A stretch of DNA of 64,000 bases from contig JAWKVR010000008.1 of assembly GCA_041397945.1 (NCBI GenBank), forward strand, positions 23,414 through 87,413, given 5' to 3'. This stretch comes from Geminicoccaceae bacterium. GTDB lineage: Bacteria; Pseudomonadota; Alphaproteobacteria; Geminicoccales; Geminicoccaceae. Each line of letters starts with the position of its first letter. Positions within the stretch are counted from its first letter, which is position 1. Positions 1 through 64,000 of this stretch are shown here, piece after piece. The notes below the pieces were generated by a model that saw only the letters and a list, made by a program, of their open reading frames with translations, did not search any database and was not told where the DNA came from. Made by a program: the position numbers and the translations under genes.

Positions 1-738
1 CGGCGAAGTCGAGGGCGTAGAAGAGGGCGGTGCCCATGAGGCCGAGCAGCACCAGCGAGACGAAGACGCGGGTGGTGTCGAACTGGCCCTGCGCCACCAG
101 CACGAGAAAGCCGAGCCCGTTGCCGCCGGCGACGAACTCGCCGACGATCGCACCCACGAGCGCGAAGGAGATCGCCACCTTCATCCCGGCGAAGAGGCTG
201 GGCAGCGCATTGGGGAAGCGGATCTTGGCCAGGATCTGGAGCTGCGAGGCCCGGGCGGCACGCGCCAGGTTGACCATGTCCGGATCGACCGAGCGGAGCC
301 CCAGCACCGTGTCGATGACGATGGGAAAGAGCGCGAGCATCACGGCGACCGCGATCTTGGGCTCCATGCCGGTGCCGAGCCAGATGACGAAGAGGGGGGC
401 GAGCGCCACCTTGGGCACGCTGTTGAGCGCCACCAGCAGCGTGTAGATCGTCCGCTCCAGGAAGCGCGAGTAGACGATGGCGACGGCCAGCGCGATGCCC
501 AGTGCCACCGAGACGGCGAAGGCGAGGAGCGTGGTCCAGAGCGTGTAGCCCATGTGCCGGATGAAGAGCCTGGCGCGTCGTCAGGAACTCGGCTGCATGG
601 CGCTCGGTGGCGGCAGGAAGATCTTCGGCGGCTGTAGTACCAGACGCCGATCTCCCAGATGGCACCAGGGCCGCGAGCACGAGGAGCACGTCGCGCGTGT
701 GCGCTCTCGCCTATGAGATGCTTGCGCCAGAAGCTCAT
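1..738 (-). pseudogene. ABC transporter permease, NitT/TauT (SsuC/TauC-like) family; 3' end runs off the window; N-terminal part frameshifted
   Basis: My minus-strand translation of 1-555 is continuous (MGYTLWTTLLAFAVSVALGIALAVAIVYSRFLERTIYTLLVALNSVPKVALAPLFVIWLGTGMEPKIAVAVMLALFPIVIDTVLGLRSVDPDMVNLARAARASQLQILAKIRFPNALPSLFAGMKVAISFALVGAIVGEFVAGG...). The start MSFWRKHL at 738 overlaps the upstream ATPase stop (ATGA). The frame changes at least twice between 560 and 700. Confidence 0.8.
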
Positions 739-1490
739 TCCTTGAGGATCCCGAGCTCCGCGAAGTGATGGCGGATCTGCGCACATAGGCACCGAAGGCC
801 GGCGTCTCGCGGATGGCGAGCGGGCGCGGGCGCGGCAGGTCGATGTCGATCACCTCGACGATCCGCTCCCGGGCCGCGCGACATCATCACCACCCGGTCG
901 GCGAGGTAGACCGATCTGACGATCGAGTGGGTGATGAAGAGCACGGTCTTGTTGCTGCCCTGCCAGATCCGCGTCAGCTCGACATTGAGGTCGTCGCGGG
1001 TCATGGCATCGAGCGCGCCGAACGGCTCGTCCATGAGCAAAAGCTCGGGATCGCAGAGCAGCGCACGGCAGATCGCGGCGCGCTGGCGCATGCCGCCCGA
1101 GAGCTCCCAGGGGTGGCGGTCCTCGAAGCTCCTCGAGGCCGAAGCGGGCAAGGAGCGTATGGCCCGCTCGCGGTAGTCGGCGCGCGGCCGGCGCAGGAGC
1201 CTCGGCCTGCAGGAGCACGCCGTCGAGGATGGTCCGCCAGCCGAACAGCACGTCGCGCTGGAAGACGATGCCCATGGCGTCGGGCGGGCCGTCGAGCTGG
1301 CGGCCGTTGATCTCGATCGTGCCGCGGGTGATCGGCACGAGCCTGGCCAGGCACTTCATCAGCGTGCTCTGCCGCCGCTGGGGCCGACGACGCTGACGAA
1401 GGAGCCGGGCTATGCTGAGGTCGATGCGCCATTGCTTTGAGGTCGTCGTAGCGCGGCACAGATAAGACCTTCAGCTGTCGCAGTCGAGTT
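735..1490 (-). pseudogene. ABC transporter ATP-binding protein (NitT/TauT family), multiply frameshifted
   Basis: Fragments lie in three minus frames. [54 protein letters not shown] is in ORF 850-1359. [79 protein letters not shown] is in ORF 735-1151. [23 protein letters not shown] is in ORF 581-853. The 5' limit is approximate. Confidence 0.75.
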
Positions 1491-1500
1491 TCACATATCT

Positions 1501-2498
1501 TCAGCCGTCCGGAGCCGACGGCTCGCCCTGGCCCATCGCAGAGGTCGCGCCAGGTGGTGTCGTCCGGTCCCGCCGTCGATTCAGTTCACCGTCTCCTTGG
1601 CCGCTCCCGCTCGCGCGCCTGCCAGCCGATCGGCTTGCCCGCAGTCGCCGGGTGTCGAAATAGTCGAGGGTGATGCGGATTCGCTCGCGCAGGACATCCG
1701 GTTCAGGTTCGCATCGGGCCGCTGCGCGATGATCGCCTCGACGCCGAGATCGGGGTTCTCCCGATGGCCGCCCATGAAAGGCGCGCTGCTCCACGGCGAC
1801 CAGCTTGGCGAGCCCTCGCCGCGCTCGGCGATGGTCTCCTCGGTGGCGATCAGGCCGTAGCTCGGGAAGGTGAGGCCGGCCTCGTCCAGCATCATGCACT
1901 TGGAGTGGACGGTTGGCCTCGGCGACCGGGATCGCCGAGCCGATGGTCGACATGAGCCCGTCCGCCCGGCCCGCGGTGTAGGTGCTCCAGAGGGCGGCCG
2001 GATCGACGAACAGCACCTCGACCTTGGTTTCGTCGAGCCCGCCCGCGGCCAGATAGTCGTTGATATAGGCGGCCCAGGGCTGGCCGCGAAGACGACCAGC
2101 GTCTTGCCCTCCAGGATCGGCGATCTTCTCGATTGGCGAATCGCGATCGACGAGGATGCAGAGATCGGTCTTCCGCTGGAAGCCGGCGAGAAGGACGGAT
2201 CTGGCCCTTGCTCGCGCGAGGCGCCGAGCAGGCCGAGCTGGATTCCTGGCCGACATCCACTCCGCCGGCATTGACGAGCTGCAGCGTGTTGCCGGAGCCG
2301 CGGCCGTCCTGCAGGTCCACGGCGAGCCCCCGCCTCCTCGAACCAGCCTTCGTTCATGGCGTAGTGCAGCCGGCATGCACGCCCCAGGGCGAGAAATCGA
2401 GCCGGACCGTCAGGGGCTCCTGCGCCGCGGCCGAAACGGCCGTGGCCGCCATGAGCGCTGCCGCCAGGGTGCTTGCGAGGATCGTCCGTCATTGCCAT
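1501..2498 (-). pseudogene. NMT1/THI5-like periplasmic substrate-binding protein of the ABC system, multiply frameshifted
   Basis: The ATG at 2498 follows the SD AAGGAGAG. A signal peptide (ILASTLAAALMAATAVSAAAQEPLTVRLDFSPWGVHAG) is readable only after a frame change. Then come HYAMNEGWFEEAG, DLQDGRGSGNTLQLVNAGGVDVGQ (ORF 1892-2320) and AAYINDYLAAGGLDETKVEVLFVDPAALWSTYTAGRADGLMSTIGSAIPVAE (ORF 1501-2376). Confidence 0.7.
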
Positions 2499-2520
2499 CG
2501 TCGTCTCTCCTTCTTGGGGC

Positions 2521-4263
2521 CTAGGTTCTTTGTGCGCGCAGTTCGGCGCGCAGCGCGCTGTGGTCGCGCTTCGGGTCCAGCACGAACGTGTCGGACAGGA
2601 CCACGCCATGCCGGTCGCGGGCGAAGCCTTTGCTGATCTTCTCCGTCGAGCGCGTCCATGGCGACCAGCGCCGGGTCGCGCTCGAGCGGGTCGCCATAGC
2701 CGCCGCCCCGGCCTGGTGGTGGCAGAGGCTGTCGCCGGCCTCGATGTTCCGCGTCAGCTTGCCGGGCACGGCCTCGCATTCCTGTCCGGGTTCAGGATAT
2801 TCTCGGTGAGCGCACCCGGCCCGCCACCGAAGAGGCCGTAGGGCGCGTGCGCCGTGCGGTCGGAGCGGAGCCAGAGCATCGCCCGGGTGCGAGCAGGCGA
2901 TAGGTGCGCGTTAGGCCGAGTTCGCCCGCCACTTGCCGGCGCCGCAGGAATCCTGGCGGGTAGCCAGCCTCGATGCGCACGGGATAGCGCGCTCGAGCGT
3001 CTCGACCGGCAGTGGACATGTTCTGCGCCGGGTTGGTGACCCCTCGATGCCGTCCTGGTCGACGCGCCCGCCCCAGGCGCCGTTGATCATGTCGACGAGG
3101 ATGAAGGGCTCGCCTGTCGCCTTGTCGTAGCCGCCGAGGCAGACGACCGTATTGCCGCCCTCGCCGGCGGCCATGACCTTCGCCGGGACGATCTGGGCGA
3201 GGCAGCCGAGCATGGTGTCGACGATGCGATAGCCGGTGAGTGCTCGAGCAGCGACGGCGGCGGGCAGACGCGGGTTCAGCATCGAGCCCGGGGGCGCCTT
3301 GACGTCGATGCAGCGAAAGACGCCGGCATTGTTGGGGGCGTCGGAATCCATCACACAGCGCACGCTGAGATAGCTCGCCGACTTGACGAAGGAGAGGGTC
3401 GAGTTGATGGCCCCCTTCACCTGGGGCGCGCTGCCCTCGAAATCGACCTCGAGATGGCCGCCCTTGACCGTGATGGTCGCCTTGATCGGGATCGGCGCCT
3501 CGCTGAACCCGTCGCCGTCGATGTGGTCGGTGAAGCTGTAGGTGCCGTCCGGCCAGGCCTCGATCTCGCGCCGGGTCATGGTCTCGGCGTAGTCGAGCAG
3601 ACCCTCGATGTAGCTCTCGACCGTGGCGGCACCGTAGCGCTCGAAAAGGCGCAGGAACTGCCGCTCGCCCATCCGGCAGGTGGCGTATTGCGAGAGCAGG
3701 TCGCCGATCACGAGGTCCGGCACGCGGACGTTCTTCTCGAACAGGCGAAAGAGCGTCTTGTTCGGCTCGCCCCGCTCGTAGAGCTTGAGCGGCGGGACGC
3801 GGAAGCCCTCCTGGAAGATCTCGGTCGAATCCGAGGCGTTCGAGCCCGGCACCCGCCCGCCCATGTCGCAATGATGGGCGACGACGACGGTGAAGCCCTG
3901 CAGCCGGTCCTGAAAGAAGACCGGCTTGAACATGAAGATGTCCGGGAGATGCATGCCGCCCTCGTAAGGGTCGTTCATGATCACCACGTCGCCCGGGGCG
4001 AAATCATTGCCGAACGCGGCCTGCACCGCCGCGATGGCGTCCGGCACCGCCCCCAGGTGCAGGGCCACGGTCTTCGCCTGGGCGACGATGCGGCCATGGC
4101 GGTCGCAGAGCGTCGTCGAGTAGTCCAGCACCTCGCGGACGATGTGCGAGCGGGCCGTGCGCATCACGTTGTAGGCCATCTCGTCGACGATGGTGTCGAA
4201 GGCGTTCTTGATCACCGCGAAGGTGATCGGGTCGGCGAATGGCGAGGCGTCGCCCGTGGTCAT
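2521..4263 (-). pseudogene. hyuB: Hydantoinase B / N-methylhydantoinase B (oxoprolinase family), C-terminal third multiply frameshifted
   Basis: MTTGDASPFADPITFAVIKNAFDTIVDEMAYNVMRTARSHIVREVLDYSTTLCDRHGRIVAQ...MNDPYEGGMHLPDIFMFKPVFF is continuous from 4263 to about 3060. The remainder (VTNPAQNMST, VRIEAGY, GGGYGDPLERDPALVAMDALDGKISKGFARDRHGVVL) is scattered over other frames (ORFs 2792-3871, 2489-2779, 2521-2769). The ATG overlaps the hyuA stop (ATGA). Confidence 0.8.
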
Positions 4264-6369
4264 GCCCGGCCCTCCAGCTCGATGCGCAGATTGCCCGCCT
4301 CGTCCGCCCGCACCACGGCACCGGGCGGGATGACCGCGGTCGTGTCCAGGCTCTCGACGATCAGCGGCCCCCTGGCCTCCGCCGGCAAGGCCGAGCGGTC
4401 GATGACCGGGGTCGCAATGAAGCCCGATTCGCGCGCGAACATCACCTGACGCTCCGAAGCAACGTTCGTGCCACCGGTGGCGCTGGTGCGGTAGCTCGTG
4501 AAGTCGAGCTTGCCGGCGCGGTGGCCGCGCCCGACGACGCGCACCGCCACGACCTCGACCCGGTCCCGGGCGCGATACTCGTAGACCCGCTCGTAGGCTT
4601 CGAGGAAGCGCTCGCGCAAGGGGGCCGCGAAGCCCGCCTCGATCGTGCCGTCGACGGTGATGCCGAGCTCGGTGTCCTGGTTCTCGAAGCGAAGATCGAC
4701 CTGCCGCTCGATCGCCATCTGGTCGGCGGTGAAGCCCTCCTCGGCCAGCGCCGCCCGGGCCTCGGCCTCGAGCCGGTCGAGCGCCGCCCGGAGCCGCGGC
4801 GCCAAAGCTTCGTCGAGCGGTGCGGGCAGGGGCTCGACGAGCTGGCGCTCGATGTCGCCCGCCAGCATGCCGGCGGCGGTGAAGACGCCGGCGAGGTTGG
4901 GCATGAGGACGTGGCGGATGCCGAGCATGGCGGCCAGGTCGCAGGCATGGACCGGGCCGCTGCCGCCGAAGGCGACGAGCGTGAAGTCGCGCGGGTCGAC
5001 CCCGCGCTCGACGGTCACCGCCCGGATGGCACGGGCCATGTTGAGATTGGCGATCTCGCGCACGCCCAGCGCCGCCGCGGCGGCGTCGACGCCGAGCGGG
5101 GCGGCGACATGGGTGGTGATCGCCGCATGGGAGAGGCTGGCGTCGATGGCGAGCGTGCCGCCGGCGAGCTCCTTCGGGTTGAGGTAGCCGAGCACCACGT
5201 TGGCATCGGTCACCGTGGCCTGGCTGCCGCCCTTGCCGTAGCAGGCGGGGCCGGGCTCCGCACCGGCCGAGCGTGGCCCCATGAATGAGCCCGCCCGCAT
5301 CGACCCGGGCGATCGAGCCCGCCCCGGCGCCCACCTCGGCGATGTCGATGGTGGGGGCGCGCATGAGGAAGCCGCCGGCCTTGATGAAGCGGCTCGGCGT
5401 CGAGATGCCGGCGCGGAACTCGTACTCGTTGGTGCGCGAGATGCGCCCGCCCTCGATCAGCGCCGCCTTCGCCGTGGTGCCGCCCATGTCGAAGACGATG
5501 AGATCGTCGATCCGCCCGGCCGTGCCGAGCCGGGCAGCACCGTGACACCGGCGGCCGGGCCGGAGGAGATGAAGAGCACGGGCTGCTCCTGCGCCACGGC
5601 GGCGCGGACGAGGCCGCCGCTCGAGCTGACGACGAGAAGCGGCGCCGCTATGCCGAGCGCTTCGAGCCCGGCGGCCAGCCTCGCCAGATAGCCCCGCATG
5701 ACCGGCAGGACATAGGCGTTGACCACGGCCGTGCTGGTCCGCTCGTACTCCTTGGCCTCGGGCTGCAGGGCGGCGGAAAGCGTGACCTCGAAATCCGGGA
5801 ATGTGCGCCGTCAGGAGCTCGCCGACACGTCGCTCGTGGGTGCCGTTGCGGTAGCTGCTGATGAAGCAGACCGCGACCGAGGTGATGCCCAGCGCCTGCA
5901 GCCGCCGGCCGGCCTCCAGCACCTCCGCGTCGACGAGCGGTGTGAGCACCGCCCCGTCGGCGGCGACCCGCTCGGTCACCTCGAGCCGGGCGCGCCGCGG
6001 CACCAGGGGCTCGGGCTTGGTCCAGGCGAGATCGAACATCTCGGGCGTGCGCACCCGGCCGATCTCGAGGATGTCGCGAAACCCCTTGGTGGTGATCAGC
6101 CCGGTCGGCGCCCCGGTGCGCTCGAGGAGCGTGTTCGAGCCGATGGTCGTGCCATGCAGGACTTCGACCACCTGCCCGCCATCGACGCCGGCCTCGGCCA
6201 TGATCGAGCGAATCCCGTCGAGCACGGCGGCCTCGGGCGCCGAGCCGGTCGAGGAGACCTTGGCGGTCAGCACCTCGCCGTCCCCCTTGCTCAGCACGAG
6301 GTCGGTGAAGGTGCCGCCGATATCCGCGGCGATCCTGACCGTCCGATCGCCCGGTCCCGCCAAGCCCAT
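4260..6369 (-). pseudogene. hyuA: Hydantoinase A / N-methylhydantoinase A, at least 3 frameshifts
   Basis: VRIAADIGGTFTDLVLSKGDGEVLTAKVSST...ITTKGFRDILEIGR (ORF 2911-6378 frame). VNAYVLPVMRGYLARLAAGLEALGIAAPLLVVSSSGG (ORF 5457-5726). IVFDMGGTTAKAALIEGG. C-terminal 346 aa in ORF 4260-5300. Likely start MGLAG at 6369, with SD AGGGA 8 nt upstream. Confidence 0.8.
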
Positions 6370-6383
6370 GCGCCGCATCCCTA

Positions 6384-6401
6384 ACTAACCAATTGGTTAG
6401 T
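6384..6401. promoter_or_regulatory. 18-bp perfect palindrome ACTAACCAATTGGTTAGT immediately upstream of hyuA (candidate operator)
   Basis: I checked the reverse complement base by base. It lies 15-32 nt upstream of the hyuA start, in the hyuA 5' intergenic region. Confidence 0.6.
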
Positions 6402-6458
6402 ACGCTAGGTGCGACTAGGCACCTTGTCAATCGGCCGGCGGAGGGTAGTCGGGGCATC

Positions 6459-6862
6459 TCATGCCGCTCGGCTGCCGGTAGCCAGGCAGTGCCCGCCGAG
6501 CCAGGCGATGGCCAGCCAGACGAGGCTGCGGAGCGTCATCGCACCCACGGTTCGCATTTCGAAGGCGCCGCCGGTGGCAACATGGACGGCAAAGGCCACG
6601 AAGACGAGCAGTGTGGCCAGGGCGATGAGCCAGGCGAGGCGGGCAGCCCAGTGTCGGGCACGCCAGAGACCGATGCCGGCCACCACATAGGCGAAGCCGG
6701 CGAGCGTGTTGAACCAGAGGACGAAGGGCACCGCGTCGCCGACTGCGGCCCTGGCCTCGGGTCCGCCGAAGAGTGCCGTGCCGCCGGAAAAGACCGTGGC
6801 GACGCCGAAGAGAACGGCGATGACGGCGAGCACCTTCAGCAGGCGATTGCCGGCGTTCATGT
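6459..6862 (-). CDS. Small integral membrane protein (4 predicted hydrophobic segments), unknown function
   Basis: MNAGNRLLKVLAVIAVLFGVATVFSGGTALFGGPEARAAVGDAVPFVLWFNTLAGFAYVVAGIGLWRARHWAARLAWLIALATLLVFVAFAVHVATGGAFEMRTVGAMTLRSLVWLAIAWLGG. SD AAGGAGGAC lies upstream of the ATG at 6862. The ORF stays open upstream to 7382, but that extension does not look membrane-like. Confidence 0.7.
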
Positions 6863-7143
6863 CGGTCCTCCTTGAACCGCTGGCGCATGCAGGGCAGCCG
6901 CGCGCCTCGCGCCGCTTGTGGCATTTGTCTACACCCTGCCGGAAATGGTGCGTGGCAAAGATCCGGATGTCGCCCGAGACGACCGGCGCATGAGAGCGAC
7001 CGCCGGGCATGTCGACTTCACGCAGGAAGGCAGCCACGTATTGTTCAGCGTCTGGACCGACCGATGGGCTCTGGTGAACTATGATGCGCACATGCTGGCG
7101 GAGGTCAAAAGGGTCCCGATGCGTCGACCGATAGGCAGGATCA

Positions 7144-7878
7144 ATGTCCACACTCGCCTTGCAACCGCCGGCTGCTGAGCGGAACAGGGTTGTCGGCCCG
7201 GCGCTGCTGCTCTGCGCGCATGGTGCCCGCGGCGTGGCCGGTGCCGCCGCCCGGCACGCGGGCGTGCTGCGGCGGCAGGCCCGCTTTGCCGCGGTCGAGG
7301 CCTGTGCCTTGCATGGTGCCCCGAGGCTGGAGTCGGTGCTCGCCCGGATGGCGCCGGGGCCGCTCACCGTGCTGCCCTTCATGATGGCCGAAGGCTACAC
7401 GCTGCAGGTGCTCGAGGGCCGGCTGCGCGCCGCCCGGCCCGACGCCCGCCTGGCCCCGGCCCTGGGCTCCCATGTGGGGATCGCCGATCTGCTCGTGGCG
7501 CGGGCGCTCAAGGGCCTGCGCGCCCATGGCCGCGCGCCGCACGAGACCGCGCTGCTGCTCGTCGGCCACGGCACCACGCGGCACCCGGATTCCGCCCTGA
7601 CGGCCAAGCGCCACGCGGCCGTGATCAGGGGGCGGGGTGTCTTCGCCGAGGTGGGCGTGGCCTTTCTCGACGAGGCGCCGGCAGTGGCGGAGGCCGTGGC
7701 CCGGTTGGCCGCACCCTTCATCGCCGGGGTCGGCTTTCTCACCGATGCCGGCCAGCACGGTGCCGGCGACGTGGCGCGGCTCATGGCCGAAACCGACCGT
7801 GCCGGCGTCTATTTCGGCCCGATCGGCCCCGACCCGGCGCTCTTGCCGCTGATCGTCGAGGCGGCGACCCTCCGGTAG
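7144..7878 (+). CDS. cbiX: CbiX / sirohydrochlorin chelatase-like protein
   Basis: 244-aa ORF. Two CbiX-like halves: ALLLCAHGARG...VLPFMMAEGY and ALLLVGHGTTRHPDS...GVGFLTDAGQHGAGD. Confidence 0.75.
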   Translation: MSTLALQPPAAERNRVVGPALLLCAHGARGVAGAAARHAGVLRRQARFAAVEACALHGAPRLESVLARMAPGPLTVLPFMMAEGYTLQVLEGRLRAARPDARLAPALGSHVGIADLLVARALKGLRAHGRAPHETALLLVGHGTTRHPDSALTAKRHAAVIRGRGVFAEVGVAFLDEAPAVAEAVARLAAPFIAGVGFLTDAGQHGAGDVARLMAETDRAGVYFGPIGPDPALLPLIVEAATLR

Positions 7879-8417
7879 CGGCCGAGGAGGAAGAAGAAGG
7901 GCCGTGGCGACCGCTGCAGCTCCATCAGCCCGAGCACCCGGTCGGCATCGATCCGGCGGAAGTGATCGGTGATCGGCAGCCGGTCGTAGACCATGGCGGC
8001 ACTCGACCGGCCGCGAAAGACGCGCGTCTCCAGCTTCGCCGCCGGCCCGCGCGCACGGAGCAGCGGGCGGAGCGCTCGAAACGCCGCCCGCACCGGGCCG
8101 CTCCGGCTGAAGCCCGGCAGGCGGAGCGCCAGACCGACCGGCAGGCGGGCCGGCTCGATGGCCACGGGCACCCCGGACGAATCCCGGAAGAGCAGGGGGT
8201 GCACGCGATCCGCGGCGTCGAACGCCTTGCCGTGCCAGCCGAGCGCCTCGAGCAGGCCGTCGAGCGGGTGGCCGGTCGGCAGGCTGCACCCCCGCCAGTG
8301 GCCCAACATGGCGTCGGGCGCGAGGCCCGGCAGCGTATCGAAGCGGTAGAGCGCCACATCAGGGTCGATCGCTCGGTTCCGCCAGGCCTCGAGCCAGTCG
8401 GGCTCGCCTGCCGGCAC
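7809..8417 (-). CDS. GXWXG + DUF4334 domain protein
   Basis: GHWRG motif and a C-terminal VLGLMELQRSPRPFFFLLGR typical of DUF4334. GTG start at 8417 just after the idnD stop. The 3' tail overlaps convergent cbiX by 70 nt. Confidence 0.7.
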   Translation of the reverse strand: MPAGEPDWLEAWRNRAIDPDVALYRFDTLPGLAPDAMLGHWRGCSLPTGHPLDGLLEALGWHGKAFDAADRVHPLLFRDSSGVPVAIEPARLPVGLALRLPGFSRSGPVRAAFRALRPLLRARGPAAKLETRVFRGRSSAAMVYDRLPITDHFRRIDADRVLGLMELQRSPRPFFFLLGRYRRVAASTISGKSAGSGPIGPK

Positions 8418-8419
8418 GC

Positions 8420-9460
8420 CTATGTGGCGAGGGCGAGCTGGACCTTCACGGCCCGGCTGCGGTCGCCGGCGAGCTCGAAGGCGTCGCGCGCATCCGCGAT
8501 GGGGAAATCGCCGGTCAGGATCGGCGTCGGGTCGATCCGGCCCTCGTCGATCAGCCGGACGGCCTCGCTGAACTCGGGGTGGAAACGGTGCGTGCCGACG
8601 AGCTCGATCTCCTTGGCGACGATCAGGTTGAGCGGCACCGCCACGTCGCCGGTGACCCCCACCTGGACGATCCGGCCCATGGGCCGCGTCGTCTCGATCG
8701 AGGTGCGGATGGCCGGGCCGGCGGCGGAGCATTCGAAGGCGACGTCGAAATGGCCCTTGTCCGCCTTGTAGGCGTCCATCGCGTCGGCGTCGCGCGTGAG
8801 ATTGACCGCGCTCGTCGCACCCATGGCGGTGGCGGCGGCGAGGGTGGCGTCGTGCAGGTCGGTGACGACGATCTCGGTAGCGCCGCCGGCAGCCGCGGCG
8901 GCGACGCAGAGGCTGCCGATGGGGCCGGCGCCGGTGACCAGCACGCGCTTGCCGTCGAGGCTGCCGGCCCGGCTCCGGGCATGCAGACAGACCGCGAGCG
9001 GCTCGGCGCAGGCGGCCTTGGCGAGGCTCGTGGCAAGGCTCACCGGCACGCATTGCGCGGCCTCGACCACGATGCGCTCGCGGAACAGGCCCTGCTCGTG
9101 CGGGAAGCGCATGGCCGAGCCGCGAAAGCGCATCGCCAGGCAGTGCTGGAACTTGCCCGCCTCACAGTAGCTGCACTGGCCGCAGGGCCGGCTCGGGTTG
9201 ACCGCCACCTTCGTGCCGATGGCGAGCTCGACGCCGGGGCCGACCGCCTCGACGGTGCCGGATGCCTCGTGGCCGAGGATGATCGGCTCCTTCACCCGGA
9301 TCGGGCCGAAGCCGCCATGCTGGTAGTAGTGCAGATCCGAGCCGCAGATGCCGCCCGCACCCATGCGCAGGCGCACCTCGCCCGGGCCGGGCTCCGCGAC
9401 CTCGACGGTCTCGATGCGGATGTCGCCCTGGGCATGGAGACGGCAGACACGGGCTTGCAT
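8420..9460 (-). CDS. idnD: L-idonate 5-dehydrogenase-like zinc-dependent alcohol dehydrogenase
   Basis: GGICGSDLHYYQHGGFG, GHEASGTV, PCGQCSYCEAGKFQHCLAMRFRGSAMRFPHEQGLF, VLVTGAGPIGSL, AVKVQL. These closely parallel E. coli IdnD as I recall it. Start MQARV at 9460. Confidence 0.85.
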   Translation of the reverse strand: MQARVCRLHAQGDIRIETVEVAEPGPGEVRLRMGAGGICGSDLHYYQHGGFGPIRVKEPIILGHEASGTVEAVGPGVELAIGTKVAVNPSRPCGQCSYCEAGKFQHCLAMRFRGSAMRFPHEQGLFRERIVVEAAQCVPVSLATSLAKAACAEPLAVCLHARSRAGSLDGKRVLVTGAGPIGSLCVAAAAAGGATEIVVTDLHDATLAAATAMGATSAVNLTRDADAMDAYKADKGHFDVAFECSAAGPAIRTSIETTRPMGRIVQVGVTGDVAVPLNLIVAKEIELVGTHRFHPEFSEAVRLIDEGRIDPTPILTGDFPIADARDAFELAGDRSRAVKVQLALAT

Positions 9461-9567
9461 GGCTTGGCCTTTCCTGACAGCGGTCCGAAGCTGCCGCTTT
9501 TCCATGCTAATCAACCGAAATCAAATCTGATAGGCAACCGGTCACGCTGGCAGGGAGGAAGAAGCGA

Positions 9568-10785
9568 ATGCGACAGACATGGCGGTGGTTCGGCCCGAAG
9601 GACCTGGTCTCGATCGACGACATGCTGCAGGCGGGCGTCGAAGGCGTGGTCTCGGCCCTGCACCACGTCCCGACAGGTGCCGTCTGGAGCCCGGCCGAGA
9701 TCGGGCAGCGGCAGGCGGAGATCGGCCGTCGGCGTGACGGCACGCCCTCGGGCCTCGCCTGGGAGGTGGTCGAGAGCCTGCCGGTCTCCGAGGACATCAA
9801 GAAGCAGAAGGGCGAGTGGCGCGCCCATTTCGCCAACTATGGCGAGAGCCTGCGCCATCTGGCCGCCGCCGGGATCGAGGTGGTCTGCTACAATTTCATG
9901 CCGGTGCTCGACTGGACCCGCACCGACCTCACCTACCGGGTCGCCCATGGCGGCACCTGCATGCGCTTCGACCTCGTCGACTTCGCCGCCTTCGACCTCT
10001 TCGTCCTCGAGCGGCGGGGTGCCGGGGAGGACTATCCCGAGGCGGTGCGCGACGCCGCGGCCGAGCGCTTCGCCGGCATGGCCGACGCCCAAAAGCAGCA
10101 GCTCACCGGCAATATCGCCTTCGGCCTGCCGGGTGCCGCCGAGACCATGACGCTGGACGACCTGCGCCGGCACCTGGCCGAGTACGGTGCGATCTCCGCC
10201 GAAACGCTGCGCGCCCACTTCACCGCCTTCCTCGAGGCGGTGGTGCCGGTCGCCGAGGAGGTCGGCATCAGGCTCTGCTGCCACCCCGACGACCCGCCGT
10301 TCCCGCTCCTCGGCCTGCCCCGGATCATGTCGACCGAAGCCGACTACGCGGCGATGATGCAGGCGGTCGACAGCCCCGCCAACGGCATCACGCTCTGCTC
10401 GGGCTCGCTCGGCGCCAGGCCGGACAACGACCTGCCTGGCATGATGGAGCGCCTCGGCGACCGGGTGCATTTCCTGCACCTGCGCAACGTCCACCGCGAG
10501 AGCGACCGGGTCCAGGGCTCATTCTACGAGGACGAGCACCTGGCCGGGGCGACCGACATGGTGGCCCTGCTGGCCGCCGTCATCGCCGAGGAGCGCCGCC
10601 GCAAGGCCGCCGGCCGCGTCGACCACACGATCCCCATGCGGCCCGACCACGGCCAGGACATCCTCGACGATCTCGGCCGCCGGGCGCAGCCGGGCTACCC
10701 GTCGATCGGCCGCCTCAAGGGGCTCGCCGAGCTGCGCGGCGTCATGACGGCACTCGCCCACCCGCGCTGGGGCATGGCATCCTGA
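9568..10785 (+). CDS. uxuA: Mannonate dehydratase
   Basis: 405-aa ORF starting MRQTWRWFGPKDLVSIDDMLQAGVEGVVSALHHVPTGAVW, a UxuA hallmark N-terminus. Intact. Confidence 0.9.
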   Translation: MRQTWRWFGPKDLVSIDDMLQAGVEGVVSALHHVPTGAVWSPAEIGQRQAEIGRRRDGTPSGLAWEVVESLPVSEDIKKQKGEWRAHFANYGESLRHLAAAGIEVVCYNFMPVLDWTRTDLTYRVAHGGTCMRFDLVDFAAFDLFVLERRGAGEDYPEAVRDAAAERFAGMADAQKQQLTGNIAFGLPGAAETMTLDDLRRHLAEYGAISAETLRAHFTAFLEAVVPVAEEVGIRLCCHPDDPPFPLLGLPRIMSTEADYAAMMQAVDSPANGITLCSGSLGARPDNDLPGMMERLGDRVHFLHLRNVHRESDRVQGSFYEDEHLAGATDMVALLAAVIAEERRRKAAGRVDHTIPMRPDHGQDILDDLGRRAQPGYPSIGRLKGLAELRGVMTALAHPRWGMAS

Positions 10786-12252
10786 ACAGGCGGCTGAGCC
10801 GCGCCTCGCTGGGCAGCATCCCGGCGGTGGTCCACCGGCCGCTTCGACCCGGCCGGGCGGGCCATGGCATCGTCCATCTCGGTGTCGGCGCCTTCCACCG
10901 CGCGCATCAGGCCGTCTGCACGGACGACGCCCCGCCGCTGCCGGCGGCGACTGGCGCATCCTGGGCGTCAGCCCGCGCAGCACCGCCATCGCCGACGCGC
11001 TGAACCCGCAGGACGGGCTCTACACGCTCCTGATACGCGGCCCCGAAGGCACCGAAGCCCGGGTGATCGGCAGCATCGCGCGGGTGATCGCCGCTGCGCG
11101 CGAGCCGGGTGCCGTGCTGGCGGCGATGAGCGACCCCGCGACGCGGATCGTCAGCCTGACGGTCACCGAGAAGGCCTACGGCATCGATCGCGCCGGCGGC
11201 ATCCTGCCCGACCATCCCGCCATCGCCCCCGACCTGCGCTCGCCGCGCGAGCCGAAGGGGGCCATCGGGCTCCTCGTCGAGGCGCTGCGGCAGCGCCGGG
11301 AGCAGGGGCTCGACCCGTTCACCGTGCTCTCATGCGACAACCTGCCGGAGAACGGTGCGCTCCTGCGGGCGGGCGTGCTCGATTTCGCCGCCCGGGCTGA
11401 CCCGGCCCTGGCGCCCTGGATCGAGGCCGGGGTGGCCTTCCTCGACCATGGTGGACCGCATCACGCCGGCGGCGACGCCCGCCACGCTCGCCGACGCCGC
11501 CCGGCTCACCGGCTGCGAGGACCGGGCCGCCATCGAGACCGAGCCCTTCAGCCAGTGGGTCATCGAGGACCGGTTCACCGCCGGCCGCCCGGCCTGGGAG
11601 GCGGGCGGGGCGATCTTTGTCGACGATGTCGCAGCGTATGAGCGGATGAAGCTCGCATGCTGAACGGCACCCACTCGATGCTCGCCTATGCCGGGTTCCT
11701 CACCGGCCACCGCTACGTGCGCGACGTCATGGGCGACCCGGTGCTGGCCCGCTGGTCAGGCGGCAGCTCGCCGCCGCGGCCGCCACCCTGCCGCGTCTCG
11801 CCGGCATCGATCTCGACGCCTATGCCGCCGATCTCTGCCGGCGCTTCGCCAACCCGGCGATCGGCCACGAGACCCGGCAGATCGCCCGGGACGGCACCGA
11901 GAAGCTGCCGCAGCGCGTCATGGCGCCGGCGCTCGAGCTCGCCCGGCGGGGCGGCGAGCTTCGCCCCTTCGCCTTCGCCGTCGCGGTGTGGATGCGCTAC
12001 GCCATCGGCCGGACCGATGCCGGCGAAACCTATGCGGTCGAGGACCCGCGTGCGGCTGAGATCCGTGCTGCCGTGGCGAGCGGCGGCACGCCCGCCGGGA
12101 TCGCCCGGGCCCTGCACGGGCTGCAGGGCCTCTTCCCGCCCGAGCTGGTCGCGAATGCCGCCTGGACGGGTGCGGTCACGGCGATCCTGGCCGGCATGCT
12201 CGAGCGCGGCGTCGCCACGGCGCTGGCCGGGGAGGCCGCCGGCACCGCCTGA
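10781..12252 (+). pseudogene. Mannitol dehydrogenase family oxidoreductase (fructuronate reductase / mannitol 2-dehydrogenase-like), several frameshifts
   Basis: GIVHLGVGAFHRAHQAV (ORF 9816-11003 frame). RIVSLTVTEKAYGID...FTVLSCDNLPENGALLR (11063-11641). VDRITPAATP...ETEPFSQWVIEDRF (11355-11663). MLNGTHSMLAYAGFL (11657-). C-terminus in 11920-12252. The start codon is unclear. Confidence 0.75.
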
Positions 12253-12290
12253 CCCCCTCGGCCGACTGATCGCGGCCCTGCCGCAGCCGT

Positions 12291-13187
12291 TCAGCTCAGA
12301 TGGGCCGCGAAGAAGTCCAGGGTCCGCTGCCAGGCCAGCTTCGCGGCCGCCTCGTCGTAGCGCGGGGTCGTGTCGTTGTGGAAGCCATGGTTCACGTCCG
12401 GATAGAAGTAGACGGTGAACTCCTTGCCGTTCGCCTCGAGCGCTGCGCCATAGGCCTCCCAGCCCGCGTTGATCCGCTCGTCCAGCCCGGCATAGTGCAG
12501 GAGCAAGGGCGCCTGGATCGCGGGCACGTCCTCGACCGCCGGCTGCCGGCCATAGAACGGCACCGATGCGGCGAGGTCGGGATAGGCGACCGCGAGGGCG
12601 TTGCAGACGCCGCCGCCATAGCAGAACCCGACGGCACCGACCTTGCCGGTCGAGGCCTCGTGATCCCTGAGGAACTCGAAGGCCGCGAAGAAATCCGCCA
12701 TCAGCTTGGCCCCATCGAGTTGCTGCTGCATCTCGCGGCCCTGCTCGTCATTGCCGGGATAGCCGCCCAAGGGCGTCAGCCCGTCCGGCGCGAAGGCGAG
12801 ATAGCCGGCCTTGGCGAGGCGCCGGGCGACATCCTCGATATAGGGGTTGAGGCCGCGGTTCTCGTGCACGACCAGCACCGCGGGCAGGGGGCCTGCGGCG
12901 TCCGCCGGGCGGGCCATCAGCCCGACCATCGGCCCGTGACCCTCCGGGCTCTGATACTCGACCCGCTCCGTCACGATGGCCGGGTCGTCGGGGGCGACCT
13001 GCTGGGCCAGCGCATAGTTCGGCTGCAGCTGCTCCAGCACCATGGCACCGGTCACGCCTGCGGCGGTGTACTGCCCGGCCTGCGCGATGAATTCGCGCTT
13101 CGACATCTTGCCGTGCACGTAGCCGTCGAAGATCTCCAGGATCCGCTGGTCGAAATCCCGGGCACTCTTCCTGAACGACGTGGCCAT
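12291..13187 (-). CDS. Dienelactone hydrolase family protein
   Basis: [31 protein letters not shown], nucleophile motif [16 protein letters not shown]. Start MATSFRKS at 13187 with SD AGGAGGA. Confidence 0.85.
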
Positions 13188-13580
13188 TCCGTCCTCCTGA
13201 TTTGCACGATGGCTTGTGTAGGCGATCGTATGCTTCGCGGCTGCCACGTCCGGCTCGCGACCACCGGGCGAGATCGGCAGGCGCCCCGTTCAACGGGCAC
13301 GAAAGTCCAAACTAGATGCGGGACCGCCTGCGGCAATTGTCGAAGCGGCAATTCACCGTCGGGGCGCGGTAACGGCGACTGCCGCCTGATCGCGCAACTG
13401 CCACGTCGCCATCAAGTAGAGCCCGAGTGCGCCTTGGATGGTGTCTCGCAGCAAAGCCCATTTCCTGTCTCGCCAACGCATTTTGGCGACCACCTCGGCC
13501 GCACTTAAACCTGTACTAGTGATGCGTCGTGTCGTGGCCGGCAATGCCGGTCGCCCACATGCGCCTATCAGGGGGCACCA

Positions 13581-14795
13581 ATGAAAACGACATCACGACG
13601 CGCCGTGTCGCGCGCAGCCATGCTTGGCCTGACATTGTCCGCCATGCTCGCCGGCGGCGCAGCCAATGCGCAGGACGACACGGTCACCATCGGGTAGCGG
13701 TCGCGCGCACTGGCCTGAACGCCACGGGCGCCGGAATCACGACAATCCCCAACTACGAGCTCTGGGTGAAGCGACGTGAACGACGCCGGCGGGCTGGCGA
13801 TGCCCGACGGCTCGAAGCGCAGAATAGAGGTCGTGGAATACGACGACAGGTCGTCGAATGAGGATCTCGTGCGCGCGATCGAGCGCCTCGCCTCGCAGGA
13901 CCAGGTGGATCTGATCCTGCCGCCCTGGGCACCTGGGCGAACCTAGCCGTGGCGCCGCTTTTCGACAGGTTCGGCTATCCGCAGCTCGCCGTCACCGCGG
14001 TCACCGACAAGGCGCCGGAGTTCGCGGCGCGGTGGCACCGCAGCTTCTGGCTCCTGGGCGGCGGCCACGACTACGCCGAGGGCCTCGTTGGTGTCCTCTC
14101 CGCTGCGCGCGATGCGGGCATCATCAACGACAAGATCGCCGTGGTGTCGGTCGCGGACGGCTTCGGCATCGACCTCATCAACGGCGCCCGGCCGGCTTTC
14201 GAAGCGGCGGGCTTCGAGCTGGCCTATGATGAAACCTACCCGCTCGGCACCTGACTTCGCCGCGATCATGAGCGAAGCGCAGGCTTCCGGCGCGGACAGC
14301 TTCGTCGCCTTCTCCTATCCACCCGGCAGCTTCGGGATGACCAAGACGGCGCAGGCCACGGGCTACAATCCCAAGGTCTTCTACGTCAGCGTCGGCGGGG
14401 CGTTCCCGATCTATCCCGGGATTGCCGACGGCAAGGCCGAAGGGGTCATGGCCATCGGCGGCGTGAATGCCGACTCGCCCGCCATCCAGGAGTATTTCGA
14501 GCGCCACACGGCGTTCGTCGGCACACCCCCCGACAGCTGGGCCTCGGCGATCACCTACGCATCGCTCGAGATGCTGGCGCAGGCGATCGAGCGGGTGGGG
14601 CTCGATCACGAGGCGCTCGCCCAAGAGCTCTCGTCCGGCACCTTCGAGACCATCGTCGGCGAAGTGAAGCTGGAGGACAACCAGCTTCGTGATCTCTGGT
14701 GGGTCGGCCAGTGGCAAGGCGGGGCGTTCCGGGCCATCAACCCGCCCGACAAGGAAGGGGCGTCGGACCCGATCATCCCGAAGCCCGAGTGGTGA
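13581..14795 (+). pseudogene. Branched-chain amino acid-type (LivJ/LivK-like) ABC substrate-binding protein, multiply frameshifted
   Basis: ATG at 13581 gives MKTTSRRAVSRAAMLGLTLSAMLAGGAANAQDDTVTIG (signal peptide), then an in-frame TAG. Further pieces are in ORFs 13949-14254 and 14088-14795 (...SFVAFSYPPGSFGMTKTAQATGYNPKVFYVSVGGAF...). Confidence 0.7.
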
Positions 14796-14857
14796 CCGCC
14801 TGAGCCCGAGCGCGGGCCGGCCCCGGCCGGCTCGCGCGACCTGCGAAGCGGACGACC

Positions 14858-15724
14858 ATGCTGACGACGCTCATCCTCGGCCTCGTGCTCGGCGGCACCT
14901 ACGCCCTGCTGGCCCTCGGGCTGACGCTGCAATACGGGATCGCGCGGATCATGAACCTCGCCTATGGCGAGCTCACCCTGGCCGCGGCCTTCGTTCTCGT
15001 CGCCCTGTTCAACGGCCTCGGCGTGTCGCCGCTTCTCGCGATCGTCGCGATTGCGCCAACCGGCTACGCGGTCGGCTGGATGCTCTACGCGGTCATGTTG
15101 CGCCCTCTCGTCCAGCGGTCCGCCGCGCGCGATCGGCTCGCGGTCGATTCGATCCTCGCGACGTTCGGGCTTCTCTTCGTGATACAGGGCCTCCTTCTGG
15201 TCACCTTTGGCGCGAACTTCACCTCGATTTCGTACCTCGACCGCGGCGTCCGGCTCCTGGGCGTCCCGGTGGCGCTCAACCGCCTGATCGCCTTCGGCAT
15301 CTGCGTCGTCGCCGTCGGGGCGCTGATCTCGTTGTTGTCGTGGACCCGATGGGGGCTCGTCCTGCGGGCGGTGGCACTGAGCCCGGCGGCGGCGCCGCTC
15401 GTGGGCATCGACGTGAACCGCGTCGCCCGGCAGGGCTTCGCGCTCGGCACGGCGCTGGCCGCCGTTGGCGGCGCCACGATCGCCATGTACCAGACATTCT
15501 CGGCGACGGACGGTGTCGTCTTCACCATGAAGGCGCTGGTCATCGTCATCATGGGCGGCGTCGGCAACGTGATGGGTGCACTGATCGCCGGACTGGCGCT
15601 CGGTCTCGTCGAGACCTTCGTGGCCACCGCCATCGACCCGGGACTGACGCTGGCCGCGACCTTCGCGATCTTCCTCGTCGTCCTCCTGTGGCGGCCGCAA
15701 GGTCTCTTCGGGAGCCGCATGTGA
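14858..15724 (+). CDS. Branched-chain amino acid ABC transporter permease (LivH-like)
   Basis: Intact 288-aa hydrophobic ORF: MLTTLILGLVLGGTYALLALGLTLQYGIARIMNLAYGE... Confidence 0.85.
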   Translation: MLTTLILGLVLGGTYALLALGLTLQYGIARIMNLAYGELTLAAAFVLVALFNGLGVSPLLAIVAIAPTGYAVGWMLYAVMLRPLVQRSAARDRLAVDSILATFGLLFVIQGLLLVTFGANFTSISYLDRGVRLLGVPVALNRLIAFGICVVAVGALISLLSWTRWGLVLRAVALSPAAAPLVGIDVNRVARQGFALGTALAAVGGATIAMYQTFSATDGVVFTMKALVIVIMGGVGNVMGALIAGLALGLVETFVATAIDPGLTLAATFAIFLVVLLWRPQGLFGSRM

Positions 15725-16634
15725 TCCGCTGGCTGCTGCCGCTGCTGGCATTCTGCGCCCTGGCCGCACTACCAGCGCTCGTTTCGGACTACGGGCTCGG
15801 CCTGCTGATCGGCGCTGCGACCTACGTGACGCTGGCCTCTGCCTGGGCGCTGTTCTCCGGCCACACGCGCTACATCTCGCTCGCGACGGTGGCGTTCTAC
15901 GGCACCGGCGCCTACACGGTCGCGGTCCTGAACGAGGCTCTCCCCTATCCGCTCGTGCTCGTCGCGGCGGCCCTGATCGGGGCTGCGCTGGCCCTGGTGG
16001 TCGGGCTGTCGACGCTCCGGCTGGCCGGGGTCTACTTCGTGATCTTCACCTTCGGCCTCGCCGAGCTGATCCGCCAGCTCATCACCTGGTACGAGGTCAA
16101 CGTCACCGGAACGCTGGGTCGCTACATCTTCCTCGACGTGACGGCGCGCGGCATCTACTGGCAGATGCTGGCGCTCGGCGCCCTCACGATCGGGCTGACG
16201 GCCTGGGTGCAGCGCGCGCGTCTCGGTCTCGCGCTCCGGGTCATCGGCGACGACGAGACCGTCGCGGCGCATAGCGGGGTCGACCTCGCACGCACCAAGC
16301 TGCTCGCCTTCACCCTGTCCGCCGTCATCCTGACCCTGGCCGGCGCGATCGTGTCGCCCCGCTGGGTCTATGTCGAGCCGTCCATCGTCTTCAATCCGAC
16401 GGTCAGCTTCCTGACGGTCATCATGGCGCTCCTCGGCGGGGCGAGCCGCCTCTGGGGCCCGGCGCTCGGCGCCGTTCCCCTGTTTCTCGTCTTCGAATGG
16501 CTGGCGTCGAGCTTCCCCGACACCTATCCGATCTTTCTCGGGCTCGTGTTCATCGCTACCGTCTCGCGTTGCCGGAAGGCGTGCTGGCTGGCGTCGAGCG
16601 TCTTCGACCCGGTCATGGCGGGCGGCGACTCTGA
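15721..16634 (+). pseudogene. Branched-chain amino acid ABC transporter permease (LivM-like), one frameshift near 16560
   Basis: GTG at 15721 overlaps the livH-like stop (GTGA). VIRWLLPLLAFCALAALPALVSDYGLGLLIGAATYVTLASAWALFSGHTRYISLATVAFYGTGAY...GLVFIATV, then the tail LALPEGVLAGVERL is readable only in another frame. Confidence 0.75.
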
Positions 16635-17369
16635 ATCGTCTCGCAGCGGGGGAGCGACGATGGTCTTCGGCGGCCTGCGGGCGGTCGACGAGGTGACGTT
16701 TGCGCTCGAGCCGGGCGAGATCGCCGGCCTGATAGGCCCAACGGCTCGGGCAAGACCACACCGACTGAATCTGATCTCCGGTGCCCTGGTGCTCGACCGC
16801 CGGTCGGATCGAGCTCGACGGCGTCCTGCTCTTCTGGCCGGCGCCTGGACAGCATCGCCTGGATGGGTGTGGCCCGCACGTTCCAGCTCGTCCGCACGCT
16901 GCCGTCCTTGACCCTGACCGAGAACGTGATGGTCGCGGCGGCCTTCGGCGCAGCGACCTCCTGGGGTGATGCCGCGCGCACCGTCGCCCTTCGGAAGCTG
17001 GAGGTGGTGGGGCTCGTCGACCGCATGGCGGAGACGGCGGCGGAGCTGACCCATATCGACCAGAAGCGGCTCGAGCTGGCGCGGGCCCTGGCGGCCGAGC
17101 CGAGCTGTGCTGCTGTCGACGAATGGCTCGCCGGGCTGAACCCCACCGAGCTGGACGCCGGCATCGAGCTGGTCCGCAGCCTGACGCGATCCGCATCACC
17201 ATTCTCGTCGAGCACATCACGCGGACGCTGCCGTTCGCGCCTTTTCCGCCTACGCGTGCTGGTGATGAATTCCGCCGGCTCATCGCCGACGATGCCGACG
17301 GACGTGGCGCTGGCGGACCCTGCCGTCATCGCCGCCTATATTGGGGACGACGAAGATTCCGGAGGTTAG
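16615..17369 (+). pseudogene. ABC ATP-binding protein (LivG-like), multiply frameshifted
   Basis: FGGLRAVDEVTFALEPGEIAGLIGP, then the Walker A motif is lost by a frame change. MGVARTFQLVRTLPSLTLTENVMVAAAFG...LTHIDQKRLELARALAAEP (ORF 16863-17369). ILVEHITRTL lies in a third frame. Confidence 0.7.
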
Positions 17370-17378
17370 GACCCGACC

Positions 17379-18071
17379 GTGAGCCATGGCAAGCACGTGG
17401 CTCTCGGCGGCGTGTCTCTCCAGGTCGAGGCTGCCGGATGGCTGCGATCCGCCAACGGCGCCGGAAAGTCATCGCTTCTGGCGCCATCGCACGACGTGTG
17501 CCCGTCGCTGGCGGCGAAATCCTCTACAAAGGCCGATCCCTTCGGCCTCGCGCCCCACGAGACCGTGGAGCTTCGGCATTGCGCTGGCGCCGGAGGGCCG
17601 GCGGCATCTTTCCCGCCCTGAGCGTCGCCGAGAATCTGCAAGCTCGGCGCCACTCCCGCGCGCGCCCGAAGCAAGGCGGACGCTACATTGATGACGGTGC
17701 TCGAGTTGTTCCCCAGGCTGGCGGAACGACGCGGCCAGATTGCCGGCACCATGTCCGGCGGCGAGCAGCAGATGGTGGCAATCGCCCGCGCGCTCATGTC
17801 CGCGCCGGACCTCCTGCTGCTCGACGAGCCGTCGCTCGGCCTCGCGCCCATCGTGATGAAGGAGGTCTTCGCGGCGCTCGCCCGGATCCGCGACACCGGG
17901 TTGACGATCCTGATCGTCGAGCAGAACACCCGCGCGACGCTGGCGCTGGCGGACTTCGCCTATCTCGTCGGAGCCGGCCGGATCACCGGCTCCGGCCCGG
18001 CAAAGGATATCGGGTCGGACCCGGCCGTCGTGCGCACCTTCCTGGGCGGCCGAGCCTGGCGTGCTTCGTAA
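17379..18071 (+). pseudogene. ABC ATP-binding protein (LivF-like), N-terminal half frameshifted
   Basis: The C-terminal half is intact (ORF 17688-18071: MSGGEQQMVAIARALMSAPDLLLLDEPSLGLAPIVMKEVFAALARIRDTGLTILIVEQN). The N-terminal half (ANGAGKSSLL, GGEILYKGRSL, IFPALSVAENL) is spread over three frames. Confidence 0.7.
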
Positions 18072-18228
18072 TCGGTATGCTTGCCGAAAGCGGCACAACC
18101 CATGACCGAGGTGCCATGGCCCGGCTGGTCGATCGCAGCGCTCCCGGCAGGCGAGAGCGACACGGCGCGACGGCGGTGAAATCTGTCGGGGAAGGGCCGA
18201 GAATCCAGGCTGAAGCCCTCGAAAGACA

Positions 18229-18305
18229 TGGCGCGCCCTGCAGGACTCGAACCTGCGACCTGCTGCTTAGAAGGCAGCTGCTCTATCCAGCTGAGCTAAG
18301 GGCGC
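18229..18305 (-). tRNA. tRNA-Arg (anticodon UCU), CCA encoded
   Basis: The reverse complement folds by hand as a cloverleaf: GCGCCCT TA GCTC AGCTGGATA GAGC A GCTGC CTTCTAA GCAGC AGGTC GCAGG TTCGAGT CCTGC AGGGCGC GCCA. All four stems are Watson-Crick paired and the anticodon is TCT. Confidence 0.93.
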
Positions 18306-18363
18306 GTGGCGGCGCTTATAGCAGGGCCGGCGGGCGGGGGGAACTTCCGGGCGGGCCGCGGCC

Positions 18364-18669
18364 TCAGCTGCGGCGGATGAAGTTCTCGGCGTAGGACTTG
18401 GGCAGGACGACGCGGGTGTGCGGCTCGAAGACCTGGTAGGTCAGGTTCTCGCGCCGGCAATAGGCGATGGCGGCGTCCTTGGTCGGGAAGCGCAGCCGCA
18501 CCTGCTGGGCCGTATCGTCCGAGCCGTTCCAGCCGATCAGCCGGTCGGCCTCGACGCGCGAGCGCGGCTCGAACTCGACCAGCCACTGGTGGGTCTTGCG
18601 CCGGCCCGACTGGACCGCGGTCTTCGCCGGTCGATAGATCCGTGCCTGCATCAGGGTGGTCCGTGCCAT
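18364..18669 (-). CDS. ETC complex I NDUFS4-like small protein
   Basis: 101 aa: ARIYRPAKTAVQSGRRKTHQWLVEFEPRSRVEADRLIGWNGSDDTAQQVRLRFPTKDAAIAYCRRENLTYQV. This matches the alphaproteobacterial NDUFS4-related family. Confidence 0.85.
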   Translation of the reverse strand: MARTTLMQARIYRPAKTAVQSGRRKTHQWLVEFEPRSRVEADRLIGWNGSDDTAQQVRLRFPTKDAAIAYCRRENLTYQVFEPHTRVVLPKSYAENFIRRS

Positions 18670-18690
18670 CGTCTCTGGAATGGTTCGGAA

Positions 18691-19368
18691 CTAGGCGGTT
18701 TCGGCGGATTCCGCAAGCCAGCGGCGGCGCAGATCGCTGTGGTGGACCTGCAGCCAGCGCAGCGGGACGATGGCGTTGACGGCGAGGATGCGGCCGCTCT
18801 CCAGCCAGTCGAAGGCGGTCTGCAGCGGGAGCACGAAGCTGCGGATGTCCTCCGCCTCGTGCTCGAGGCCGTGCACGCCGCCGGCGCCGCTGGCGTCGAC
18901 CTCGGCGATGAAGACGGTGCTGCGCTCGGTCACCGCACCGGGCGACGCGACATAGGTGGCGATCTGCTCGATCCGCCGGGCCTCGAGCCCGGCCTCCTCG
19001 ACCAGCTCGCGGCGTGCTGTCTCGAGGGCGCATTCGCCCGGCCCGACGAGCCCGGCCACCACCTCGTAGAGCCAGGCGCCGGTCGGGTGGCGCATGCAGC
19101 CGGCGCGGAACTGCTCGATCAGCACGATGCTGTCGGTGACCGGGTCGTAGGGCAGCACCGCCGCCGCCTCGGGGATGTGCAGGATCTCGCGGGTGATGAC
19201 GGGGCTCATCTGCCCGTCGAAGCGACGATGCCTGAGATCGACGACCTCGAAGCGGAAGAAGCCCCGATAGCCGTCGCGGCTCCGGACGATCTCGACCTCG
19301 CGTGCCGCGTCCTCGAGGGGCCGGTCGTCCGCGGGCACCGGCGACGTGCCTGCCGCCCGGTCGGTCAA
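18691..19368 (-). CDS. NUDIX hydrolase (ADP-ribose pyrophosphatase-like)
   Basis: Nudix box GLVGPGECALETARRELVEEAGLE. Probable TTG start at 19368, overlapping the stop of the upstream AsnC-like gene (TTGA). Confidence 0.8.
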   Translation of the reverse strand: MTDRAAGTSPVPADDRPLEDAAREVEIVRSRDGYRGFFRFEVVDLRHRRFDGQMSPVITREILHIPEAAAVLPYDPVTDSIVLIEQFRAGCMRHPTGAWLYEVVAGLVGPGECALETARRELVEEAGLEARRIEQIATYVASPGAVTERSTVFIAEVDASGAGGVHGLEHEAEDIRSFVLPLQTAFDWLESGRILAVNAIVPLRWLQVHHSDLRRRWLAESAETA

Positions 19369-19607
19369 GCGAAAGCCTTGAAGGTGATGAGGGTGAAGGT
19401 GTCCTTCACGCCGGGCAGGCTCTGCACCGCCTTGTTGACGAAGCGGCCGATATCGACGTCGGCGGCGAGGTGGAACTTCATGATCAGGTCGTACTGGCCG
19501 GAGACCGAGTAGACCTCGGAGACCTCCTCGATGGTCTCGACCGCCTTGCCGGCCACCTCGTAGGAGCAGCCGAGCTCGCACTTGACCATGACGAAGATCG
19601 TCTGCAT
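19365..19607 (-). CDS. Lrp/AsnC ligand-binding-domain small protein (80 aa)
   Basis: MQTIFVMVKCELGCSYEVAGKAVETIEEVSEVYSVSGQYDLIMKFHLAADVDIGRFVNKAVQSLPGVKDTFTLITFKAFA. Confidence 0.8.
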   Translation of the reverse strand: MQTIFVMVKCELGCSYEVAGKAVETIEEVSEVYSVSGQYDLIMKFHLAADVDIGRFVNKAVQSLPGVKDTFTLITFKAFA

Positions 19608-19641
19608 GGGCGGCTTCCGGAAAGTCGGGGGCGGCGCCGGC

Positions 19642-21315
19642 TCAGGCCACGGCCTTGATCGGCACCGGCCGCAGGAGGAAGGCGGGGACGTGATCGCCGA
19701 GCCCGACCACGGGCTCGTCGCGCGGCTCACCGCGGCCCCGCTGCGGCTTCGGTGCCGGCTTGGCCACGCCCGTCGGCGGGGCATCGGCGCGGCGCCGGCG
19801 CGGCCGGCTCTGCTCCGGCTCGGCCGCCGTGGCCTCTGGCGCTGCGGTCTCCGGCACCTTGCCGGCGGCCGGGGTCTCGGCCGTCGCGGCCACCGGCTCG
19901 GCCGCCTCGGAGCGCCGCCGCCGGCGGCGGGTGCCGGTCGGCTCGGCCGGGGCCAATTCACTCGGGGTCGTCTCGCTCGGGGCGGCAGCTTCCGTCGCGG
20001 CGACCTCGGGTGCTGCGTCGGGCTCGTTGCGCCGCTTGCGCCGGCGCGGGGCCGGTGCAGCATCACCTTCCCGCTGCGGCTTCGGCGGGCACTGCCTCGA
20101 CCCGACCTCGCGCTCGGGTGCCCTTCGTGCCGGGCGAGCCCGGCTCGGCCGCCGAGGCGTCTCGGTCTCCTCGCTCACGCTCTCGATCATCTGCCGCTCG
20201 ATCTTGCTGCCGAGCAGCCGCTCGATCGCGGCGAGATGCTTGCCGTCGTCGGAATCGGCCAGGGTGTAGGCATGGCCCTCCTTGCCGGCGCGGCCGGTGC
20301 GGCCGATGCGGTGGACGTAGTCGTCGGGATGGATCGGCACGTCGAGATTGATGACCACGGGCAGGTCGACGATGTCGAGGCCGCGCGCCGCCACGTCGGT
20401 GGCGACCAGATAGTCGACCGTGCCGGCCTTGAACGCGTCGAGCGTCGCCTGGCGCTGGCTCTGGTCGAGGTCGCCGTGGATGTCCTGGGCGTTGCGGCCC
20501 TGGCGCTGCAGGAACTTGTTGACGGTCGAGACGTCGCGCTTGCGATTGCAGAAGATGATGGCGTTGCCGATCTTCTCGACGTCGAGCAGACGGTCGAGGG
20601 CGACCCGGCGCTCGATGCCGCGGATCGGCACGACGACATCCTTGACCTTCTCCGCCCGGGTCGAGGGGCGGGCGACCTCGATCTCGGCGGGGTCGCGCAG
20701 GAAGCGGTCGGCGAGCCGGCGCACCTCCTTCGGCATGGTGGCCGAGAAGAGCAGGGTCTGGCCGCGCTTGGTCAGAAGCTGGAAGATCCGCTCGACATCC
20801 GGGATGAAGCCCATGTCGAGCATCCGGTCGGCCTCGTCGATAACGAAGACCTCGACCCCGTTGAGCAGGATGCGGCCGCGATCGAACCAGTCGAGCAACC
20901 GGCCGGGCGTCGCGATGAGGACGTCGACACCCTTCTCCAGCAGCTTCTCCTGCTCGCCCATGCCGACGCCGCCGATCAAGAGCGCCATGGTGAGGTTGAG
21001 ATGCTTGCCGTAGGTCTCGAAGCTCTGCGAGATCTGCGTCGCCAGCTCGCGCGTCGGGCTGAGAATCAGCGAGCGCGGCATCCGGGCCCGGGCACGCCCG
21101 GCGGCGAGCCGGTGCAGCATCGGCAGGGTGAAGCCCGCCGTCTTGCCGGTGCCTGTCTGGGCGATGCCGACGACGTCGCGGCCCTGGAGCACGGCCGGAA
21201 TCGCAGCTGCCTGGATCGGGGTCGGATGCACATAGCCGGCGTCGGCGATGGCACGTTGAATTTCCTCGCGCAGCCCCAGCTCCGCGAAGGTGATGGTCGC
21301 TTGTTCGGTGGTCAA
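19642..21315 (-). CDS. DEAD-box ATP-dependent RNA helicase (RhlE-like) with a long Arg/Pro/Ala/Glu-rich C-terminal tail
   Basis: Q-motif FAELGL...PTPIQ, AQTGTGKT, PTRELA, DEAD (VIDEADRMLDMGF), SAT, HRIGRTGRAG. Probable TTG start at 21315, downstream of AAGGA. The rest of the 894-aa ORF upstream is non-coding read-through. Confidence 0.9.
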   Translation of the reverse strand: MTTEQATITFAELGLREEIQRAIADAGYVHPTPIQAAAIPAVLQGRDVVGIAQTGTGKTAGFTLPMLHRLAAGRARARMPRSLILSPTRELATQISQSFETYGKHLNLTMALLIGGVGMGEQEKLLEKGVDVLIATPGRLLDWFDRGRILLNGVEVFVIDEADRMLDMGFIPDVERIFQLLTKRGQTLLFSATMPKEVRRLADRFLRDPAEIEVARPSTRAEKVKDVVVPIRGIERRVALDRLLDVEKIGNAIIFCNRKRDVSTVNKFLQRQGRNAQDIHGDLDQSQRQATLDAFKAGTVDYLVATDVAARGLDIVDLPVVINLDVPIHPDDYVHRIGRTGRAGKEGHAYTLADSDDGKHLAAIERLLGSKIERQMIESVSEETETPRRPSRARPARRAPEREVGSRQCPPKPQREGDAAPAPRRRKRRNEPDAAPEVAATEAAAPSETTPSELAPAEPTGTRRRRRRSEAAEPVAATAETPAAGKVPETAAPEATAAEPEQSRPRRRRADAPPTGVAKPAPKPQRGRGEPRDEPVVGLGDHVPAFLLRPVPIKAVA

Positions 21316-21480
21316 GAACAGTCCTTGGTGGGTGACATTCGCTGTCGGCCCTGCATGTATGGACAATCCTCGAGGAGTCAATGACAAGCGGTCGCGCAGC
21401 ACCCCCGCCTGTGCAAAAAAAGAGCAGGATCGGCCAAGAAGCCGCAGGGATGAGGCCATGATGCCGGGGAAGGCGGGGCG

Positions 21481-22452
21481 ATGTTGAGGCGGAATGAATC
21501 GCTGCTCTTGATTGTCGACGTGCAGGCGGGGCTGGCGCGGGCGGTGCATGATGCAGCAGCGTCCATCGCGAGGCTCGGGCTGCTGCTGCGCGCGGCGGCG
21601 GTGCTCGACGTGCCGGTGATCGTCTCCGAGCAGTATCCCAAGGGGCTCGGGCCAACCGACCCACGCCTCCTGCCGCTGCCCGACGGCACCACGGTCCTGC
21701 CCAAGCTCGCCTTCTCCTGCTGGCGCGAGCCGGAGCTCCGGGCGGCGCTCGAACAGGCCGGCCGGCGGCAGATCGTGGTCGCCGGCATGGAGACCCATGT
21801 CTGCGTGCTGCAGACAGCGCTCGATCTGCAGGATGCGGGCTTCGCCGTGCATCTCGCAGCCGACGCCTCGGGCTCCAGGCGGGAGGCGGACCGCGCCCTG
21901 GCGCATGCCCGGCTGCGCGACCGGGGCATTGCGGTCGTCGGCGTCGAGATGGTCGTCTTCGAATGGCTGGAGCGGGCCGCAGGGCCGGCGTTCAAGACGC
22001 TGATCCCGGCGATCAAGGCGCTGGTCCCACAGGCCCCAGAGCCCCCACAGGCCACAGGCGGCCTGCCGGCCATCGCCAGGGTCAGCGTCCTGGTGCCGGA
22101 TTACGACGCGGCGATCGCCCATTACTGCGGCGTTCTCGGCTTCACCCTCGTCGAGGACACGCCCATGCAGCCGGGCAAGCGCTGGGTGCGGGTGGTGCCG
22201 GCGGGGGGCGGCACGGAGCTGCTGCTCGCCCGGGCGGCGACAGCCGAGCAGGAATCCCGCATCGGCGACCAGACCGGTGGCCGGGTCTTCCTCTTCCTCG
22301 ATACCGACGACCTGGCCCGCGACCATGCCCGGCTGACGGCGCTGGGCGTCGCCTTCGAGGCGGCGCCGCGTGACGAGCCCTATGGCCGGGTCGCGGTCTT
22401 CAGGGACGCCTTCGGCAATCGCTGGGACCTGGTCGAGCGGCGTCGTGGCTGA
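21481..22452 (+). CDS. Isochorismatase-family hydrolase fused to a VOC/glyoxalase domain
   Basis: N-terminal LLLIVDVQAGLA...VIVSEQYPKGLG...IVVAGMETHVCVLQTALDL...VEMVVFEWL (isochorismatase-like). Linker ALVPQAPEPPQATGG. C-terminal VSVLVPDYDAAIAHYCGVLGFTLVED...VFLFLDTDDLARDHARLTALGVAFEAAPRDEPYGRVAVFRDAFGNRWDL (VOC). Confidence 0.8.
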   Translation: MLRRNESLLLIVDVQAGLARAVHDAAASIARLGLLLRAAAVLDVPVIVSEQYPKGLGPTDPRLLPLPDGTTVLPKLAFSCWREPELRAALEQAGRRQIVVAGMETHVCVLQTALDLQDAGFAVHLAADASGSRREADRALAHARLRDRGIAVVGVEMVVFEWLERAAGPAFKTLIPAIKALVPQAPEPPQATGGLPAIARVSVLVPDYDAAIAHYCGVLGFTLVEDTPMQPGKRWVRVVPAGGGTELLLARAATAEQESRIGDQTGGRVFLFLDTDDLARDHARLTALGVAFEAAPRDEPYGRVAVFRDAFGNRWDLVERRRG

Positions 22453-22458
22453 CGCGGC

Positions 22459-23388
22459 TCAGGCGCGGCCGGCCTTGGCTTCGGCGATGCGGTGGTCGAG
22501 CCGGTCGTCATCGAGCCCGGCGGGCTCCTGGTGGATGATGATCTCGGTCTCGCCGAAGGCTTCGGCGAGACGCGCCTCGAGCGCGTCGGTGACGCGGTGC
22601 GCCCGGCGCACGCTCATCGCCCCGTCGATCTCGACATGCAGCTCGATGAAGGTGGTGTTGCCGGCCTGGCGGGTGCGCAGGTCGTGGAGGTCGACGACGT
22701 CGGGATGCTCGCGCACCAGCGCCTCGATGCGCCGCCGCTCGGCCCCGCTGAGCTCCCGGTCCATGAGGGTGTCGATCGCCGAGCGGCCGAGGCGGGCGGC
22801 CTGCCAGGCGAGGTAGAGGGCGACCACGACGGCGGCCACGGGATCGATCCAGGAAATATCGAGCCTGGCGGTCAGGAGCAGGGCGGCGAGCACCAGAAGG
22901 TTGGTGGCGAGGTCGGCCGTGTAGTGCAGCCGGTCGGCGGCGATGGCGGTCGAGCCCGTCCGGCGGATCACCACGCGCTGCAAAGTGACCAGCGCCAGGG
23001 TGATGACGATGGCGCCGACCAGCACGACGAACGCGAAGGTGCCGGGCTGGATGACCCGCGGGTTCAGGAACCGTTCGCCGGCGCCGATCAGGACGAAGAG
23101 TGCCGAGCCCATGACCAGCGAGGCCTGCGCCAGGGCGGAGAGGCTCTCCGCCTTGCCGTGGCCGAAGCGATGGCTGCGGTCGGGCGGCTGCTGGCTGACC
23201 CGGACGGCGATGAAGGTGATGAGCGAGCCCCCGATGTCGGCGAGGCTGTCGATCATCGAGGCGAGGAGCGCCAGCGAATCGGAGACGAGGGCGGCCGCGA
23301 GCTTGCCGAGGGTCAGCGTCACCGCGACCGTCAGGCTGGCCTTGGCGGCGAGCCGGACCAGGGCCGCCGGATCGAGTCTCTTGAGCAT
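22459..23388 (-). CDS. Cation diffusion facilitator (CDF) family metal efflux transporter
   Basis: 309 aa. SDSLALLASMIDSLADIGGSLI, RSHRFGHGKAESLSAL, HYTADLATNLLVL, and a C-terminal cytoplasmic domain DLHDLRTRQAGNTTFIELHVEIDG. Confidence 0.88.
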   Translation of the reverse strand: MLKRLDPAALVRLAAKASLTVAVTLTLGKLAAALVSDSLALLASMIDSLADIGGSLITFIAVRVSQQPPDRSHRFGHGKAESLSALAQASLVMGSALFVLIGAGERFLNPRVIQPGTFAFVVLVGAIVITLALVTLQRVVIRRTGSTAIAADRLHYTADLATNLLVLAALLLTARLDISWIDPVAAVVVALYLAWQAARLGRSAIDTLMDRELSGAERRRIEALVREHPDVVDLHDLRTRQAGNTTFIELHVEIDGAMSVRRAHRVTDALEARLAEAFGETEIIIHQEPAGLDDDRLDHRIAEAKAGRA

Positions 23389-23397
23389 GTCGCCTCG

Positions 23398-24012
23398 TCA
23401 GTAGAGGCCGCGCTCGTAGGCGTCCTCGATCAGCGCGTCCGTGGCCTTTTCCTCGACCCCCTCGATCTGGTCGGCGAGGATCCGGGCGAGGCTCGGGAAC
23501 TGACCCTTCTCGATATGCTGACCGGGGTCCCAGAGCTTCGAGCGGATCAGCGCCTTGCCGCAATGCATGAAGGCCTCCTCGACGCCGACCACGATCACCG
23601 ACCGCGGCACCTTGCCGGCATGCGCCGTCGCCTCGAGCAGATCCGGCTCGGTGCTGATCCGGGCCGTGCCGTTGGCGCGGAAGGTTTCCTTGTAGCCGGG
23701 CAGGAAGAAGATCAGCCCGATGCGCGGGTTGGCCACGATGTTCTGCAGGCTGTCGACCCGGTTGTTGCCGGGCCGGTCGGGAATCAGCAGCGTCCGCTCG
23801 TCCAGCACCTTGACGAAGCCCGGCGCGTCGCCCTTGGGCGAGGCGTCGCAGCGGCCCTCGGCATCGGCCGTCGCGATCACCACGAAGGGCGAGAGCTCGA
23901 TGAACCGCCGGCCGTGCCGGTCGATCCGGTCCAGCTCCTTGCCGGAGGCCGTCCGGCTGACGCTGCCGTAATGCGCGCGGAGCGCATCTCTGTCGGCGAG
24001 GCTCAGGGTCAT
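23398..24012 (-). CDS. Pyridoxamine 5'-phosphate oxidase-family (FMN-binding split-barrel) protein
   Basis: MTLSLADRDALRAHYGSV...SPFVVIATADAEGRCDASPKGDAPGFVKVLDERTLLIPDRPGNNRVDSLQNIVANPRIGLIFFLPGYKETFRANG. Start at 24012. Confidence 0.8.
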   Translation of the reverse strand: MTLSLADRDALRAHYGSVSRTASGKELDRIDRHGRRFIELSPFVVIATADAEGRCDASPKGDAPGFVKVLDERTLLIPDRPGNNRVDSLQNIVANPRIGLIFFLPGYKETFRANGTARISTEPDLLEATAHAGKVPRSVIVVGVEEAFMHCGKALIRSKLWDPGQHIEKGQFPSLARILADQIEGVEEKATDALIEDAYERGLY

Positions 24013-24104
24013 GGACGGTCTCCCGATAGGGCGTGGCACGAAGCCCTGCGCCTCGCACGTCCGACCGGGAATGGCAAGGTCGGGAAGGGCGGGCGCCGGG
24101 CGCC

Positions 24105-27100
24105 TCAGAGCGTTTCCAGGAGGGCCTTGCTCTCGACGAGGTCGGGAAGGGCGAAGCCCTCGGTGAACCAGCCGAGCACCGGCGCCAGCAGATCCCGCGC
24201 CGCCTGCCGCTTGCCTTGCCCGGCCCGGAGCCGCGCGAGGTCGCGGGCGGCGCGCAGCTCCCAGAGCTTCGCCTCCTGCCCGCGGGCGATCTCGAGCGCC
24301 GCCTCGAGATGCTGCCCGGCCGCGCCCGTGTCGTCGGCAGAGCGGGCGAGCAGGCGGTGCAGCTCGGCATCGAACCAGCATTCACCGGTCGCCGCGTTTT
24401 GGGCCAGGCCCTGCTCGAGCAGGGCCTGCGCCGCTTCGGCCCGTCCCGCCGCGTGGAGCAGATCGGCGCGCAGGCTCGAGAGATAGGCGAGCTCGATGTG
24501 ATGCGAGGCCGCATCGAGGGCTTCGAGCGCTGCCGCCATCATGGCGTCGCCGCGCTCGACATCGCCGTCGCCGCCGGCGAGCCAGCCGAGGAAGATCGAG
24601 GCGATGCTCTCCCAGATCGGCAGATGCGCGCGCCGGCTGTGCGCGAGGCATTGCCCGGCCCGCTCGCGCAGCAGATCGCGCCGGCCGCCGAGCTGGGGCA
24701 GGTAGCAGCCATTGCCGAGCGCCATCGCGATCTCGAAGATCCGCCCGATCTCGACGAACCGCCGGAGCGCCAGCCTCTCCATCGCGACGGCCCGGTCGGG
24801 ATAGCCGAGAATGAAGAGCGCCCAGGGCAAATAGGTCCGCTCGGCGGATGGGCGCTCGGGGTAGGGCCCGTCGCTGTCGGGGAGCGCTTCGAGGTGATGC
24901 CGTGTGGCCGCGAACCGGCCGCGCACGAAGGCGGCGAGGGCCGCCGCCTCGTGCCGGTGCCAGAGCCATGCCGGCGAGGCGCCGAGCTGCGGTGCCGCCT
25001 GCAGGAGCCCCGTGACCTCGTCGGCGCGGTCGAGGCGCGCGCTGTTGAAATGCGACAGGAACTCCCCGAAGAGCGCCAGCTCCTGCCCCTCCTGGTCGCC
25101 GGCCTCGGCATAGGCGAGGCGGGACATGCGGAAGGCCTCGGCCGTGGCCAGGGCGGCGGTGCCGATGCTGGCGCGCAGGCTGTCGCCCTGCAGGAGATGG
25201 AGCTTCGCCCGCCAGCCCGTGGCCGTGTCGCCGGCCGGGAGGCGTGCGACCGCGGCGAGGCCGGTCTCGATCATCTCCTGCGCTTCCGGGGCAGCGGCGC
25301 GGGCGATGGCGGCGTCGATGGCGCGCAGGAGATGCGGCACGGCGGCCGCCACCTCGTCGGCCGCGAGGAAGTGGCGGGCGACGAGCTCGGGCTCGCCGCC
25401 GCCGCGCCGGGCCGCCTTTTCCGCCAGCACCCGCGCGATGCGGCCGTGCACCTCGCGGCGCCGGCTGCGCAGCAGCGATTCGTAGGCCGCGTCGCGCACC
25501 AGCGCATGCTTGAAGACGAGCCGGCCGTCGGCCGGCGGGCCATCGTGGAAGACCAGCTCGGCCTCCACCAGCCGGTCGAGCGCCTGCTCGACCTCGGCCA
25601 GGGCCGCCCGGCGACGGCGACGAGCAGGCCCCGGTCGAGCGCGCGGCCGATGCAGGCGGCGACCTGCGCCACATCCTTGGCCTCCGGCAGCCGGTCGAGA
25701 CGGGCCAGCAGCAGATCGTGGAGCGTGGCCGGGATGGCGCCGTCCTCCGCTTCGAGAACCGCCCTGGTCAGCTCCTCGACGAAGAGCGGCACCCCGTCGG
25801 TGCGCGTGGCGATGGTCGCGATCGTCGCTGCCGGCAGGCCATCGCCGCCGAGCCCGCGGATGATCGCCTCGGCCTCGGCGCGCCCGAGCCGGCCGAGGGT
25901 GAGCCGGCCGAGGCGACCTTGCCGAACGCGGGCAGGCCCTCGGGCCGGCTGGTGACGAGGACGAATATCTGCAGTTGCCCAGATCCGGCGAGCAGCCGGT
26001 CGAGCAGCCTCCAGGGTGGTCGGGTCGAGCCAGTGCGCGTCCTCGACCACGACCAGGAGCGGCCCGGCCCGGGCGAGGCCCAGCCACCGGTCGGCCAGCG
26101 TCTCGAGGGTCCGCGCCCGCCGCGCCTGCGGCGTCAGCTCGAGTTGCCCGTAGCGGGCCCGCACCGTCGAGCCCGACGAGCTCGGCGATCAGCGGCAGGG
26201 CGTCGTCGTCCTCGAAAGCCGTTCGGCAGCGCCTCGAGCCGGTCGAACCGCACCTCGTTCGACTGCCCGTCCGCAAAGCCGGCCTCGTCACGCAGCTGCT
26301 GGATCACGGGCCAGAGCGCGCTGTCCGCATGGTAGGGCGGGCCCTGCGACGAACGACCGCGTGCGGCTCGCCCGCCAGCGCATCGCCGAAGGCGCGGACG
26401 ATCCGCGACTTGCCGTGCCCGGCCTCGCCGACCAGCAGCACCGCCTGCCCGGCGCCATCCGGGCGCGCTGCCAGCGCTCGAGCAGGAAGGCCAGCTCCCG
26501 CTCGCGCCCGACCATGGGCTGGGCTGGCCGGCGCGCGCCTCGAAGCGGCTGGCCACGGCCCGTTCGCCGCTGACCGCGAAGACCGGCACCGGGCCGTCGA
26601 TGCCCTTGAACGCCCGCCCGCCGAGCTCCTCCACGACGAAGGCGGCGCCGAGCAGCCGCCGGGTCGCCCGGGCGATCAGCACTTGGCCCGGCTCGGCCAA
26701 TGCCTGCAGCCGGGCCGCGAGGCTGGGCGTGTCGCCGACCACCGTCTGCTCGCTGGCCGTGCCCTCGCCGATCAGCTCGCCGACCACCACGAGGCCGGTG
26801 GCGACGCCGATCCGACAGGCCAGCGGCGGGTCGTGGCCGGTGAGCCCCGCCACCGCGTCGCGCGCCGCCAGCCCGGCCCGAACTGCCCGCTCGGCCTCGT
26901 CCTCGTGCGCCCGGGGCCAGCCGAAATGGGCAGGATCCCGTCACCCATGAACTTTGCCACATGCCCTTCGAGTGCTGCGACCGCGCCCGCCACCGCATTC
27001 TGGTAGGCGCGCAGGACGGTACCCATCTCCTCCGGGTCGAGTCGCGCCGAAGGGCGGTGGAGCCGACCAGATCGACGAACATCAGGTCAGCTGGCGACGC

Positions 27101-27331
27101 TCGGCGACCGGCTCGGTTGTCGGCGGGTCGGCCGACTCGCCGGACGCGCTCGGCAATGGCGTCGAGCAGCCGGCGGCGATGGCCGACAGAAGGCGACCCC
27201 CATCTCCCGCAGGTCCTCCGCCGTCAGGCTCGGCAGCAGCCCGGCGTCGACATCGTTCTCGCGAAAGGCCGCCGCGTACTGGCCGAGGCCGAGCTCGCGA
27301 AGCCAGGACGCAATATCAAGGCCGTCTCCAT
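24105..27331 (-). pseudogene. Large signalling protein: SAM domain, class III adenylate/guanylate cyclase, AAA/NACHT-like ATPase and TPR-like C-terminal region; multiply frameshifted
   Basis: SAM: IASWLRELGLGQYAAAFRENDVDAGLLPSLTAEDLREMGV. Cyclase: MFVDLVGSTAL, HVAKFMGDGIL, IGVATGLVVVGELIGEGTASEQTVVGDTPSLAARLQALAEPGQVLI. P-loop region: GEAGHGKSRIVRAF, readable on reverse-complementing 26380-26420. The C-terminal roughly 470 aa are continuous in ORF 24105-26291 (LVFKHALVRDAAYESLL...). Confidence 0.75.
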
Positions 27332-27398
27332 GGCCGTCCGCTCGAGGATACTACCCTGCCTGCGGCGACCCACCACAGCGGTGCCGGGAACGCCCGCC

Positions 27399-28315
27399 TC
27401 AGCTGTCGGGGAGCTTCGGCACCCCGCCGGGTGTCGGTCGGAAGGCCGCCGCCAGCCGCTCCGCCTCGGCGATCTCTTCGGGGCTCATCCGGGTGATCAG
27501 CTCGGCCCTGAACCTGCTGGCCCGGGCGCCGATCTCCAGATCGCCCGGCGGGGTCGCCGCCAGCGTGCCCATTTGAGCGCTTGCACGGGATCGGCGGCGA
27601 CACCCTGGCCCTCGGCATAGAGCGTGCCGAGATAGAACTGGAGCCGGCTTGTGACCCTGCGCCGCCGCCAGGCTGGACCACTGGGCGGCCAGGCCGTCAT
27701 CCTGCGGCACGCCGTGCCCGTGTAGTACATGCCGCCCAGATTGTGCTGCGCCGGCGGGTCGCCCTGCATGGCGGCCAGCCTGAACCAGCGCGCCGCCTCC
27801 TCGTCGTTGCGCGCCACGGCCACGCCCTGGGCGTAGAAGCCGCCCAGCCGGTTCTGCGCCTCCGGCAGGCCCTGTACCGCCGACGCCCGGAGCCAGCGCA
27901 GTGCGGCCGCCTCGTCCGGGGCGACGCCGCGCCCCATCAGATAGAGGAGGCTCATATTGTACTGCGCCGGCGCATAGCCGCCCTCGGCGGCGGTGAGGAA
28001 CCAGCGCGCCGCGGCCTCGTCATCGGCCGCCACGCCGCGGCCGTCGAGATAGCGATCGGCGAGATCGAACTGCGCCTTTGGATCGCCGGCCTCGGCCGCC
28101 CGCAGCAGGGCCGGGACGTTGGTGGCGGGAGGGGGCGGCGGCGTGGCGACCGGCGGCACAGCAGGCGCCACGGTGGCGGGCGGTGCCGGGGCCGCTGCCT
28201 CCGGCGCCGCGGCATCGGCCGGTGCCGCGACCTCCGGCGTGGCGGCCGCCGGGGCCACGCCACCCTCCTGCGAGCCGGCGCGGGCGGCAACTATTGCCGG
28301 CCCGCGAGGCAGCCA
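27399..28315 (-). pseudogene. Sel1-repeat protein with Pro/Ala-rich N-terminal linker; frameshifted in the last repeats; N-terminus uncertain
   Basis: Sel1 units: GDPKAQFDLADRYLDGRGVAADDEAAARWF, APAQYNMSLLYLMGRGVAPDEAAALRWL, PEAQNRLGGFYAQGVAVARNDEEAARWF, PPAQHNLGGMYYTG. The C-terminus (MSPEEIAEAERLAAAF) is in ORF 27399-27710. Confidence 0.7.
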
Positions 28316-28495
28316 TGATCCGGCCCTGGACCATCGGCTTCTCCCCTCCCGTCATCACCCGATCGTTCGAGCGCTCGCCGTCCCGACGAACCCCCCGGCT
28401 AACCCAAGGCCGAGTCGGCGGCAAGCCCTCCCGGGACATGTGCCGACAGACCCGCTTGGCCGTCCGAGGGACAACAACGGCTCCTAGCCGGCTCC

Positions 28496-29581
28496 TCAGT
28501 CGACCGGCTGCCACTCGCTCACGCGGCGCTGGGCCTCGGCGATCTCGGCCGGGCCGAGCCGGGCGGCGACCTTGTCGCGATAGCTCGCCGCGAAGTCGCG
28601 CTGCGCCTGCTCGGGTGCCCTTGTCGCCGCGAGGTCGAGCCAGAGATAGGCCTCGGGGTCGTTGGGCGCGGCACCTCGCCCCTCGGCGATCATCACGCCG
28701 AGCAGGAACTGCGCCGTGCCGTGCCCCTTGGCCGCGGCGATGCGCAGCCAGCGCACGGCCTGGGCGTCGTCCGGCTCGACACCCTGGCCGGCGACGTACA
28801 GGCGCCCGAGATTGTACGCCCCGTCGGCGAGGCCGCTCTGCGCCGCCCGGCCAAGCCAGGTGATCGCCTGCGCCGAGTCGAGCGGCACGCCGATGCCGTG
28901 CGAGTAGTACACGCCGAGGTCATTCTGCGCATTGGCATGGCCCTGCTCGGCAGCGGCCCTGAACCATCGCGCCGACTCGGCGGCGTCCTCGGGCACGCCG
29001 ATGCCCCGGGCGTAGATCAGGCCGAGATCGTATTGCGCCGCCGCCAGCCCCTGCTCGGCCGCGGCCTGTACCCAGTGCGCCGTCAGGGCGGCATCGACCG
29101 GCACACCGTCGCCCTGCGCGTAGCGCAGGCCGAGCTCGTGCTGCGCCTCGGCATCGCCGGCCTCGGCTCGCCCACGCAGAGCGGCGGTCTCGGCGGTCTC
29201 TGCCGCCACCTGCGCCGCCGGCACCTCTGCCGCCGGCGCCTCGGTGGCCGGAGCCTGGGCCGCCGGCACCTCCGGCTCCGCCGGGCTATCGCCCATCACC
29301 TCGGGCAGGGGCTCGGCAGCCGGCGGCGGCGTTGCCGGGCTTCCGGCGGGCAGCTCGGGTGCCGCCAGCTGCAGCGCCTCGAGCCCGGGCTGCGGGGCCG
29401 GCTCGGGCGCTGCCGGGGCCTCGGGCGCTGCCAGCGCCTCGGGTGCCTCCATGGCCTCGGGCAGGGGGGTGACCGGCGCATCGTCGCCGCCGCCACCACA
29501 GCCGGCGAGCAGCATGCCGGCGACAAGTCCCGCTCCGGTCCAGCCGCGAACCACCTTCGAGCGCCTCCAGGCTCCATGCAT
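28496..29581 (-). CDS. Sel1-repeat lipoprotein with Pro/Ala/Glu-rich linker
   Basis: Lipobox LLAGC after MHGAWRRSKVVRGWTGAGLVAGM. A low-complexity linker of about 110 aa. Five Sel1 units (AEAQHELGLRYAQGDGVPVD...). C-terminus LGPAEIAEAQRRVSEW, paralogous to the neighbouring gene. Confidence 0.85.
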   Translation of the reverse strand: MHGAWRRSKVVRGWTGAGLVAGMLLAGCGGGGDDAPVTPLPEAMEAPEALAAPEAPAAPEPAPQPGLEALQLAAPELPAGSPATPPPAAEPLPEVMGDSPAEPEVPAAQAPATEAPAAEVPAAQVAAETAETAALRGRAEAGDAEAQHELGLRYAQGDGVPVDAALTAHWVQAAAEQGLAAAQYDLGLIYARGIGVPEDAAESARWFRAAAEQGHANAQNDLGVYYSHGIGVPLDSAQAITWLGRAAQSGLADGAYNLGRLYVAGQGVEPDDAQAVRWLRIAAAKGHGTAQFLLGVMIAEGRGAAPNDPEAYLWLDLAATRAPEQAQRDFAASYRDKVAARLGPAEIAEAQRRVSEWQPVD

Positions 29582-29637
29582 GGCGGACCGGCTAGCCCAA
29601 AGCACCCGACGCGGCAAGCCGCGAGGCGCCAACCGCC

Positions 29638-29937
29638 CTAGAACCAGGCGCGCAGCAGCGCCGCGAGGCCGATGCCCGCCGTCATCGCGAAGAGGGCGTT
29701 GCGCGTCCGGTGCATGACCAGCACCGCGGCCAGGATCGCCAGGATGGCGGCCGGGCCGCTCGTCACCGCGGCCGGGAAGATGATGGCGACCAGCACCGAG
29801 CCCGAGAGGTGGCGCAGGAACGCCTCGAGCCGCGGCGACAGCGGCACCATCGACATGACGAGAAAGCCGCCCGCCCGGGTGGCGTAGGTCAGGATGGCCA
29901 TGGCGCCGATGGCCAGAAGGGCGTCAGCGTCGTGCAT
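29638..29937 (-). CDS. azlD: Branched-chain amino acid transport protein AzlD
   Basis: 99-aa hydrophobic ORF directly downstream of, and overlapping, azlC. Confidence 0.8.
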   Translation of the reverse strand: MHDADALLAIGAMAILTYATRAGGFLVMSMVPLSPRLEAFLRHLSGSVLVAIIFPAAVTSGPAAILAILAAVLVMHRTRNALFAMTAGIGLAALLRAWF

Positions 29938-30619
29938 CGACCACCACCCCGACCACGCCGCCGGCTACCGCACCCGCCAGGATGTGCCAGCCGGGCGGCA
30001 GGACCGCCATGGCCGCGAGGGCCGTGAGCCCCGCCGCGAGCCAGGCCAGGTCGTCGGCGCGGCCCCGCCGCAGCCCCGTCAGCATGCAGGAGAGGAAGGC
30101 GAGGAAGACGAGATCGAGCCCGAAGCGGCGGAAATGCTCGGGCGAGAGATCGATGAAGCCGGCGCCGGCGACGGTGCCGGCGACCCAGGCGACCCAGAGC
30201 AGGATGCCGCCGCCGACCAGCACGCCGACATCGCGCTCGCCGCGTGCCTGCGCCTCGATCGCCCGCGCCCAGTTGGGCTCGCTGAGCAGCACCGCCGCCA
30301 GGTAGATCTGCCAGGCGGGCAGGCTGCGCAGCCAGGGATAGAGCGAGGCGCCGAGCAGGAAATGGCGCCCGTTGACGGCCAGCGTGGCGATCAGCAGGGG
30401 ACCCCAGGCCACCGGCGACTGCCAGAGCTCGAGCACCGCGAACTGCGAGCCGCCGGCGAACACGGTGGCGCTCATCAGGGTGGCGGCCCAGCCCGCCATC
30501 CCGACATTGCGGGCCGCGATGCCGAAGGCCACGCCGAAGATGAAGGCATAGACGCCGACGGCGATGAGCCGGCGGGCGCCGCTGCCCATGCCGCGCCAGG
30601 TGATCACCGCCCGCTCCAT
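29924..30619 (-). CDS. azlC: Branched-chain amino acid exporter AzlC family
   Basis: 231 aa: FIFGVAFGIAARNVGMAGWAATLMSATVFAGGSQFAVLELW...LLIATLAVNGRHFLLGASL. Confidence 0.85.
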   Translation of the reverse strand: MERAVITWRGMGSGARRLIAVGVYAFIFGVAFGIAARNVGMAGWAATLMSATVFAGGSQFAVLELWQSPVAWGPLLIATLAVNGRHFLLGASLYPWLRSLPAWQIYLAAVLLSEPNWARAIEAQARGERDVGVLVGGGILLWVAWVAGTVAGAGFIDLSPEHFRRFGLDLVFLAFLSCMLTGLRRGRADDLAWLAAGLTALAAMAVLPPGWHILAGAVAGGVVGVVVDARR

Positions 30620-30775
30620 CCACTGCTCCCGCCCGCGAAGATGCGGCGTTCAGAGCACGGCCCGCAGGCCGGGGCAACCACCAGTGCAGGCCCGGCTCCG
30701 CCCTTTATCCGCGGCCGCAGATGCGCCACGATGCGTCCCAATGCAGGCGGAGCAGCAACAAGGAGGAAGACCCCG

Positions 30776-31888
30776 ATGACCCAGAACCTGAAGCGCCGCA
30801 CCATCCTTGCCGGCACGGCCGCGCTCGGCGCCTCCACGACCACCGCGGCGAGCTTCCCCAGGCCCGCCATCAGCCAGGGGGTCACGCGCTGGAAGATGGT
30901 CACCGCCTGGCCGAAGAACCTGCCCGGCCCCGGCGTCGCCGCGCAGATGCTGGCCGACCGCATCTCCGCCCTCTCCGGCGGCAGGCTGGAGGTCGAGCTC
31001 TTCGCCACGGGCGAGATCGTCCCCGGCAACCAGGTCTTCGACGCCGTCGCCGAAGGCACGGCCGAGCTCTACCACGCCGTCCCCGCCTATTGGGGCTCGA
31101 AGTCCCGCGGCATCCTGCTCTTCGGCTCCCAGCCCTTCGGCCTTCTCGCCACCGAGCAGGTCGGCTGGCTGACCCATGGCGGCGGCCAGGCGCTCTACGA
31201 CGAGATCTACGGCCGCTTCGGCCTCAAGCCCTTCCTCTGCGGCAATAGCGGGCCGCAATGGGCCGGCTGGTTCAGGGACGAGATCACCTCGGTCGACGAC
31301 CTCCAGGGCCTGCGCTTCCGCACCACCGGCCTCGCGTCGGAGATGTGCTCGAAGCTCGGCATGGCCGTCCAGGCGATGAGCGGCGGCGACATGTTCCAGG
31401 CGCTGCAGTCCGGCACCATCGACGCCGGCGAGTTCATCGGCCCCTGGACCGATTCGGCGCTCGGCTTCTACCAGGTCGCCAAGAACTACTACTGGCCGGG
31501 CGTCGGCGAGCCCTCCTCGGCCGAGGAATGCGTCGTCAACATGGCCGCCTGGGAAGCCCTGCCGGACGACCTCAAGCTCGCCGTCGAGACCGCCTGCAAG
31601 TCGCTCTACAACGACGTGCTCACCGAGTACGCGACCAAGAGTGCCCAGAGCCTGCCGCAGCTCGTCGCCGAGCACGGCGTCATGGTCCGCCAGCTCCCCG
31701 AGGAGGTGATGGTCGCCATGGGCAACGCCGCCGGCGAGGTGATCGCCGAGCTCGCCGCCGACGAGGACGAGCTGGTCCGCCGCATCGTCGAGAGCTTCCT
31801 GGCCTACCGCGCCTCGATCGCGTCCTACATGACCTACGCCGACAACGGCCAGATGAACGCTCGGGCCCTCGACTTCACCTACGGCTGA
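30776..31888 (+). CDS. TRAP transporter substrate-binding protein (DctP family, COG4663-like) with Tat-type signal
   Basis: SD AGGAGG at 30761. MTQNLKRRTILAGTAALGASTTTAASFPRPAISQGVTRWKMVTAWPKNLPGPG...; intact. Confidence 0.88.
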   Translation: MTQNLKRRTILAGTAALGASTTTAASFPRPAISQGVTRWKMVTAWPKNLPGPGVAAQMLADRISALSGGRLEVELFATGEIVPGNQVFDAVAEGTAELYHAVPAYWGSKSRGILLFGSQPFGLLATEQVGWLTHGGGQALYDEIYGRFGLKPFLCGNSGPQWAGWFRDEITSVDDLQGLRFRTTGLASEMCSKLGMAVQAMSGGDMFQALQSGTIDAGEFIGPWTDSALGFYQVAKNYYWPGVGEPSSAEECVVNMAAWEALPDDLKLAVETACKSLYNDVLTEYATKSAQSLPQLVAEHGVMVRQLPEEVMVAMGNAAGEVIAELAADEDELVRRIVESFLAYRASIASYMTYADNGQMNARALDFTYG

Positions 31889-31999
31889 GCAGATAGGCCG
31901 TCGGGGCGATTGGCACGGGTCAGACCGACGCTGCCCGTGCGATCGCCCGGTGCCAGCCGCGAAGGGCGGAGAAAGTTCGTTCCTGCCACTGCGAGGACC

Positions 32000-32485
32000 T
32001 CAGGATACCGGCGGCACCGCCGCATCCGCTGCGATCAGCGAACGCTCCATGATGATGGTCCGTTCGGCCCCGACGTATTGGTCCCGGACGGCGACGAACC
32101 CGAGTCTCGTATAGAATCCCTCGGCCGTGATCGATGACCGAACGGTCTGGCGGGTCAGGCCGCGTGTGCGACACAGCACCTCCAGCTCCCGCATCAATGC
32201 CGAACCGAGCCCGCGCCCCTGGTGCTCGGGCGCAACGAAGACCGTGCGAACGGCCGAGTGCTCCAGGCTCGCAGTGCCTACGATCTCGTCCGCGAGGCAG
32301 GCCACCAGCACGTCACGTGTGGCCAGAAGCTCGAGAATGCGTTCCGGTGCGAAGTTTTGCACGAGCGCCGAAATGACCGCGGGCGGATAGTCCCCGGCAT
32401 TCGTCTCACGAAGTGCACGGACGATCACATGGCTGATCGCCCCCGCATCGTCGACCGTAGCACTTCTGATGAGTGGTAGCTCCAT
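32000..32485 (-). CDS. GNAT family N-acetyltransferase
   Basis: MELPLIRSATVDDAGAISHVI...VFVAPEHQGRGLGSALMRELEVLCRTRGLTRQTVRSSITAEGFYTRLGF (acetyl-CoA-binding Q/RxxGxG motif). Confidence 0.85.
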   Translation of the reverse strand: MELPLIRSATVDDAGAISHVIVRALRETNAGDYPPAVISALVQNFAPERILELLATRDVLVACLADEIVGTASLEHSAVRTVFVAPEHQGRGLGSALMRELEVLCRTRGLTRQTVRSSITAEGFYTRLGFVAVRDQYVGAERTIIMERSLIAADAAVPPVS

Positions 32486-32764
32486 CGGCGCAGGATGCCC
32501 GACATGCTCTTCCTGAGGAAAGCGGAGATCTCCAGAGAACATAGAACTGTTGGAGCCAGGAGTAGGTCGAAGAGGGCGCCTTGATGCGGGCCGCCGAGCT
32601 GTTCATTGCCGGCCTCCTCTGATCCCGGCACGTGACGGCCGGCAAAGGCGCTTGTCAACTCCCCGTCCTTGCCGTCACAACCGTGCATGGGCGATCGGGC
32701 AACGCCGTCCGACCGAGGCGGGTACGGCCGGAACGCCACAACCAGTGCGCCTGAAATAGAGACT

Positions 32765-33279
32765 TTGAGAACGCTCTCCACCGCCGCCGACGCGCTCGAC
32801 CGGGTCAACGCCCTGGTCGGGCGAGCGGCGCGCTGGCTGGCACTCCTCATGCTGCTCGCCCAGTTCCTCGTGGTGGTGCTGCGCCACCTTCGCAGTAATG
32901 AGCTACATCTGGGGTACCGACACCGTCCTTCTATTTGCAGGCGCCGCCCTCTTTCATGCTGGGGCCGGCTACACGCCCCTCGTCGACGGCCATGTCCGGG
33001 TCGACATCCTCTAAGTGCCGGGCTCATGAGCGGGGCAACTGGGTCGATCTCCTGGGCACGCCCTCTTCCTCGTCCCCACCTGCCTCGTCATCCTCTGGTT
33101 CACCTGGCGCTTCACTGCCAACAGCTGGGCCATCCGCGAAGGCCCTCTCGGTCGGCGGCATCCCCGCCTCCTTCCTGCTCAAGACCCTGATCCCGGCCTT
33201 CGCCCTCCTCCTCCTGATCCAGGGCATCAGCCTGGCGCTGCGCGCCATCGTTCGCCTGCAAGCCGGTGACGCCCGGTGA
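32765..33279 (+). pseudogene. TRAP transporter small permease (DctQ-like), at least 3 frameshifts
   Basis: LSTAADALDRVNALVGRAARWLALLMLLAQFLVVVLRH, then YIWGTDTVLLFAGAALFMLGAGYT, RGNWVDLLGT, LFLVPTCLVILWFTWRFTANSWAIREG and GGIPASFLLKTLIPAFALLLLIQGISLALRAI in alternating frames. The stop overlaps the dctM GTG (GTGA). Confidence 0.7.
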
Positions 33280-34835
33280 TCGCCGGCAATCTCGACCTCG
33301 TCATGCTGGCGGCCCTCTGCCTCGTCATCCTGACGGGCTACCCGGTCACCTTCCTCATCGCCGGGCTCGGCGTGCTCTTCGCCTTCCTCGGCTGGGCCAT
33401 GGGCGTCTTCGACCTCGGGCTCCTCGGCGCACTCGCCCAGCGCATCTTCGGCGTCATGACCAACCAGGTGCTGATCGCCATCCCGCTCTTCGTGCTGATG
33501 GGCACCATTCTCGAGCGCTCGCGCATCGCCGAGGAGCTGCTGGAGCAGATGGGCCGCCTCTTCGGCACCATTCGGGGCGGCCTGGCCGTCTCCGTCACCC
33601 TGGTCGGCGCCCTCCTCGCCGCCTCGACCGGCATCGTCGGCGCCACCGTCGTCACCATGGGGCTCATAGCGCTGCCGGCCATGCTGCGGCACGGCTACGG
33701 CCGGGGCCTCGCGGCGGGCTCGGTCGTCACCGCCGGCACGCTCGGGCAGATCATCCCGCCCTCGACCATGCTCATCATCCTGGCCGACGTGATGTCCACC
33801 GCCTTCCAGCAGGCGCAGTACACCCAGGGCAAGTTCTCGGTCGAGACCATCAGCGTCGGCCAGGTCTTCGCCGCCGCCATCCTGCCGGGCCTGCTGCTCG
33901 TCGGCCTCTACATCGCCTACATTCTCTGGACCGCGAAGCGCCGTCCGGACCTCGCCCCGGCCATGCCGGCGACGGGCGTGAAGCCGACCCCGGCCGCCGT
34001 GCTCAGGGCCCTGGCGCCGCCCATCGTGCTGATCGTCGCCGTCCTCGGCTCCATCCTCGGCGGCATCGCCACGCCCACCGAGGCCGCCTCGGTCGGCGCC
34101 ATCGGCGCCCTCCTGCTCGCCGGGCTCCGGCTCGAGCCCGACCGCTCCGGCTGGCCCGTCTGGCTCGCCATCGCTGCCGTCGTGGCCCTCCTCGTGCTCA
34201 CCGCCTTCGTCGACCTCCGCCTCGGCCGCAGCCAGGCGACACCGACCGAAAGCCTCGCCATCTGGCTCGCCATGGGCCTCGTGGGCCTCCTCGCCATCGG
34301 TCTCGCCGTCTGCCTCGTGCGCGCCAATCGAACGGGCATCCTCGTTCCCGTCCTCACCCAGACCATGACCATCACCTCGATGATCTTCGGCACCATCATC
34401 GGCGCCTCGATCTTCTCGCTGGTGCTGCGCGGGCTCGGCGGCGATGCCCGCATCGAGAGCCTGATCGAGGCTCTGCCGGGCGGCCCCGGCCTCGCCCTCC
34501 TCTTCGTCATGGCCGCCGTCTTCCTGCTCGGCTTCTTCCTCGACTTCGTCGAGATCAGCATCATCATCCTGCCGCTCACCGTGCCGATCCTGCTGCTCAT
34601 GGGCTTCGACCCGATCTGGCTCGCCGTGCTGATCGCCATCAACCTGCAGACCAGCTTCCTCCCACCCCCCTTCGGCTTCTCCCTCTTCTACCTCAGGGGC
34701 GCCGCCCCGCCCGAGATCACCACGGGCGACATCTACAAGGGTGTGATCCCCTTCATCCTTTTGCAGATCCTCGCCATCCTCCTGGTCTACCTGGCCCCGC
34801 CCATCGCCACGACCTTGCCGCGCCTGCTATTCTGA
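33276..34835 (+). CDS. TRAP transporter large permease (DctM-like)
   Basis: Intact 519-aa polytopic ORF: IAIPLFVLMGTILERSRIAEELLEQMGRLFGTIRGGLAVSV... Confidence 0.9.
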   Translation: MIAGNLDLVMLAALCLVILTGYPVTFLIAGLGVLFAFLGWAMGVFDLGLLGALAQRIFGVMTNQVLIAIPLFVLMGTILERSRIAEELLEQMGRLFGTIRGGLAVSVTLVGALLAASTGIVGATVVTMGLIALPAMLRHGYGRGLAAGSVVTAGTLGQIIPPSTMLIILADVMSTAFQQAQYTQGKFSVETISVGQVFAAAILPGLLLVGLYIAYILWTAKRRPDLAPAMPATGVKPTPAAVLRALAPPIVLIVAVLGSILGGIATPTEAASVGAIGALLLAGLRLEPDRSGWPVWLAIAAVVALLVLTAFVDLRLGRSQATPTESLAIWLAMGLVGLLAIGLAVCLVRANRTGILVPVLTQTMTITSMIFGTIIGASIFSLVLRGLGGDARIESLIEALPGGPGLALLFVMAAVFLLGFFLDFVEISIIILPLTVPILLLMGFDPIWLAVLIAINLQTSFLPPPFGFSLFYLRGAAPPEITTGDIYKGVIPFILLQILAILLVYLAPPIATTLPRLLF

Positions 34836-34850
34836 GCAGCCCTCGCAATT

Positions 34851-34874
34851 TCAGAATTTCTGATTATCTGATAA
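34851..34874. promoter_or_regulatory. Two abutting perfect palindromes, TCAGAA-T-TTCTGA and TTATC-T-GATAA, upstream of the antitoxin gene (candidate TA operator)
   Basis: 34851-34863 and 34864-34874, checked by hand. This is the only AT-rich patch in the dctM-vapB spacer, about 32 nt before the ATG at 34906. Confidence 0.55.
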
Positions 34875-34905
34875 TCGAACGCGCCACCGCCCGCCGAGGC
34901 CCGCC

Positions 34906-35184
34906 ATGACCCTCGTCAAGCTCCGCAAGAGTGCCCAGCTCACTTTGCCGACCGAGATCCGCGAAGCCCTCCAGCTCGCCGAGGGCGACTATCTCGAAGC
35001 CGAGATCGTGCAGGGCGGCGTCCTGCTCCGCCCCGTCGACGTCGTCCGCCGCGAGGCGGCGTGGGACGACCTCGTCGAGCTCGTCGAGACGCCGAAGCGA
35101 CGGACGCCGCCGACCGAATCGCCCGAGGAGGAAGAGGCGCTGATCTTCCAGATGGTCGAGGAGGCCCGCCATTCGCGCGACTAG
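34906..35184 (+). CDS. AbrB/MazE/SpoVT-family antitoxin (VapB-like)
   Basis: MTLVKLRKSAQLTLPTEIREALQLAEGDYLEAEIVQGGVLLRPV is a SpoVT-AbrB swapped-hairpin N-terminus. The C-terminus is acidic. It lies 1 nt upstream of the PIN gene. Confidence 0.8.
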   Translation: MTLVKLRKSAQLTLPTEIREALQLAEGDYLEAEIVQGGVLLRPVDVVRREAAWDDLVELVETPKRRTPPTESPEEEEALIFQMVEEARHSRD

Positions 35185-35185
35185 G

Positions 35186-35623
35186 GTGGTTCTCGACAGC
35201 TCCGTCCTGATCAGCGCCTTCCTCACCCCGCGCGGCACCTCCGCCACAGTGCTCGTCACCATGCGGCAGACCCGGTTCACGCTCTGTCTCTCGCGCGAGA
35301 TCGTCACCGAGACGACCACCAGATTGATCCGCAAACTGCCTCGACTTGCGCCCAGATATGCCTACACCGAGGCGGACGTGGCGCGGTTCGCCCGTGATCT
35401 TGCCGAGACCGCCGTGTTCGTGACCGACCTGCCCGTGCTGGACGCCGTGCCCCTCGATCCCGACGACAACATCATCATCGCCACGGCCGTCGCTGCCCGC
35501 GCCGACCTCCTCGTCACCGGCGACCGCCACCTCCTCGACCTCGAACGCCACGCCGCCATTCGCATCATCGACCCGCGCCGCTTCCTGGGCGAGCTGGCAA
35601 AGGCCGACCCCGGCGCCGGCTGA
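35186..35623 (+). CDS. PIN-domain toxin (TIGR00305-like putative TA toxin)
   Basis: VVLDSSVLISAFLTPRGTSATVL...DPDDNIIIATAVAARADLLVTGDRHLLDL, with conserved acidic PIN residues. GTG start. Confidence 0.8.
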   Translation: MVLDSSVLISAFLTPRGTSATVLVTMRQTRFTLCLSREIVTETTTRLIRKLPRLAPRYAYTEADVARFARDLAETAVFVTDLPVLDAVPLDPDDNIIIATAVAARADLLVTGDRHLLDLERHAAIRIIDPRRFLGELAKADPGAG

Positions 35624-35692
35624 AGCTGGATCGGGGCGCCAGCCCTGCTATTCTCGGGTCTGCCCTCCAACCCGGTCTCGCGGAGCCCGCCC

Positions 35693-36352
35693 ATGACCCT
35701 CACCCTCTACGGCGTCGCCCGCTCGCGCGCCTCGCGCAACATCTGGCTCTGCCTCGAGGCCGACCTGCCGTTCGAGCAGGTGCCCGTCATCCAGGCGCGC
35801 CGCGTGAAGGACCCGCTGGCGGCGGACGCCCCCCTCAACACCCGCTCGCCCGCCTTCCTCGCGGTCAACCCCAACGGCCTCGTCCCGGCCATGCGGGACG
35901 GCGAGCTCGTGCTCTTCGAATCCCTCGCCATCAACCTCTACCTCGCGCGCAAGATCGGCGCCCCGCTCGGGCCTGCCGACCTCGTCGAGGAGGGCCGCAT
36001 CCTCATGTGGAGCCTCTGGTCGGCCACCGAGGCCGAGCCCTGGGCCATGCAGATCCTCATGCACCGGGCCTACCTGCCCGAGGCCGAGCGCGACCCCGCC
36101 GCCGCCATCCGGGCGGCCCAGGCGCTCGCCCCCAAGTTCGCCGTCCTCGACCAGCACCTGCAGGGCCGCGACTGGCTCGTCGCCGACCGCTTCACCGTCG
36201 CCGACATCAACACCGCCGAGGTGCTGCGCTACGCCGCCCTCGCCACCGAGCTCTTCGACCAGGCCCCCAACGTCAAGCGCTGGTTCAAGACCTGCCAGTC
36301 CCGCCCCGCCTTCAAGGAGATGATGCGCCGCCGGGAAGCCGAGCCGGCGTAG
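35693..36352 (+). CDS. Glutathione S-transferase
   Basis: 219 aa: [24 protein letters not shown]...[26 protein letters not shown]...[14 protein letters not shown]. Confidence 0.88.
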
Positions 36353-36438
36353 GGCAAGGAAAAGAGGGCTGGGTTCCCCGGCACCCCTTCCGTTTCAGGG
36401 CCAGGTGCCGCCCTGGGCCAACGACAGGACATGCAGCC

Positions 36439-37462
36439 ATGGCTCGATCGACGACCGTCAACCGTCAGTGGGTGCTGGCGGAACGCCCCAGGGGCGAGCC
36501 CGACGACCGGACGCTGCGGCTGGTGACGGGCGCGCTGCCGACTGCCGGCAAGGGGCGGATGCTGCTGCGCAACGAGTATCTCTCGCTCGACCCCTACATG
36601 CGCGGCCGGATGAGCGACCGGCCGTCCTATGCCCCGCCCGTCGAGCTGGGGGCCGTTATGGTGGGCGGCACCGTGGCCGAGGTGCTCGAGTCCGATGTCG
36701 ACGGCTTCGCCCCGGGCGATCGGGTCGTCGCTGCCGGCGGCTGGCAGGACTATGCGCTCTCGGATGGCACCGGCGTCATCAATCTCGGCCGGAACCCGGA
36801 AAATCCCTCCTGGGCCCTCGGCGTCCTCGGCATGCCCGGCCTCACCGCCTGGGCGGGGCTGACGCAGATCGGCCAGCCGAAGGCGGGCGAGACGCTCGTC
36901 GTGGCAGCCGCCAGCGGGCCGGTCGGCGCCACGGTCGGCCAGGTCGGCAAGATTATGGGCTGTCGCGTGATCGGAGTCGCCGGCGGGCCCGAGAAGTGCG
37001 CCCATGTGGTCGACACGCTGGGCTTCGACGCCTGCATCGACCATCGGGCCGATGGCTTCCCGAACGCCCTGAAGGCGGCCGTGCCGGAGGGCATCGACAT
37101 CTATTTCGAGAACGTGGGCGGTGCTGTGCTGGATGCCGTGCTGCCGCTGCTGAACACCTCGGCGCGCATCCCGGTCTGCGGCCTGGTATCGATCTACAAC
37201 GCCACGTCGCTGCCCGACGGCCCTGACCGATCGACCTGATGGCGATGATCCTGCGCAAGCGGCTGATCCTGCGCGGCTTCATCGTCTTCCAGGATTTCGG
37301 CCACCTCTACCCCGAGTTCGCCCAGCAGATGGGCGCCTGGGTCGAGGCGGGCCGGGTCCGCTACCTTGAGGACATGATCGAGGGGCTGGAGCAGGCCGCC
37401 GCCCTCGTCGGCCTGCTCCGGGCGAGTCGTTCGGCAAGCGCGCCATCCGCCTGACATCCTGA
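36439..37462 (+). pseudogene. NADP-dependent oxidoreductase (YncB/CurA, MDR superfamily), 2 frameshifts near the 3' end
   Basis: NRQWVLAERPRGEPDDRTLRLV...LSLDPYMRGRM...GMPGLTAWAGLTQIGQPKAGETLVVAAASGPVGATVGQVGKIMGCRVIGVAGG is continuous to 37239. Then LRKRLILRGFIVFQDFGHLYPEFAQQMGAWVEAGRV is in another frame, and the tail ESFGKRAIRLT is in a third. Confidence 0.8.
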
Positions 37463-37540
37463 CCGCCCGATCGGTGCGGCGGCGATGGACCCGGCCCCGC
37501 ACGACGGGCAACAGATACCCGCAACAACGAAAGAAACGCC

Positions 37541-38507
37541 ATGCGCAACGGAAGGCCGCCCTCTTCTTCGACTATCCGCTCGAGGACGGCGTGGTGTTCG
37601 ACGACGCCGCCCGCGCGCGACTGGCCGAGCTCACCGACTTCACCCGCACGTCGTCGACGCCAGAAACTTCGCCACCCATGCCCCGGATCTCGCCGACCTC
37701 GAGGTGATCTTCGCCAGCTGGGGCATGCCGAACCTCACCGACGCGCAGCTCGCCAGCCTGCCGAAGCTCGAGGCGGTCTTCTACGCGGCCGGCAACGTCA
37801 AGGCCTTCGCGCAGCAGCTGGTCGACCACGACATCACCCTCGTCAGCGCCTGGGCGATCAACGCCATCCCGGTCGCCGAGATGTGCCTCGCGCAGATCCT
37901 GCTCAGCCTGCGCGGCTATTTCCGCTCGGCCCAAGCCGCTACCGCGAGCTGCGCGACCCGGCCGCCGCCAAGCGCTTCATGCGCTCGGGCGTGGCCGATG
38001 AAACCATCGGCCTCATCGGCATGGGCCATATCGGCACGCGGCTGCGCCGGCTGCTGCGCGACTACCCGCTCGAGGTCATCGCCCACGACCCGCTACTCAC
38101 GGCCGAGCGTGCCGCCGAACTCGACGTCGAGCAGGTCGATCTCGCCACGCTCTTCAGCCGCCTCGTACATCGTCAGCAACCACATTCCCGACCTGCCTTC
38201 GACCCGGGGCACGCTCGGCGCACCGCTCTTCGCCGCCATGCGCGAGGGTGCCACCTTCATCAACACGGGCCGCGGTGCTCAGGTCGTCGAGGAGGAGCTG
38301 ATCGCCGTCCTCGAGGATCGCACCGATCTCACAGCACTCCTCGACGTCACCTGGCCGGAACCGCCGGCCGATCCGCCCGACCCTGCCCAACGTGGTGATC
38401 AGCCCGCATATCGGCGGCACTATCGGCAATCGAGGTCACCTGCTTTCGGCCTTGCCCATCGAGGAGTTCAGGCCCGAACGCCGGCCGCGCGCTGCGCTAC
38501 CAAGTGA
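37541..38507 (+). pseudogene. D-isomer-specific 2-hydroxyacid dehydrogenase family protein, multiply frameshifted; 3' limit uncertain
   Basis: AALFFDYPLEDG, VIFASWGMPNLTDAQLASLPKLEAVFYAAGNV, GVADETIGLIGMGHIGTRLRRLLRDYPLEVIAHDP, IVSNHIPDLPSTRGTLGAPLFAAMREGATFINTGRGAQVVEEELI and VISPHIGGT lie in three frames. Confidence 0.7.
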
Positions 38508-38540
38508 CCGCCGAGATCCAGCACGATGGGCTGACGCCAA

Positions 38541-38583
38541 GCGGCGGTTGGGCGAGAGAACTGAGTTCCCCTCGAACCCTCCG
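38541..38583 (+). repeat. Copy 1 (degenerate) of a roughly 45-nt hairpin element (...GGTTGGGCGAGAGAACTGAGTTCCCCTCGAACCCTCC)
   Basis: Aligns by eye with 44563-44610 and 45470-45520. It sits where high-G+C coding sequence gives way to a low-G+C stretch with no gene. Confidence 0.6.
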
Positions 38584-38907
38584 ACCAAGCTAGGCGTTCT
38601 TCGCCTTGGCCGGTCGTTCGTCGGGCTGTCGGCGAGCTTCGAGGATCGCGCCGTCCGCCTTCGGTCTACAATCGTCCCGACGAGCGCTTGGCGGCACGGC
38701 CATGCCGAGCCCGTCGCCCAACGCTTCAGCGTTCCGCTTTACGATGCCGATGCCCGGACCTTGCAAGTTCTTGTGCCTAGTGCTGGGTGAAAGACGAATG
38801 TGATGGAGGCGCCGGCACCTGCTCTCTCTGGTCCGAAACGCTTGTTCCGAATTTGGTTGATTTATCGCCCTAGCAGTATTGCTCCGGCCGTTCGCAGAGC
38901 GCGGCGC

Positions 38908-38923
38908 TTGACAGCGCTGTCAA
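38908..38923. promoter_or_regulatory. 16-bp perfect palindrome TTGACAGCGCTGTCAA in ORF-less low-G+C DNA
   Basis: Reverse complement checked by hand. No convincing flanking gene. Confidence 0.4.
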
Positions 38924-39390
38924 AGAGACGACGAAGAGTTGGCAGGACCGTAATTGGTGCAGTCCAGTGATCATCGGACTGAACGGCCAAGGCGGCCTTC
39001 TCGATCTGGTACCGATGAGAGATATTGAGCGGCGGTGTTGTGCTTTCCGGGCGCCCTGCCGCTCAGGATCCAACCCGACCCATAAAGGATGTGGGATGAA
39101 GTTTATGTTTGCCGTAGCATCTCGGACGGTGTCACCGCGGAAAACAAGGATCTCTTTGTGGCGTTGAGGTTCTCTGCAATCGTTAATCCCAGAATTGGAC
39201 GGTCGTCGCACTGATCATCAGGAAATGGCTGATGACGGTTATGGACATTGGGCCTCCGCCGAACGTGTCGGTCGCCAACCTGTGCGGATCGGAGAAAATG
39301 GGCGGCGCGCAATCTTCGACCCATCTGTGGGCGGACCGTCCATTAATCTCAAAGATTGAAAAAGGGGAAATTCTCAACACTCCCGAATTT

Positions 39391-39896
39391 CTACGTCGAA
39401 TAGAGATGCCCATTGCCGGCCTTCCTCGCCTTCGCCCGATCGTTCGCGGAAGCGCGAGCTTGGTCAGGTCGCTGTCCGTCTTCGACTCTCCTGCAGCGTC
39501 GCGTCGAGGAGCTTGGCGGCGTCGGTCATGCCGAGCTCCGTGGCCCAGCGCTCAGGTCCCGTAGCGGGTGATCTCGTATGCTGGACCGCCTGGGCCGACG
39601 AGATCAGCCCGGCATCGAGCGCCGCCGTGTCCTTGAACTCGTCGATGATGTCCCGCCTTCGGCGACGATGCCTCGATCGCATCGCAGGTCTGCCCGGGCG
39701 CGCTTGTCGATGATGTCGAACACCTGCTGCAGGCGCTCGACATGCCTTCGGTCTCCCGCTTGTTGTCGAACGCGGCCTTGAGGTCGTCGGACGGGCGGCC
39801 CGCTGCATCTTGGGCAGTGCCTTCAGGATCTTGCGTTCCGCGTAGTAGATGTCCCTGAGCGTCGTGAAGAGATCGTCGTCTTTTTCCCTTGGCCAT
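39391..39896 (-). pseudogene. DUF892 / YciE-like ferritin-like protein, multiply frameshifted
   Basis: MAKGKKDDDLFTTLRDIYYAERKILKALPKM (my reverse-complement translation), DDLKAAFDNKRETEG, IIDEFKDTAALDAGLISSAQAV, YEITRYGT and ATELGMTDAAKLLDATLQE lie in different frames (ORFs 39552-39896, 39464-39808). Confidence 0.7.
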
Positions 39897-39926
39897 GGGG
39901 AAGTTCTTCAGTGGTTGAAGCCCGAA

Positions 39927-41632
39927 TCACGCCATGCGTGACCGCGCATCAAACGCGCCTGATCTGGCGGCGTTCCCGTGCCGCGCAATTGCTCCTTTCT
40001 GCGGAACGCCGTCACGACGCCCTGTTCGAGCCAGCCCTCGGGCATGCACCCCGCGGAACATCCTGCCCAGATGCCGCTCGACGTGCGCCTCCCATGGCAG
40101 GCAGCACAAGCCGACATGCTGGTCGGGACGGACCACGACGAGCGTCGGCGTATCGGCACCGAGCCTTCGTGCAAGCGACCTTCGGGGTCCGCCACCACGA
40201 GGTCCCGGCCCTCAGCCGACGGAACGGCGCTCCCGCCACGCACGACCGTGACGAGCCTGGCATCCGCATGGCGCTCCAGCACAGGTGCCAGCCCGCGCGC
40301 CATCGGGCCGGCATCCGGTGCTGCATCGGCGGTCAGGAGGAGGATCGTCGGGCCCCGCAGGGCAAGCAGCGCATGCAGGCTCGTCTCCCCCTCGGGGCCT
40401 GCGAGGTCGGGCACGTCGGGAATACGTGCCCCGACCTCGACCGGGCCGGTCGCACCGTCCCGGCAATCCTCGATGATGGCGCTGTCCGGATACCGGCACG
40501 CCAGCTCCGTCTCGCCCATCGCCGCCAGCGCCTGGCCCGTCGGCTCCTTCAGGAACGCGTAGACCTCCCTGAGCTTCTCCCCGGTCCTGTCCGTCATCCA
40601 CCCATACGCCTCGTCACCCGAGGCCACGACCTCGCGGTCGATCGATCGCCGCTCGGCATCGTAGGAGCGCAGCAGCTCCTCGGTGCCCCGGCCCGACGTC
40701 GCCGCGGCGAGCTTCCAGCCGAGATTGAAGGCGTCCTGGATCCCGGCATTCATGCCATGGCCCTGCACCGGGTTCGAGGCATGCGCGGCATCGCCGGCGA
40801 GAAAGACCCGGCCGATCCGGAACGTCTGCGCGAGGCGCGAGTGCGAATGGAAATAGGCCGGTGCCGGCGCACCGTCGAGCGTGGCTTCGGGACAGAGCGA
40901 GCGCAGCTTCTGCGTCACCTGCCCGGCAAGGTCGTCGCCCGCCGTGGCGACCCGGCAGTACATGCGCCAGCGGTCGGGTGCCAAAGGGAACTGCAGGAGG
41001 AGCGGCGGGTCGAGCTGCGCGCGAACCGAATCGCGCGACCATTCCCAGCTCTCGAGGCCGGTGTCGAACACCGCCCAGAGCTCGCCATAGTCCTTGCCTT
41101 CGTAGCGGTCGCCGATCGCCTCGCGCACCGCGCTGTGAAACCCGTCCGTGCCGACGATCCAGGGCGTCTCGACCGACCACTCGCCGCGCTCCGCCGAGCG
41201 CAGCCTGACCGTGACGGATTCCCCGTCCTGCTCGAGCGCCACGAACTCGGTCCCGAGCTCGATCTCGCCGCCCAGCCGGCGCACCTCGTCCGCCAGAATG
41301 CGGATCGAAGCCGACTCCGGGATCGACAGGATGTTCTGGTAAGGCGAGTCGATGGCGCCGAAATCATAGGCGGCCACTTCCTCGCCGTCGGAGTAGAACT
41401 TGACGCCACGGACCCATTCGCCCTGCTCGACGAAGTGTGAGATCAGCCCGATGCTGGCGAGGATCTCCAGCGTCCGCTGCTTGATGAAGATGGCAGCGCT
41501 CCAGTCCGGCAGCTCCGGATGCCGCTCGACCAGCCGCACGGGCACGCCGCGCCGCAAGAGCTCGATGGCGACCACCAGACCCGTCGGTCCGGCACCGACC
41601 ACCAGAACAGGATGTTCGCGGCTCGCCAGCAT
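39927..41632 (-). pseudogene. FAD-dependent aromatic-ring monooxygenase (PheA/TfdB family), frameshift near the C-terminus
   Basis: HPVLVVGAGPTGLVVAIELLRRGVPVRLVER, GTDGFHSAVR and FLAGDAAHASNPVQGHGMNAGIQDAFNLGWKL are continuous from 41632 to about 40150. The tail VVRPDQHVG is in ORF 39927-40136. Confidence 0.8.
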
Positions 41633-41814
41633 CGCCGATCTCCCTGTTTTCGAATTCTTGTCCGGTCCTCGATAACGGCAGTCGGTTGCTGAAATCAACT
41701 ATGCCCGCGCAACGAGCCCGCCCTCTTGCATTGCTCGAACCTTGACAGGCGCCCGCTTGCCGGTGAATTCCGCCCCCTGAGGTCCTCCGCTACGCCACCC
41801 GCATCGCCCGGCCG

Positions 41815-42575
41815 TCACGCCGGCTTCGCGAGGTGCCAGACCTGCTCGACCGGGTACTTCCGTGGCCCATTCGGCGGGAACATAGCTGCGCGTCTCGGTC
41901 TCGATCTGGCGCGTATACAGCTCCTGATACCTCCGGATCGTGAAGCCGATTTCGGCGAAAAGCGGCTCCATCCAGCCGAGATGGTCAGGTTGAAGCACAC
42001 GCCGCTCGGTCGAGCTCGACCTTCGTCCAGTCCGCTCCCCACATGTCCCCCGGTAGGGTCGATGCAGCGTCGGCTCGCACGGCGCACCGCTGAGCGGCGA
42101 GCAGACGAGGATCACGGCGGGGTGGTTCCGAGAAACACCAGCCGCCCACCCGGGCGCAGCAGGCGCTGTGGCCTCCCGCAGCCACTTGCCGGGCGGGCAC
42201 CGCACGGCTGCGCCGTATTCGGAGATCACGAATCGAAGCTGCATCCCCGAAGCCGCCGGTAGCTCCGCGGCTCCTCGACGAACCGCGATCCCGGCACCGT
42301 GCTCTCTTGCCAGCCGGCGTGCCAGTGGCGAGCTGATTGGCGGACACGTCGATGCCCGCGACCTTCGCGCCCCCGCGCCGCGCCAGCCACTCCGGCGACA
42401 TAACCTGTCCCAAAGTTTAGTCGATCGCGTCCTTGCCCGCGAGATCCGCAGGCAGCAGGTTCAGGGACCCCCGGCCAGCCCCCAGTTCCCCCAGATCGGG
42501 CTCCTTCGGCGCTCACAGCTCGCCCGCAGCGATCCAATTCTGCGCATCGGCGTCCCAGACACCGCGATTGACATC
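41815..42575 (-). pseudogene. Class I SAM-dependent methyltransferase, multiply frameshifted
   Basis: VWDADAQNWIAAGE, LNLLPADLAGKDAI, WLARRG.AKVAGIDVSANQLAT, FVISEYGAA, LLRPGGRLVF, GWMEPLFAEIGFTIRRYQELY and YPVEQVWHLAKPA lie in alternating minus frames. Confidence 0.65.
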
Positions 42576-42605
42576 GACAGCAGGTCAGGCGCATCGGCCT
42601 TTCCC

Positions 42606-43893
42606 TCATCTGTCGGAACCTTGCTCGACGTCTTGTCCCGGGAAGCAACGCTGCCGGTCTACGGTGCCCGGGTGGCCTGGAACCGCGCCAGTACAGCGAA
42701 CGAATGCCAGCGCGGTTGGCGAGGTCGATGAGGAAGGCGCATCAGCGGCACGACGATGAAGGCGAGGCACGGCCCGTAGTGCTGGGGCACTGCCGCCATG
42801 TTGGCCATCGCCGTGGGCGCCGGAACTGAGCGAGATGCCGCCGAAGCCGACGAGATCACCGCGCCGCGTCGTAGCCGCGCCCCATCGCGCGGAAAGATCG
42901 ATGCGGATGCCGGACCAGGACGCTACCACGAACTGACGGCAATGATGAAGCAAAAGTGGTCCCGCCAGGTCGACCAGGTCCAGAGCTGCATCGACACCAG
43001 CGACATGAAAGAGGAACGTGCCGAGCGAGACGGCGATCAGCGCCATGGTCAGGCGCGCGACGGCCAGCGTGCCGGTCAGGAGGCGCTGCCGCTTTTGCGG
43101 CATGACGTTGGTGAGGGCGATGCCGGCAAACAGGCAGGTGACGAAGAGCGGCAGCTGCAGGCCGGCGTCGCCGATCAGGCCGCTTGAGGACGAGGCCGAG
43201 GATGGCGCTCAGATGGATGGCGAGCAGCGCGTCGAGGAAGTCCAGATGGGTGACCGGCGCGGCGCCGGCGGACTTGGGCCTGCCGACGTCCTGGCCGCGG
43301 TCGGTCGATTCGAGCTTGTGCCGGGCAATCAGGAATTTGGCGATCGGCCCGCCCATCAGGCTCGCCAGGATCAGGCCGAAGGTCGCCGAGGCGACGCCGA
43401 TCTCCATGGCATGGGTGATGCCGTACTCCTCGGCGATCCGCGGCGCCCAGGCGATCGCCGTGCCGTGCCCGCCGATCAGCGACGGTGCCGCCGAGCACCC
43501 CCATCGCCGCCGGCAGGTCGAGCATGCGCGCCACCGAGATGCCAGTGATGTTCTGCACCATCATGTAGGCGATGGTCGTGGCCAGGAGGATGATCAGCGG
43601 CCTGCCGCCGGCGACCAGGTCCGCGAGCCGGGCGTTGATGCCGATCGTCGTGAAGAAATAGACGAGCAGCAGGTCGCGCGCACCGAGATCGAACCCGACG
43701 CCGATCCCCGTCGCCGCATGGACCAGGCCAAAGCAGGACGGACATCACGAGACCGCCGACCGCCTCGGGGATGCTGAAATCCCGCAGGAACGCGATGCCC
43801 CGGTTGAGCCGTCGGCCGAGGAAGAGGACGATGACTCCCGAGCGTGAAGGCGAAGAACGGCCCGACCTCGAACGTGCCGTCGACCAGCTCCAT
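42606..43893 (-). pseudogene. gltS: Sodium/glutamate symporter GltS, multiply frameshifted
   Basis: MELVDGTFEVGPFFAFTLG, VIVLFLGRRLNRGIAFLRDFSIPEAVGGLVMSVLLW, MMVQNITGISVARMLDLPAAMGVLGGT, MEIGVASATFGLILASLMGGPIAKFLIARHKL, TAMANMAAV and LAFIVVPLM lie in several frames. SD GGGGAGGTG precedes the ATG at 43893. Confidence 0.75.
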
Positions 43894-44082
43894 GCCGGTT
43901 CACCTCCCCTGAACACGAAACTGCGGACCGCCTGCCGACGCCCGTCGATCGGCCAAACCTACACGGAACCGCCCGGCAGGTGAAATCCGGGGACAGGGCC
44001 GCCGATAACGGCTCGCCTGTGAAGCCCGGCGGCAATCTGATAGCGTCAGCCCTGCAAACCGGGCCACAAGGGGGACGATCTC

Positions 44083-44589
44083 ATGACCGAAGCACGAGAG
44101 GACGGCAACTGGCGCAACAACGGCGTGCGGATCGTCAAGTCGTCGGAGCTGGACTTCAACACCGCACAGACTCCGGGCATGACCCGCGCCGCCGTTATCA
44201 ACATGGCCAAGGTGGGCGCCAGCAAGCTCTGGGCCGGCACCGTCGGCGTCGGAAATCCGAAACGCCAAGACCGGCGCCCACCACCACGGCCACCCTCGGA
44301 AAGCACCATCAGCAGTCGTCATGGCTGCGCCTGTACTGCGCTGGGGCGAACGCCTCGAAGCCTGCGGCCGAGGCCGACCCCGGCGACTTCATCTTCGTGC
44401 CGCCCTACGTCCCCCACCAGGAGATCAACGCCCTCGCCGACGAGCCGCTCGAATGCATCCTGATCCGCAGCGACCAGGAGCCCGTCGTCGTCAACCTCGG
44501 GACATCGAGCCGGCTACGAGAGGCCTGAGGAAGTCCGCTGGATCGACCCGAACCATCCGAAGAACGGGTGGCTACGACGGGGGAACTGA
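44083..44589 (+). pseudogene. Cupin-domain protein, frameshifted; 3' end uncertain (44528 as written, 44589 if aligned with the paralogous remnant)
   Basis: MTEAREDGNWRNNGVRIVKSSELDFNTAQTPGMTRAAVINMAKVGASKLWAGTV (ORF 44083-44463), then PGDFIFVPPYVPHQEINALADEPLECILIRSDQEPVVVNL (ORF 43980-44528). The conserved tail ...GWLRRGN-TGA places the stop in the loop of the 44577-44599 hairpin. Confidence 0.7.
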
Positions 44590-44599
44590 GTTCCCCCGT
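44577..44599 (+). repeat. Copy 2 of the hairpin element: ACGGGGGAAC-TGA-GTTCCCCCGT (10-bp perfect stem, 3-nt loop)
   Basis: Base pairing checked by hand. Embedded in a roughly 125-nt segment (44485-44610) that recurs at 45395-45520. Confidence 0.7.
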
Positions 44600-45289
44600 G
44601 CCCCTCCGGTCTCGCTTGAGAATCGTGCTGGCTGGTGCCGGTCAGGACCTACGATCGGAAGTCCTGGCCTGCGGCGAAGGGAAAGGTTACCGCGGCGAAC
44701 GAACGGGCCTGCCGGCGGCGGCTGCGGCCTGGTCGGGGGCCTTGCTCGCCATAGGCTGGAGCGACGCCCGGCCTGGACGGCCCGCCCGTGGTGCGAGGGC
44801 TTCGTCGGTGCACCTATCTGGTCGACAACCTTGACGGTGATGGATCGGTCGACTCGCGCAGCCTCGTCGTCCCCGCCGCCGATGGCACCTTCCTCTTCGT
44901 CGACTCCAACCAGGCCGGGTTGGCAGGCAGCTTCAACCCGTTCACCGACGCCGCCGGAAGCTGGTCCTGCCGCCGCATCGGCTTGAGGAGCGTGGCCGAG
45001 GCGGTCGTCCTCGACTTCACCCTCCCGCGCGAAGGCGACGCGCAACCAATGCCCGCCTCGACTATTTCGGCATGACGGTCGACCGGCGGGTGCCATCGAG
45101 GGCCAGGCGACCCTCCGCTTCTTCCGCTCGACGCTTCTGACCCGCCCACGCACCCCCCAACACCGCGACGCCCCTACCGCTTCCAGGGCCAGCGCATCAC
45201 CCCCAGTCTCCTCCAGCGGCCCGGGTAGTCGAGCCTGCAATAACCCCGGCGGGCGGGGCGACAGTAGGAACCAGTTGTATCCCCCGAGC

Positions 45290-45520
45290 GGTTGGCGACC
45301 GGGCGTTGCCCCACGTCCTGCACCAGCAGATGAACCTCGCCGGCGCCAGAAGCGCCTGAACGTGCGCTGCCGTTCCCGCTAAAGCGATCAGGAACTCGTC
45401 GTCGTCAACCTAGACATCGAGCCGGCCGAGGAGGTCGAGGAGGTCCGCTGGGCTTTTCCAACCGAACCACCCGAATGGGTGAGGGGCCACGGCGGGGGAA
45501 GTAAGTTCCCCGTGTCCCCT
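45290..45520 (+). pseudogene. Degenerate duplicate of the cupin gene's 3' half plus hairpin element copy 3 (GGGGAA-GTAAG-TTCCCC at 45495-45511)
   Basis: ...PHVLHQQMNLAG...ELVVVNLDIEPAEEVEEVRW...RRGK-TAA parallels ...PHQEINALAD...EPVVVNL...VRWIDPNHPKNGWLRRGN-TGA of the upstream cupin. My by-eye nucleotide alignment is about four-fifths identical over the last ~125 nt. Confidence 0.65.
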
Positions 45521-45814
45521 TCTGTTTTTCTTGGTCATAGGCCTTGGCGGTGCAGTCGCGGCATGCGAGTATATCCCCGGCCGATTACTGGCCCTTGAAG
45601 GTTCTCCTCCAGTTTCGAGAAAACCCTGACTGCCCAATTCAGATTCTGACAACGTCTGGATCGCCGGACGTCTCACGCTCAGCCGTCTCAGGTGTCTGGG
45701 GTTTAGTCTGGGGCTTCTGGCACGCTCAAAACCCTTGATTCCGCGCAGCGCGGTGAAAAGGGACAGAAAAAGACCGTTTTTGTCGGCTTCCCGCACAGCC
45801 TCAACCAAGAAGCC

Positions 45815-45845
45815 TTGACGCCTGCATAATTGATGCATATATGCA
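45815..45845 (+). promoter_or_regulatory. Candidate sigma70-like promoter (TTGACG-17 nt-TATATG) overlapped by TGCA-type palindromes (TGCAT-N5-ATGCA, TGCATATATGCA)
   Basis: TTGACG at 45815-45820. 17-nt spacer. TATATG at 45838-45843. 12-bp perfect palindrome at 45834-45845, about 40 nt upstream of the XRE GTG. Confidence 0.45.
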
Positions 45846-45885
45846 GCATTCTTGATCACAGCATGTTCGGCGATAGGAGGGTGCA

Positions 45886-46130
45886 GTGAGCGATCCGGAT
45901 ACGGTGAAAATGGCTTACGGGCGGTAACCGGCTTCGGGCCGGGCTCGGGGTGACGCAGTCGGAAGTGGCGAAGAAGGCCCCTGGTGACCGGGAGCTGTCT
46001 CTCGCGGATGGAAAAGGGTGAGGCTGTCTCGCCGGAGGAAGTTGGCCGGGTACTGATGCCTCGCGGCGCTCGGCTCGAAAGAGGGAAGGGTTCGCGGTTC
46101 ATGGCGCAGGAGTGGCGCTTCGCCTGCTGA
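45886..46130 (+). pseudogene. XRE-family helix-turn-helix regulator, at least 2 frameshifts
   Basis: SD AGGAGGG then GTG. RLRAGLGVTQSEVAKKA and CLSRMEKGEAVSPEEVGRVL (HTH_XRE pattern) lie in different frames. Confidence 0.6.
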
Positions 46131-46149
46131 ACCGCCGTCGTCCTACTGG

Positions 46150-47000
46150 AACTGACCGCTTGGCCGGAGATCGCAGCGAGACACTGGGAGAAGATCGGAG
46201 AGCTTCCTCGGCGACGAGGAGCAGCCTTGGCCGCTGCGCCGTCAGCTGGAGCGGCGCAAGGGCGATCTGCTGCGGGCGGCGGGCTTCCTGAGCAGGCTGA
46301 AGCACAACATCGCGTTCATCGGCGACATCGAAGTCGGTGTCCACAGCGATCAGCTTCGTCTTCGATCTGCTGGTCCCGGCCAAGGCGGAAGAGAAGAGAA
46401 CATCAGCCGCCCGGTGCTCGAAAAACCGGCGCGGGCGGCATCACGATCTGCGAGGTGCACACTCCAAGATCGGGACCCGAGTTCGGTATCTCAGTGCTGC
46501 CCATGGATCTACCCGACCTGACCGATCTGTCCATTTCTGCGCGGGCGAAGTAAGGCGCATGCACCGCAAGGAAGGCGAGAGTGCGGAGATGCCGTGCAGG
46601 TGAGCCGCGAGGTCGAGCGGGCCATCGTGCAACATGTCGAAGCTGAGTGCCGCAGGGTCATGACCGACGGCAAGGCGAGCTATCACGACCCGATCCACGA
46701 TCTGGATCCGCGACTGTCAGGGCGAGGACGAGTTCCGGGCGGGTCATCGGCGCGATGAACCTGCCAGAGCGGACCAATACGAAATCTGAAACGAGTGGCA
46801 CCCGCAAGCATCCGTCCAAATGGATGCGCGAAGCCTTCCTCGCCGTGAACAATGGCCGGATGCGCGACGTACCCCTGCCGAGGAGCATCGGACTGATCGT
46901 GCCAGATTTCGGCAGGTCCTTCGGCGAGTTCGAGATTACGGCTTCAGACACCAAGGGCGGGACTACGTTGTCGTGCGCGAGGATTTGGACCTGCGCCTGA
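46150..47000 (+). mobile_element. IS1595-family (ISXO2-like DDE) transposase remnant, heavily frameshifted
   Basis: Family-like strings in order across frames: LTAW, LRRQLERRKGDLL...IAFIGDIEV (VE-DE-type first catalytic region), KAEEKRTSAAR, TGAGGITI, AIVQHVEAECRRVMTDGKASYHD (HVEAGS..TD...Y pattern), TNTKSE, SFGEFEITASDTKG (EFEFR.N.R pattern). I found no terminal inverted repeats. Confidence 0.45.
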
Positions 47001-47166
47001 AGGACCCCCGCACCTCGGTCGTGCTGCAGCCGCTTCAACGACGCGCCGAGCACGAGCGCTGCTGCCGTGCTTCTGCGCACGCTGTAGTAAGACCTCCCCT
47101 GGATGGTTCGACACCGGCAAGGTCTCGGATCCTGTCGCTGCCGCGCTCGGGCGAAGCGGGAGGGAG

Positions 47167-47491
47167 ATGAAGGACGATATGGGCGATCAGGCCCTCACCG
47201 ACGAGGAGGGGTACGAGTTCAAGCGCTTGCAAGTCGCGGCCGAGCTCGATGCGGAAGACATGTCTGGGGTCGCGGTGTTGTTCTTCAACGTCGAGAGCGA
47301 CGATGCGGCGAAGGTCAGCCGAGCTGTCGGCTCAACTGGCGCTGATGCGAGAGCATCCGTCCCCGGAGCAGGCTGTTCAACCCTTTGCGACGCCGCGACC
47401 GAGATCGGTCGAGAACCTACGGGAAAACATGCAGTCACTGCGGCGATCGGTGCAGGTCGCCCGGCGGCTGAATACGTTTCTTCGGGGGTAA
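47167..47491 (+). pseudogene. Hypothetical small acidic protein (about 108 aa, one frameshift near 47318)
   Basis: SD GGGAGGGAG abuts the ATG. MKDDMGDQALTDEEGYEFKRLQVAAELDAEDMSGVAVLFFNVESDDAAKV, then ELSAQLALMREHPSPEQAVQPFATPRPRSVENLRENMQSLRRSVQVARRLNTFLRG. The stop overlaps the next ATG (TAATG). Confidence 0.4.
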
Positions 47492-47715
47492 TGGAAAGCG
47501 CCGGTGCCAGAGAGCGCCATGCCTACGAGGAGGCTCTGAGCACGGTGCGAGGAAACCGCTACGCCCTGAGTTTGGCTGGACTGGCGAGCGCATGGCCCAA
47601 CATCGTCCACCAAGTCGGCGTGGGGGCGGCAAGAGATGCGCGCCTGCGCTCGCGGGACTGGTTCGCCAAGATTCGAGGCCACGTGGAACGAACTGAAGGC
47701 GGATGGAGGACCTGA
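47491..47715 (+). CDS. Hypothetical small protein (74 aa), translationally coupled to the preceding ORF
   Basis: MESAGARERHAYEEALSTVRGNRYALSLAGLASAWPNIVHQVGVGAARDARLRSRDWFAKIRGHVERTEGGWRT. I recognise no homologue. Confidence 0.3.
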   Translation: MESAGARERHAYEEALSTVRGNRYALSLAGLASAWPNIVHQVGVGAARDARLRSRDWFAKIRGHVERTEGGWRT

Positions 47716-48101
47716 CGCTCGCCTCTTCGCACTCGATCGACCAGATCGGCGCAGTGGCAGAGGCTTCGAAGCGGACCTTCCTAGAAGGGCGCAAAGCGGC
47801 TTGCCATGGAAATTCATCATGAGCCACTGGATGCAGGACAGCGTTTGGACGGACTGCGCCTCGGAGTGGGGTAGAGGGCCGGGCTTCAAGGACCGTGTGG
47901 TGGGGCACTGCACCAAGGCCTGACGAGACCCGTCCGGACTTGAAGGAAGCACTTCGACGAGGAGGTTGGCGGCGCTTTGGGAGTGGGCGGTGATCGCGCC
48001 GCCGATGCAACTGACCGAGGAGCGTGAGCCGAAGAGGCTGCTATGCCAGATGGCAATAACGTCATTGCGCTCCGCTCCGCAGTTTCTGCCTGATGACGGT
48101 T

Positions 48102-48142
48102 TCTGGCCCGGGGTTCTGACCGGGCCAGAAATCACTTTTTTT
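48102..48142 (+). terminator. Rho-independent terminator candidate
   Basis: TCTGGCCCGG-GGTTCTGA-CCGGGCCAGA (10-bp perfect stem, 8-nt loop), followed 6 nt later by a run of seven T (48136-48142). There is no T-run on the other strand. Confidence 0.7.
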
Positions 48143-48272
48143 GACGGGGTGGATTTTGTGGAAGGAAGGTAAACTGATAATGACGCGCTAGACTGTGTCA
48201 GGCTCGGGATCGCCCATTCGGTCCAGTCCGGTAACGGTCGTCGAGATCGCAGCCTCCAACCGTACCACCCCC

Positions 48273-48926
48273 TCAACCCGCCCCATTCCGCTCCCAGAAA
48301 TCCTCGATCGCCGCGGCCGCCTCACGGTCGATCGCCGCGCTCGCCTGTCGCCCGGCCGATGACGACATCCTCAGTACCGCCGCCGAAGCGCACCCTCCAT
48401 GTTGGCGGGGTTGGCGATGGCGTCGCATTGGTGGTCGGCGAAGCTGGTGATCGAGCCCTGGACGAGCGTGGGCCGGTCGGGCGGCGAGGGCTTGGCGAAG
48501 AGGGTCCGGTCCGCGTCGTCATAGGCCACGACCACGGCCTCGACCGGACCCCGGTGGGTGCGGCAGGCGGCCACGACTGGCCCGGCCAGCTCGGCCTTGT
48601 CGATCGGCGGGCCGATGCGGTCGGCGAAGATGCCGCCGGCGATGAAGGGCAGGGCCAGCCGCCGGCAGCCACGCGACGCGGCGAGGGCGAAGGCGTTCGC
48701 GATCGACGCCTCGACCGAGGCCCGGTAGGCTTGTGCCGGGTCGGTCCCGACGGTCATCGAGCCCGAGGCCGCATGGGCGATGCCCTTGATCCCCTGCGCC
48801 TGGGAGCCACCCTGCCCCGGTCCACAACGCCGCCCTTAGCGGCACCAGCATGCTGGCGCCCGAAGATCTCGGCCTGCGGCCGGAAGCACATGTGACCTGC
48901 TCCGTCGCGACATACCCCATCGGCAT
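48273..48926 (-). pseudogene. Macro-domain protein remnant: one macro domain (N-half degraded) followed by the first ~45 aa of a second macro domain, then truncated
   Basis: SD GGTGGAGGGG then ATG at 48926. GIKGIAHAASGSMTVGTDPAQAYRASVEASIANAFALAASRGCRRLALPFIAGGIFADRIGP...VEAVVVAYDDADRTLF (macro C-half). Then TLVQGSITSFADHQCDAIANPANMEGAL and, after a frame change, FGGGTEDVVIGRATGE (macro N-half motifs GDIT..DAIVNAAN..GGGV). Confidence 0.6.
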
Positions 48927-48983
48927 CCCCTCCACCCGCTGCGTCCGCCCGGCGGCCCGAAAACGAACCCGGGCACTCCGGGA

Positions 48984-49119
48984 TTGTCGCAGAATCTGCG
49001 ACAACGAACCCGAGCTTGTCGCATCTGATGCGACAAACACCACCCGGTTGTCGCATCAGATGCGACTGCTGTCGCAGATTCTGCGACTCTACTGGGGCCA
49101 GAGTCGCATCTGATGCGAC
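48984..49119. repeat. Array of five perfect palindromes with shared arms GTCGCA/TGCGAC, two core variants, alternating orientation
   Basis: 48984-49004 TTGTCGCAG-AAT-CTGCGACAA. 49016-49036 TTGTCGCAT-CTG-ATGCGACAA. 49048-49066 TTGTCGCAT-CAG-ATGCGAC. 49071-49087 GTCGCAG-ATT-CTGCGAC. 49103-49119 GTCGCAT-CTG-ATGCGAC. Confidence 0.85.
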
Positions 49120-49319
49120 AGACGGCGGTCACGCGAAACGAACCCAGGGAATCGACGCCGAACCCACCGAATCGCTTGGCCGAGCCGGTTTCGGTTCGTT
49201 CGTCGTCAGGAAGCCGCAAAGCGCCTGGCTTTTCCTCGCCCCGGACCCCGCCGCCCCCTGTTTTGCCGAAGGAACCCGCCGGCCTCTGACGGGCCGCCCG
49301 AGCTAGGCTGGGAATCCTA

Positions 49320-50343
49320 TCACGCTGCGATCTCGATCCGCCGTCGGCCTTCGGCGGCCGAGCGAGCAGGGCGTCGATCAGCCGGTGGACGCAGCGCCTC
49401 CCGGGCGGTGACCCGGGGCTCGCGGCCCTCGTCCAGGGCGCTGGCGGAAGTCGGGTGATGACCGCCTTGTGCCGCCTCGGGCTGACGCCGGTGAAGTCGT
49501 CTTCGGCCGATGCCGCCGGCCTCGCCCGTGGTCCGGCTCCGGCCGTCGAGGAAATCGCGGGTGAGCTGGCCGCCGTCGAGCAGGGCGACACCAGCCCGCC
49601 AGCACGAGCGAGCTCGGCGCGGCCCGGATGGAAGGTGGCAGGTCGCCATCACGGCACCCAGCGCCCCGTTGGCGAAGGCGATGCCGCCGCCGACGAAGTC
49701 CTCGCCCTCCATCCGGTGCATGGCCGAGGTGCCACCCATGGCCTGCACCGCCGCCGCCGGGCCGGTGAGGCTGAGCATCAGGTCGAGGCTGTGGATCGCC
49801 TGGGTGACGAGGACCCCGCCGCTGTCGCGCGCCAGCGCGCGCCGCGCCCGGGCACGTCGTAATAGCCTCTGCGGTCGCCACCTGCGGGCACGCTGAGCTG
49901 CACCGTGGCGAGCGTGCCGAGATCGCCGTCGGCCAGGTGCCGCGAGCTCCGTGGCCGCCTCGGCAAAGCGGTGCTGCAGCACCACCCTGGTGGTCACCTT
50001 CGGCCCCCTCGGTCAGCGCCACCACCCGTTCGCCGCCTCGAGGGTGCGCTCGAAATGGCTTCTCCATGAGGAGGTGCTTGCCCTTGCCCGCGAGTTGCTC
50101 CACCAGCTCCAGCCGCGCGTGCGGCGGCGTCAGGAGCAGCACGGCCGTGACCGCCGGGTCGTCGGCGATGGCGTCCAGCGTCTCGACGACCGGCAGGCCG
50201 TAGCGCCCGGCGAACGCCTCTCGCCGCTCGGCCGAGGGGCTCCAGGCCCGCACCTCGACGCGGTCGCGGAGGTCCTGGAGGCTCTGGGCATGCGGGGCCA
50301 CCGCCATGCCGAGGCCGATGAGGCCGATGGTTCGCCTGGTCAT
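49320..50343 (-). pseudogene. Gfo/Idh/MocA family oxidoreductase, multiply frameshifted
   Basis: MTRRTIGLIGLGMAVAPHAQSLQDLRDRVEVRAWSPSAERREAFAGRYGLPVVETLDAIADDPAVTAVLLLTPPHARLELVEQLAGKGKHLLMEKP (ORF 49378-51660 frame). GGVLVTQAIHSLDLMLSLTGPAAAVQAMGGTSAMHRMEGEDFVGGGIAFANGALG (ORF 49320-49997). Confidence 0.75.
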
Positions 50344-51623
50344 GTCTCTTGCTCTCCCTGCCAGTGAAGGATGTCGATCGGCTGCTCGCGCCCGCGCACG
50401 GCCTGGGTCGGCAAGGCCAGCCAGTGCGCCTGCTCGCCGGCCTCGGCGACGATGGCCGCCGAGGCGACGAGGCCGCCATCGGTCTCGCGGGTGATCTGCT
50501 CGAGCCGGGCCGCGACGTTGACCGTGTCGCCCAGCACCGTGAACTCGAGCCGGCTGCTGTCGCCGACCGCGCCGGCGAAGGCCGGCCCGAAATGGGCGCC
50601 GATGCCGATTCGCACCGGTGCCTCGCCGGCGACGGTCAGCCGGTCGCTCCAGGCGCCGACCCGGCGCAGGAGGTGGCGGGCGCAGTCGAGCGTGCGGCGG
50701 GCGTCGTCGGCATGGCCGTCGGGCACCCCGAAGACCACGATGGCGCTGTCGCCGACGAACTTGTCGACGACGCCCCGATGCGCGACGGCCGCCTTGACCA
50801 CGTGATGCCGGAACGTGCCGAGAAAGGTCGAGAGCTCGGGCGGGGCCAGATGCTCGCTCCGCCGGGTGAAGCCCCTGATGTCGACGATCAGGATGCCGAT
50901 CCGCACGTCCCAGCCGCGCCTGAGCTGCTCGACATCGCCGGCGGCCAGCAGGGCCGCGATCTCCGGCGGCAGGTAGCGGGCGAGGTTGGCGCGCTCCACC
51001 GCCTCCTCGACCGCCCGCTCGAGCAGGGCTTTGCGGCGCGCGGCGGCCAGCACCAGGACGAAGCCGGCAAGGCCCAGGAGCACGATGCGGACGACGGTCG
51101 GCGGCAGGTCGAGCAGGGGCAGGATGCGTTCGAGGTCGCCGTCGTCCGGCAGGGCCGCGAGGAGCAGGGCGAGCCCGCCGACCACCACGACCGCGGCGTA
51201 GCCCTGCAGCCAGGGCCGGTAGTGGAGCGAGCCGAAGACCAGGACCAGGGGCGCCAGCCAGATCGCCGGGAAGACCCAGGCCGTCGAGGCGGGTGCCCCC
51301 GTGTTGAGCACCGTGGAAGCGACGTTGAAGAGGACGAGCGCACAGTCGGCGGTGGTGAAGAGCCAGGGCATCCAGGGCCGGAACCGGCCCGGCCGCGCCG
51401 CCCAGAAGGCGATCAGGCCGTTCGCCGCATAGACGGTCAGCACGACGCTGGCCACCACGAGCTGCCGCCGGGCGGCGGGCGGTGGCAGGTCGACAGTCAG
51501 CAGGGCCACCGAGATGGCGAGCGCCAGGATCGCCACCGCGACCAGCCGGAGGATCGCGAGGAACCGCTCGGCCTCGATCTCGGCCGAAAGGAAGAGCTGC
51601 TCCCTGACACTCCCGATGCTCAC
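50340..51623 (-). CDS. Membrane-anchored class III adenylate/guanylate cyclase
   Basis: Intact 427-aa ORF. Six hydrophobic segments, then GILIVDIRGFTRRSE...VVDKFVGDSAIVVFGVPDG...IGIGAHFGPAFAGAVGDSSRLEFTVLGDTVNVAARLE. The stop overlaps the downstream ATG (ATGA). Confidence 0.88.
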   Translation of the reverse strand: MSIGSVREQLFLSAEIEAERFLAILRLVAVAILALAISVALLTVDLPPPAARRQLVVASVVLTVYAANGLIAFWAARPGRFRPWMPWLFTTADCALVLFNVASTVLNTGAPASTAWVFPAIWLAPLVLVFGSLHYRPWLQGYAAVVVVGGLALLLAALPDDGDLERILPLLDLPPTVVRIVLLGLAGFVLVLAAARRKALLERAVEEAVERANLARYLPPEIAALLAAGDVEQLRRGWDVRIGILIVDIRGFTRRSEHLAPPELSTFLGTFRHHVVKAAVAHRGVVDKFVGDSAIVVFGVPDGHADDARRTLDCARHLLRRVGAWSDRLTVAGEAPVRIGIGAHFGPAFAGAVGDSSRLEFTVLGDTVNVAARLEQITRETDGGLVASAAIVAEAGEQAHWLALPTQAVRGREQPIDILHWQGEQET

Positions 51624-51736
51624 GCCTTGCCCTTCGCCCCCGGCTCACCCCGGCACCCATAGCGCCGCCGCACCCTGCTTGTCATGCCGGGCCCGAGCCG
51701 ATAGGCAACGGCGAAACGGCCAGCGGGGGGGCAGGC

Positions 51737-53343
51737 ATGGCGGACTACATCATCGTCGGCGGCGGGGCCGCGGGATGCGTGCTTGCCGCCCGGCTCTCCG
51801 AGTTGCCGGAGGCTTCGGTGCTGCTGCTCGAGGCCGGGCCGCCGGACACCGACCGGCTGATCCACATGCCGGTCGGCTTCTACCGGATGACGGACGGCCC
51901 GCTCACCTGGGGCTTCCGCACGGCTCCCCTGGCCCATGCCGACGGTCGCGAGATGGTCTTCCCGCAGGGCCGCGTGCTCGGCGGCGGCAGCTCGATCAAC
52001 GCCATGGTCTACACCCGCGGCAACGCCGCCGACTACGATGCCTGGGCGCACGAGGAGGGTTGCGACGGCTGGGCCTATGCCGACGTGCTGCCCTATTTCA
52101 GGAAGGCCGAGGACAATGAGCGGCTGAGCGATGCCTGGCACGGCACTGGCGGGCCGCTCGGCGTGTCCGACCTCGTGAGCCCGCATCGTCTGAGCCTCGC
52201 CTTCGTCCGCGCCTGCCAGGAGGCCGGCATTCCCTACAACCCCGACTTCAACGGCAGGGACCAGGCCGGGGCCGGGCTCTACCAGGTGACGCAGCGGGGC
52301 GGCCGGCGCTGCTCGACCGCCGTGGGCTACCTGAAGGCGGCGCTGGGCCGCCCGAACCTCGAGCTCGTCACGGATTGTCGGGTCGAGCGGCTGATCGTCG
52401 AGGGCGGGCGGGCGGTCGGCGTCGCCTACAATCGCTACGGGCGGCAGGAGATCGCCCGGGCCGAAAGCGAGGTGATCGTGACCGCCGGTGCGGTCGGCTC
52501 GCCCCGTCTGCTGCTCCTTTCCGGCATCGGCCCGGCCGACGAGCTGCGTGCGCTGGGCATCGACGTCGTCCACGATCTCGAGGGCGTCGGCCGCAACTTC
52601 CACGACCATATCGACGCCTATGTCATCAGCGAGCTCAGCGGCCCGCACTCCTATGACGGTCACACCCGGCCGCATCGCATGCTGATGGCCGAGCTCGAGT
52701 ACAAGCTCTTCGGCAAGGGCCCGGTGACCTCGAACCTGGCCGAGGGCGGGGCCTTCGTGCTGACCGACCCGGCCGAGCCGTCGCCCGACATCCAGCACCA
52801 TTTCCTGCCCGGCGCCGGGCTCGAGGCCGGCGTGCCACCCGTGCCGTCGGGCTATGGCTGCACCTGAACGCCTGCTACCTCCGGCCAAAATCCCGGGGCA
52901 GCATCCGGCTCCGCTCGGCCGACCCGGCCGACGCACCGGTCATCGACCCCAACTACTGGGCCGAGCCCGCCGACATGGCCGCAGCGCTCCGCGGCATCGC
53001 GTCGTCCCGGGAGATCATGGCGCAAGCGGCCTTCGCGCCCTTCGTCAGGCGCGAGCACCTGCCCGGCAAGGAGGTCACCTCGCGCGCCGATCTCGAGGCC
53101 TATGCCCGCCGCTTCGGCAAGACCGACTACCACCCCGTGGGCTCGTGCAGGATGGGCCGGGACGCCCGCGCCGTGGTCGATCCCCAGTGCCGCGTGCGCG
53201 GCATCGAGCGGCTGCGTATCTGCGACAGCTCGATCATGCCCCGTGTCGTCAGCTCCAACACCAACGCCGCCTCGATCATGATCGGCGAGAAGGCGTCCGA
53301 CCTGATCAAGGGCAACCGCCGGGCGGGCGAGGCCGCGGCCTGA
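51737..53343 (+). pseudogene. GMC family oxidoreductase (choline dehydrogenase-like), single frameshift near 52860
   Basis: MADYIIVGGGAAGCVLAARLSE...GRVLGGGSSINAMVYTRG is continuous to 52867. Then LNACYLRPKSRGSIRLRSADP (my translation) and YHPVGSCRMG...ICDSSIMPRVVSSNTNAASIMIGEKASD are in ORF 52975-53343. Confidence 0.85.
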
Positions 53344-53419
53344 GAGTGGACGTGATGGCCTTCACGCCGGACACCCGAGCCGCTACGCAGACGCCCGAGG
53401 ACAAAAAGGGAAGGGAACC

Positions 53420-54430
53420 ATGCCAATGAAGCCCGTCAAATGGGGAATGCTCGGCGTTGCCAAGATCGGGATGGAGAAGGTCATTCCGGCGATGCAGCAG
53501 AGCGAGCTCTGCGAGATCGTCGGGATTGCCTCGCGCTCGGCCGAGAAGGCGGAGGCCGGGCGGGCGCAGCTCGGCATTGCCAGGGCCTATGGCTCTTACG
53601 AGGACCTCCTGGCCGATCCGGAGATCGAGGCGGTCTACAACCCCCTGCCGAACCATCTGCACGTGCCCTGGACAGTCAAGGCGCTCGAGGCCGGCAAGCA
53701 TGTGCTCTGTGAGAAGCCGCTCGGCATGGACGCGGCCGAGGCGGCGACGCTGTTGGCGGCGCGCGACAGAACCGGCAAGCTCGTGCAGGAAGCGTTCATG
53801 GTGAAGTGCCACCCGCAGTGGCTGAAGGCCAAGGCGCTCATCGAGGAGGGCCGGATCGGCGAGCCGCGGGCGGCCTCGGGCATCTTCTGCTACCACAACA
53901 CCGACCCCGAGAACGTCCGCAACATGGCCGACATCGGCGGCGGCGGGATCATGGATATCGGCTGCTACATGACGATCTTCTCCCGCTGGATGCTGGGGGC
54001 CGAGCCGAAACGTGCGGTCGGCCTCATCGAGCGCGACCCGGGCTTCGGCACCGACCGGTTGACCTCGGCGATCCTCGATTTCGGCGATGGGCGGCGCTCG
54101 GTCTGGACGACCTCGACCCAGCTCGCCCCGGTGCAGCGCTTCACCGTGCTCGGCACCAAGGGGCGGCTGGAGGTCGAGATCCCCTGCAACGCGCCGAACG
54201 ACCGGCCGTGCCGGATCACCGTCGACGACGCCCGCGATCTCTTTGGTGGCGGCCGCGAGGTGATCGACCTGCCGACCTGCGATCAGTACCGCCTGCAGGG
54301 CGAGATGTTCTCGAAAGCGGTCCGCGGCGAGGGCGAGCTTGCCATGCCGCTCGACGAGTCGATCGCCAACATGAAGGTCCTGGACGCGCTCTTTGCCTCG
54401 GAGAAGTCCGGCGGATGGGTTGCCGTCTGA
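53420..54430 (+). CDS. Gfo/Idh/MocA family oxidoreductase
   Basis: Intact 336 aa: KWGMLGVAKIGMEKVIPAMQQSELCEIVGIASRS...AVYNPLPNHLHVPWTVKALEAGKHVLCEKP. Confidence 0.88.
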   Translation: MPMKPVKWGMLGVAKIGMEKVIPAMQQSELCEIVGIASRSAEKAEAGRAQLGIARAYGSYEDLLADPEIEAVYNPLPNHLHVPWTVKALEAGKHVLCEKPLGMDAAEAATLLAARDRTGKLVQEAFMVKCHPQWLKAKALIEEGRIGEPRAASGIFCYHNTDPENVRNMADIGGGGIMDIGCYMTIFSRWMLGAEPKRAVGLIERDPGFGTDRLTSAILDFGDGRRSVWTTSTQLAPVQRFTVLGTKGRLEVEIPCNAPNDRPCRITVDDARDLFGGGREVIDLPTCDQYRLQGEMFSKAVRGEGELAMPLDESIANMKVLDALFASEKSGGWVAV

Positions 54431-54795
54431 CGTCCGCGCCGGCTCTGGAGATCCTGCTCAAGCGCGCCTACGAGCCGGCAGTCGCCGAAGACGGCTGCCG
54501 CGTTCTCGTCGACCGGCTCTGGCCGCGCGGTCGAAGCCGGATCGACCTCGCGATCGACCACTGGGCGAAAGACGTCGCACCCGGTCCAGCCCTGCGCCGC
54601 TGGTACGGCCACGATCCGGGCAAATGGGGCGCCTTCCGGAGCCGCTACGAGCAGGAACTCGACGCCAACCAGGAAGCGGTGAGGGATCTCCTCGAGCGCT
54701 GTCGCAGGGGCCGCGTCACCCTCGTCTTCGGCGCCCGCGACGTCGAGCACAGCCACGCGATTGTCCTGCGTGACCATCTGCTGCGGCTGGCCTGA
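54415..54795 (+). CDS. DUF488 family protein
   Basis: ILLKRAYEPAVAEDGCRVLVDRLWPRGRSRIDLAIDHWAKDVAPGPALRRWYGHDPGKWGAFRSRY...VTLVFGARDVEHSHAIVL. The ATG at 54415 overlaps the upstream gene's end. Confidence 0.8.
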   Translation: MGCRLTSAPALEILLKRAYEPAVAEDGCRVLVDRLWPRGRSRIDLAIDHWAKDVAPGPALRRWYGHDPGKWGAFRSRYEQELDANQEAVRDLLERCRRGRVTLVFGARDVEHSHAIVLRDHLLRLA

Positions 54796-54958
54796 AGACG
54801 GTCATCGGGCGTTGCCGGCAGCCGGGCGGGGCCATGCTGAGGACCGCGTGCCTCGTTGCCGTGCTTGTGCATGGGCCGAGGGTGCTCTAACCGGTCGTCA
54901 GCTGAACATGGTGGGCCGGTGATTTGCCAGGCACCACCGCCAAGAAAGGGATGGCTCG

Positions 54959-56209
54959 ATGAACAGACGGATCAGGGCGCTGCTTGCCGGAACGACCATG
55001 CTGATGGCTTCGGCCGGTTGGGCCGCAGCCGAGGATGTCGAGGTCCTGCACTGGTGGACTTCGGGCGGCGAGGCAGCCGCGCTCAATGTGCTGAAGGGCA
55101 ACCTCGAAGCCGAGGGCATCGGCTGGCAGGACATGCCGGTCGCCGGCGGTGGCGGCGAGCAGGCGATGACCGTGCTGCGCGCCCGGGTGACCGGCGGCAA
55201 TCCGCCGACCGCCGTGCAGATGCTCGGCTTCGATATCCAGGACTGGGCAGCGCTCGGCGTCGTCGCCGACCTCAACGAGCTGGCTGCCGAGGAGAACTGG
55301 GACGCCGTCGTGCCGGCCGCCCTACAGGAGTTCTCGAAGTTCGATGGCGTGTGGGTGGCGGCCCCCGTCAATGTCCACTCGACCAACTGGGTCTGGGCCA
55401 ACAAGGCCATTTTCGATGAGCTCGGCCTCGCCCAGCCGACGAGCTGGGAGGAGCTGGTCGCGGCCCTCGATGCCATCAAGGCTGCTGGCTACACGGCCGT
55501 GGCCCATGGCGGCCAGGCCTGGCAGGATGCGACCATCTTCGACGCGGTCGTCGTCTCGACCGGCGGGCCCGAGTTCTACAAGGCCGCGATGATCGATCTC
55601 GATCCCGAGGCGCTCGGCTCCGAGACGATGAAGGAGGCCTTCGACCGGATGGCCGTCATCCGCTCCTATGTGGACGACAACTTCTCCGGCCGCGACTGGA
55701 ACCTCGCGACCGCCATGGTCATCAACAAGGAGGCCGGGGTCCAGTTCATGGGCGACTGGGCCAAGGGCGAGTTCCTCAATGCCGGCAAGGTGCCGGGCGA
55801 GGACTTTCTCTGCTTCCGCTTCCCCGGCACGCAGGGCACGGTGACCTTCAACGCGGACCAGTTCGTGATGTTCGAGGTCGGCGACGAGGGCCGGGAAGCG
55901 CAGAAGAAGCTGGCGAGCGCCATTCTCGATCCGGGCTTCCAGATCGCCTTCAACAAGGTCAAGGGCTCCGTGCCGGCCCGCACCGACGTTGCCGGCGACG
56001 AGCTCGATGCCTGCGGCCAGCAGGGCATGGCAGAGCTCGCCGAGGCGGCCGCGGCCGGCCATCTCTACGGCTCGATGGCGCATGGCCACGGCGCGCCGGC
56101 GGCGGTCAAGAACGCCGTCTACGACGTGGTCACCGCCCATTTCAACGGCGAGTACGACAGCGCCACGGCAGTCGAGGAGTTGGTCTCGGCGGTCGAAGGG
56201 GCGCAATGA
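54959..56209 (+). CDS. gtsA: Carbohydrate (glucose/mannose-type) ABC transporter substrate-binding protein
   Basis: [60 protein letters not shown] and MGDWAKGEF closely parallel Pseudomonas GtsA as I recall it. Confidence 0.85.
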
Positions 56210-56293
56210 CCTCGCGAGGGGCCGCCGTCCAGGCGGCGGCCCCGTCGCTCCTTCCGCCGGCTGACATGCGGGCGAAAGGGCCGGCAGGGGCGC

Positions 56294-57184
56294 ATGGCTG
56301 ACACGCGCGGCCGGCTGCAGGAGCTGCTGACGAGGATCGAGCTGGCGCCGAGCTTCGCTGCGGTGCTGCTCTTCGTCTACGGCTTCATCTTCTTCACGGG
56401 CTGGCTCTCCTTCACCGATTCGCGCATCCTGCCGAGCTTCGGCTGGGTCGGGTTCGAGAACTACGTGCGCCTGTTCGGGCTGCGGCACTGGACCATCGCC
56501 GTCCAGAACCTTGCCATCTTTGGCCTGCTCTACATCCTTTTCTGCTCGGCCATGGGCCTGCTGCTCGCCATCCTGCTCGACCAGAAGATCCGGGGCGAGG
56601 GCTTCCTCAGGCCGATCTACCTCTACCCCATGGCGCTGTCGTTCATCGTCACCGGCACCGCCTGGAAATGGTTCCTCGACCCCGGCATCGGGCTCGAGCA
56701 GGTGGTTCGCTCATGGGGCTTCGCGGACTTCACCTTCGGCTGGATCAAGGACAGCTCGATGGCGATCTACTGCATCGTCATCGCGGCGGTCTGGCAGTCG
56801 ACCGGTTTCGTCATGGCGATGTTCCTCGCCGGCCTGCGCGGCATCGACGGCGAGATCATGAAGGCGGCACAGATCGACGGCGCCTCGACCTTCCAGCTCT
56901 ACCGGCGGATCATCATCCCTCAGTTGCGGCCGGCCTTCCTTTCGGCCTTCGTCGTGCTCTCGCATCTCGCCATCAAGTCCTACGACCTGGTGATCGCGCT
57001 GACCGGCGGCGGGCCCGGCCGCGCCACGGAGATGCCGGCGACCTTCATGTACTCCTATACCTTCACGCGCAACCAGATGGGCGTGGGCGCCGCCTCGGCC
57101 GTCATCATGCTGATGATGATCGCCTCCGTGATCGTCCCCTACCTCTATGCGGAGATGCGGGAGGGCAGGCATGGCGGCCACTAG
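56294..57184 (+). CDS. gtsB: Carbohydrate ABC transporter permease
   Basis: Intact 296-aa MalF/UgpA-type permease: ...AQIDGASTFQLYRRIIIPQLRPAFLSAFVVL. Confidence 0.85.
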   Translation: MADTRGRLQELLTRIELAPSFAAVLLFVYGFIFFTGWLSFTDSRILPSFGWVGFENYVRLFGLRHWTIAVQNLAIFGLLYILFCSAMGLLLAILLDQKIRGEGFLRPIYLYPMALSFIVTGTAWKWFLDPGIGLEQVVRSWGFADFTFGWIKDSSMAIYCIVIAAVWQSTGFVMAMFLAGLRGIDGEIMKAAQIDGASTFQLYRRIIIPQLRPAFLSAFVVLSHLAIKSYDLVIALTGGGPGRATEMPATFMYSYTFTRNQMGVGAASAVIMLMMIASVIVPYLYAEMREGRHGGH

Positions 57185-58061
57185 CGCGCCTGCCGTCGAC
57201 GGCACGGTCACGGCCAACCGGCTGGCGCGGGCCGTGCTCTATGCGGCGCTCCTCGTCTTCGCCCTCTATTTCCTCCTGCCGCTATACGTGATGCTGGTGA
57301 ACTCGGTGAAGCCCTTGGCCGAGATCCAGGGTGGCAACATGCTGGCGCTTCCCGAGGCGTTCACCCTCGAGCCCTGGGCCGGCGCCTGGAGCACGGCCCA
57401 GGTCGGCGTCGATCCGACGGGGCTTCGACCCTACTTCTGGAACTCGATCAAGATGGTCGTGCCGGCCGTCCTGATCTCGACGCTGCTTGGTGCACTGAAC
57501 GGCTATGTCCTGACCAAGTGGCGGTTCAAAGGCGACCGGCTGGTCTTCGCGCTGATGCTCTTCTCCTGCTTCATCCCGTTCCAGATCGTCCTCATCCCGA
57601 TGGCGCGCATCCTCGGCAGCGTCGGCCTCGCGGGCACCACGGCGGGCCTCGTCCTCGTCCACGTGGTCTATGGCCTCGGCTTCACCACCCTCTTCTTCCG
57701 CAACTACTACGACGCCTTCCCGAGCGAGCTGGTCAAGGCGGCGCAGATCGACGGTGCGGGGTTCTTCCGCATTTTCTGGCGGATCCTGCTGCCGAGCTCC
57801 GGGCCGATCGTCACGGTCACCGTCATCTGGCAGTTCACCAATGTCTGGAACGACTTCCTCTTCGGCGCCTCGTTCGCCGGCTTCGGCTCGACGCCGATGA
57901 CGGTGGCGCTCAACAACCTGGTCAGCTCGTCGACCGGGGTGAAGGAGTACAACGTGCACTTCGCCGGTGCCGTGCTGGCGGCCCTGCCGACCCTGATCGT
58001 CTACATCGTCTCCGGACGCTATTTCGTGCGCGGCCTGATGGCCGGTGCCGTGAAAGGCTGA
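57171..58061 (+). CDS. gtsC: Carbohydrate ABC transporter permease
   Basis: MalG/UgpE-type: AAQIDGAGFFRIFWRILLPSSGPIVTVTVIWQFTNVWNDFLF. Start MAATSAP at 57171. Confidence 0.85.
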   Translation: MAATSAPAVDGTVTANRLARAVLYAALLVFALYFLLPLYVMLVNSVKPLAEIQGGNMLALPEAFTLEPWAGAWSTAQVGVDPTGLRPYFWNSIKMVVPAVLISTLLGALNGYVLTKWRFKGDRLVFALMLFSCFIPFQIVLIPMARILGSVGLAGTTAGLVLVHVVYGLGFTTLFFRNYYDAFPSELVKAAQIDGAGFFRIFWRILLPSSGPIVTVTVIWQFTNVWNDFLFGASFAGFGSTPMTVALNNLVSSSTGVKEYNVHFAGAVLAALPTLIVYIVSGRYFVRGLMAGAVKG

Positions 58062-58067
58062 GGCAGC

Positions 58068-59237
58068 ATGGCTTCGCTCGATATCGACCGGGTCGAGAAG
58101 CGCTTCGGTGCGACACGCGTGCTCGAAGGGATCGACATCGCCGTCGAGGACGGCGAATTCCTGGTCCTGGTGGGCCCGTCGGGCTGCGGCAAGTCCACCC
58201 TGCTCGCGCTGATCGCCGGGCTGGAGAGCGTCTCTGCCGGCGAGATCCGGATCGATGGCGTGCGGGTCAACGAGCGCCATCCCAAGGACCGCGACATCGC
58301 CATGGTGTTCCAGTCCTACGCGCTCTACCCCAACATGACCGTTGCCCAGAACATGGCCTTCGGCCTCGAGATGCGCGGCGTGCCCAAGGCCGAGCGCGAC
58401 GTCGCCGTGGCCGACGCCGCGCGTCTCCTGCAGATCGAGCCGCTTCTGGACCGCAAGCCCGGCCAGCTCTCGGGCGGCCAGCGGCAGCGTGTGGCAATGG
58501 GGCGGGCCCTCGTCCGCCAGCCCCGGATCTTCCTCTTCGACGAGCCGCTCTCCAATCTCGACGCCAAGCTCAGGGTCGAGATGCGGACCGAGATCAAGAA
58601 GCTGCACCAGCGTTTGGACGCCACCATCGTCTACGTGACCCATGACCAGATCGAGGCGATGACGCTGGCGACGCGGATCGCCATTATGAACAAGGGCGTC
58701 CTGCAGCAGCTCGGCACGCCGCGCGAGCTCTACGACCGACCGGCCAACACCTTCGTCGCCACATTCATCGGCTCGCCGGCGATGAACCTCATTCCCGGCG
58801 AGGTCCGGAGCGGGCAGTTCTGCGCCGAGGGCAACATCGCGCTGCCGCTCGCAACGCCGGCGCCCGACGGGCCGGCAACACTCGGCCTGCGGCCGGAGAG
58901 CATCACCGAGGCGATGGACGACGCCACGGGGATCGAGCTCGCCGTCGAGGTCACCGAGCCGACCGGTCCCGACACGCTCGCCGTCGTCCGCATTGCCGGG
59001 ATCGAGGCGACGGCGCGCCTGCGTGCGGACACGGCTGTCGTACCCGGCAGAAGTGCCGCGTTCACGCTCGACATGAGCAAGGCTTCGCTGTTCCATCCGC
59101 AGAGCGGCGACCGGCTCGACTGGCGTGGCCGAGCTCATCGTGCTCTTCGCGTCGGCCTTCCTGGCCGCGACCATCCTGCCGTTCGCGTCCGAGATCACCC
59201 TCGCTGGCATGGCGATGGCCGGCTGGGGTGCCAATGA
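58068..59237 (+). CDS. malK: Sugar ABC transporter ATP-binding protein (MalK/UgpC-like); the last ~38 codons look like read-through after a lost stop
   Basis: [47 protein letters not shown]. Recognisable sequence ends at ...[12 protein letters not shown] (about 59120). The tail [19 protein letters not shown]... overlaps the next gene in another frame. Confidence 0.85.
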
Positions 59238-59545
59238 CCCTCTGGGTCACGGCAACCGCCGGCAATACGCTGGGGTCGCTGGTCAACTGGGTGCTCGGCC
59301 GCTGGGCGCGGCGCTGGCGCGACCATCCCCGTTTCCCGCTGCGCCCGGCGCAGCTGGATCGCGCCACCCGGCACTTCCAGCGCTGGGGTATCTGGTCGCT
59401 GCTCTTCGCCTGGGTTCCGGTCGTGGGCGACCCCTTGACCGTGGTCGCCGGCCTCTTCCGCACGCCCTTCCTGCCGACCCTGCTTCTCATCGCCATCGGC
59501 AAGGGCGCGCGCTATGCCGTGATCCTCGGCCTGGTTCCCGCCTGA
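59125..59545 (+). pseudogene. YqaA/DedA-related small membrane protein, one frameshift near 59225
   Basis: [34 protein letters not shown] (ORF 59125-), then WVTATAGNTLGSLVNWVLGRWARRW...WGIWSLLFAWVPVVGDPLTVVAGLFRTPFLPTLLLIAIGKGARY (ORF 59228-59545). Confidence 0.7.
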
Positions 59546-59551
59546 GCGGTC

Positions 59552-60670
59552 TCAGCTGTCGAGCACGTCCAGCGGATCGGCGTAGTCGAGCCCCTGGGCG
59601 TCGGCCACGGCGCGGTAGGTGATCTTGCCCGCATGCACGTTGAGGCCGGCGCGGAAGTGCGGGTTCTCCAGCAGGGCGGCCTTGTAGCCCTTGTCAGCGA
59701 GGGCCAGGGCATAGGGCAGCGTGACATTATTGAGCGCCAGGGTCGAGGTCCGGGGCACCGCACCCGGCATGTTGGCGACGCAGTAGTGAACCACGTCGTC
59801 GACGATATAGGTCGGCTCGGCATGGGTCGTCGCATGCGAGGTCTCGAAGCAGCCGCCCTGGTCGATGGCGACGTCGACCAGCACGGTGCCCGGGCGCATC
59901 CGTCTGACCATGTCGGCGGTGACCAGCTTCGGCGCGCTGGCGCCGGCCACCAGCACGGCGCCGATCACGAGGTCGGCGTCGACCACATAGTGGTCGAGCG
60001 ATGCCCGCTGCGAGTAGACGGTATTCAGGCTGGGCCCGAAGCGGCGGGCGAGGTGCTGGAGCACGTCGACATTCCGGTCGAGCACGGTGACGTCCGCGGC
60101 CATGCCGAGGGCCATCAGGATCGCGTTCTCGCCGACCATGCCGCCGCCGATCACGGTCACCTTCGCACTCTCGACACCCGGCACGCCGCCGAGCAGAATG
60201 CCGCAGCCGCCATGCGCCCGCTCGAGGCAGTGGGCGCCGGCCTGGATGGCGAGGCGTCCCGCGACCTGTGACATCGGCGCCAGGAGCGGCAGGTGCCCAT
60301 GACTGTCGGTAACCGTCTCATAGGCGATGCACGTGGCACCGCTGCGCATGAGATCGGTGGTCTGCTCCGGGTCCGGGGCGAGATGGAGATAGGTGAAGAG
60401 GATCTGGCCCGGGCGCAGCATGGCCCGCTCGACTGCCTGCGGCTCCTTCACCTTCACGATCATGTCAGCGGCGGCGAAGATGTCGGCCGCCGTGGCGGCG
60501 ATGCTGGCGCCGGCGGCCGCATAGGCGGCGTCGTCCGAGCCGATCCCGGTGCCGGCGCCGCTCTCGACGAGCACCTGGTGCCCGTGGGCGACGAACTCCA
60601 TCACGCTCGCCGGCGTCAGGCCAACGCGGTACTCGTGATTCTTGATCTCCTTCGGCACGCCAACCCGCAT
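59552..60670 (-). CDS. ald: Alanine dehydrogenase
   Basis: [23 protein letters not shown]...KVKEPQ...[11 protein letters not shown]...[13 protein letters not shown]; 372 aa, intact. Confidence 0.93.
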
Positions 60671-60790
60671 CGCTCTCACCCCTCTTGCTTCTTGAACGGC
60701 CGCCGACGACCGTAGCACGCTGCGCGCCTGTCGTCGCGCGCAGGGCGCTGCTATGCTCGGGACGCGGTTGAACCTGCGGATGGGCTGGAC

Positions 60791-63235
60791 ATGGCGAGCG
60801 AGCTGCCTTCGACCTGCGACGCCGTGGTCATTGGCGGCGGCATCATCGGCTGCTCGATCGCCTACCACCTGACGAAGCTCGGGATTCACGACGTCGTCGT
60901 GCTCGAGCGCAAGCGGCTGACCTCCGGCACCACCTGGCATGCGGCCGGGCTGATCGGCCAGCTGCGGGCCTCGCGGCGGATGACCGAGCTCGCGAAATAC
61001 ACTTCCGAGCTGCTCTGGTCGCTCGAAGCCGAGACCGGCCTCTCGACAGGCTTTCGCCAGAACGGGTCGATCAGCGTCGCGACCCATGCCGAGCGCTTCG
61101 AGGAGCTGAAGCGCGGCGCCTCGATGGCGAAGAACTTCGGCCTGGCGGTCGAGGTGCTGACTCCGGGCGACATCGCGAGCCGCTACCCGCTCTTGCAGAC
61201 CGATGACCTCGTGGGTGGCATCTTCCTGCCCAAGGACGGCCAGGCCGATCCCGCCAACGTCACCATGGCCTATGCCAAGGGTGCGCGGAACGGCGGTGCC
61301 CGGATCTTCGAGCAGGTGGCGGTCGAGCGGATCCTGGTGGAGCAGGGCAGGGCAGCGGGTGTGCTGACCGCAGAAGGGCCGATCCGGGCCACGACCACCG
61401 TGCTGGCCGCAGGAATGTGGAGCCATGCGATCGCCCGCGCGGTCGGCGTCGCCGTGCCGCTGCACGCGGCCGAGCACTTCTATATCGTCACCGAGCCCAT
61501 TGCCGACCTGCCCCGCGACCTGCCGGTGCTGCGGGTCCCGGACGAATGCGCCTATGTCAAGGAGGACGCCGGCAAGCTCCTGCTCGGTGCCTTCGAGCCG
61601 GTGGCCAAGCCCTGGGGCATGGCCGGCATTCCCGACGAATTCGAGTTCACGACCCTGCCCGACGATGTCGAGCACTTCGAGCCGATCCTGGAAGCCGCCG
61701 TCCGGCGGCTGCCGGTGCTGGCCGAGACCGGGATCCAGACCTTCTTCAACGGCCCGGAGAGCTTCACCCCGGACGATCGGTATCTGCTCGGCGAGACGGC
61801 GGAGCTCAGGGATCTCTTCGTCGCCTGCGGCATGAACTCGATCGGCATCCAGTCATCCGGTGGGGTCGGCAAGGTGCTGGCGGAATGGATCCGGGACCGG
61901 CACATGCCGGTCGATCTGGTCGACGTCGATGTCCGCCGGATGCAGAGGTTCCAGGCCAACCGGCGCTATCTGCGCGAGCGGACGACGGAGACGCTCGGGC
62001 TGCTCTACGCCATGCACTGGCCGCACCGGCAATACGCGACCGCGCGCGGGGTCCGGCGCTCGCCCTTCCATGATCGTCTCCTGGCGCTGGGTGCCGTCAT
62101 GGGCGAACAGTCCGGCTGGGAGCGACCGAACTGGTTCGCGCCGGCTGGTGGCGAGCGCGACTACCGCTATTCCTGGGGCCGGCAGAACTGGTTCGAGCCG
62201 TGCGCCGCCGAATGCCGGGCGGTGCGCGATGCGGTGGCCCTGTTCGACCAGTCGAGCTTCACGAAGTACCTCGTGACCGGCCCGGATGCGCTGGCCCTCC
62301 TCAACCATGTCTCGGCCGCCGAGATGGACGTGCCGGTCGGCCGGGTGGTGTACACCCAATGGCTGAACGAACGGGGTGGCATCGAGGCCGATCTCACGGT
62401 CACGCGCACCGGCGAGACCGCGTTCCTGGTCGTCACCACAGCCGCCGGCCAGACCCGTGATCTCGCCTGGCTGCGCGGGCATGCCGCCCAGGACGGCCGC
62501 TGCGCGATCGTCGATCTCACCTCCGGCCTGCCGATGCTGGGCCTCATGGGGCCGCGAAGTCGCGCCCTGCTCGAGGCGGTTTCCGGCGAGACCCTGGCCG
62601 ACGCCGAGTTCCCCTTCGCCACCTCGCGGGAGCTGGAGGTCGGCTGCGCCGTGGTCAGGGCCAGCCGCCTCACCTATGTCGGCGAACTCGGCTACGAGCT
62701 CTATGTGCCGGCCGAGTTCGCCGCACATGTCTTCGACGTTCTGGTCGAGGCCGGCAGCGGGTTCGGCCTGCGCATGGCCGGCTATCATGCCATGAATGCC
62801 TGTCGCATGGAGAAGTCCTACCGTCACTGGGGCCACGACATTTCCGTGGAGGACACACCGCTCGAGGCCGGCCTCGGCTTTGCCGTCGGCTGGCGGAAGC
62901 CGGCCTTCATCGGCCGTGACGCGCTTCTCCGGCAGCGCGAGGCCGGCGGACCGACGCGGCGTCTCGTGCAGTTCAGGCTGTCCGATCCACTCGAGCTGCT
63001 GCACCACGAGGAGCCCGTCTGGTCGGGGGGCGAGATCGTCGGCTCGATCACCTCGGGCGCCTACGGCCACCGGATCGACGCCTCGCTCGGCATGGGCTAT
63101 GTGCAGTTGGCGGGTGGGGCGAAGGGCCTGGCGCCGGGGCGTGAGTTCGCCATCGAGATCGGCTGGCGGCGGGTCGCGGCCGAGGCCCGGCTCGAGGCCT
63201 TCTACGATCCGGCCAACGAGAGAATTCGCGCCTGA
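60791..63235 (+). CDS. Dimethylglycine/sarcosine dehydrogenase-family enzyme (FAD oxidoreductase fused to a GcvT-like folate-binding domain)
   Basis: Intact 814 aa. DAVVIGGGIIGCSIAYHL, SGTTWHAAGL, then a C-terminal aminomethyltransferase-like region (DQSSFTKYLVTGPDA..., RLTYVGELGYELYVP). Confidence 0.88.
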   Translation: MASELPSTCDAVVIGGGIIGCSIAYHLTKLGIHDVVVLERKRLTSGTTWHAAGLIGQLRASRRMTELAKYTSELLWSLEAETGLSTGFRQNGSISVATHAERFEELKRGASMAKNFGLAVEVLTPGDIASRYPLLQTDDLVGGIFLPKDGQADPANVTMAYAKGARNGGARIFEQVAVERILVEQGRAAGVLTAEGPIRATTTVLAAGMWSHAIARAVGVAVPLHAAEHFYIVTEPIADLPRDLPVLRVPDECAYVKEDAGKLLLGAFEPVAKPWGMAGIPDEFEFTTLPDDVEHFEPILEAAVRRLPVLAETGIQTFFNGPESFTPDDRYLLGETAELRDLFVACGMNSIGIQSSGGVGKVLAEWIRDRHMPVDLVDVDVRRMQRFQANRRYLRERTTETLGLLYAMHWPHRQYATARGVRRSPFHDRLLALGAVMGEQSGWERPNWFAPAGGERDYRYSWGRQNWFEPCAAECRAVRDAVALFDQSSFTKYLVTGPDALALLNHVSAAEMDVPVGRVVYTQWLNERGGIEADLTVTRTGETAFLVVTTAAGQTRDLAWLRGHAAQDGRCAIVDLTSGLPMLGLMGPRSRALLEAVSGETLADAEFPFATSRELEVGCAVVRASRLTYVGELGYELYVPAEFAAHVFDVLVEAGSGFGLRMAGYHAMNACRMEKSYRHWGHDISVEDTPLEAGLGFAVGWRKPAFIGRDALLRQREAGGPTRRLVQFRLSDPLELLHHEEPVWSGGEIVGSITSGAYGHRIDASLGMGYVQLAGGAKGLAPGREFAIEIGWRRVAAEARLEAFYDPANERIRA

Positions 63236-63260
63236 AGGCGCGGCAATTGGGGAGCAGACG

Positions 63261-64000
63261 ATGACGCTGATGACGCCGTCCGAGGCGATGGTCGAGACTC
63301 TGGTGGCGCAGGGGGTCACCCATGTCTTCGGCATCGTGGGCTCGGCCTACATGGACGCGCTCGACATTTTCGAGCCCGCCGGGATCCGCTTCATCTCCGT
63401 GGCGCACGAGCAGGGTGCCGGGCACATGGCGGACGGCTACGCCCGGGCGTCGGGGCGGCATGGCGTCTGCATCGCGCAGAACGGCCCTGGCATCACCAAT
63501 TTCGTCACCTCCGTGGCGGCCGCCTACTGGGCGCACTCACCTGTGGTCGTCATCACCCCGGAGACCGGATCGAACACGCAGGGGCTGGGCGGCTTCCAGG
63601 AAGCCGAGCAGATGCCCTTCTTCGAGCGGATCACCAAGTACCAGGTGCATTGCGGCCATCAGGGGCGGATGGCCGAGCTGCTCGGCCGCTGCTTCGACTA
63701 TGCGATGCTGGAGCGCGGCCCGACCCAGTTCAACATCCCGCGTGATCTCTTCTATGGCGAGGCGGACTATACGATCCAGAAGCCGATCAGGGTCGAGCGT
63801 GGCCCCGGTGGCCCGGAAAGCCTCGACGCCGCGGCGGCCCTGATCGCCGACGCGAAGTTCCCCGTCATCCTTTCGGGTGGCGGCGTCGTGATGAGCGACG
63901 GCGTGGGCGAGGTGATCAAGCTCGCCGAGCATCTGCAGGCGCCGGTCATCAACACCTACCTGCACAACGACAGCTTTCCGAGGTCGCATCCGCTCTGGTG
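63261..64000 (+). CDS. xsc: Thiamine-diphosphate enzyme, sulfoacetaldehyde acetyltransferase-like; 3'-partial at window edge
   Basis: My translation from the ATG at 63261: MTLMTPSEAMVETLVAQGVTHVFGIVGSAYMDALDIFEPAGIRFISVAHEQGAGHMADGYARASGRHGVCIAQNGPGITNFVTSVAAAYWAHSPVVVITPE...AKFPVILSGGGVVMSDG...YLHNDSFPRSHPLW. This is very similar to Xsc as I recall it. The ORF is absent from the track because it is open at the window end. Confidence 0.75.
   Translation, partial: MTLMTPSEAMVETLVAQGVTHVFGIVGSAYMDALDIFEPAGIRFISVAHEQGAGHMADGYARASGRHGVCIAQNGPGITNFVTSVAAAYWAHSPVVVITPETGSNTQGLGGFQEAEQMPFFERITKYQVHCGHQGRMAELLGRCFDYAMLERGPTQFNIPRDLFYGEADYTIQKPIRVERGPGGPESLDAAAALIADAKFPVILSGGGVVMSDGVGEVIKLAEHLQAPVINTYLHNDSFPRSHPLW

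Follow-up and report, generated by a model that had tools for sequence, protein, structure and literature searches.

How can about two dozen neighbouring genes be broken, all of them by frameshifts only? The window analysed here, i.e., a stretch of 64,000 nucleotides from the genome of a Geminicoccaceae bacterium, had been described in an earlier note, made from the sequence alone, as carrying such genes in a strongly non-uniform pattern, and two explanations had been left in competition: regional indel-type errors of sequencing or assembly, or a genuine erosion of dispensable genes, with the housekeeping ones spared. The genome carrying the window (hereinafter G000) is a draft MAG of 3.5 Mb in 111 contigs, with a marker completeness of 58%; it is a low-quality draft, most of whose sequence is accurate. 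This assembly is in use as a species representative.

The window was compared with four congeners (G007, G009, G012, and G004; 84–91% nucleotide identity). The frameshifts of each gene were obtained by frameshift-aware protein-to-DNA alignment of the intact ORF products of these relatives against the window, private non-3n indels were counted in MAFFT blocks of four to five genomes covering 42 kb, and reference-free frame switches were called with a codon Viterbi, the stitched readings being then checked with Pfam. Plain blastn gap counting was dropped in favour of frameshift-aware alignment and multi-genome private-indel counts, since compensating gaps were over-called at 85% identity. Several "ORFs" of the relatives are antisense shadow frames; as an example, one is read from the minus strand across the mannitol dehydrogenase gene, and for this reason the apparent stop at 11330 is an artefact.

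In the window, about 25 genes are broken by indels of ±1 or ±2 bases, with essentially no other kind of lesion; this bears out the count given in the earlier note. The 42 kb of aligned blocks contain 105 private non-3n indels in G000 vs. 5 in G007, 18 in G009, 15 in G012, and 6 in G004; likewise, frameshift-aware alignment returned 2.15–2.41 events per kb against the window and 0.22–0.51 between the relatives. Hence, the comparison with close relatives, which had been proposed as a check, assigns the indels to G000 at a rate far above that of the relatives themselves. Among the private indels of G000, deletions outnumber insertions about 2:1, and almost all sizes are 1–2 nt; the same sizes prevail within genes, where no larger deletions occur.

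The damage is arranged in contiguous patches of 0.2–2.8 kb, with about one indel per 60–100 bp (Table 1). These patches begin and stop in the middle of genes and cross intergenic spacers, so that the unit of damage is the DNA patch and not the gene; the pattern looks strongly non-uniform because the genes lying under an error stretch are shredded and their neighbours are intact. The first dense patch harbors about 42 private indels and is bordered by a single clean frame of the permease (1–569) and by clean hyuB sequence (3041–4268). In the second one, 21 private non-3n indels were counted, several of them in the spacer (27343–27417); the cyclase giant has 14 frameshifts, all within 25600–27343, its C-terminal 1.5 kb (24108–25600) being clean, and the Sel1 gene has 5–6. 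The macro/Gfo patch has its end within the Gfo gene, some 280 nt short of the intact upstream cyclase gene. In the 7.4 kb of the block at 18200–25590 there is a single private non-3n indel, sited in a variable repeat, and the block at 50100–64000 has only the two isolated shifts listed there; two permease genes of the Liv cluster (14844–16731) are also clean.

Table 1. Damaged loci and clean blocks of the window (positions in nucleotides; a dot marks features without an assigned strand).
Feature	Position	Strand	Lesions and evidence
Dense patch 1: permease 3' part, ABC ATPase, spacer, SsuA-type binding protein, hyuB 3' end	560–3050	.	9 + 15 + 6 frameshifts by alignment
ABC ATPase	738–1497		9 frameshifts
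SsuA-type binding protein	1610–2753		15 frameshifts
hyuB 3' end	2883–3040		6 frameshifts
hyuA (caprolactamase/hydantoinase A-like)	5270–5810	-	3 spaced frameshifts (-2 at 5280, -1 at 5540, +1 at 5802), backed by all four relatives
Mannitol dehydrogenase patch	10830–11760	+	6 private non-3n deletions; 6 frameshifts
LivJ-like binding-protein gene	13641–14260	+	at least 4 frame switches, codon Viterbi
LivG- and LivF-like ATPase genes	16765–18050	+	about 8 frame switches, codon Viterbi; no congener reference
Clean block: tRNA-Arg, housekeeping genes, cyclase 3' part	18200–25590	.
Dense patch 2: N-terminal ~580 codons of cyclase/NTPase giant, spacer, Sel1 gene	25590–28380	-
dctQ patch	32890–33150	+	7 private non-3n indels; 5 frameshifts, four relatives agree
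curA-like 3' end and 2-hydroxyacid dehydrogenase patch	37220–38480	+	2 + 7 frameshifts
DUF892 (YciE-like) patch	39440–39990	-	11 private non-3n indels in 570 bp
DEAD-box helicase, near 3' end	40165	-	isolated -1; G007 and G012 agree
gltS and its downstream gene, patch(es)	41820–43900	-	13 frameshifts vs. G012
Cupin-region ORFs	44098–45445	+	frame switches, Viterbi only; weaker evidence
Macro-domain gene and Gfo/Idh/MocA oxidoreductase patch	48280–50065	-	6–8 + 14 frameshifts
Largely clean block: cyclase, gts transporter genes, DMGDH-like, others	50100–64000	.
GMC/FAD oxidoreductase	52865	+	isolated -1 (CCC to CC); three relatives agree
yqaA-like gene	59234–59236	+	isolated -2; three relatives agree

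Orthologue alignment and Pfam searches on the stitched readings show that the genes had been identified largely correctly, the DEAD-box helicase being an exception as to its state: considered intact, it carries one shift near its 3' end. Stitching recovered Mannitol_dh and Mannitol_dh_C in the mannitol dehydrogenase, ADH_N_2, ADH_zinc_N, and 2-Hacid_dh_C in the curA-like/2-hydroxyacid dehydrogenase reading, Glt_symporter in gltS, GFO_IDH_MocA domains in the Gfo oxidoreductase, and DUF892 in the YciE-like gene (7–12 frameshifts by alignment); the stitched cupin-region reading has no Pfam match. For the Liv cluster (13.6–18.05 kb), the genus offers no homologous DNA; here, a full-length Peripla_BP_6 (positions 2–342/343) of the LivJ-like protein was recovered only across five frame segments, and the ABC_tran domains of the stitched LivG-/LivF-like reading are broken. 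The corrected hyuA product is 92–93% identical to those of the three closest relatives and 87% identical to that of G004.

Frameshift-aware alignment and stitched readings revealed no genuine in-frame nonsense codon in the window, nine out of ten of the stitched readings being stop-free and the tenth having one stop, in agreement with the earlier remark that no read-through was needed; the "stops" returned by frameshift-aware alignment were dismissed, since they fall in shadow frames or precede the real starts. Alone, this lack is uninformative: in about 9.5 kb, a substitution excess of roughly 1% is expected to produce no more than two to three stops. The homopolymer context of the shift sites, another check proposed in the note, revealed no concentration in the dense patches: the -1 deletions fall at single bases in 45% of cases, vs. 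56% expected, and in runs of three or more in just 12%.

The rest of the assembly was then considered, with aminoacyl-tRNA synthetases as essential single-copy test genes, since rpoB and the 23S rRNA are absent from G000, which has no rRNA operon. Frameshifts amount to 26 in valS (G000:C68:7300-9100), 8 in ileS, 3–4 in leuS, and 3 in metG, none of which contains a stop, with amino acid identities of 86–90%. Thus, the sparing of housekeeping genes holds inside the window but not elsewhere in the assembly. Dense patches number 318 in G000 and account for 6% or more of the assembly, vs. 3 in 632 kb of the relatives' DNA; their length has a median of about 0.6 kb and a maximum of 3.5 kb. Same-strand frame switches reach 1.47 per kb vs. 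0.46–0.96 in the relatives, i.e., about 3,000 in excess genome-wide. At 1 kb or less from a contig end there is only one patch, where random placement would give 20, and contigs shorter than 5 kb have almost none. Neither local GC content (70.3% vs. 69.9%) nor repeats and paralogues (38 vs. 39 of 318) explain their location.

Some DNA of G000 is nearly identical to that of G009, itself a Nanopore + Illumina hybrid MAG. Over 34.9 kb at 99.86% identity, 54 indels vs. 49 mismatches were counted, with 45 of the 54 being bases missing from G000; these sparse indels (about 1.5 per kb) are mostly 1-nt deletions, several of which, by eye, shorten short C/G runs. A molybdopterin oxidoreductase with about 100% amino acid identity to another MAG still carries 4–5 frameshifts. 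An exact 50-mer scan of genome contigs and an exact-protein look-up did not retrieve an independent assembly of the same species, and the best relative among metagenome contigs is 76% identical at the amino acid level.

Patch geometry, the essential genes hit, and the indels accumulated without divergence support the regional error that the earlier note had entertained, and we consider that the frameshifts arose in the assembly consensus and are not mutations that the organism carries, with a probability of roughly 0.92. The roughly two dozen broken genes are truly present in the deposited sequence, but almost certainly they do not record decay. G000 contains several hundred internal stretches with random ±1/±2 indels about every 60–100 bp and roughly 1% extra mismatches, amid accurate sequence; outside them, there is a sparser background, mostly of single-base deletions. 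The likeliest source might be long-read-derived sequence never properly corrected, which could represent either fill or bridges joining accurate short-read contigs in a hybrid assembly or stretches beyond the reach of short-read polishing. The fact that the patches avoid contig ends and that small contigs are nearly free of them fits error-prone (probably long-read) fill within an accurate assembly; since the dense-patch deletions are not homopolymer-bound, very low coverage or near-raw long-read sequence would be needed. Some observations count against an artefact: the dense-patch errors are unlike the classic residual error of a well-covered Nanopore consensus, and G000 lacks an rRNA operon, although one is usually present in long-read assemblies; against a purely artefactual reading, the isolated shifts at 52865, 59236, and 40165 could be real.

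That dispensable catabolic and transport genes have genuinely become pseudogenes through indels, owing to early reductive evolution or to a mismatch-repair defect, appears very unlikely. The broken genes of the window are mostly accessory, the housekeeping block at 18–24 kb is clean, and private substitutions are somewhat more frequent in patches (6.7%) than in clean DNA (5.0%). This reading fails, however, because the clustering follows DNA patches rather than gene classes, with borders in the middle of genes and spacers covered; because valS, ileS, leuS, and metG are each broken repeatedly; because indels equal or exceed substitutions in near-identical DNA; and because the corrected proteins are judged as conserved as their intact neighbours (80–93% vs. 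88–97% amino acid identity to the orthologues). Moreover, indels relate to excess substitutions at about 1:1 or higher, without nonsense codons or larger gene-internal deletions, frameshifts affect even proteins 100% identical to another MAG, and about 3,000 excess frame switches are incompatible with a living cell. A further reading would be a real, very recent hypermutator lineage, e.g., one deficient in mismatch repair and living in an obligate partnership that supplies charged tRNAs or proteins; local bursts of small indels would then be just starting to destroy genes, aminoacyl-tRNA synthetases included, a scenario that we regard as extremely improbable.

A mixed origin, with mostly artefactual damage and a minority of real strain-level pseudogenes, is unlikely but deserves some weight for the GMC/FAD, yqaA-like, and helicase shifts: their surroundings are otherwise clean, each is supported by two to three relatives, and every bacterial genome has some genuine pseudogenes; yet the same sparse class occurs in the DNA near-identical to G009, and the GMC/FAD shift is the shortening of a C run. 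Somewhat more doubtful is a consensus merging reads of two co-occurring related populations, in place of low long-read coverage or gap fill. G000 is indeed a mosaic, parts of C25, C58, C75, and C109 being about 100% identical to G009 and the remainder about 88–92%, and ileS is present in two copies (on C45 and C92); but no segment of the window approaches G009 identity, the expected signature would be allele flips toward the other population instead of private random ±1 indels, and the avoidance of contig ends would be left unexplained. As for programmed frameshifting or non-standard decoding restoring the reading frames, it can be practically discounted: all that speaks for it is that the proteins can be followed by frame hopping, and the shifts are +1, -1, +2, and -2 at unrelated contexts, up to 26 per gene, also in spacers, with no shared shift motif seen.

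The finding is therefore a warning on data quality; as a feature of the organism's biology it is not real. In G000, 6% or more of the sequence, with the excess frame breaks, is unreliable at the single-base level, and without frameshift-aware methods any gene calls, pseudogene counts, completeness estimates, metabolic reconstructions, or inference of "reductive evolution" based on this assembly will come out wrong. For flagging such patches in other high-GC assemblies, the reference-free test adopted here may be of help; it considers the frame switches called with the codon-model Viterbi, how they cluster, and how far they lie from contig ends.

Host-restricted, pseudogene-rich genomes such as those of Mycobacterium leprae and Sodalis show nonsense codons, larger deletions, IS insertions, and raised protein divergence, with essential genes intact. 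G000 resembles them in its many interrupted genes but lacks their mixed lesions, their raised divergence, and their intact essential genes. Hybrid assemblers of the Unicycler or OPERA-MS type introduce long-read bridges or gap fill by design, and, by analogy, the error stretches of G000 might correspond to such bridges, being internal, 0.2–3.5 kb long, and accurately flanked, with contig termini free and small contigs almost free; unlike what is expected from pure short-read contigs, sparse isolated indels also occur outside the patches. Finally, as is known from published work, long-read MAGs acquire frameshifts and pseudogenes through their indel errors, which also lower CheckM completeness (PMC8103633; PMC8518188). 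In comparison with the residual indels of long-read and hybrid MAGs (Cuscó et al. 2021, PMC8103633; Sereika et al. 2022, PMC9262707; Liu et al. 2021, PMC8518188), G000 differs in being strongly bimodal, with clean kilobases vs. patches at about 1–1.7% indels, in its dense patches not being homopolymer-bound, and in its missing rRNA; it shares with them private 1–2 nt indels with deletions exceeding insertions, broken essential genes, many apparent pseudogenes, a depressed completeness, and indels at least as numerous as mismatches in near-identical DNA.

The syntenic DNA of four relatives was used for comparison, and every well-coding ORF of these genomes was aligned to the window (G000:C8:23414-87413, G000 being the draft MAG that contains it) by means of a local protein-to-DNA alignment written for the purpose and permitting ±1/±2 frameshifts. 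Twelve congeners were compared overall, the nearest being G007, G009 and G012 (~88-91% nucleotide identity), followed by G004 (~85%). Genes that are unbroken in two to four of the relatives can be followed in G000 only through many frame hops; the frameshift-only breakage described in the earlier note is therefore real, and it affects about 25 genes of the window. When the proteins are stitched by hopping frames, nine of ten readings contain no stop and the remaining one contains a single stop. The broken genes of the window yielded no genuine in-frame nonsense codon; the apparent stops were rejected, since they lie ahead of a real start or within an ORF that is an antisense shadow. The gene names previously proposed are borne out by the Pfam domains of the stitched readings (BPD_transp_2, ABC_tran, Glt_symporter, GFO_IDH_MocA, DUF892, ADH_N_2/ADH_zinc_N, 2-Hacid_dh_C, Hydantoinase_B and Mannitol_dh), and the NCBIfam assignments are hyuA-like, SsuA family, taurine/nitrate-type ATPase and cyclase.

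Frameshifted genes and indel patches (window positions, unless a contig of G000 is named)
Feature	Position	Frameshifts	Basis
ABC ATPase	738-1497	9	relatives' ORFs
SsuA-family binding protein	1610-2753	15	relatives' ORFs
hyuA	5280, 5540, 5802	3	relatives' ORFs
Cyclase/NTPase giant		14	relatives' ORFs
Sel1		5-6	relatives' ORFs
dctQ		5	relatives' ORFs
curA-like		2	relatives' ORFs
2-hydroxyacid dehydrogenase		7	relatives' ORFs
gltS		13	relatives' ORFs
macro		6-8	relatives' ORFs
Gfo/Idh/MocA		14	relatives' ORFs
Isolated single frameshifts	52865, 59236, 40165	1 each	relatives' ORFs
hyuB 3' end		6	multi-genome MAFFT blocks
Mannitol dehydrogenase		6	multi-genome MAFFT blocks
DUF892 gene		11	multi-genome MAFFT blocks
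Patch 1	560-3050		contiguous indels
Patch	10830-11760		contiguous indels
Patch	25590-28380		contiguous indels
Patch	32890-33150		contiguous indels
Patch	37220-38480		contiguous indels
Patch	39440-39990		contiguous indels
Patch	41820-43900		contiguous indels
Patch	48280-50065		contiguous indels
valS	C68:7278-10090	26	G004, 86% aa identity
ileS	C45:4935-7751	8	G004, 88% aa identity
leuS	C37	3-4	G004, 90% aa identity
metG	C23	3	G004, 90% aa identity

Long open frames can mislead in the 70% G+C DNA of the window. As an example, the 1155-codon ORF at 2911-6378 (-) is a chimera of the hyuB and hyuA frames produced by the shifts, and the ORF opposite the mannitol dehydrogenase, at 10698-12303 (-), is an antisense shadow that is open in the relatives too.

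None of the 12 congeners has a DNA homologue of the Liv-type cluster (13.6-18.05 kb). It was therefore read without a reference, using a seven-state codon Viterbi that had been trained on the long ORFs of G000 itself and that elsewhere in the window recovered the reference-based breakpoints (e.g., 5267/5529/5801). At least four frame switches were detected in the LivJ-like gene and about eight in the two ATPase genes together, the two permease genes being clean; on the stitched reading, Peripla_BP_6 covers 2-342 of its 343 positions, spread over five frames. This branched-chain amino-acid ABC transporter cluster (13300-18230) adjoins a tRNA-Arg(TCT) gene at 18229-18305 and may represent a strain-specific island inserted beside it.

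The frameshift damage of the window exceeds the background on two measures. In the aligned blocks, 105 private indels of a length not divisible by three were counted for G000 in 42 kb, versus 5, 18, 15 and 6 for G007, G009, G012 and G004, respectively, the private indels of the relatives being largely multiples of three; moreover, the ORFs of the relatives meet 2.15-2.41 frameshift events/kb on the window and 0.22-0.51 when relatives are compared with each other. Almost all the indels are -1, +1, -2 or +2, with roughly two deletions for each insertion, and the deleted bases in the patches exhibit no homopolymer preference (45% at single bases vs. 56% expected). Substitutions private to G000 amount to 6.67% in patches (relatives there 4.8-5.2%) and to 5.03% in clean DNA (relatives 4.4-4.5%), so the patches carry roughly 1% of extra substitutions, the same order as the indels.

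The patches, with about one indel per 60-100 bp, pay no regard to gene borders, and the kilobases between them are indel-free at 18.2-25.6 kb and, save for isolated events, at 50.1-64 kb. Patch 1 begins within a permease gene and stops within hyuB, crossing two spacers that both contain indels; the cyclase gene is clean over its 3' 1.5 kb and shredded over the other 1.7 kb, from which the patch continues across the spacer into the Sel1 gene. Two further remarks of the earlier note, a sharp contrast at the cyclase/Gfo junction and compensating shifts at 2365-2498, were partly re-checked and fit this picture.

The key test of genuine erosion is whether the damage stays within dispensable genes. 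In G004 (and in G007, contigs permitting), each Pfam tRNA-synt_1 match is full-length and in one piece, whereas in G000 the matches are fragmented. Once the intact synthetases of G004 were aligned to G000 (names from NCBIfam), valS, ileS, leuS and metG proved frameshifted, with no stop in any of the four alignments; a valS with this many frameshifts could be carried by no organism, and the damage is not limited to dispensable genes.

Genome-wide, with 632 kb of relatives' DNA as a control, same-strand frame switches reach 1.47 per kb in G000 (relatives 0.46-0.96), an excess of about 3,000; 1-kb bins with at least three switches account for 19.3% vs. 2.9%, and those with at least five for 8.4% vs. 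0.5%. Dense patches (at least four switches, gaps ≤300 bp) number 318 in G000 and 3 in the relatives; the former span 218 kb, i.e., 6.2% of the assembly, with a median length of 0.57 kb, a 95th percentile of 1.5 kb and a maximum of 3.5 kb. Neither GC content (70.3% vs. 69.9%) nor the presence of repeats or paralogues (38 vs. 39 of 318) is associated with these patches. Almost all contigs >10 kb are affected, those <5 kb have almost no patches, and a single patch lies within 1 kb of a contig end, versus 20 in length-matched random placement. The assembly (3.53 Mb, 111 contigs, N50 60 kb, ~70% G+C; completeness 57.8%, contamination 0.64%) is also substantially incomplete, besides carrying many errors: rpoB (TIGR02013) and 23S rRNA (RF02541) were not found across the whole of it, and only 28 tRNA genes, for 14 amino acids, are present.

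G009 matches parts of four G000 contigs (C25, C58, C75 and C109) almost perfectly. Over 34.9 kb shared at 99.86% identity, 54 indel events were found against 49 mismatches, with the bases missing from G000 in 45 of the 54; on visual inspection, several of these indels reduce the length of short runs of G or C, and the ORFs at these sites are intact in G009 and broken in G000. A Tat-signal molybdopterin oxidoreductase has ~100% amino acid identity to G009, yet 4-5 frameshifts in G000. An indel:substitution ratio of at least 1 in otherwise identical DNA is no evolutionary signature.

The identity to G009 is 99.7-100% in C25 (~22-41 kb), C58 (1-13 kb), C75 (whole) and C109 (whole) and only ~88-95% in the remaining G000, flanking parts of C25 included; such a pattern looks like either a mosaic bin (or assembly) built from two related populations or very recent exchange. 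In addition to the full ileS, a partial copy exists at C92:1-1802 (~85% amino acid identity to the same G004 query); both contain frameshifts. The two copies suggest that the bin combines two populations, in spite of the contamination estimate, which can miss a second population because broken markers go uncounted.

Of the two explanations left competing by the earlier note, assembly error is supported and genuine erosion is not. Five results contradict real pseudogenisation: the broken synthetases, the geometry of the patches, the spectrum of lesions, proteins that stay conserved, and the indels in DNA identical to G009. Programmed recoding is excluded by shift sizes and contexts that are too varied. 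A consensus of mixed strains is possible as a contributing cause, in keeping with the mosaic bin and its two ileS copies, but it would explain neither the private random indels nor why patches keep away from contig ends. It may be that a few of the isolated shifts are real and the rest artefactual. The frameshifts are thus very probably (about 0.92) an assembly artefact, and their pattern is no real biological feature. Because contig ends are accurate, small contigs clean and the error-prone stretches internal and 0.2-3.5 kb long, long-read sequence that was poorly corrected may have served to join or fill accurate short-read contigs; alternatively, long-read contigs might have been polished only where short reads mapped.

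The frameshift patches of this species-representative genome serve as a warning for its users. G009 (JACKIN01, 'Geminicoccaceae bacterium HK-STAS-PROT-11'), from a Shatin activated sludge study based on a Nanopore + Illumina hybrid (PMC8518188), shows, opposite 59218-64000, a cluster of 11 non-3n indels that are private to it and, as an alignment target, gives frameshifts at roughly double the rate seen with G007 and G012; it seems to be affected by this kind of artefact too, though less densely. Nanopore errors are predominantly indels, which cause frameshifts, spurious pseudogenes and reduced CheckM completeness, with worse effects when coverage is low (PMC8103633), and long-read contigs of complex metagenomes stay error-prone despite short-read polishing (PMC8518188).

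Follow-up and report, generated by a model that had tools for sequence, protein, structure and literature searches.

Why should the end of a gene recur in the same orientation less than a kilobase downstream of itself, next to DNA of lower G+C content? This question is raised by a 64,000-nucleotide stretch of a Geminicoccaceae bacterium genome (the whole stretch is hereafter called the window), where the 3' end of a cupin gene, together with the palindromic hairpin that follows it, reappears about 0.9 kb further on. The first-pass annotation of this DNA had read the repeat either as the footprint of site-specific integration, with the two copies flanking a foreign island, or as what is left of a decayed tandem paralogue. 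The explanation that we favor, with a probability of roughly 0.55, is that a single gene was once inserted, duplicating the 3' end of the upstream gene, and that the repeat is the old scar of this event. The features on which the argument turns are the following:

39417-39990, minus strand: DUF892 gene, left edge of the variable interval (synteny with L094, L095, and L096).
44083-44571, plus strand: full-length cupin gene of a 157-aa RmlC-like cupin family (frame-corrected translation; alignment to the L001 gene).
44402-44638, plus strand: repeat copy A, with cupin codons ~104-157, the stop position, a short spacer, the hairpin, and ~25-40 nt more (blastn against copy B).
44577-44599, plus strand: putative REP-like palindromic hairpin ACGGGGGAAC-TGA-GTTCCCCCGT, with the conserved tail GCCCCTCCG after it (exact match, predicted fold).
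44664-45267, plus strand: gene X, orthologue of a 196-aa signal-peptide protein without a Pfam family (tblastn; nucleotide alignment).
45308-45553, plus strand: repeat copy B, a 5'-truncated cupin 3' fragment (blastn, MAFFT; orthologous fragments in relatives).
45554-45690, plus strand: segment after copy B, common to L001 and L089 (three-way alignment).
45905-48060, plus strand: the low-G+C "island", one gene of the 726-aa type with an XRE-type HTH and a P-loop (nucleotide match, tblastn, HTH_31).
48266-48935, minus strand: macro-domain-like gene, convergent with the cupin gene, at the right edge of the variable interval, where synteny with relatives resumes (blastn, tblastn).

The first-pass annotation had estimated the repeat by eye, and alignment bears it out: blastn pairs 44402-44638 with 45308-45553 in direct orientation (178/252 identities, 21 gap positions, E 2e-30), which corresponds to 71% identity with gaps and to about 80% in the core, and in a MAFFT alignment of the two copies the mean column identity is 81% (296 columns). 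Ungapped cores at 44469-44497/45383-45411 and 44501-44514/45413-45426 are 90% and 100% identical, respectively. The weaker leftward homology that had been suspected is also genuine and extends to about 45308 (PHVLHQQMNLAG versus PYVPHQEINALAD), and the hairpin with its 10-bp stem lies inside the repeat as an exact match at 44577-44599. Self-comparison of the 64-kb window identified the cupin 3'-end repeat as the sole short-range repeat of such type. Copy A has the same extent in the related assembly L001 (10307-10523). Copy B consists, in order, of a PHV..HQ..N remnant, ELVVVNLDIEPAEEVEEVRW, and NHPNG-TGA, with the TGA at 45480-45482, followed by an eroded hairpin (~45493-45513) and a T-run (45526-45531).

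The frame-corrected cupin translation is 82% identical to the 157-aa cupins P0001 and P0002, and the window gene differs from the intact L001 gene by 13 indels, 11 of them frameshifting. Family members terminate in NHPNG-TGA before the hairpin begins; the cupin stop is therefore not the TGA of the loop, as first assumed, but the ancestral stop position at 44569-44571, which reads TGG in this assembly and is kept as TGA in copy B. Small-indel density is abnormal across 38-50 kb of the window, suggesting a poor consensus in that part; it lowers the identity of the repeat, renders the fine details of both copies unreliable, and matters to anyone annotating pseudogenes in this part of the window. 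The same abnormality could be invoked for an assembly artefact, in which the second copy would stem from strain variants mis-joined during metagenome assembly. Such an origin is barely conceivable, given that the two copies are not identical and are each bordered by unique sequence on both sides, and that independent assemblies of separate projects show the arrangement too (GCA_030431615.1 from NCBI, an ENA contig, and two Logan runs).

Gene X is the sole gene between the repeat copies, with ~11 frameshifts in this assembly. It aligns at the nucleotide level with L001 10605-11195, and the L001 protein matches the window at 44812-45264 with 64% identity over residues 46-196 (tblastn). The segment between the copies has normal G+C, X is conserved in relatives, and its family counts 20 proteins. 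X homologues in L086-L088 are found in ordinary contexts with no flanking repeats, so that nothing marks X itself as a mobile cassette. G+C content passes from 0.67-0.71 to 0.55-0.60 at 45.4-46.0 kb, remains at 0.59-0.67 up to 48.25 kb, and then rises to 0.70-0.75. The drop noted earlier after the second copy thus exists and is modest; the immediate start of variable DNA does not, as shared sequence continues for ~190 nt past copy B, to about 45690, and differences between genomes start only beyond this segment in the three-way alignment, where the content of the window and L089 type departs from that of L001. The XRE gene, the IS remnant, and the orphan ORFs described earlier all fall within a single HTH/P-loop gene broken across at least five reading frames here. 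Specifically, residues 56-711 of the 726-aa-type protein are covered across 46060-48034 (tblastn), the frame-corrected N-terminus matches HTH_31 (E 2.9e-6), and 1.1 kb of the gene matches, with 67% nucleotide identity, an HTH regulator gene of the Sphingopyxis plasmid NZ_CP012704.1. No IS was confirmed; the stretch so labeled belongs to the HTH/P-loop gene.

These positions bear directly on the proposal that the two cupin 3' ends are the attL and attR sites of the low-G+C island. The proposal draws on the repeat of a gene 3' end adjoining lower-G+C DNA, but this DNA, at 45.9-48.06 kb, is found rightward of copies A and B, outside the pair, whereas the repeats enclose a gene of normal G+C that is conserved in relatives, and relatives keep the repeat pair with a different island. 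Moreover, local alignment at the right island border in the window (47.9-48.5 kb), L001, and L048 found neither a third cupin 3' copy nor an att core, all scores being below the 95th percentile of shuffles, and no integrase or recombinase domain was found in the ORFs of window 43.9-49.5 kb, L001 10-14 kb, and L048 10-13.5 kb; in the window, the one HTH/P-loop gene accounts for the whole island. Pfam scans of the window have low sensitivity on such frameshift-rich sequence, and frame-corrected pieces were used instead; the six-frame X-joined scan of 43.9-49.5 kb is to be considered insensitive, since it returned no hits and missed even the cupin. An attL/attR pair around the island is thus highly improbable. 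What stands of the integration footprint first proposed is the appearance of an insertion scar beside foreign DNA, and the low-G+C gene is a distinct cargo of the insertion hotspot, whose limits the repeat does not mark. Finding the 3' end of a gene repeated next to DNA of low G+C does not by itself establish an att pair; where the foreign DNA lies with respect to the repeats must be checked.

The hotspot is outlined by the flanking genes. Window 48269-53339 corresponds to L001 14130-19293 (blastn), and window 48266-53339 matches L094. In L094, L095, and L096, the DUF892 and macro genes are only ~140 nt apart, with about six tandem 15-nt repeats at the empty site, and the whole 7-8 kb, including the cupin gene, is absent; in two other genomes, 7-8 kb of genes that differ in part occupy this interval, among them cargo of plasmid or defence type. 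The lack of the entire content of the interval in three relatives places the cupin gene inside a hypervariable hotspot. Integration hotspots between conserved core genes are a general concept. The DUF892-macro interval resembles these chromosomal hotspots in being empty in three genomes and filled in two others, and differs from them in having neither integrase nor tRNA; within a lineage of Geminicoccaceae, it has served as an insertion hotspot over a long time.

The arrangement recurs in related Geminicoccaceae assemblies, obtained via protein look-ups. L001 carries the cupin gene (10001-10474), a hairpin, X (10605-11195), a B fragment (11229-11455, 83% identical to copy A), and a second hairpin; L104 carries the cupin gene, the spacer, the hairpin, and the beginning of X; L089/L090 carry X, copy B (1250-1463 in L089), and the segment after it, with no upstream cupin. 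All B copies have the B-specific left junction GACCGnnTGTTGCyCCAyGT, which makes them orthologous, and the common arrangement dates the duplication before the split of the window, L001, and L089. Every copy B is nearest to the L001-type A sequence and not to the cupin of another taxon, which points to the resident cupin as its source. No synteny of the locus was found among the 80 species representatives in the matches listed, and L092 has a single cupin gene, with a convergent gene 13 nt later, in a different genomic context.

Relatives also allow the decayed tandem paralogue to be weighed, namely a full-length second cupin gene after X that would have lost its 5' two-thirds by deletion, with occasional gene conversion maintaining the resemblance of the rest to copy A. 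Copy B is indeed a degenerate partial copy, and the CAG (Gln) codon in DIQPA is common to copies A and B of L001, whereas both window copies have GAG, a lineage-specific sharing that is compatible with gene conversion. However, across the 80 genome loci and the metagenome loci listed, a second cupin match was found only in L001, L048, and the window (tblastn/blastn), always as a 3' fragment; none of the ~80 other cupin genomes listed has a second copy within 10 kb, save for the independent 3' fragment in L048, and in none of them are there two full-length copies. Upstream of copy B, similarity to the 5' two-thirds of the cupin is undetectable in any of four genomes, with nothing significant upstream of codon ~97-104. 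The left junctions of the B copies, sharp and identical, likewise speak against such decay. A decayed paralogue would further require three parallel 5' deletions to accommodate L048 and a second duplicated gene in L001 (macro, see below). This origin is quite unlikely. An apparent extension of copy B to cupin residue 64 in L001, through an AHHH match, was taken as chance, AHHH alone being not significant.

The fate of copy B can be read from its divergence. pN/pS between copies A and B is 0.29-0.49, which fits one constrained and one neutral lineage; copy B thus appears to drift about neutrally and is apparently a non-functional, 5'-truncated relic of the 3' end of the resident cupin. In the fragments of L001, L048, and L089, and in the macro fragment, the reading frame nevertheless remains open as far as the native stop, a slight surprise if they are neutral relics.

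In the insertion-scar explanation, a ~0.7-kb segment with gene X, coding for a small secreted protein, would have entered just past the hairpin region of the cupin gene, inside the hypervariable DUF892-macro hotspot of a Geminicoccaceae lineage and before the genomes that the window, L001, and L089 stand for diverged. The event would have duplicated the last ~54 cupin codons with the stop, the spacer, and the REP-like hairpin, the latter presumably carried along within the duplicated segment; the upstream copy would have stayed within the complete cupin gene, and the downstream copy B would have been left as a relic with no evident function. The inclusion of the hairpin region in the duplicated segment is indicated by the stop-to-hairpin spacer of L104 copy A, which matches copy B of L001 and L089, and by the T-run after the hairpin, which is common to L104 copy A and window copy B. 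Mechanistically, the structure could derive from one reciprocal crossover between the chromosome and a small circular DNA bearing the 3' end of the gene (Campbell-type integration), either homologous or catalyzed in trans by a recombinase; alternatively, break repair or a template switch re-entering the chromosome upstream of the break may yield an equal product. Campbell-type single-crossover integration is known from suicide plasmids and specialised transducing elements. It likewise leaves an intact copy, the insert, and a copy truncated at the edge of homology, in direct orientation; unlike those cases, the locus has no vector- or phage-like backbone, and a left boundary shared by two phyla (see below) is not predicted. 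Several observations speak against the insertion scar. Neither a circular intermediate nor an excised state, with the cupin gene joined directly to the sequence after copy B, was found, and L089/L090 have X and B with no upstream cupin, which demands a further rearrangement or a different order of events; the ordinary contexts of X homologues, the open frames of the fragments, the left boundary shared by two phyla, and the indel-rich sequence around the window copies weigh on the same side. By itself, the cupin repeat would be a scar in the genome, where an insertion left part of a gene in duplicate.

A complete and a sharply truncated copy, as direct repeats around an insert, are observed not only at the cupin gene of the window and L001 but also at the macro gene of L001 and at the cupin gene of L048. 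L048, an Anaerolineaceae MAG, has a cupin gene, a 648-nt low-G+C segment with one ORF, and a 173-nt cupin 3' fragment (92% identity) that begins at the same codon as the fragment of the L001/window clade; in a common coordinate frame, the two left boundaries are ~5 nt apart (L048 10311 versus L001 ~10307-10312), a coincidence of two cases only, for which chance is estimated at roughly 5-10%. Such a coincident boundary in two phyla is unexplained by a purely homology-driven or random process and hints at site specificity of the left boundary. At the macro locus of L001, the macro gene is followed by Y, coding for a 159-aa secreted protein, and by a 332-nt macro 3' fragment (82% identical, no gaps). 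L091 has 150-nt direct repeats around one small ORF; one of the two repeat copies is absent in L086. Defence-like foreign cargo adjoins copy B both in L048 (a GajB-like helicase) and in the window (the HTH/P-loop gene). The small ORFs between repeats were considered as one family and rejected as such: those of L048 and L091 gave no alignment, and L048 and L050 share only weak coiled-coil similarity.

These parallels could be tentatively attributed to a recurrent, possibly site-directed process that inserts single-gene segments of ~0.65-0.75 kb and duplicates the last 170-340 nt of the resident gene, an idea that we regard as rather improbable. It would comprise three to four independent cases, namely cupin/X, macro/Y in L001, cupin/small ORF in the Anaerolineaceae, and possibly L091. 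The insertion point in such a process would lie shortly past the stop codon, after the hairpin where one exists, and every case borders on variable DNA of defence- or plasmid-like character. Were it true, a dedicated mechanism, such as small circles with target homology or a trans-acting recombinase recognising the conserved PYVPHQEIN-coding sequence, would be a previously undescribed way to build gene arrays at hotspots. Where variable regions begin or end, a gene, one small ORF, and a 3' fragment of that gene follow one another in two phyla, once at the same codon.

Site specificity also enters an explanation modeled on e14. In that system, icd runs on into the element, at the far end of which a C-terminal pseudogene, icdC, is found (PMC13626634); according to the same article, which cites Hill et al. 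1989, recombination between icd and icdC would restore a single hybrid gene. By analogy, a small integrative element would have integrated site-specifically into the conserved PYVPHQEIN-coding part of the cupin gene, bringing in a replacement 3' end and displacing the native one, which would be copy B; the element would now be reduced to X, or would be a cis-mobilisable remnant using an integrase in trans, and the low-G+C gene would have occupied this site either before or after the element (accretion). In site-specific readings, the candidate site for the integrase or att core is CCCTACGT..CACCAGGA, and the attP expected for an e14-type element is a 3'-only fragment beside an integrase.

The geometry fits icd / e14 / icdC of E. 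coli K-12 and phage 21 (PMC13626634), as in both cases a complete gene, inserted DNA, and a 5'-truncated copy of the 3' end follow one another, the copies are similar but not identical, and a crossover between them would restore one hybrid gene. This explanation also draws on the start of the duplication, which falls at the same codon in L048 and in the unrelated L001/window clade, and on the foreign defence-like cargo next to copy B in L048 and the window. In E. coli, in contrast, a 15-kb prophage (e14) that encodes an integrase separates the copies, whereas the DNA between them here is just 0.65-0.75 kb (0.7 kb in the window), with one ordinary-looking ORF for a secreted protein; no recombinase was found in the ORFs scanned in the window region, L001 (10-14 kb), and L048 (10-13.5 kb), the foreign-looking DNA is outside the pair, and the far border of the neighboring island has no third copy. 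The macro / Y / macro 3' fragment array, which shares the geometry on another gene, speaks against a cupin-specific recombinase, and the sole IMG/VR contig with the cupin, a provirus, has a full-length single copy, which is little informative. Overall, an e14-type origin is unlikely, and the insertion scar remains the favored reading of the locus.

Lastly, the hairpin deserves attention as an element in its own right. For its 66-nt context, the predicted MFE is -30 kcal/mol; the version in copy B (~45493-45513) has lost one C, has a loop mismatch, and folds no better than shuffles (z -0.67). The search for further copies that the first-pass annotation had advised was fruitful: L001 has four exact 19-nt cores in 20 kb, all located 8-31 nt past a plus-strand stop codon (or stop remnant), the window has one intact and two eroded copies, one of the latter at ~38545-38590, and the core is present in 112 metagenome stretches, a subset of which has the same tail. 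No Rfam match was found in 43.9-46.2 kb at E<=1. A role as Rho-independent terminator was considered and discarded: simple scans found no U-run directly after the stem and no canonical intrinsic terminator in window 43.9-46.1 kb or L104, and the T-run, where present (L104 and window copy B), begins ~12 nt past the stem. Judged from sequence and predicted fold, the hairpin is probably a member of a dispersed REP-like palindromic family sitting after stop codons. Repetitive extragenic palindromes of the REP/BIME type are a known repeat class; the hairpin resembles them as a short G+C-rich palindrome with conserved loop and tail, intergenic, right after stop codons, and in many copies per genome, and differs from enterobacterial REPs in its unrelated sequence and in having no Rfam family. 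The L089 copy carries a compensatory G-C to A-T change in the stem.

The 3' end of the cupin gene and its hairpin recur about 0.9 kb downstream, as the first-pass annotation had proposed: permissively scored blastn aligns 44402-44638 with 45308-45553 (178/252 identities, 21 gap positions, E 2e-30), and copies A (the gene end) and B (the 5'-truncated downstream copy) show a mean column identity of 81% in a MAFFT alignment, rising to 90-100% in ungapped cores. Self-comparison of the 64-kb window reveals no other short-range repeat of this kind. The upstream gene is a member of the RmlC-like cupins of 157 aa, a very widespread family; its frame-corrected translation is 82% identical to the family members P0001 and P0002. 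The TGA in the hairpin loop, previously read as the cupin stop codon, is not the end of the gene, because family members end in ...VVVNLDIEPAEEVEEVRW(I/V)DPNHPNG-stop and the intact cupin gene of the related locus L001 stops 10 nt upstream of the hairpin. The repeated unit runs from cupin codon ~104 to 157 and on through the stop, a spacer, and the hairpin into a short tail.

L001 (NCBI GCA_030431615.1) is syntenic with the window (flanks ~85% identical; at the amino-acid level, cyclase 89% and GMC oxidoreductase 96%), and its genes are intact in the order cupin, hairpin, X, cupin fragment, hairpin, low-G+C core. The main features are as follows.

Window 44577-44599: hairpin ACGGGGGAAC-TGA-GTTCCCCCGT of copy A
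L001 10001-10474: cupin gene, followed by a hairpin
L001 10605-11195: gene X, 196 aa, signal peptide
L001 11229-11455: cupin fragment (copy B), followed by a hairpin

X of L001 has no Pfam or PADLOC match. The L001 fragment is 83% identical to copy A over 229 nt and 88% in the coding part, and the core past it (G+C 0.49-0.58) holds a 286-aa ORF. The ENA locus L104, whose cupin is the closest to that of the window, runs from cupin through spacer and hairpin to the start of X, and in two Logan runs (L089/L090) X, B, and the post-B sequence are preceded not by a cupin but by an unrelated methyltransferase gene, and the post-B sequence continues into the window-type island up to window 45780. About 190 nt past the B hairpin are common to all three lineages (window, L001, L089) before L001 diverges. 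The B copies also share a B-specific left junction and are therefore orthologous, which makes the duplication older than the split of these lineages. The closest sequence to every B is the L001-type copy A and not the cupin of any other taxon, so B derives from the resident cupin gene. Moreover, L104 copy A and the B copies of L001 and L089 have matching spacers between stop and hairpin, and a T-run past the hairpin is common to L104 copy A and window copy B, indicating that spacer and hairpin lay inside the duplicated segment and were not gained twice. The pN/pS between A and B in L001 is 0.43, as expected of one constrained and one neutral lineage. That the repeat is an assembly artefact has a negligible probability. 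Decay of a second tandem cupin, the alternative raised by the first-pass annotation and ranked third, is improbable: relatives carry no full-length second copy (none within 10 kb in ~78 other genomes listed with this cupin), no 5' remnant is present, and three parallel 5' deletions would be required.

The window itself is rich in indels. Frame-shifting indels relative to L001, per window gene:

Cupin: 11
X: 11
Macro: 13
GFO/IDH: 21
Methyltransferase: 29
Cyclase: 1
FAD monooxygenase: 3

Gap openings reach 2-5 per 100 nt at 38.0-40.1 and 41.7-50.0 kb and are ~0 elsewhere, being almost nil at 51.7-53.3 kb, the GMC oxidoreductase region; inside the indel-rich zone the sole clean gene is that of the FAD monooxygenase (40.3-41.7 kb). 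The openings have no link to homopolymers (42% next to an identical base vs 45% background), and the indels are patchy against the near-identical L104. Substitutions in the indel-rich genes keep the third-codon-position bias of intact genes (first/second/third positions, cupin 7.0/6.3/19.7% vs cyclase 7.1/5.2/22.8%), which does not fit long-standing pseudogenes and points to a very recent burst of frameshifts or to errors in the consensus of a region that varies between strains. The apparent pseudogene state of the window cupin, the TGG at its homologous stop position (44569-44571), and the low A/B identity in the window are not to be over-read; copy B retains NHPNG-TGA at 45474-45482.

The drop in G+C noticed after the second copy is real, from ~0.67-0.71 to 0.55-0.60 at 45.4-46.0 kb, with 0.59-0.67 up to 48.25 kb and 0.70-0.75 thereafter. 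The idea that the repeats are attL and attR of this low-G+C island fails on topology and is very improbable: between the copies lies only X, conserved and of normal G+C, and the island sits to the right of B, outside the repeat pair. No third cupin copy or core occurs at the right border of the island in the window, L001, or L048 (an Anaerolineaceae MAG locus), and no integrase was found among the ORFs of window 43.9-49.5 kb, L001 10-14 kb, or L048 10-13.5 kb, where the frameshift-rich window lowers Pfam sensitivity; the island has no room for one. Its supposed XRE gene, IS remnant, and orphan ORFs resolve into one gene: residues 56-711 of a 726-aa "helix-turn-helix transcriptional regulator" are covered by tblastn over 46060-48034 in at least five frames, with 67% nucleotide identity to the Sphingopyxis plasmid gene over 46203-47310, and the frame-corrected N-terminus matches HTH_31. 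On the Sphingopyxis plasmid this gene adjoins DUF262, RelE/HigA, and a methylase. The window and L001 islands show no homology to each other.

In three relatives (L094, L095, L096) the DUF892 and macro genes are only ~140 nt apart, so the whole 7-8 kb between them is accessory DNA in a hypervariable hotspot. It holds FAD monooxygenase, methyltransferase, GltS pieces, cupin, X, B, and the HTH gene in the window, and histidine kinase, methyltransferase, acetyltransferase, cupin, X, B, core, the macro 3' copy, and the secreted-protein gene Y in L001. The ~140-nt spacer consists largely of ~6.2 tandem copies of the 15-nt unit TTCGTGTCCCGACTT (GAAAAGTCGGGACAC on the other strand; L094 13458-13554, also L095 and L096). 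The FAD-dependent monooxygenase gene (window 40052-41747, minus strand; L001 2406-4001) varies in position among close relatives: its neighbours are GST and ADH in L001 and DUF892 and methyltransferase in the window, and L094-L096 lack it. The GltS-like (sodium/glutamate symporter) fragments at window 42606-43916 (minus strand), recognized by eye from ORF translations in several frames, have the methyltransferase remnant on one side and the cupin on the other; in L001 the acetyltransferase gene takes their place.

The duplication is real and old; the reading ranked first, at a probability of roughly 55%, is that it is a scar of insertion-with-duplication inside this hotspot. It is not the att pair of the neighbouring island, and it is a fresh example of an already known kind of feature. 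If a circle bearing the 3' fragment recombined with the chromosome by a single reciprocal crossover, the product would be a complete copy, the insert, and a 5'-truncated copy; a repair event re-entering upstream of a break would give the same. The same geometry of complete gene, insert, and 5'-truncated copy is known from icd / e14 / icdC (PMC13626634), and an e14-type integration or accretion event is ranked second; it is unlikely, since in that model an integrase-bearing element lies between the copies, whereas none does here. The scar reading does not account for the L089 arrangement, for fragments that keep open frames, or for left boundaries that coincide in two phyla.

Comparable architectures occur elsewhere. 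On the far side of the L001 core, Y (159 aa, signal peptide) stands between the macro gene (14134-14814, minus strand) and a macro 3' copy (13080-13411 vs 14124-14455) that spans the last 106 codons with 82% identity over 332 nt, gap-free and in an open frame, mirroring cupin, X, and B across the core. In L048, 648 nt of low-G+C DNA with a single ORF (103 aa, coiled-coil/TM) separate the cupin from a cupin 3' copy (173 nt, 92% identity, 10311-10483 vs 11132-11304) that has low-G+C DNA on either side; a solitary low-G+C GajB-like UvrD helicase comes next. This duplication is independent of the Geminicoccaceae one, and its left boundary, 10311 vs 10307-10312 for the L001 clade in the same coordinate frame, lies within a few nt, in the same codon. 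Next to an X homologue in L091, 150-nt direct repeats (845-994, 1593-1743) surround a single 134-aa coiled-coil ORF; each holds the promoter of the downstream gene with its first codons, a sequence present once in the related L086. There is a small chance that the recurring order of gene, ORF, and 3' fragment points to something more general.

The hairpin is treated as a REP-like palindromic repeat, that is, a dispersed element. Its 19-nt core GGGGGAACTGAGTTCCCCC has four copies in the 20-kb L001 locus, all with the tail G-N-GCCCCTCCG; three lie 8-11 nt past + strand stop codons (GST, 2-hydroxyacid dehydrogenase, cupin) and the fourth 24 nt past the stop remnant of copy B. An eroded copy stands at window ~38545, orthologous in place to an L001 copy, and that of copy B (~45493-45513) is eroded too, folding no better than shuffled sequence. 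In the L089 variant a compensatory change turns a G-C pair of the stem into A-T. The hairpin matches no Rfam family (window 43.9-46.2 kb, E<=1) and no canonical intrinsic terminator in a simple scan (window 43.9-46.1 kb and L104). The core occurs in 112 metagenome stretches, one subset of which has this tail as well. A further large subset belongs to an A+T-rich repeat, CAGTGGTCAAAGTAAGGGGGAACTA ... ACCTCTTATTTTGAGCC, which is unrelated, shares only the core, and supplies many matches in samples Ga0209782 and Ga0209366; its frequent position at contig ends marks it as a high-copy element of another organism. Between the macro and GFO/IDH genes, window 48985-49125 holds five copies of the 18-nt palindrome TGTCGCA-N4-TGCGACA, perhaps an array of operator type or a second family of REP-type repeats, and palindromic repeats occupy the same place in L001 (14885-15127). 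The adjacent macro-like protein (window 48266-48935, minus strand; L001 14134-14814) matches the Pfam Macro domain weakly and is seemingly circularly permuted relative to it, with the ALPFIAGGIF block before the GSITSFADHQCDAIANAANM block, also in the intact L001 protein.

Follow-up and report, generated by a model that had tools for sequence, protein, structure and literature searches.

Among sigma-54 enhancers, the NtrC sites have the form TGCACC-N5-GGTGCA, and five of them are found at glnAp2. Plasmid centromere and iteron arrays include F sopC, R1 parC and RK2 oriV, and in type III toxin-antitoxin systems of the toxI type a tandem repeat array lies upstream of the toxin gene. Clustered dyads two or three helical turns apart are known for the regulators of the Lrp family, which act cooperatively and wrap DNA (PMC2995911). 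Here we compare with these systems an array of five dyads found in a 64-kb stretch of DNA from a member of the Geminicoccaceae; this whole stretch is referred to below as the window.

The array forms part of a non-coding module of ~400 bp, made up of an outward promoter, GGGTTCGWTCGTCG repeats and the five dyads, which are numbered from the end distal to the neighboring macro-like gene. The parts of the module and the two genes that enclose it are as follows:

48273..48920, minus strand: macro-like gene, encoding a circularly permuted MacroD/YmdB-type macro-domain protein; split over three frames in the window
48959..48973, minus strand: single GGGTTCG-type repeat, CCCGGGTTCG, between the array and the macro-like gene; the left flank repeat of the original prediction
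48984..49004, no strand: dyad 5, TTGTCGCAGAATCTGCGACAA, a perfect 10+1+10 palindrome on the macro-like gene side, aligning with the fifth site of the relatives
49016..49036, no strand: dyad 4, TTGTCGCATCTGATGCGACAA, a perfect palindrome, aligned with the relatives
49048..49067, no strand: dyad 3, TTGTCGCATCAGATGCGACT, with a perfect 17-bp core, aligned with the relatives
49070..49088, no strand: dyad 2, TGTCGCAGATTCTGCGACT, 21 bp from dyad 3
49102..49120, no strand: dyad 1, AGTCGCATCTGATGCGACA, aligned with the relatives
49135..49207, no strand: cluster of GGGTTCGWTCGTCG-type repeats, at 49136-49149 and 49157-49170, and in the opposite orientation at 49190-49207
49261..49282, plus strand: conserved block TTTTGCCGAAGGAACCCGCCGG, just 5' of the outward promoter (alignment columns 55-75)
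49285..49319, plus strand: remnant of the outward promoter, TCTGAC-N17-CTGGGA in the window, reading into the 3' end of the GFO gene
49320..50343, minus strand: GFO/IDH/MocA oxidoreductase (GFO) gene, whose stop codon abuts the module; split over two frames in the window

Pattern search of the window for GTCGCA-N5-TGCGAC returned five perfect 17-bp palindromes, at 48986-49002, 49018-49034, 49050-49066, 49071-49087 and 49103-49119, and no further match even at one mismatch. Shuffled sequence gave a mean of 0.49 matches, and at least five were reached in 0 of 100 shuffles with one mismatch tolerated. The search and the shuffles thus bear out the five GTCGCA/TGCGAC palindromes of the original prediction, and the extension of the arms to TTGTCGCA/TGCGACAA at three sites was likewise confirmed. 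The degenerate pattern GTYGCR-N5-YGCRAC found the identical five sites, and TGTCGCA-N5-TGCGACA at 3 mismatches added just two matches in the window, a chance-level yield. The octamer ACGAACCC lies at 48963, 49004 and 49138, as had been reported; it occurs 5 times in the window vs 1.6 expected, a count reached in 3 of 100 shuffles. Each dyad is a perfect 8+1+8 palindrome, and the five use only two sequences, one three times and the other twice. These are the two core variants described earlier, but the alternating orientation once ascribed to them is nearly uninformative, since the two orientations of a core differ solely in having A or T as the central base.

The centers of the dyads in the window are spaced 32, 21, 32 and 32 bp apart, the 21-bp spacing between dyads 2 and 3 being due to the deletion of 11 bp of linker that is present in all relatives. 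This deletion is a single event in an assembly rich in frameshifts, and several of the window's "pseudogenes" near the array may be assembly frameshifts. The block is non-coding, as first thought: in several frames the dyads would encode V-A-x-x-A-T, yet the 32- and 21-bp spacings and the 11-bp indel suit none of them, no frame is conserved, and a protein-coding reading was rejected.

The cyclase encoded in the window is 100% identical to that of a Geminicoccaceae MAG. The module is present in six further Geminicoccaceae lineages (loci L094-L097, L098, L141, L144, L147 and L150). In alignment A2, the five dyads are in register in 7 of 7 lineages, the window included. The relatives share the dyad consensus TGTYGCR-N5-YGCRACA with exactly five dyads per array, and their centers are spaced either 31, 32, 32 and 32 bp or 31, 32, 32 and 31 bp apart in every case. 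As judged from these alignments, the array is a conserved, vertically inherited intergenic module and not the edge of eroded foreign DNA. Its location between the start of the macro-like gene and the 3' end of the GFO gene had been given correctly, and its placement at the edge of an eroded accessory patch had not. The surroundings of the module are ordinary metabolic genes in conserved synteny, with a GFO-type oxidoreductase gene (intact in the relatives, 340-344 aa) or an S49 peptidase gene on one side and the permuted macro-domain gene on the other. Beyond the macro-like gene the window has variable accessory DNA, the relatives also differ downstream of this gene, and the module is intact in two left-flank and three right-flank contexts. 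The array is absent upstream of ~30 more distantly related macro-like homologues, where the upstream region is short and unrelated. An array of three sites in Parvibaculum, 29 and 32 bp apart and with GGGTTCGCT alongside, was considered as a relative and set aside because homology could not be established.

The macro-like protein matches 5cb3 with E = 9e-14; this circularly permuted macro-domain hydrolase has, to our knowledge, not been described before. The start codon of its gene lies 64 bp from dyad 5 in the window and 65-130 bp from the array in most lineages. In L144 the macro-like gene is inverted and the array sits between two convergent 3' ends, and in L098 the gene is apparently absent within 150 bp. 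Pfam gene lists covering 6-10 kb on each side of the module in L094, L095, L141 and L144 contained no conserved regulator gene beside it.

The relatives carry 4-5 GGGTTCGWTCGTCG-type copies at a 21-bp period, which form a long inverted repeat; TRF reports a period of 21 in L150 and L094, and the five copies in L098 are all direct. The TTTTGCCGAAGGAACCCGCCGG block is found in all lineages but L094, where 29 bp are deleted in comparison with L095. The outward promoter was found by a custom scan with the S. meliloti promoter consensus CTTGAC-N17-CTATAT. In the relatives it reads CTTGAC-N17-CTATAA and overlaps the imperfect dyad TAGGCTATAAATCCTA, and both hexamers are degenerate in the window by comparison. 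A standard promoter/terminator scan, which demands T as the last -10 base, was negative for promoters in three lineages. In the stretch from the array to the start codon, the scans detected no sigma-70-like promoter directed at the macro-like gene; nor did they detect a promoter leading into the array or a terminator. We also considered that copies of the module might flank the macro-like gene as a composite element, and rejected this because the downstream side of the gene is empty of the module in L094, L141 and L150.

All 70 half-sites have G, G and C at positions 2, 5 and 6, respectively, and T makes up 89% at positions 1 and 3. Position 4 switches between C and T lineage-wide, giving TGTCGCA in some lineages and TGTTGCA in others, and a symmetric T-to-G / A-to-C change is limited to dyad 5 of L150 and L147. 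Identity is 43% in the linkers vs 69% in the dyads; linker length is kept while linker sequence diverges. Paired cells make up 89.7% of the dyads vs 80.4% in shuffles, with 0 of 500 shuffles reaching the observed value and slid controls giving 16-52%. Complementarity reaches the pair beside the single central base in 25 of 35 cases, and the intermediates (13 G·T and 8 A·C) show no strand bias. The pair beside the center is unable to form in a hairpin, so the symmetry there speaks for constraint at the level of DNA. The invariant G, G and C at positions 2, 5 and 6 point to more than a hairpin-only constraint, under which pairs could co-vary. Dyad symmetry is lowest in L144 (31/45 vs 35-42/45 elsewhere), which we read as decay after uncoupling, as the macro-like gene is inverted there and the array stands at its 3' end. 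The dyads of the window are the most perfect, though the outward promoter is degenerate there.

Taken together, these features suggest that the array is most likely a platform of helically phased sites to which a sequence-specific protein would bind as several dimers, a reading to which we assign a probability of roughly 45%. The original prediction had offered a binding-site cluster for a dimeric DNA-binding protein among its candidates, and the base invariance, phasing and symmetry make this the best reading. A dimeric protein would recognize the half-site T-G-T-Y-G-C-R on duplex DNA, mirrored around an odd center. The sites would lie on one face of the helix, with centers three turns apart and, once in the window, two turns apart, so that several dimers could bind cooperatively and bend or wrap ~150 bp. 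Together with the 21-bp-phased GGGTTCG repeats and the outward promoter, the dyads would make up a self-contained control unit, whose likeliest output would be transcriptional control of the macro-like gene and/or of the module's own outward promoter. We infer the protein binding, its cooperativity and the identity of the controlled promoter from sequence comparison.

A simple operator for the adjacent gene is disfavored because the module is retained in L144, with its inverted macro-like gene, and in L098, which apparently lacks this gene nearby; each candidate target is lost somewhere while the dyads persist, the outward promoter being degenerate in the window. VapB was considered as the binder and rejected. 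The cores that the array was said to have in common with the vapB palindromes are shared over only 6-7 nt in the window, and in L094 the vapB operator does not track the array cores. The XRE protein, also named as a candidate regulator, is likewise unsupported, being encoded in a patch that the relatives lack.

The array resembles Lrp/AsnC operators in having several dyads per control region, a spacing of two or three turns, ~100-150 bp that would be engaged and linkers whose sequence is unimportant. Its spacings, 31-32 bp and once 21 bp, agree with those described for Lrp-type sites (PMC2995911). In contrast to natural Lrp sites, which are degenerate, the sites of the array are long, G+C-rich and nearly perfect. 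The likeness is architectural only, with no Lrp/AsnC gene found beside the module in the flanking gene lists, although such a regulator may act in trans.

With sigma-54 enhancer sites the array shares 6-5-6 dyads of 17 bp, helical phase and a position ~100 bp or more 5' of a gene. The arm GTCGCA/TGCGAC is identical at acoA-like loci of the Rhodocyclales, where the same dyad class is found 115-140 bp 5' of the sigma-54 promoters in three genomes. The array differs in that no conserved GG-N10-GC (-24/-12) promoter lies between it and the macro-like start codon. We scanned the downstream side of the array for TGGCAC-N5-TTGCW and rejected a sigma-54 promoter there: the best scores were 8-9/12 at non-homologous positions, with none in the window, and the same scan scores 9-11/12 at the Rhodocyclales aco loci.

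If the platform reading is true, the array would offer a clear-cut natural instance of a multi-dimer nucleoprotein platform in helical phase, in which the recognition bases have changed in concert between sister lineages while the number and spacing of sites were kept. It would then be a useful case for the co-evolution of a protein with its site array, and for finding a new regulator in an uncultured alphaproteobacterial family. The module is small and, in the DNA available, single-copy, and is readily testable.

The strongest alternative, although unlikely, is that the array is a self-maintaining palindromic tandem repeat without a specific partner, in which an original 32-bp unit was duplicated five times, is kept palindromic by gene conversion among the units and hairpin-templated repair of one arm from the other, and would act at most as a generic REP/BIME-like mRNA 3'-end stabilizer or pause site. 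TRF reports a 31-32-bp tandem unit in L150 and L094, the linkers of L150 and L147 share CAACCCGAG, the use of only two dyad sequences in the window suggests recent homogenization, and the arm changes are lineage-wide, i.e., concerted. The array is also kept regardless of the state of the macro-like gene or the outward promoter, and its location between convergent 3' ends in L144 is a typical REP position. REP/BIME elements are similarly ~20-bp extragenic palindromes in tandem clusters, lineage-specific, homogeneous within a genome and sometimes placed between convergent genes. The array differs from them in being at one locus in the available DNA, in its fixed five copies and invariant recognition-like bases, and in having no RAYT and no GTAG-type head. 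The ~123 kb of non-redundant Geminicoccaceae DNA contained no array-type dyad outside the array, while a separate dispersed REP-like palindrome, GGGGGAACTSAGTTCCCCC, recurs there with 1-3 copies per locus. Over the 64-kb window and the ~123 kb of clade DNA the array is locus-specific, which within this DNA makes the ordinary REP/BIME family listed among the early candidates less likely; a low-copy family dispersed elsewhere in the genomes may exist. The sole Y1_Tnp gene seen (L144, 3780-4460) has GAGTCTCGTGGACCCGAAAGAG-type repeats on its flanks and not TGTYGCR dyads. A repeat maintained in this way would also have to account for five copies in all seven lineages, for invariance at three positions beyond the needs of pairing, and for linkers that keep their length despite near-random sequence. 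If the array is a self-homogenizing repeat after all, it would be a warning that palindromic, symmetric "covariation" can arise without RNA structure or protein.

More doubtful is a non-transcriptional nucleoprotein site (centromere-like, replication-related or res/att-like) bound by a dedicated, co-evolving protein encoded elsewhere. The adjacent 21-bp and 32-bp phased repeat classes, with 4-5 copies each, resemble plasmid iteron and centromere regions, which also have phased tandem repeats of ~21-22 and 32-43 bp, palindromic units that bind dimers (in the array this is predicted), two repeat classes beside a promoter, and a site/protein specificity that shifts between lineages. The lineage-wide switch of what would be a contacted base suggests a dedicated partner, and the module stays whole in all of its flank contexts. 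Rearrangements in and around the module also fit such a site: the repeats of L098 and L094 are oriented differently, L144 has an inverted macro-like gene, and the window carries one linker motif in reverse orientation. Against this, the array differs from plasmid sites in its chromosomal or chromid synteny with metabolic genes, and the Pfam lists for L094, L095, L141 and L144 show no par, rep, integrase or resolvase gene within 6-10 kb on either side; the lack of a nearby par or rep gene likewise weighs against the centromere or iteron role first suggested. The cumulative GC-skew minimum is near 46 kb, ~3 kb from the array, and the profile flattens afterwards without a clear turn. The plasmid collection held no match to the block, and when it was compared with 24 kb of the window the matches were restricted to conserved ABC-transporter genes, ~15% of the query, plus one short match of at least 99%.

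About equally doubtful is that the module is an autonomous single-copy chromosomal "landing pad" for a dedicated co-evolved DNA-binding protein and not an ordinary operator, working as a regulated outward/antisense promoter device on any gene that it adjoins, or as a centromere, replication or recombination site that has promoted the local inversions. The pad would consist of the outward promoter, five GGGTTCG repeats in 21-bp phase and five dyads in 32-bp phase. The position-4 switch and the dyad 5 change in L150 and L147 also count against the platform reading in its simple form, as selection acting on single sites for one fixed protein would not predict them; they call for co-evolution of a dedicated protein, gene conversion among the sites or hairpin-templated mutation.

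A structured RNA is improbable. It would comprise five hairpins, located either in the macro-like gene's 5' UTR or between cistrons of a cyclase-GFO-macro transcript, and, in its extreme form, would be a repeat-RNA partner of the macro-like protein, akin to a type III antitoxin. Each strand folds much more stably than shuffled sequence (z = -9 to -11), arm changes are compensatory, and as in toxI-type systems about five tandem units (~32 nt here, 32-36 nt in the comparison) lie immediately 5' of, and co-oriented with, a protein gene in most lineages. However, the symmetry covers the bases beside the center, an obligatory loop in a hairpin, a strand bias of G·U over A·C is absent (13 vs 8), and the invariant pairs never co-vary; this evidence favors DNA-level over RNA-level constraint. 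Minimum-energy folds consist of long-range pairing across dyads and differ between the window and L094. Rfam (15) gave no match near a family threshold in the window or three relatives: one tRNA reached its gathering score in the window, and the array region scored at best 24 bits vs thresholds of 80-100. Unlike toxI repeats, the array units are identical in the palindrome alone (linkers 43%), and the scans found neither a promoter into the array nor a terminator. In L144 the array is inverted relative to the gene, and the neighbor is a permuted macro-domain hydrolase of the MacroD/YmdB type and not a ToxN/CptN/TenpN endoribonuclease. The multi-hairpin RNA among the original candidates is disfavored by the symmetry up to the center, the lack of G·U strand bias and the Rfam result.

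The idea that a lost mobile element left the block behind, or that the block is a MITE between the two copies of a target-site duplication, takes its support from the imperfect direct repeat (D5) that brackets the block and from the variable accessory DNA beyond the macro-like gene in the window and relatives, and is highly improbable: an empty-site check on six lineages returned the five-dyad array with the same spacing at the orthologous place every time, the distant macro-like homologues simply have a short unrelated upstream region, and the plasmid collection held no similar DNA. The direct repeat itself was confirmed (family D5, with 83% identity across 18 nt), but it is not a target-site duplication, because it belongs to the GGGTTCG family conserved beside the array at all orthologous loci; CCCGGGTTCG also comes after the last dyad in L094 and L141. 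As far as the comparison of loci goes, the block is not mobile-element debris.

A literature search with the motif strings returned primers and unrelated sequences only, and the viral collection gave two unrelated matches. In the genome collection, two GTCGCA-N5-TGCGAC sites within 34 nt were found at 91 loci, 0 of them from this clade. These include coding palindromes (gut Bacteroidota, Kiritimatiellia and others), GTAG-headed REP families (Verrucomicrobia, Melainabacteria), small plasmids, aco-operon enhancers and a Duganella operator, a mixture which indicates that the dyad is a common type of protein site and not one family. Where it recurs near promoters, as at the aco loci, the dyad class takes up positions typical of bound proteins, in support of the platform reading. 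In the small plasmids, it stands directly before a putative rep gene, as read by eye. In Duganella it lies directly 5' of a ribosome-binding site, beside the gene for a 337-aa protein that appears by eye to be a WYL-type regulator.

Re-inspection of window positions 48959-49149 confirmed the five perfect palindromes GTCGCA-N5-TGCGAC of the original prediction, which start at 48986, 49018, 49050, 49071 and 49103 and extend to TTGTCGCA...TGCGACAA in three of the five sites. The same inspection found the ACGAACCC octamers and the imperfect direct repeat that brackets the block. The two core variants had been described as occurring in both orientations; this part did not stand because each site is a perfect 8+1+8 palindrome, and the supposed orientations differ in the central base alone. 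A search of the 64-kb window with one mismatch allowed returned only these five sites, as did a degenerate pattern, and a 19-mer search at three mismatches added only chance-level matches; shuffles of the window averaged 0.49 matches, with at least five in 0 of 100. Two 5+1+5 palindromes upstream of the vapB-like gene (window 34845-34875; CAGAA-T-TTCTG and TTATC-T-GATAA) share 6-7 nt of the array cores, as had been remarked, but the likeness fails in the related Geminicoccaceae locus L094 (16975-17000), where the first palindrome is asymmetric and neither tracks that locus's array cores.

Using the window's adenylate cyclase gene (50340-51623) as a query, we found a Geminicoccaceae MAG protein that is 100% identical and relatives at 88% and 81% identity on longer contigs. 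Synteny is kept in their loci, which carry, in this order, the cyclase, a GFO/IDH/MocA oxidoreductase (GFO) gene, an intergenic region of ~400 bp, a gene for a macro-like protein of 218-229 aa, and variable genes. The intergenic architecture of the window recurs in every lineage fetched and forms a module whose parts, taken from alignment A2 and read toward the macro-like gene, are as follows.

(a) imperfect AT-rich dyad TAGGATTTATAGCCTA, abutting or overlapping the upstream gene's stop codon
(b) conserved block GGCGGGTTCCTTCGGCAA
(c) GGGTTCGWTCGTCG repeats, four to five copies, period 21 bp
(d) the five palindromes, hereafter dyads
(e) one further CCCGGGTTCG, often present
(f) 65-130 poorly conserved bases, then the macro-like start codon

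On the opposite strand, part (a) together with a conserved block CCGTCAAG reads CTTGAC-N17-CTATAA. In L094, L095, L150 and L144, this agrees at 11 of 12 positions with CTTGAC-N17-CTATAT, which we take to be the promoter consensus of S. meliloti; the variants are CTTGAT...GTATAA in L098, CTTGAC...CTGTAA in L141, and a degenerate TCTGAC...CTGGGA in the window. This promoter faces outward from the array and would read into the upstream gene's 3' end. The 21-bp period of the GGGTTCGWTCGTCG repeats was detected by TRF in L150 and L094; the five copies in L098 are all direct, whereas elsewhere mixed orientations form a long inverted repeat. The octamer ACGAACCC noted originally corresponds to this repeat on the complementary strand.

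Dyad arms in the window and in related Geminicoccaceae lineages
Window: TGTCGCA...TGCGACA
L094 type (L094-L097, L103, L104): TGTCGCR...YGCGACA
L141 type (L141-L143): TGTCGCR...YGCGACA
L098: TGTTGCA...TGCAACA
L144 type (L144-L146): TGTTGCA...TGCAACA
L150: TGTTGCA...TGCAACA
L147 type (L147-L149): TGTTGCA...TGCAACA

The dyads are spaced 31, 32, 32, 32 or 31, 32, 32, 31 bp centre to centre in all relatives and 32, 21, 32, 32 bp in the window, where the 21-bp spacing arises because 11 bp of one linker are absent; 32 and 21 bp correspond approximately to whole helical turns (3.0 and 2.0). This deletion excepted, linker length changes by at most 1 bp across lineages, and pairwise identity is 43% in the linkers against 69% in the dyads and 64% in the rest of the region. 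The half-site consensus (n=70 half-sites) is T(89%) G(100%) T(89%) Y(100%) G(100%) C(100%) R(99%) T(70%). Complementary cells make up 89.7% in the dyads versus 80.4% in column shuffles (observed value reached in 0 of 500), and slid controls gave 16-52%; changes on both sides were seen in 18 of the pairs within dyads. Three pairs are invariant and never co-vary, though a stem would permit it, and the pair adjoining the single central base, which could not form in a hairpin, is complementary in 25 of 35. Non-complementary cells comprise 13 G·T and 8 A·C, similar counts, and therefore neither strand is favoured. The invariant pairs, the symmetry to the centre and the lack of a G·T/A·C bias argue for a constraint on duplex DNA, as would be read by a dimeric protein, and not on a hairpin. 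At position 7 (A or G), only 66% of cells are complementary, about the expectation from independent arm variation.

Our preferred reading, held tentatively at a probability of about 0.45, is that the array serves as a helically phased platform on which several dimers of a putative sequence-specific DNA-binding protein would sit, within a compact control module for flanking transcription. Such a module would control the macro-like gene, its own outward promoter, or both. The closest architectures are enhancer-binding-protein site arrays and the phased operator clusters of DNA-wrapping regulators, which are spaced at two or three turns (PMC2995911); in membership tests for named families, the array fell into none. 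Its interest lies in strictly conserved number and phase with recognition bases changed in concert, and in a module that is autonomous across contexts and easily testable.

A palindromic tandem repeat that homogenises itself without a specific partner is an unlikely alternative to a protein-bound platform. Independent compensatory events are few, namely one C/T switch at position 4 common to whole lineages, one symmetric T-to-G / A-to-C change in dyad 5 (nearest the macro-like gene) of L150 and L147, and core-type changes. Symmetry of this kind could come from hairpin-templated mutation or from gene conversion between the five units. 

On its left, the module borders on the stop codon of GFO in the window and in L094, L141 and L098, and on that of an S49 peptidase gene in L150 and L144. 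On its right, the macro-like gene starts in five lineages. In L144, the macro-like gene is inverted and the dyads lie 33 bp past the stop, between two convergent genes. In L098, the dispersed REP-like palindrome described below and a convergent gene end follow the dyads within 70 bp, and no macro-like start was found within 150 bp of them, up to the contig end. Dyad complementarity is lowest in L144 (31/45), normal in L098 (40/45) and highest in the window (42/44), the lineage with a degenerate outward promoter. Thus, for each candidate target there is one lineage that lacks it or has it displaced and yet retains the dyads; this complicates a simple operator model. Neither a sigma-70-like promoter toward the macro-like gene nor a conserved sigma-54 promoter was found, and no conserved regulator gene lies within 6-10 kb of the module. 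A role outside transcription, as a nucleoprotein site whose dedicated protein co-evolves with it, is rather unlikely.

The multi-hairpin RNA proposed originally draws support from the folding of both strands, which is much stronger than that of shuffles (z = -9 to -11), but the minimum-energy folds pair different dyads and differ between the window and L094, and the window and relatives have no Rfam match. Since the duplex-level symmetry, the invariant pairs without co-variation, the absence of strand bias and the L144 inversion also speak against it, a functional RNA is distinctly unlikely. A mobile-element relic or MITE is very improbable, as no empty site was found at the orthologous loci of any clade lineage. 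Palindromes are absent upstream of distant macro-like homologues (≤64% identity; ~30 metagenome loci), whose upstream regions are short and unrelated. Together with the missing empty site, this indicates that the array is an invention of one Geminicoccaceae subclade and vertically inherited, and not the debris of a lost element as first suggested. In a Parvibaculum MAG (L067 1540-1617), three dyads, GCTGCATCAGATGCGAC, GTCGCATTAAATGCGAC and GTCGCATTAGATGCGAC, 29 and 32 bp apart and adjoined by GGGTTCGCT, have the 3' end of a CHASE2 adenylate cyclase gene on one side and the start of an enolase-superfamily gene on the other; these may be related to the Geminicoccaceae array.

The suggestion of a dispersed REP/BIME family was not borne out, as no dyad occurs outside the array in the 64-kb window or in ~123 kb of non-redundant clade DNA. 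Another palindrome, GGGGGAACTSAGTTCCCCCGC, served as an internal control: it occurs at scattered places in this Geminicoccaceae DNA and was detected repeatedly, and therefore a REP-like dyad family would be detectable at this sampling depth. With the window and ~123 kb as the sample, a low-copy dispersed dyad family is possible. This REP-like palindrome, as (C)GCGGGGGAACTSAGTTCCCCCGC, is intergenic and often separates convergent genes.

Copies of (C)GCGGGGGAACTSAGTTCCCCCGC
Window: 44576-44609; weaker copies at 38550-38583 and 45492-45520
L094: 14156-14211 and 15456-15482
L141: 9359-9393 and 10286-10328
L144: 4735-4771
L098: about 7520-7555

L144 also carries a Y1 transposase (3380-4580; PF01797, HUH motif; RAYT/IS200-like) 3' of GFO, between GFO and ADH, adjoined by a partial duplicate of its own 3' end. 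Inverted copies of GAGTCTCGTGGACCCGAAAGAG, differing from both the dyads and the REP-like palindrome, flank it, and the flank is partly tandem-duplicated. About five tandem GTGTCCCGACTTTTC copies follow a GGTTAA motif just 3' of the macro-like gene in L094 (13440-13560); GGTTAA also lies 3' of this gene in L150, and GGTTAAAAGAGTC, which resembles GTGTCCCGACTTTTC, adjoins the L144 transposase.

The family of the macro-like protein is small, with 37 clusters among 5.8 billion proteins. In MacroD/YmdB-type macro domains, the N-terminal NAAN...GGG motif region is matched by the C-terminal third of this protein and the remainder of the fold by its first two-thirds (alignment A1); 5cb3 is matched at E = 9e-14 in two stretches. 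Because these stretches are swapped in order, the protein is a circular permutation of this domain. In L141, the C-terminal third recurs in part at 7453-7722, ~780 bp downstream of the intact gene. Three window genes have broken frames.

48273-48920 (-): macro-like gene, over three frames
49320-50343 (-): GFO gene, over two frames
51737-53343: GMC oxidoreductase gene, seemingly split into two GC3-supported ORFs versus one 535-aa gene in relatives

All three are intact in close relatives, which suggests indel errors of a long-read MAG assembly and not true erosion. The gene earlier called a macro-domain pseudogene thus does encode a macro domain, in permuted form, but its pseudogene status is doubtful; the same caveat applies to the "eroded accessory patch" and to the 11-bp linker deletion.

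Scanning a genome collection for two dyads within 34 nt yielded 91 heterogeneous loci. In three Rhodocyclales genomes (L038 3879-4140; L019 5476-5740; L070 4380-4661), clear sigma-54 promoters (TGGCACCAAGCTTGCA, TGGCATCGCCCTTGCG, TGGCATCGCTCTTGCG) front acoA-like (E1 alpha) genes, and two to three GTCGCA-N5-TGCGAC dyads at 21-bp spacing are found 115-140 bp upstream of these promoters. This is a classic enhancer layout, likely serving an AcoR-type activator. In Duganella/Pseudoduganella (L001 4460-4560; also L028 and L032), five half-sites, alternately TGTCGCA and TGCGACA at a 12-bp period, immediately precede a ribosome-binding site and a 5'-nucleotidase-like gene. On their other side is an operon with a 337-aa product resembling a WYL-type regulator; this product and a small FtsK-gamma-like protein are encoded divergently (all three proteins read by eye). 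Small, probably circular, mobilisable Acetobacteraceae/Paracoccus plasmids (L088, L002, L013, L044, L048, L049, L057, L061, L068, L069, L085) carry two GTCGCA-N5-TGCGAC dyads each, as does a similar Microbacterium contig (L034). In L088, a 3179-bp contig with repeated ends, the dyads immediately precede the start of a 202-aa ORF that by eye is Rep-like with a winged helix and adjoins a MobA-type relaxase-like ORF. The Rhodocyclales, Duganella and plasmid positions indicate that the dyad class is a common type of protein-binding site, and the Geminicoccaceae binder is not thereby named. Palindromes that are perfect over as much as 27 bp (CAGTTGTCGCAAATTTTGCGACAACTG) were found in gut Bacteroidales, Kiritimatiellia, Victivallales, Treponema and Fibrobacteria (L021, L023, L042, L056, L065, L072, L079, L080, L082, L083 and others); these appear to lie inside coding sequence and would encode repeated T-V-A-K-F-A-T-T peptides, in proteins that may resemble RhuM-like proteins.
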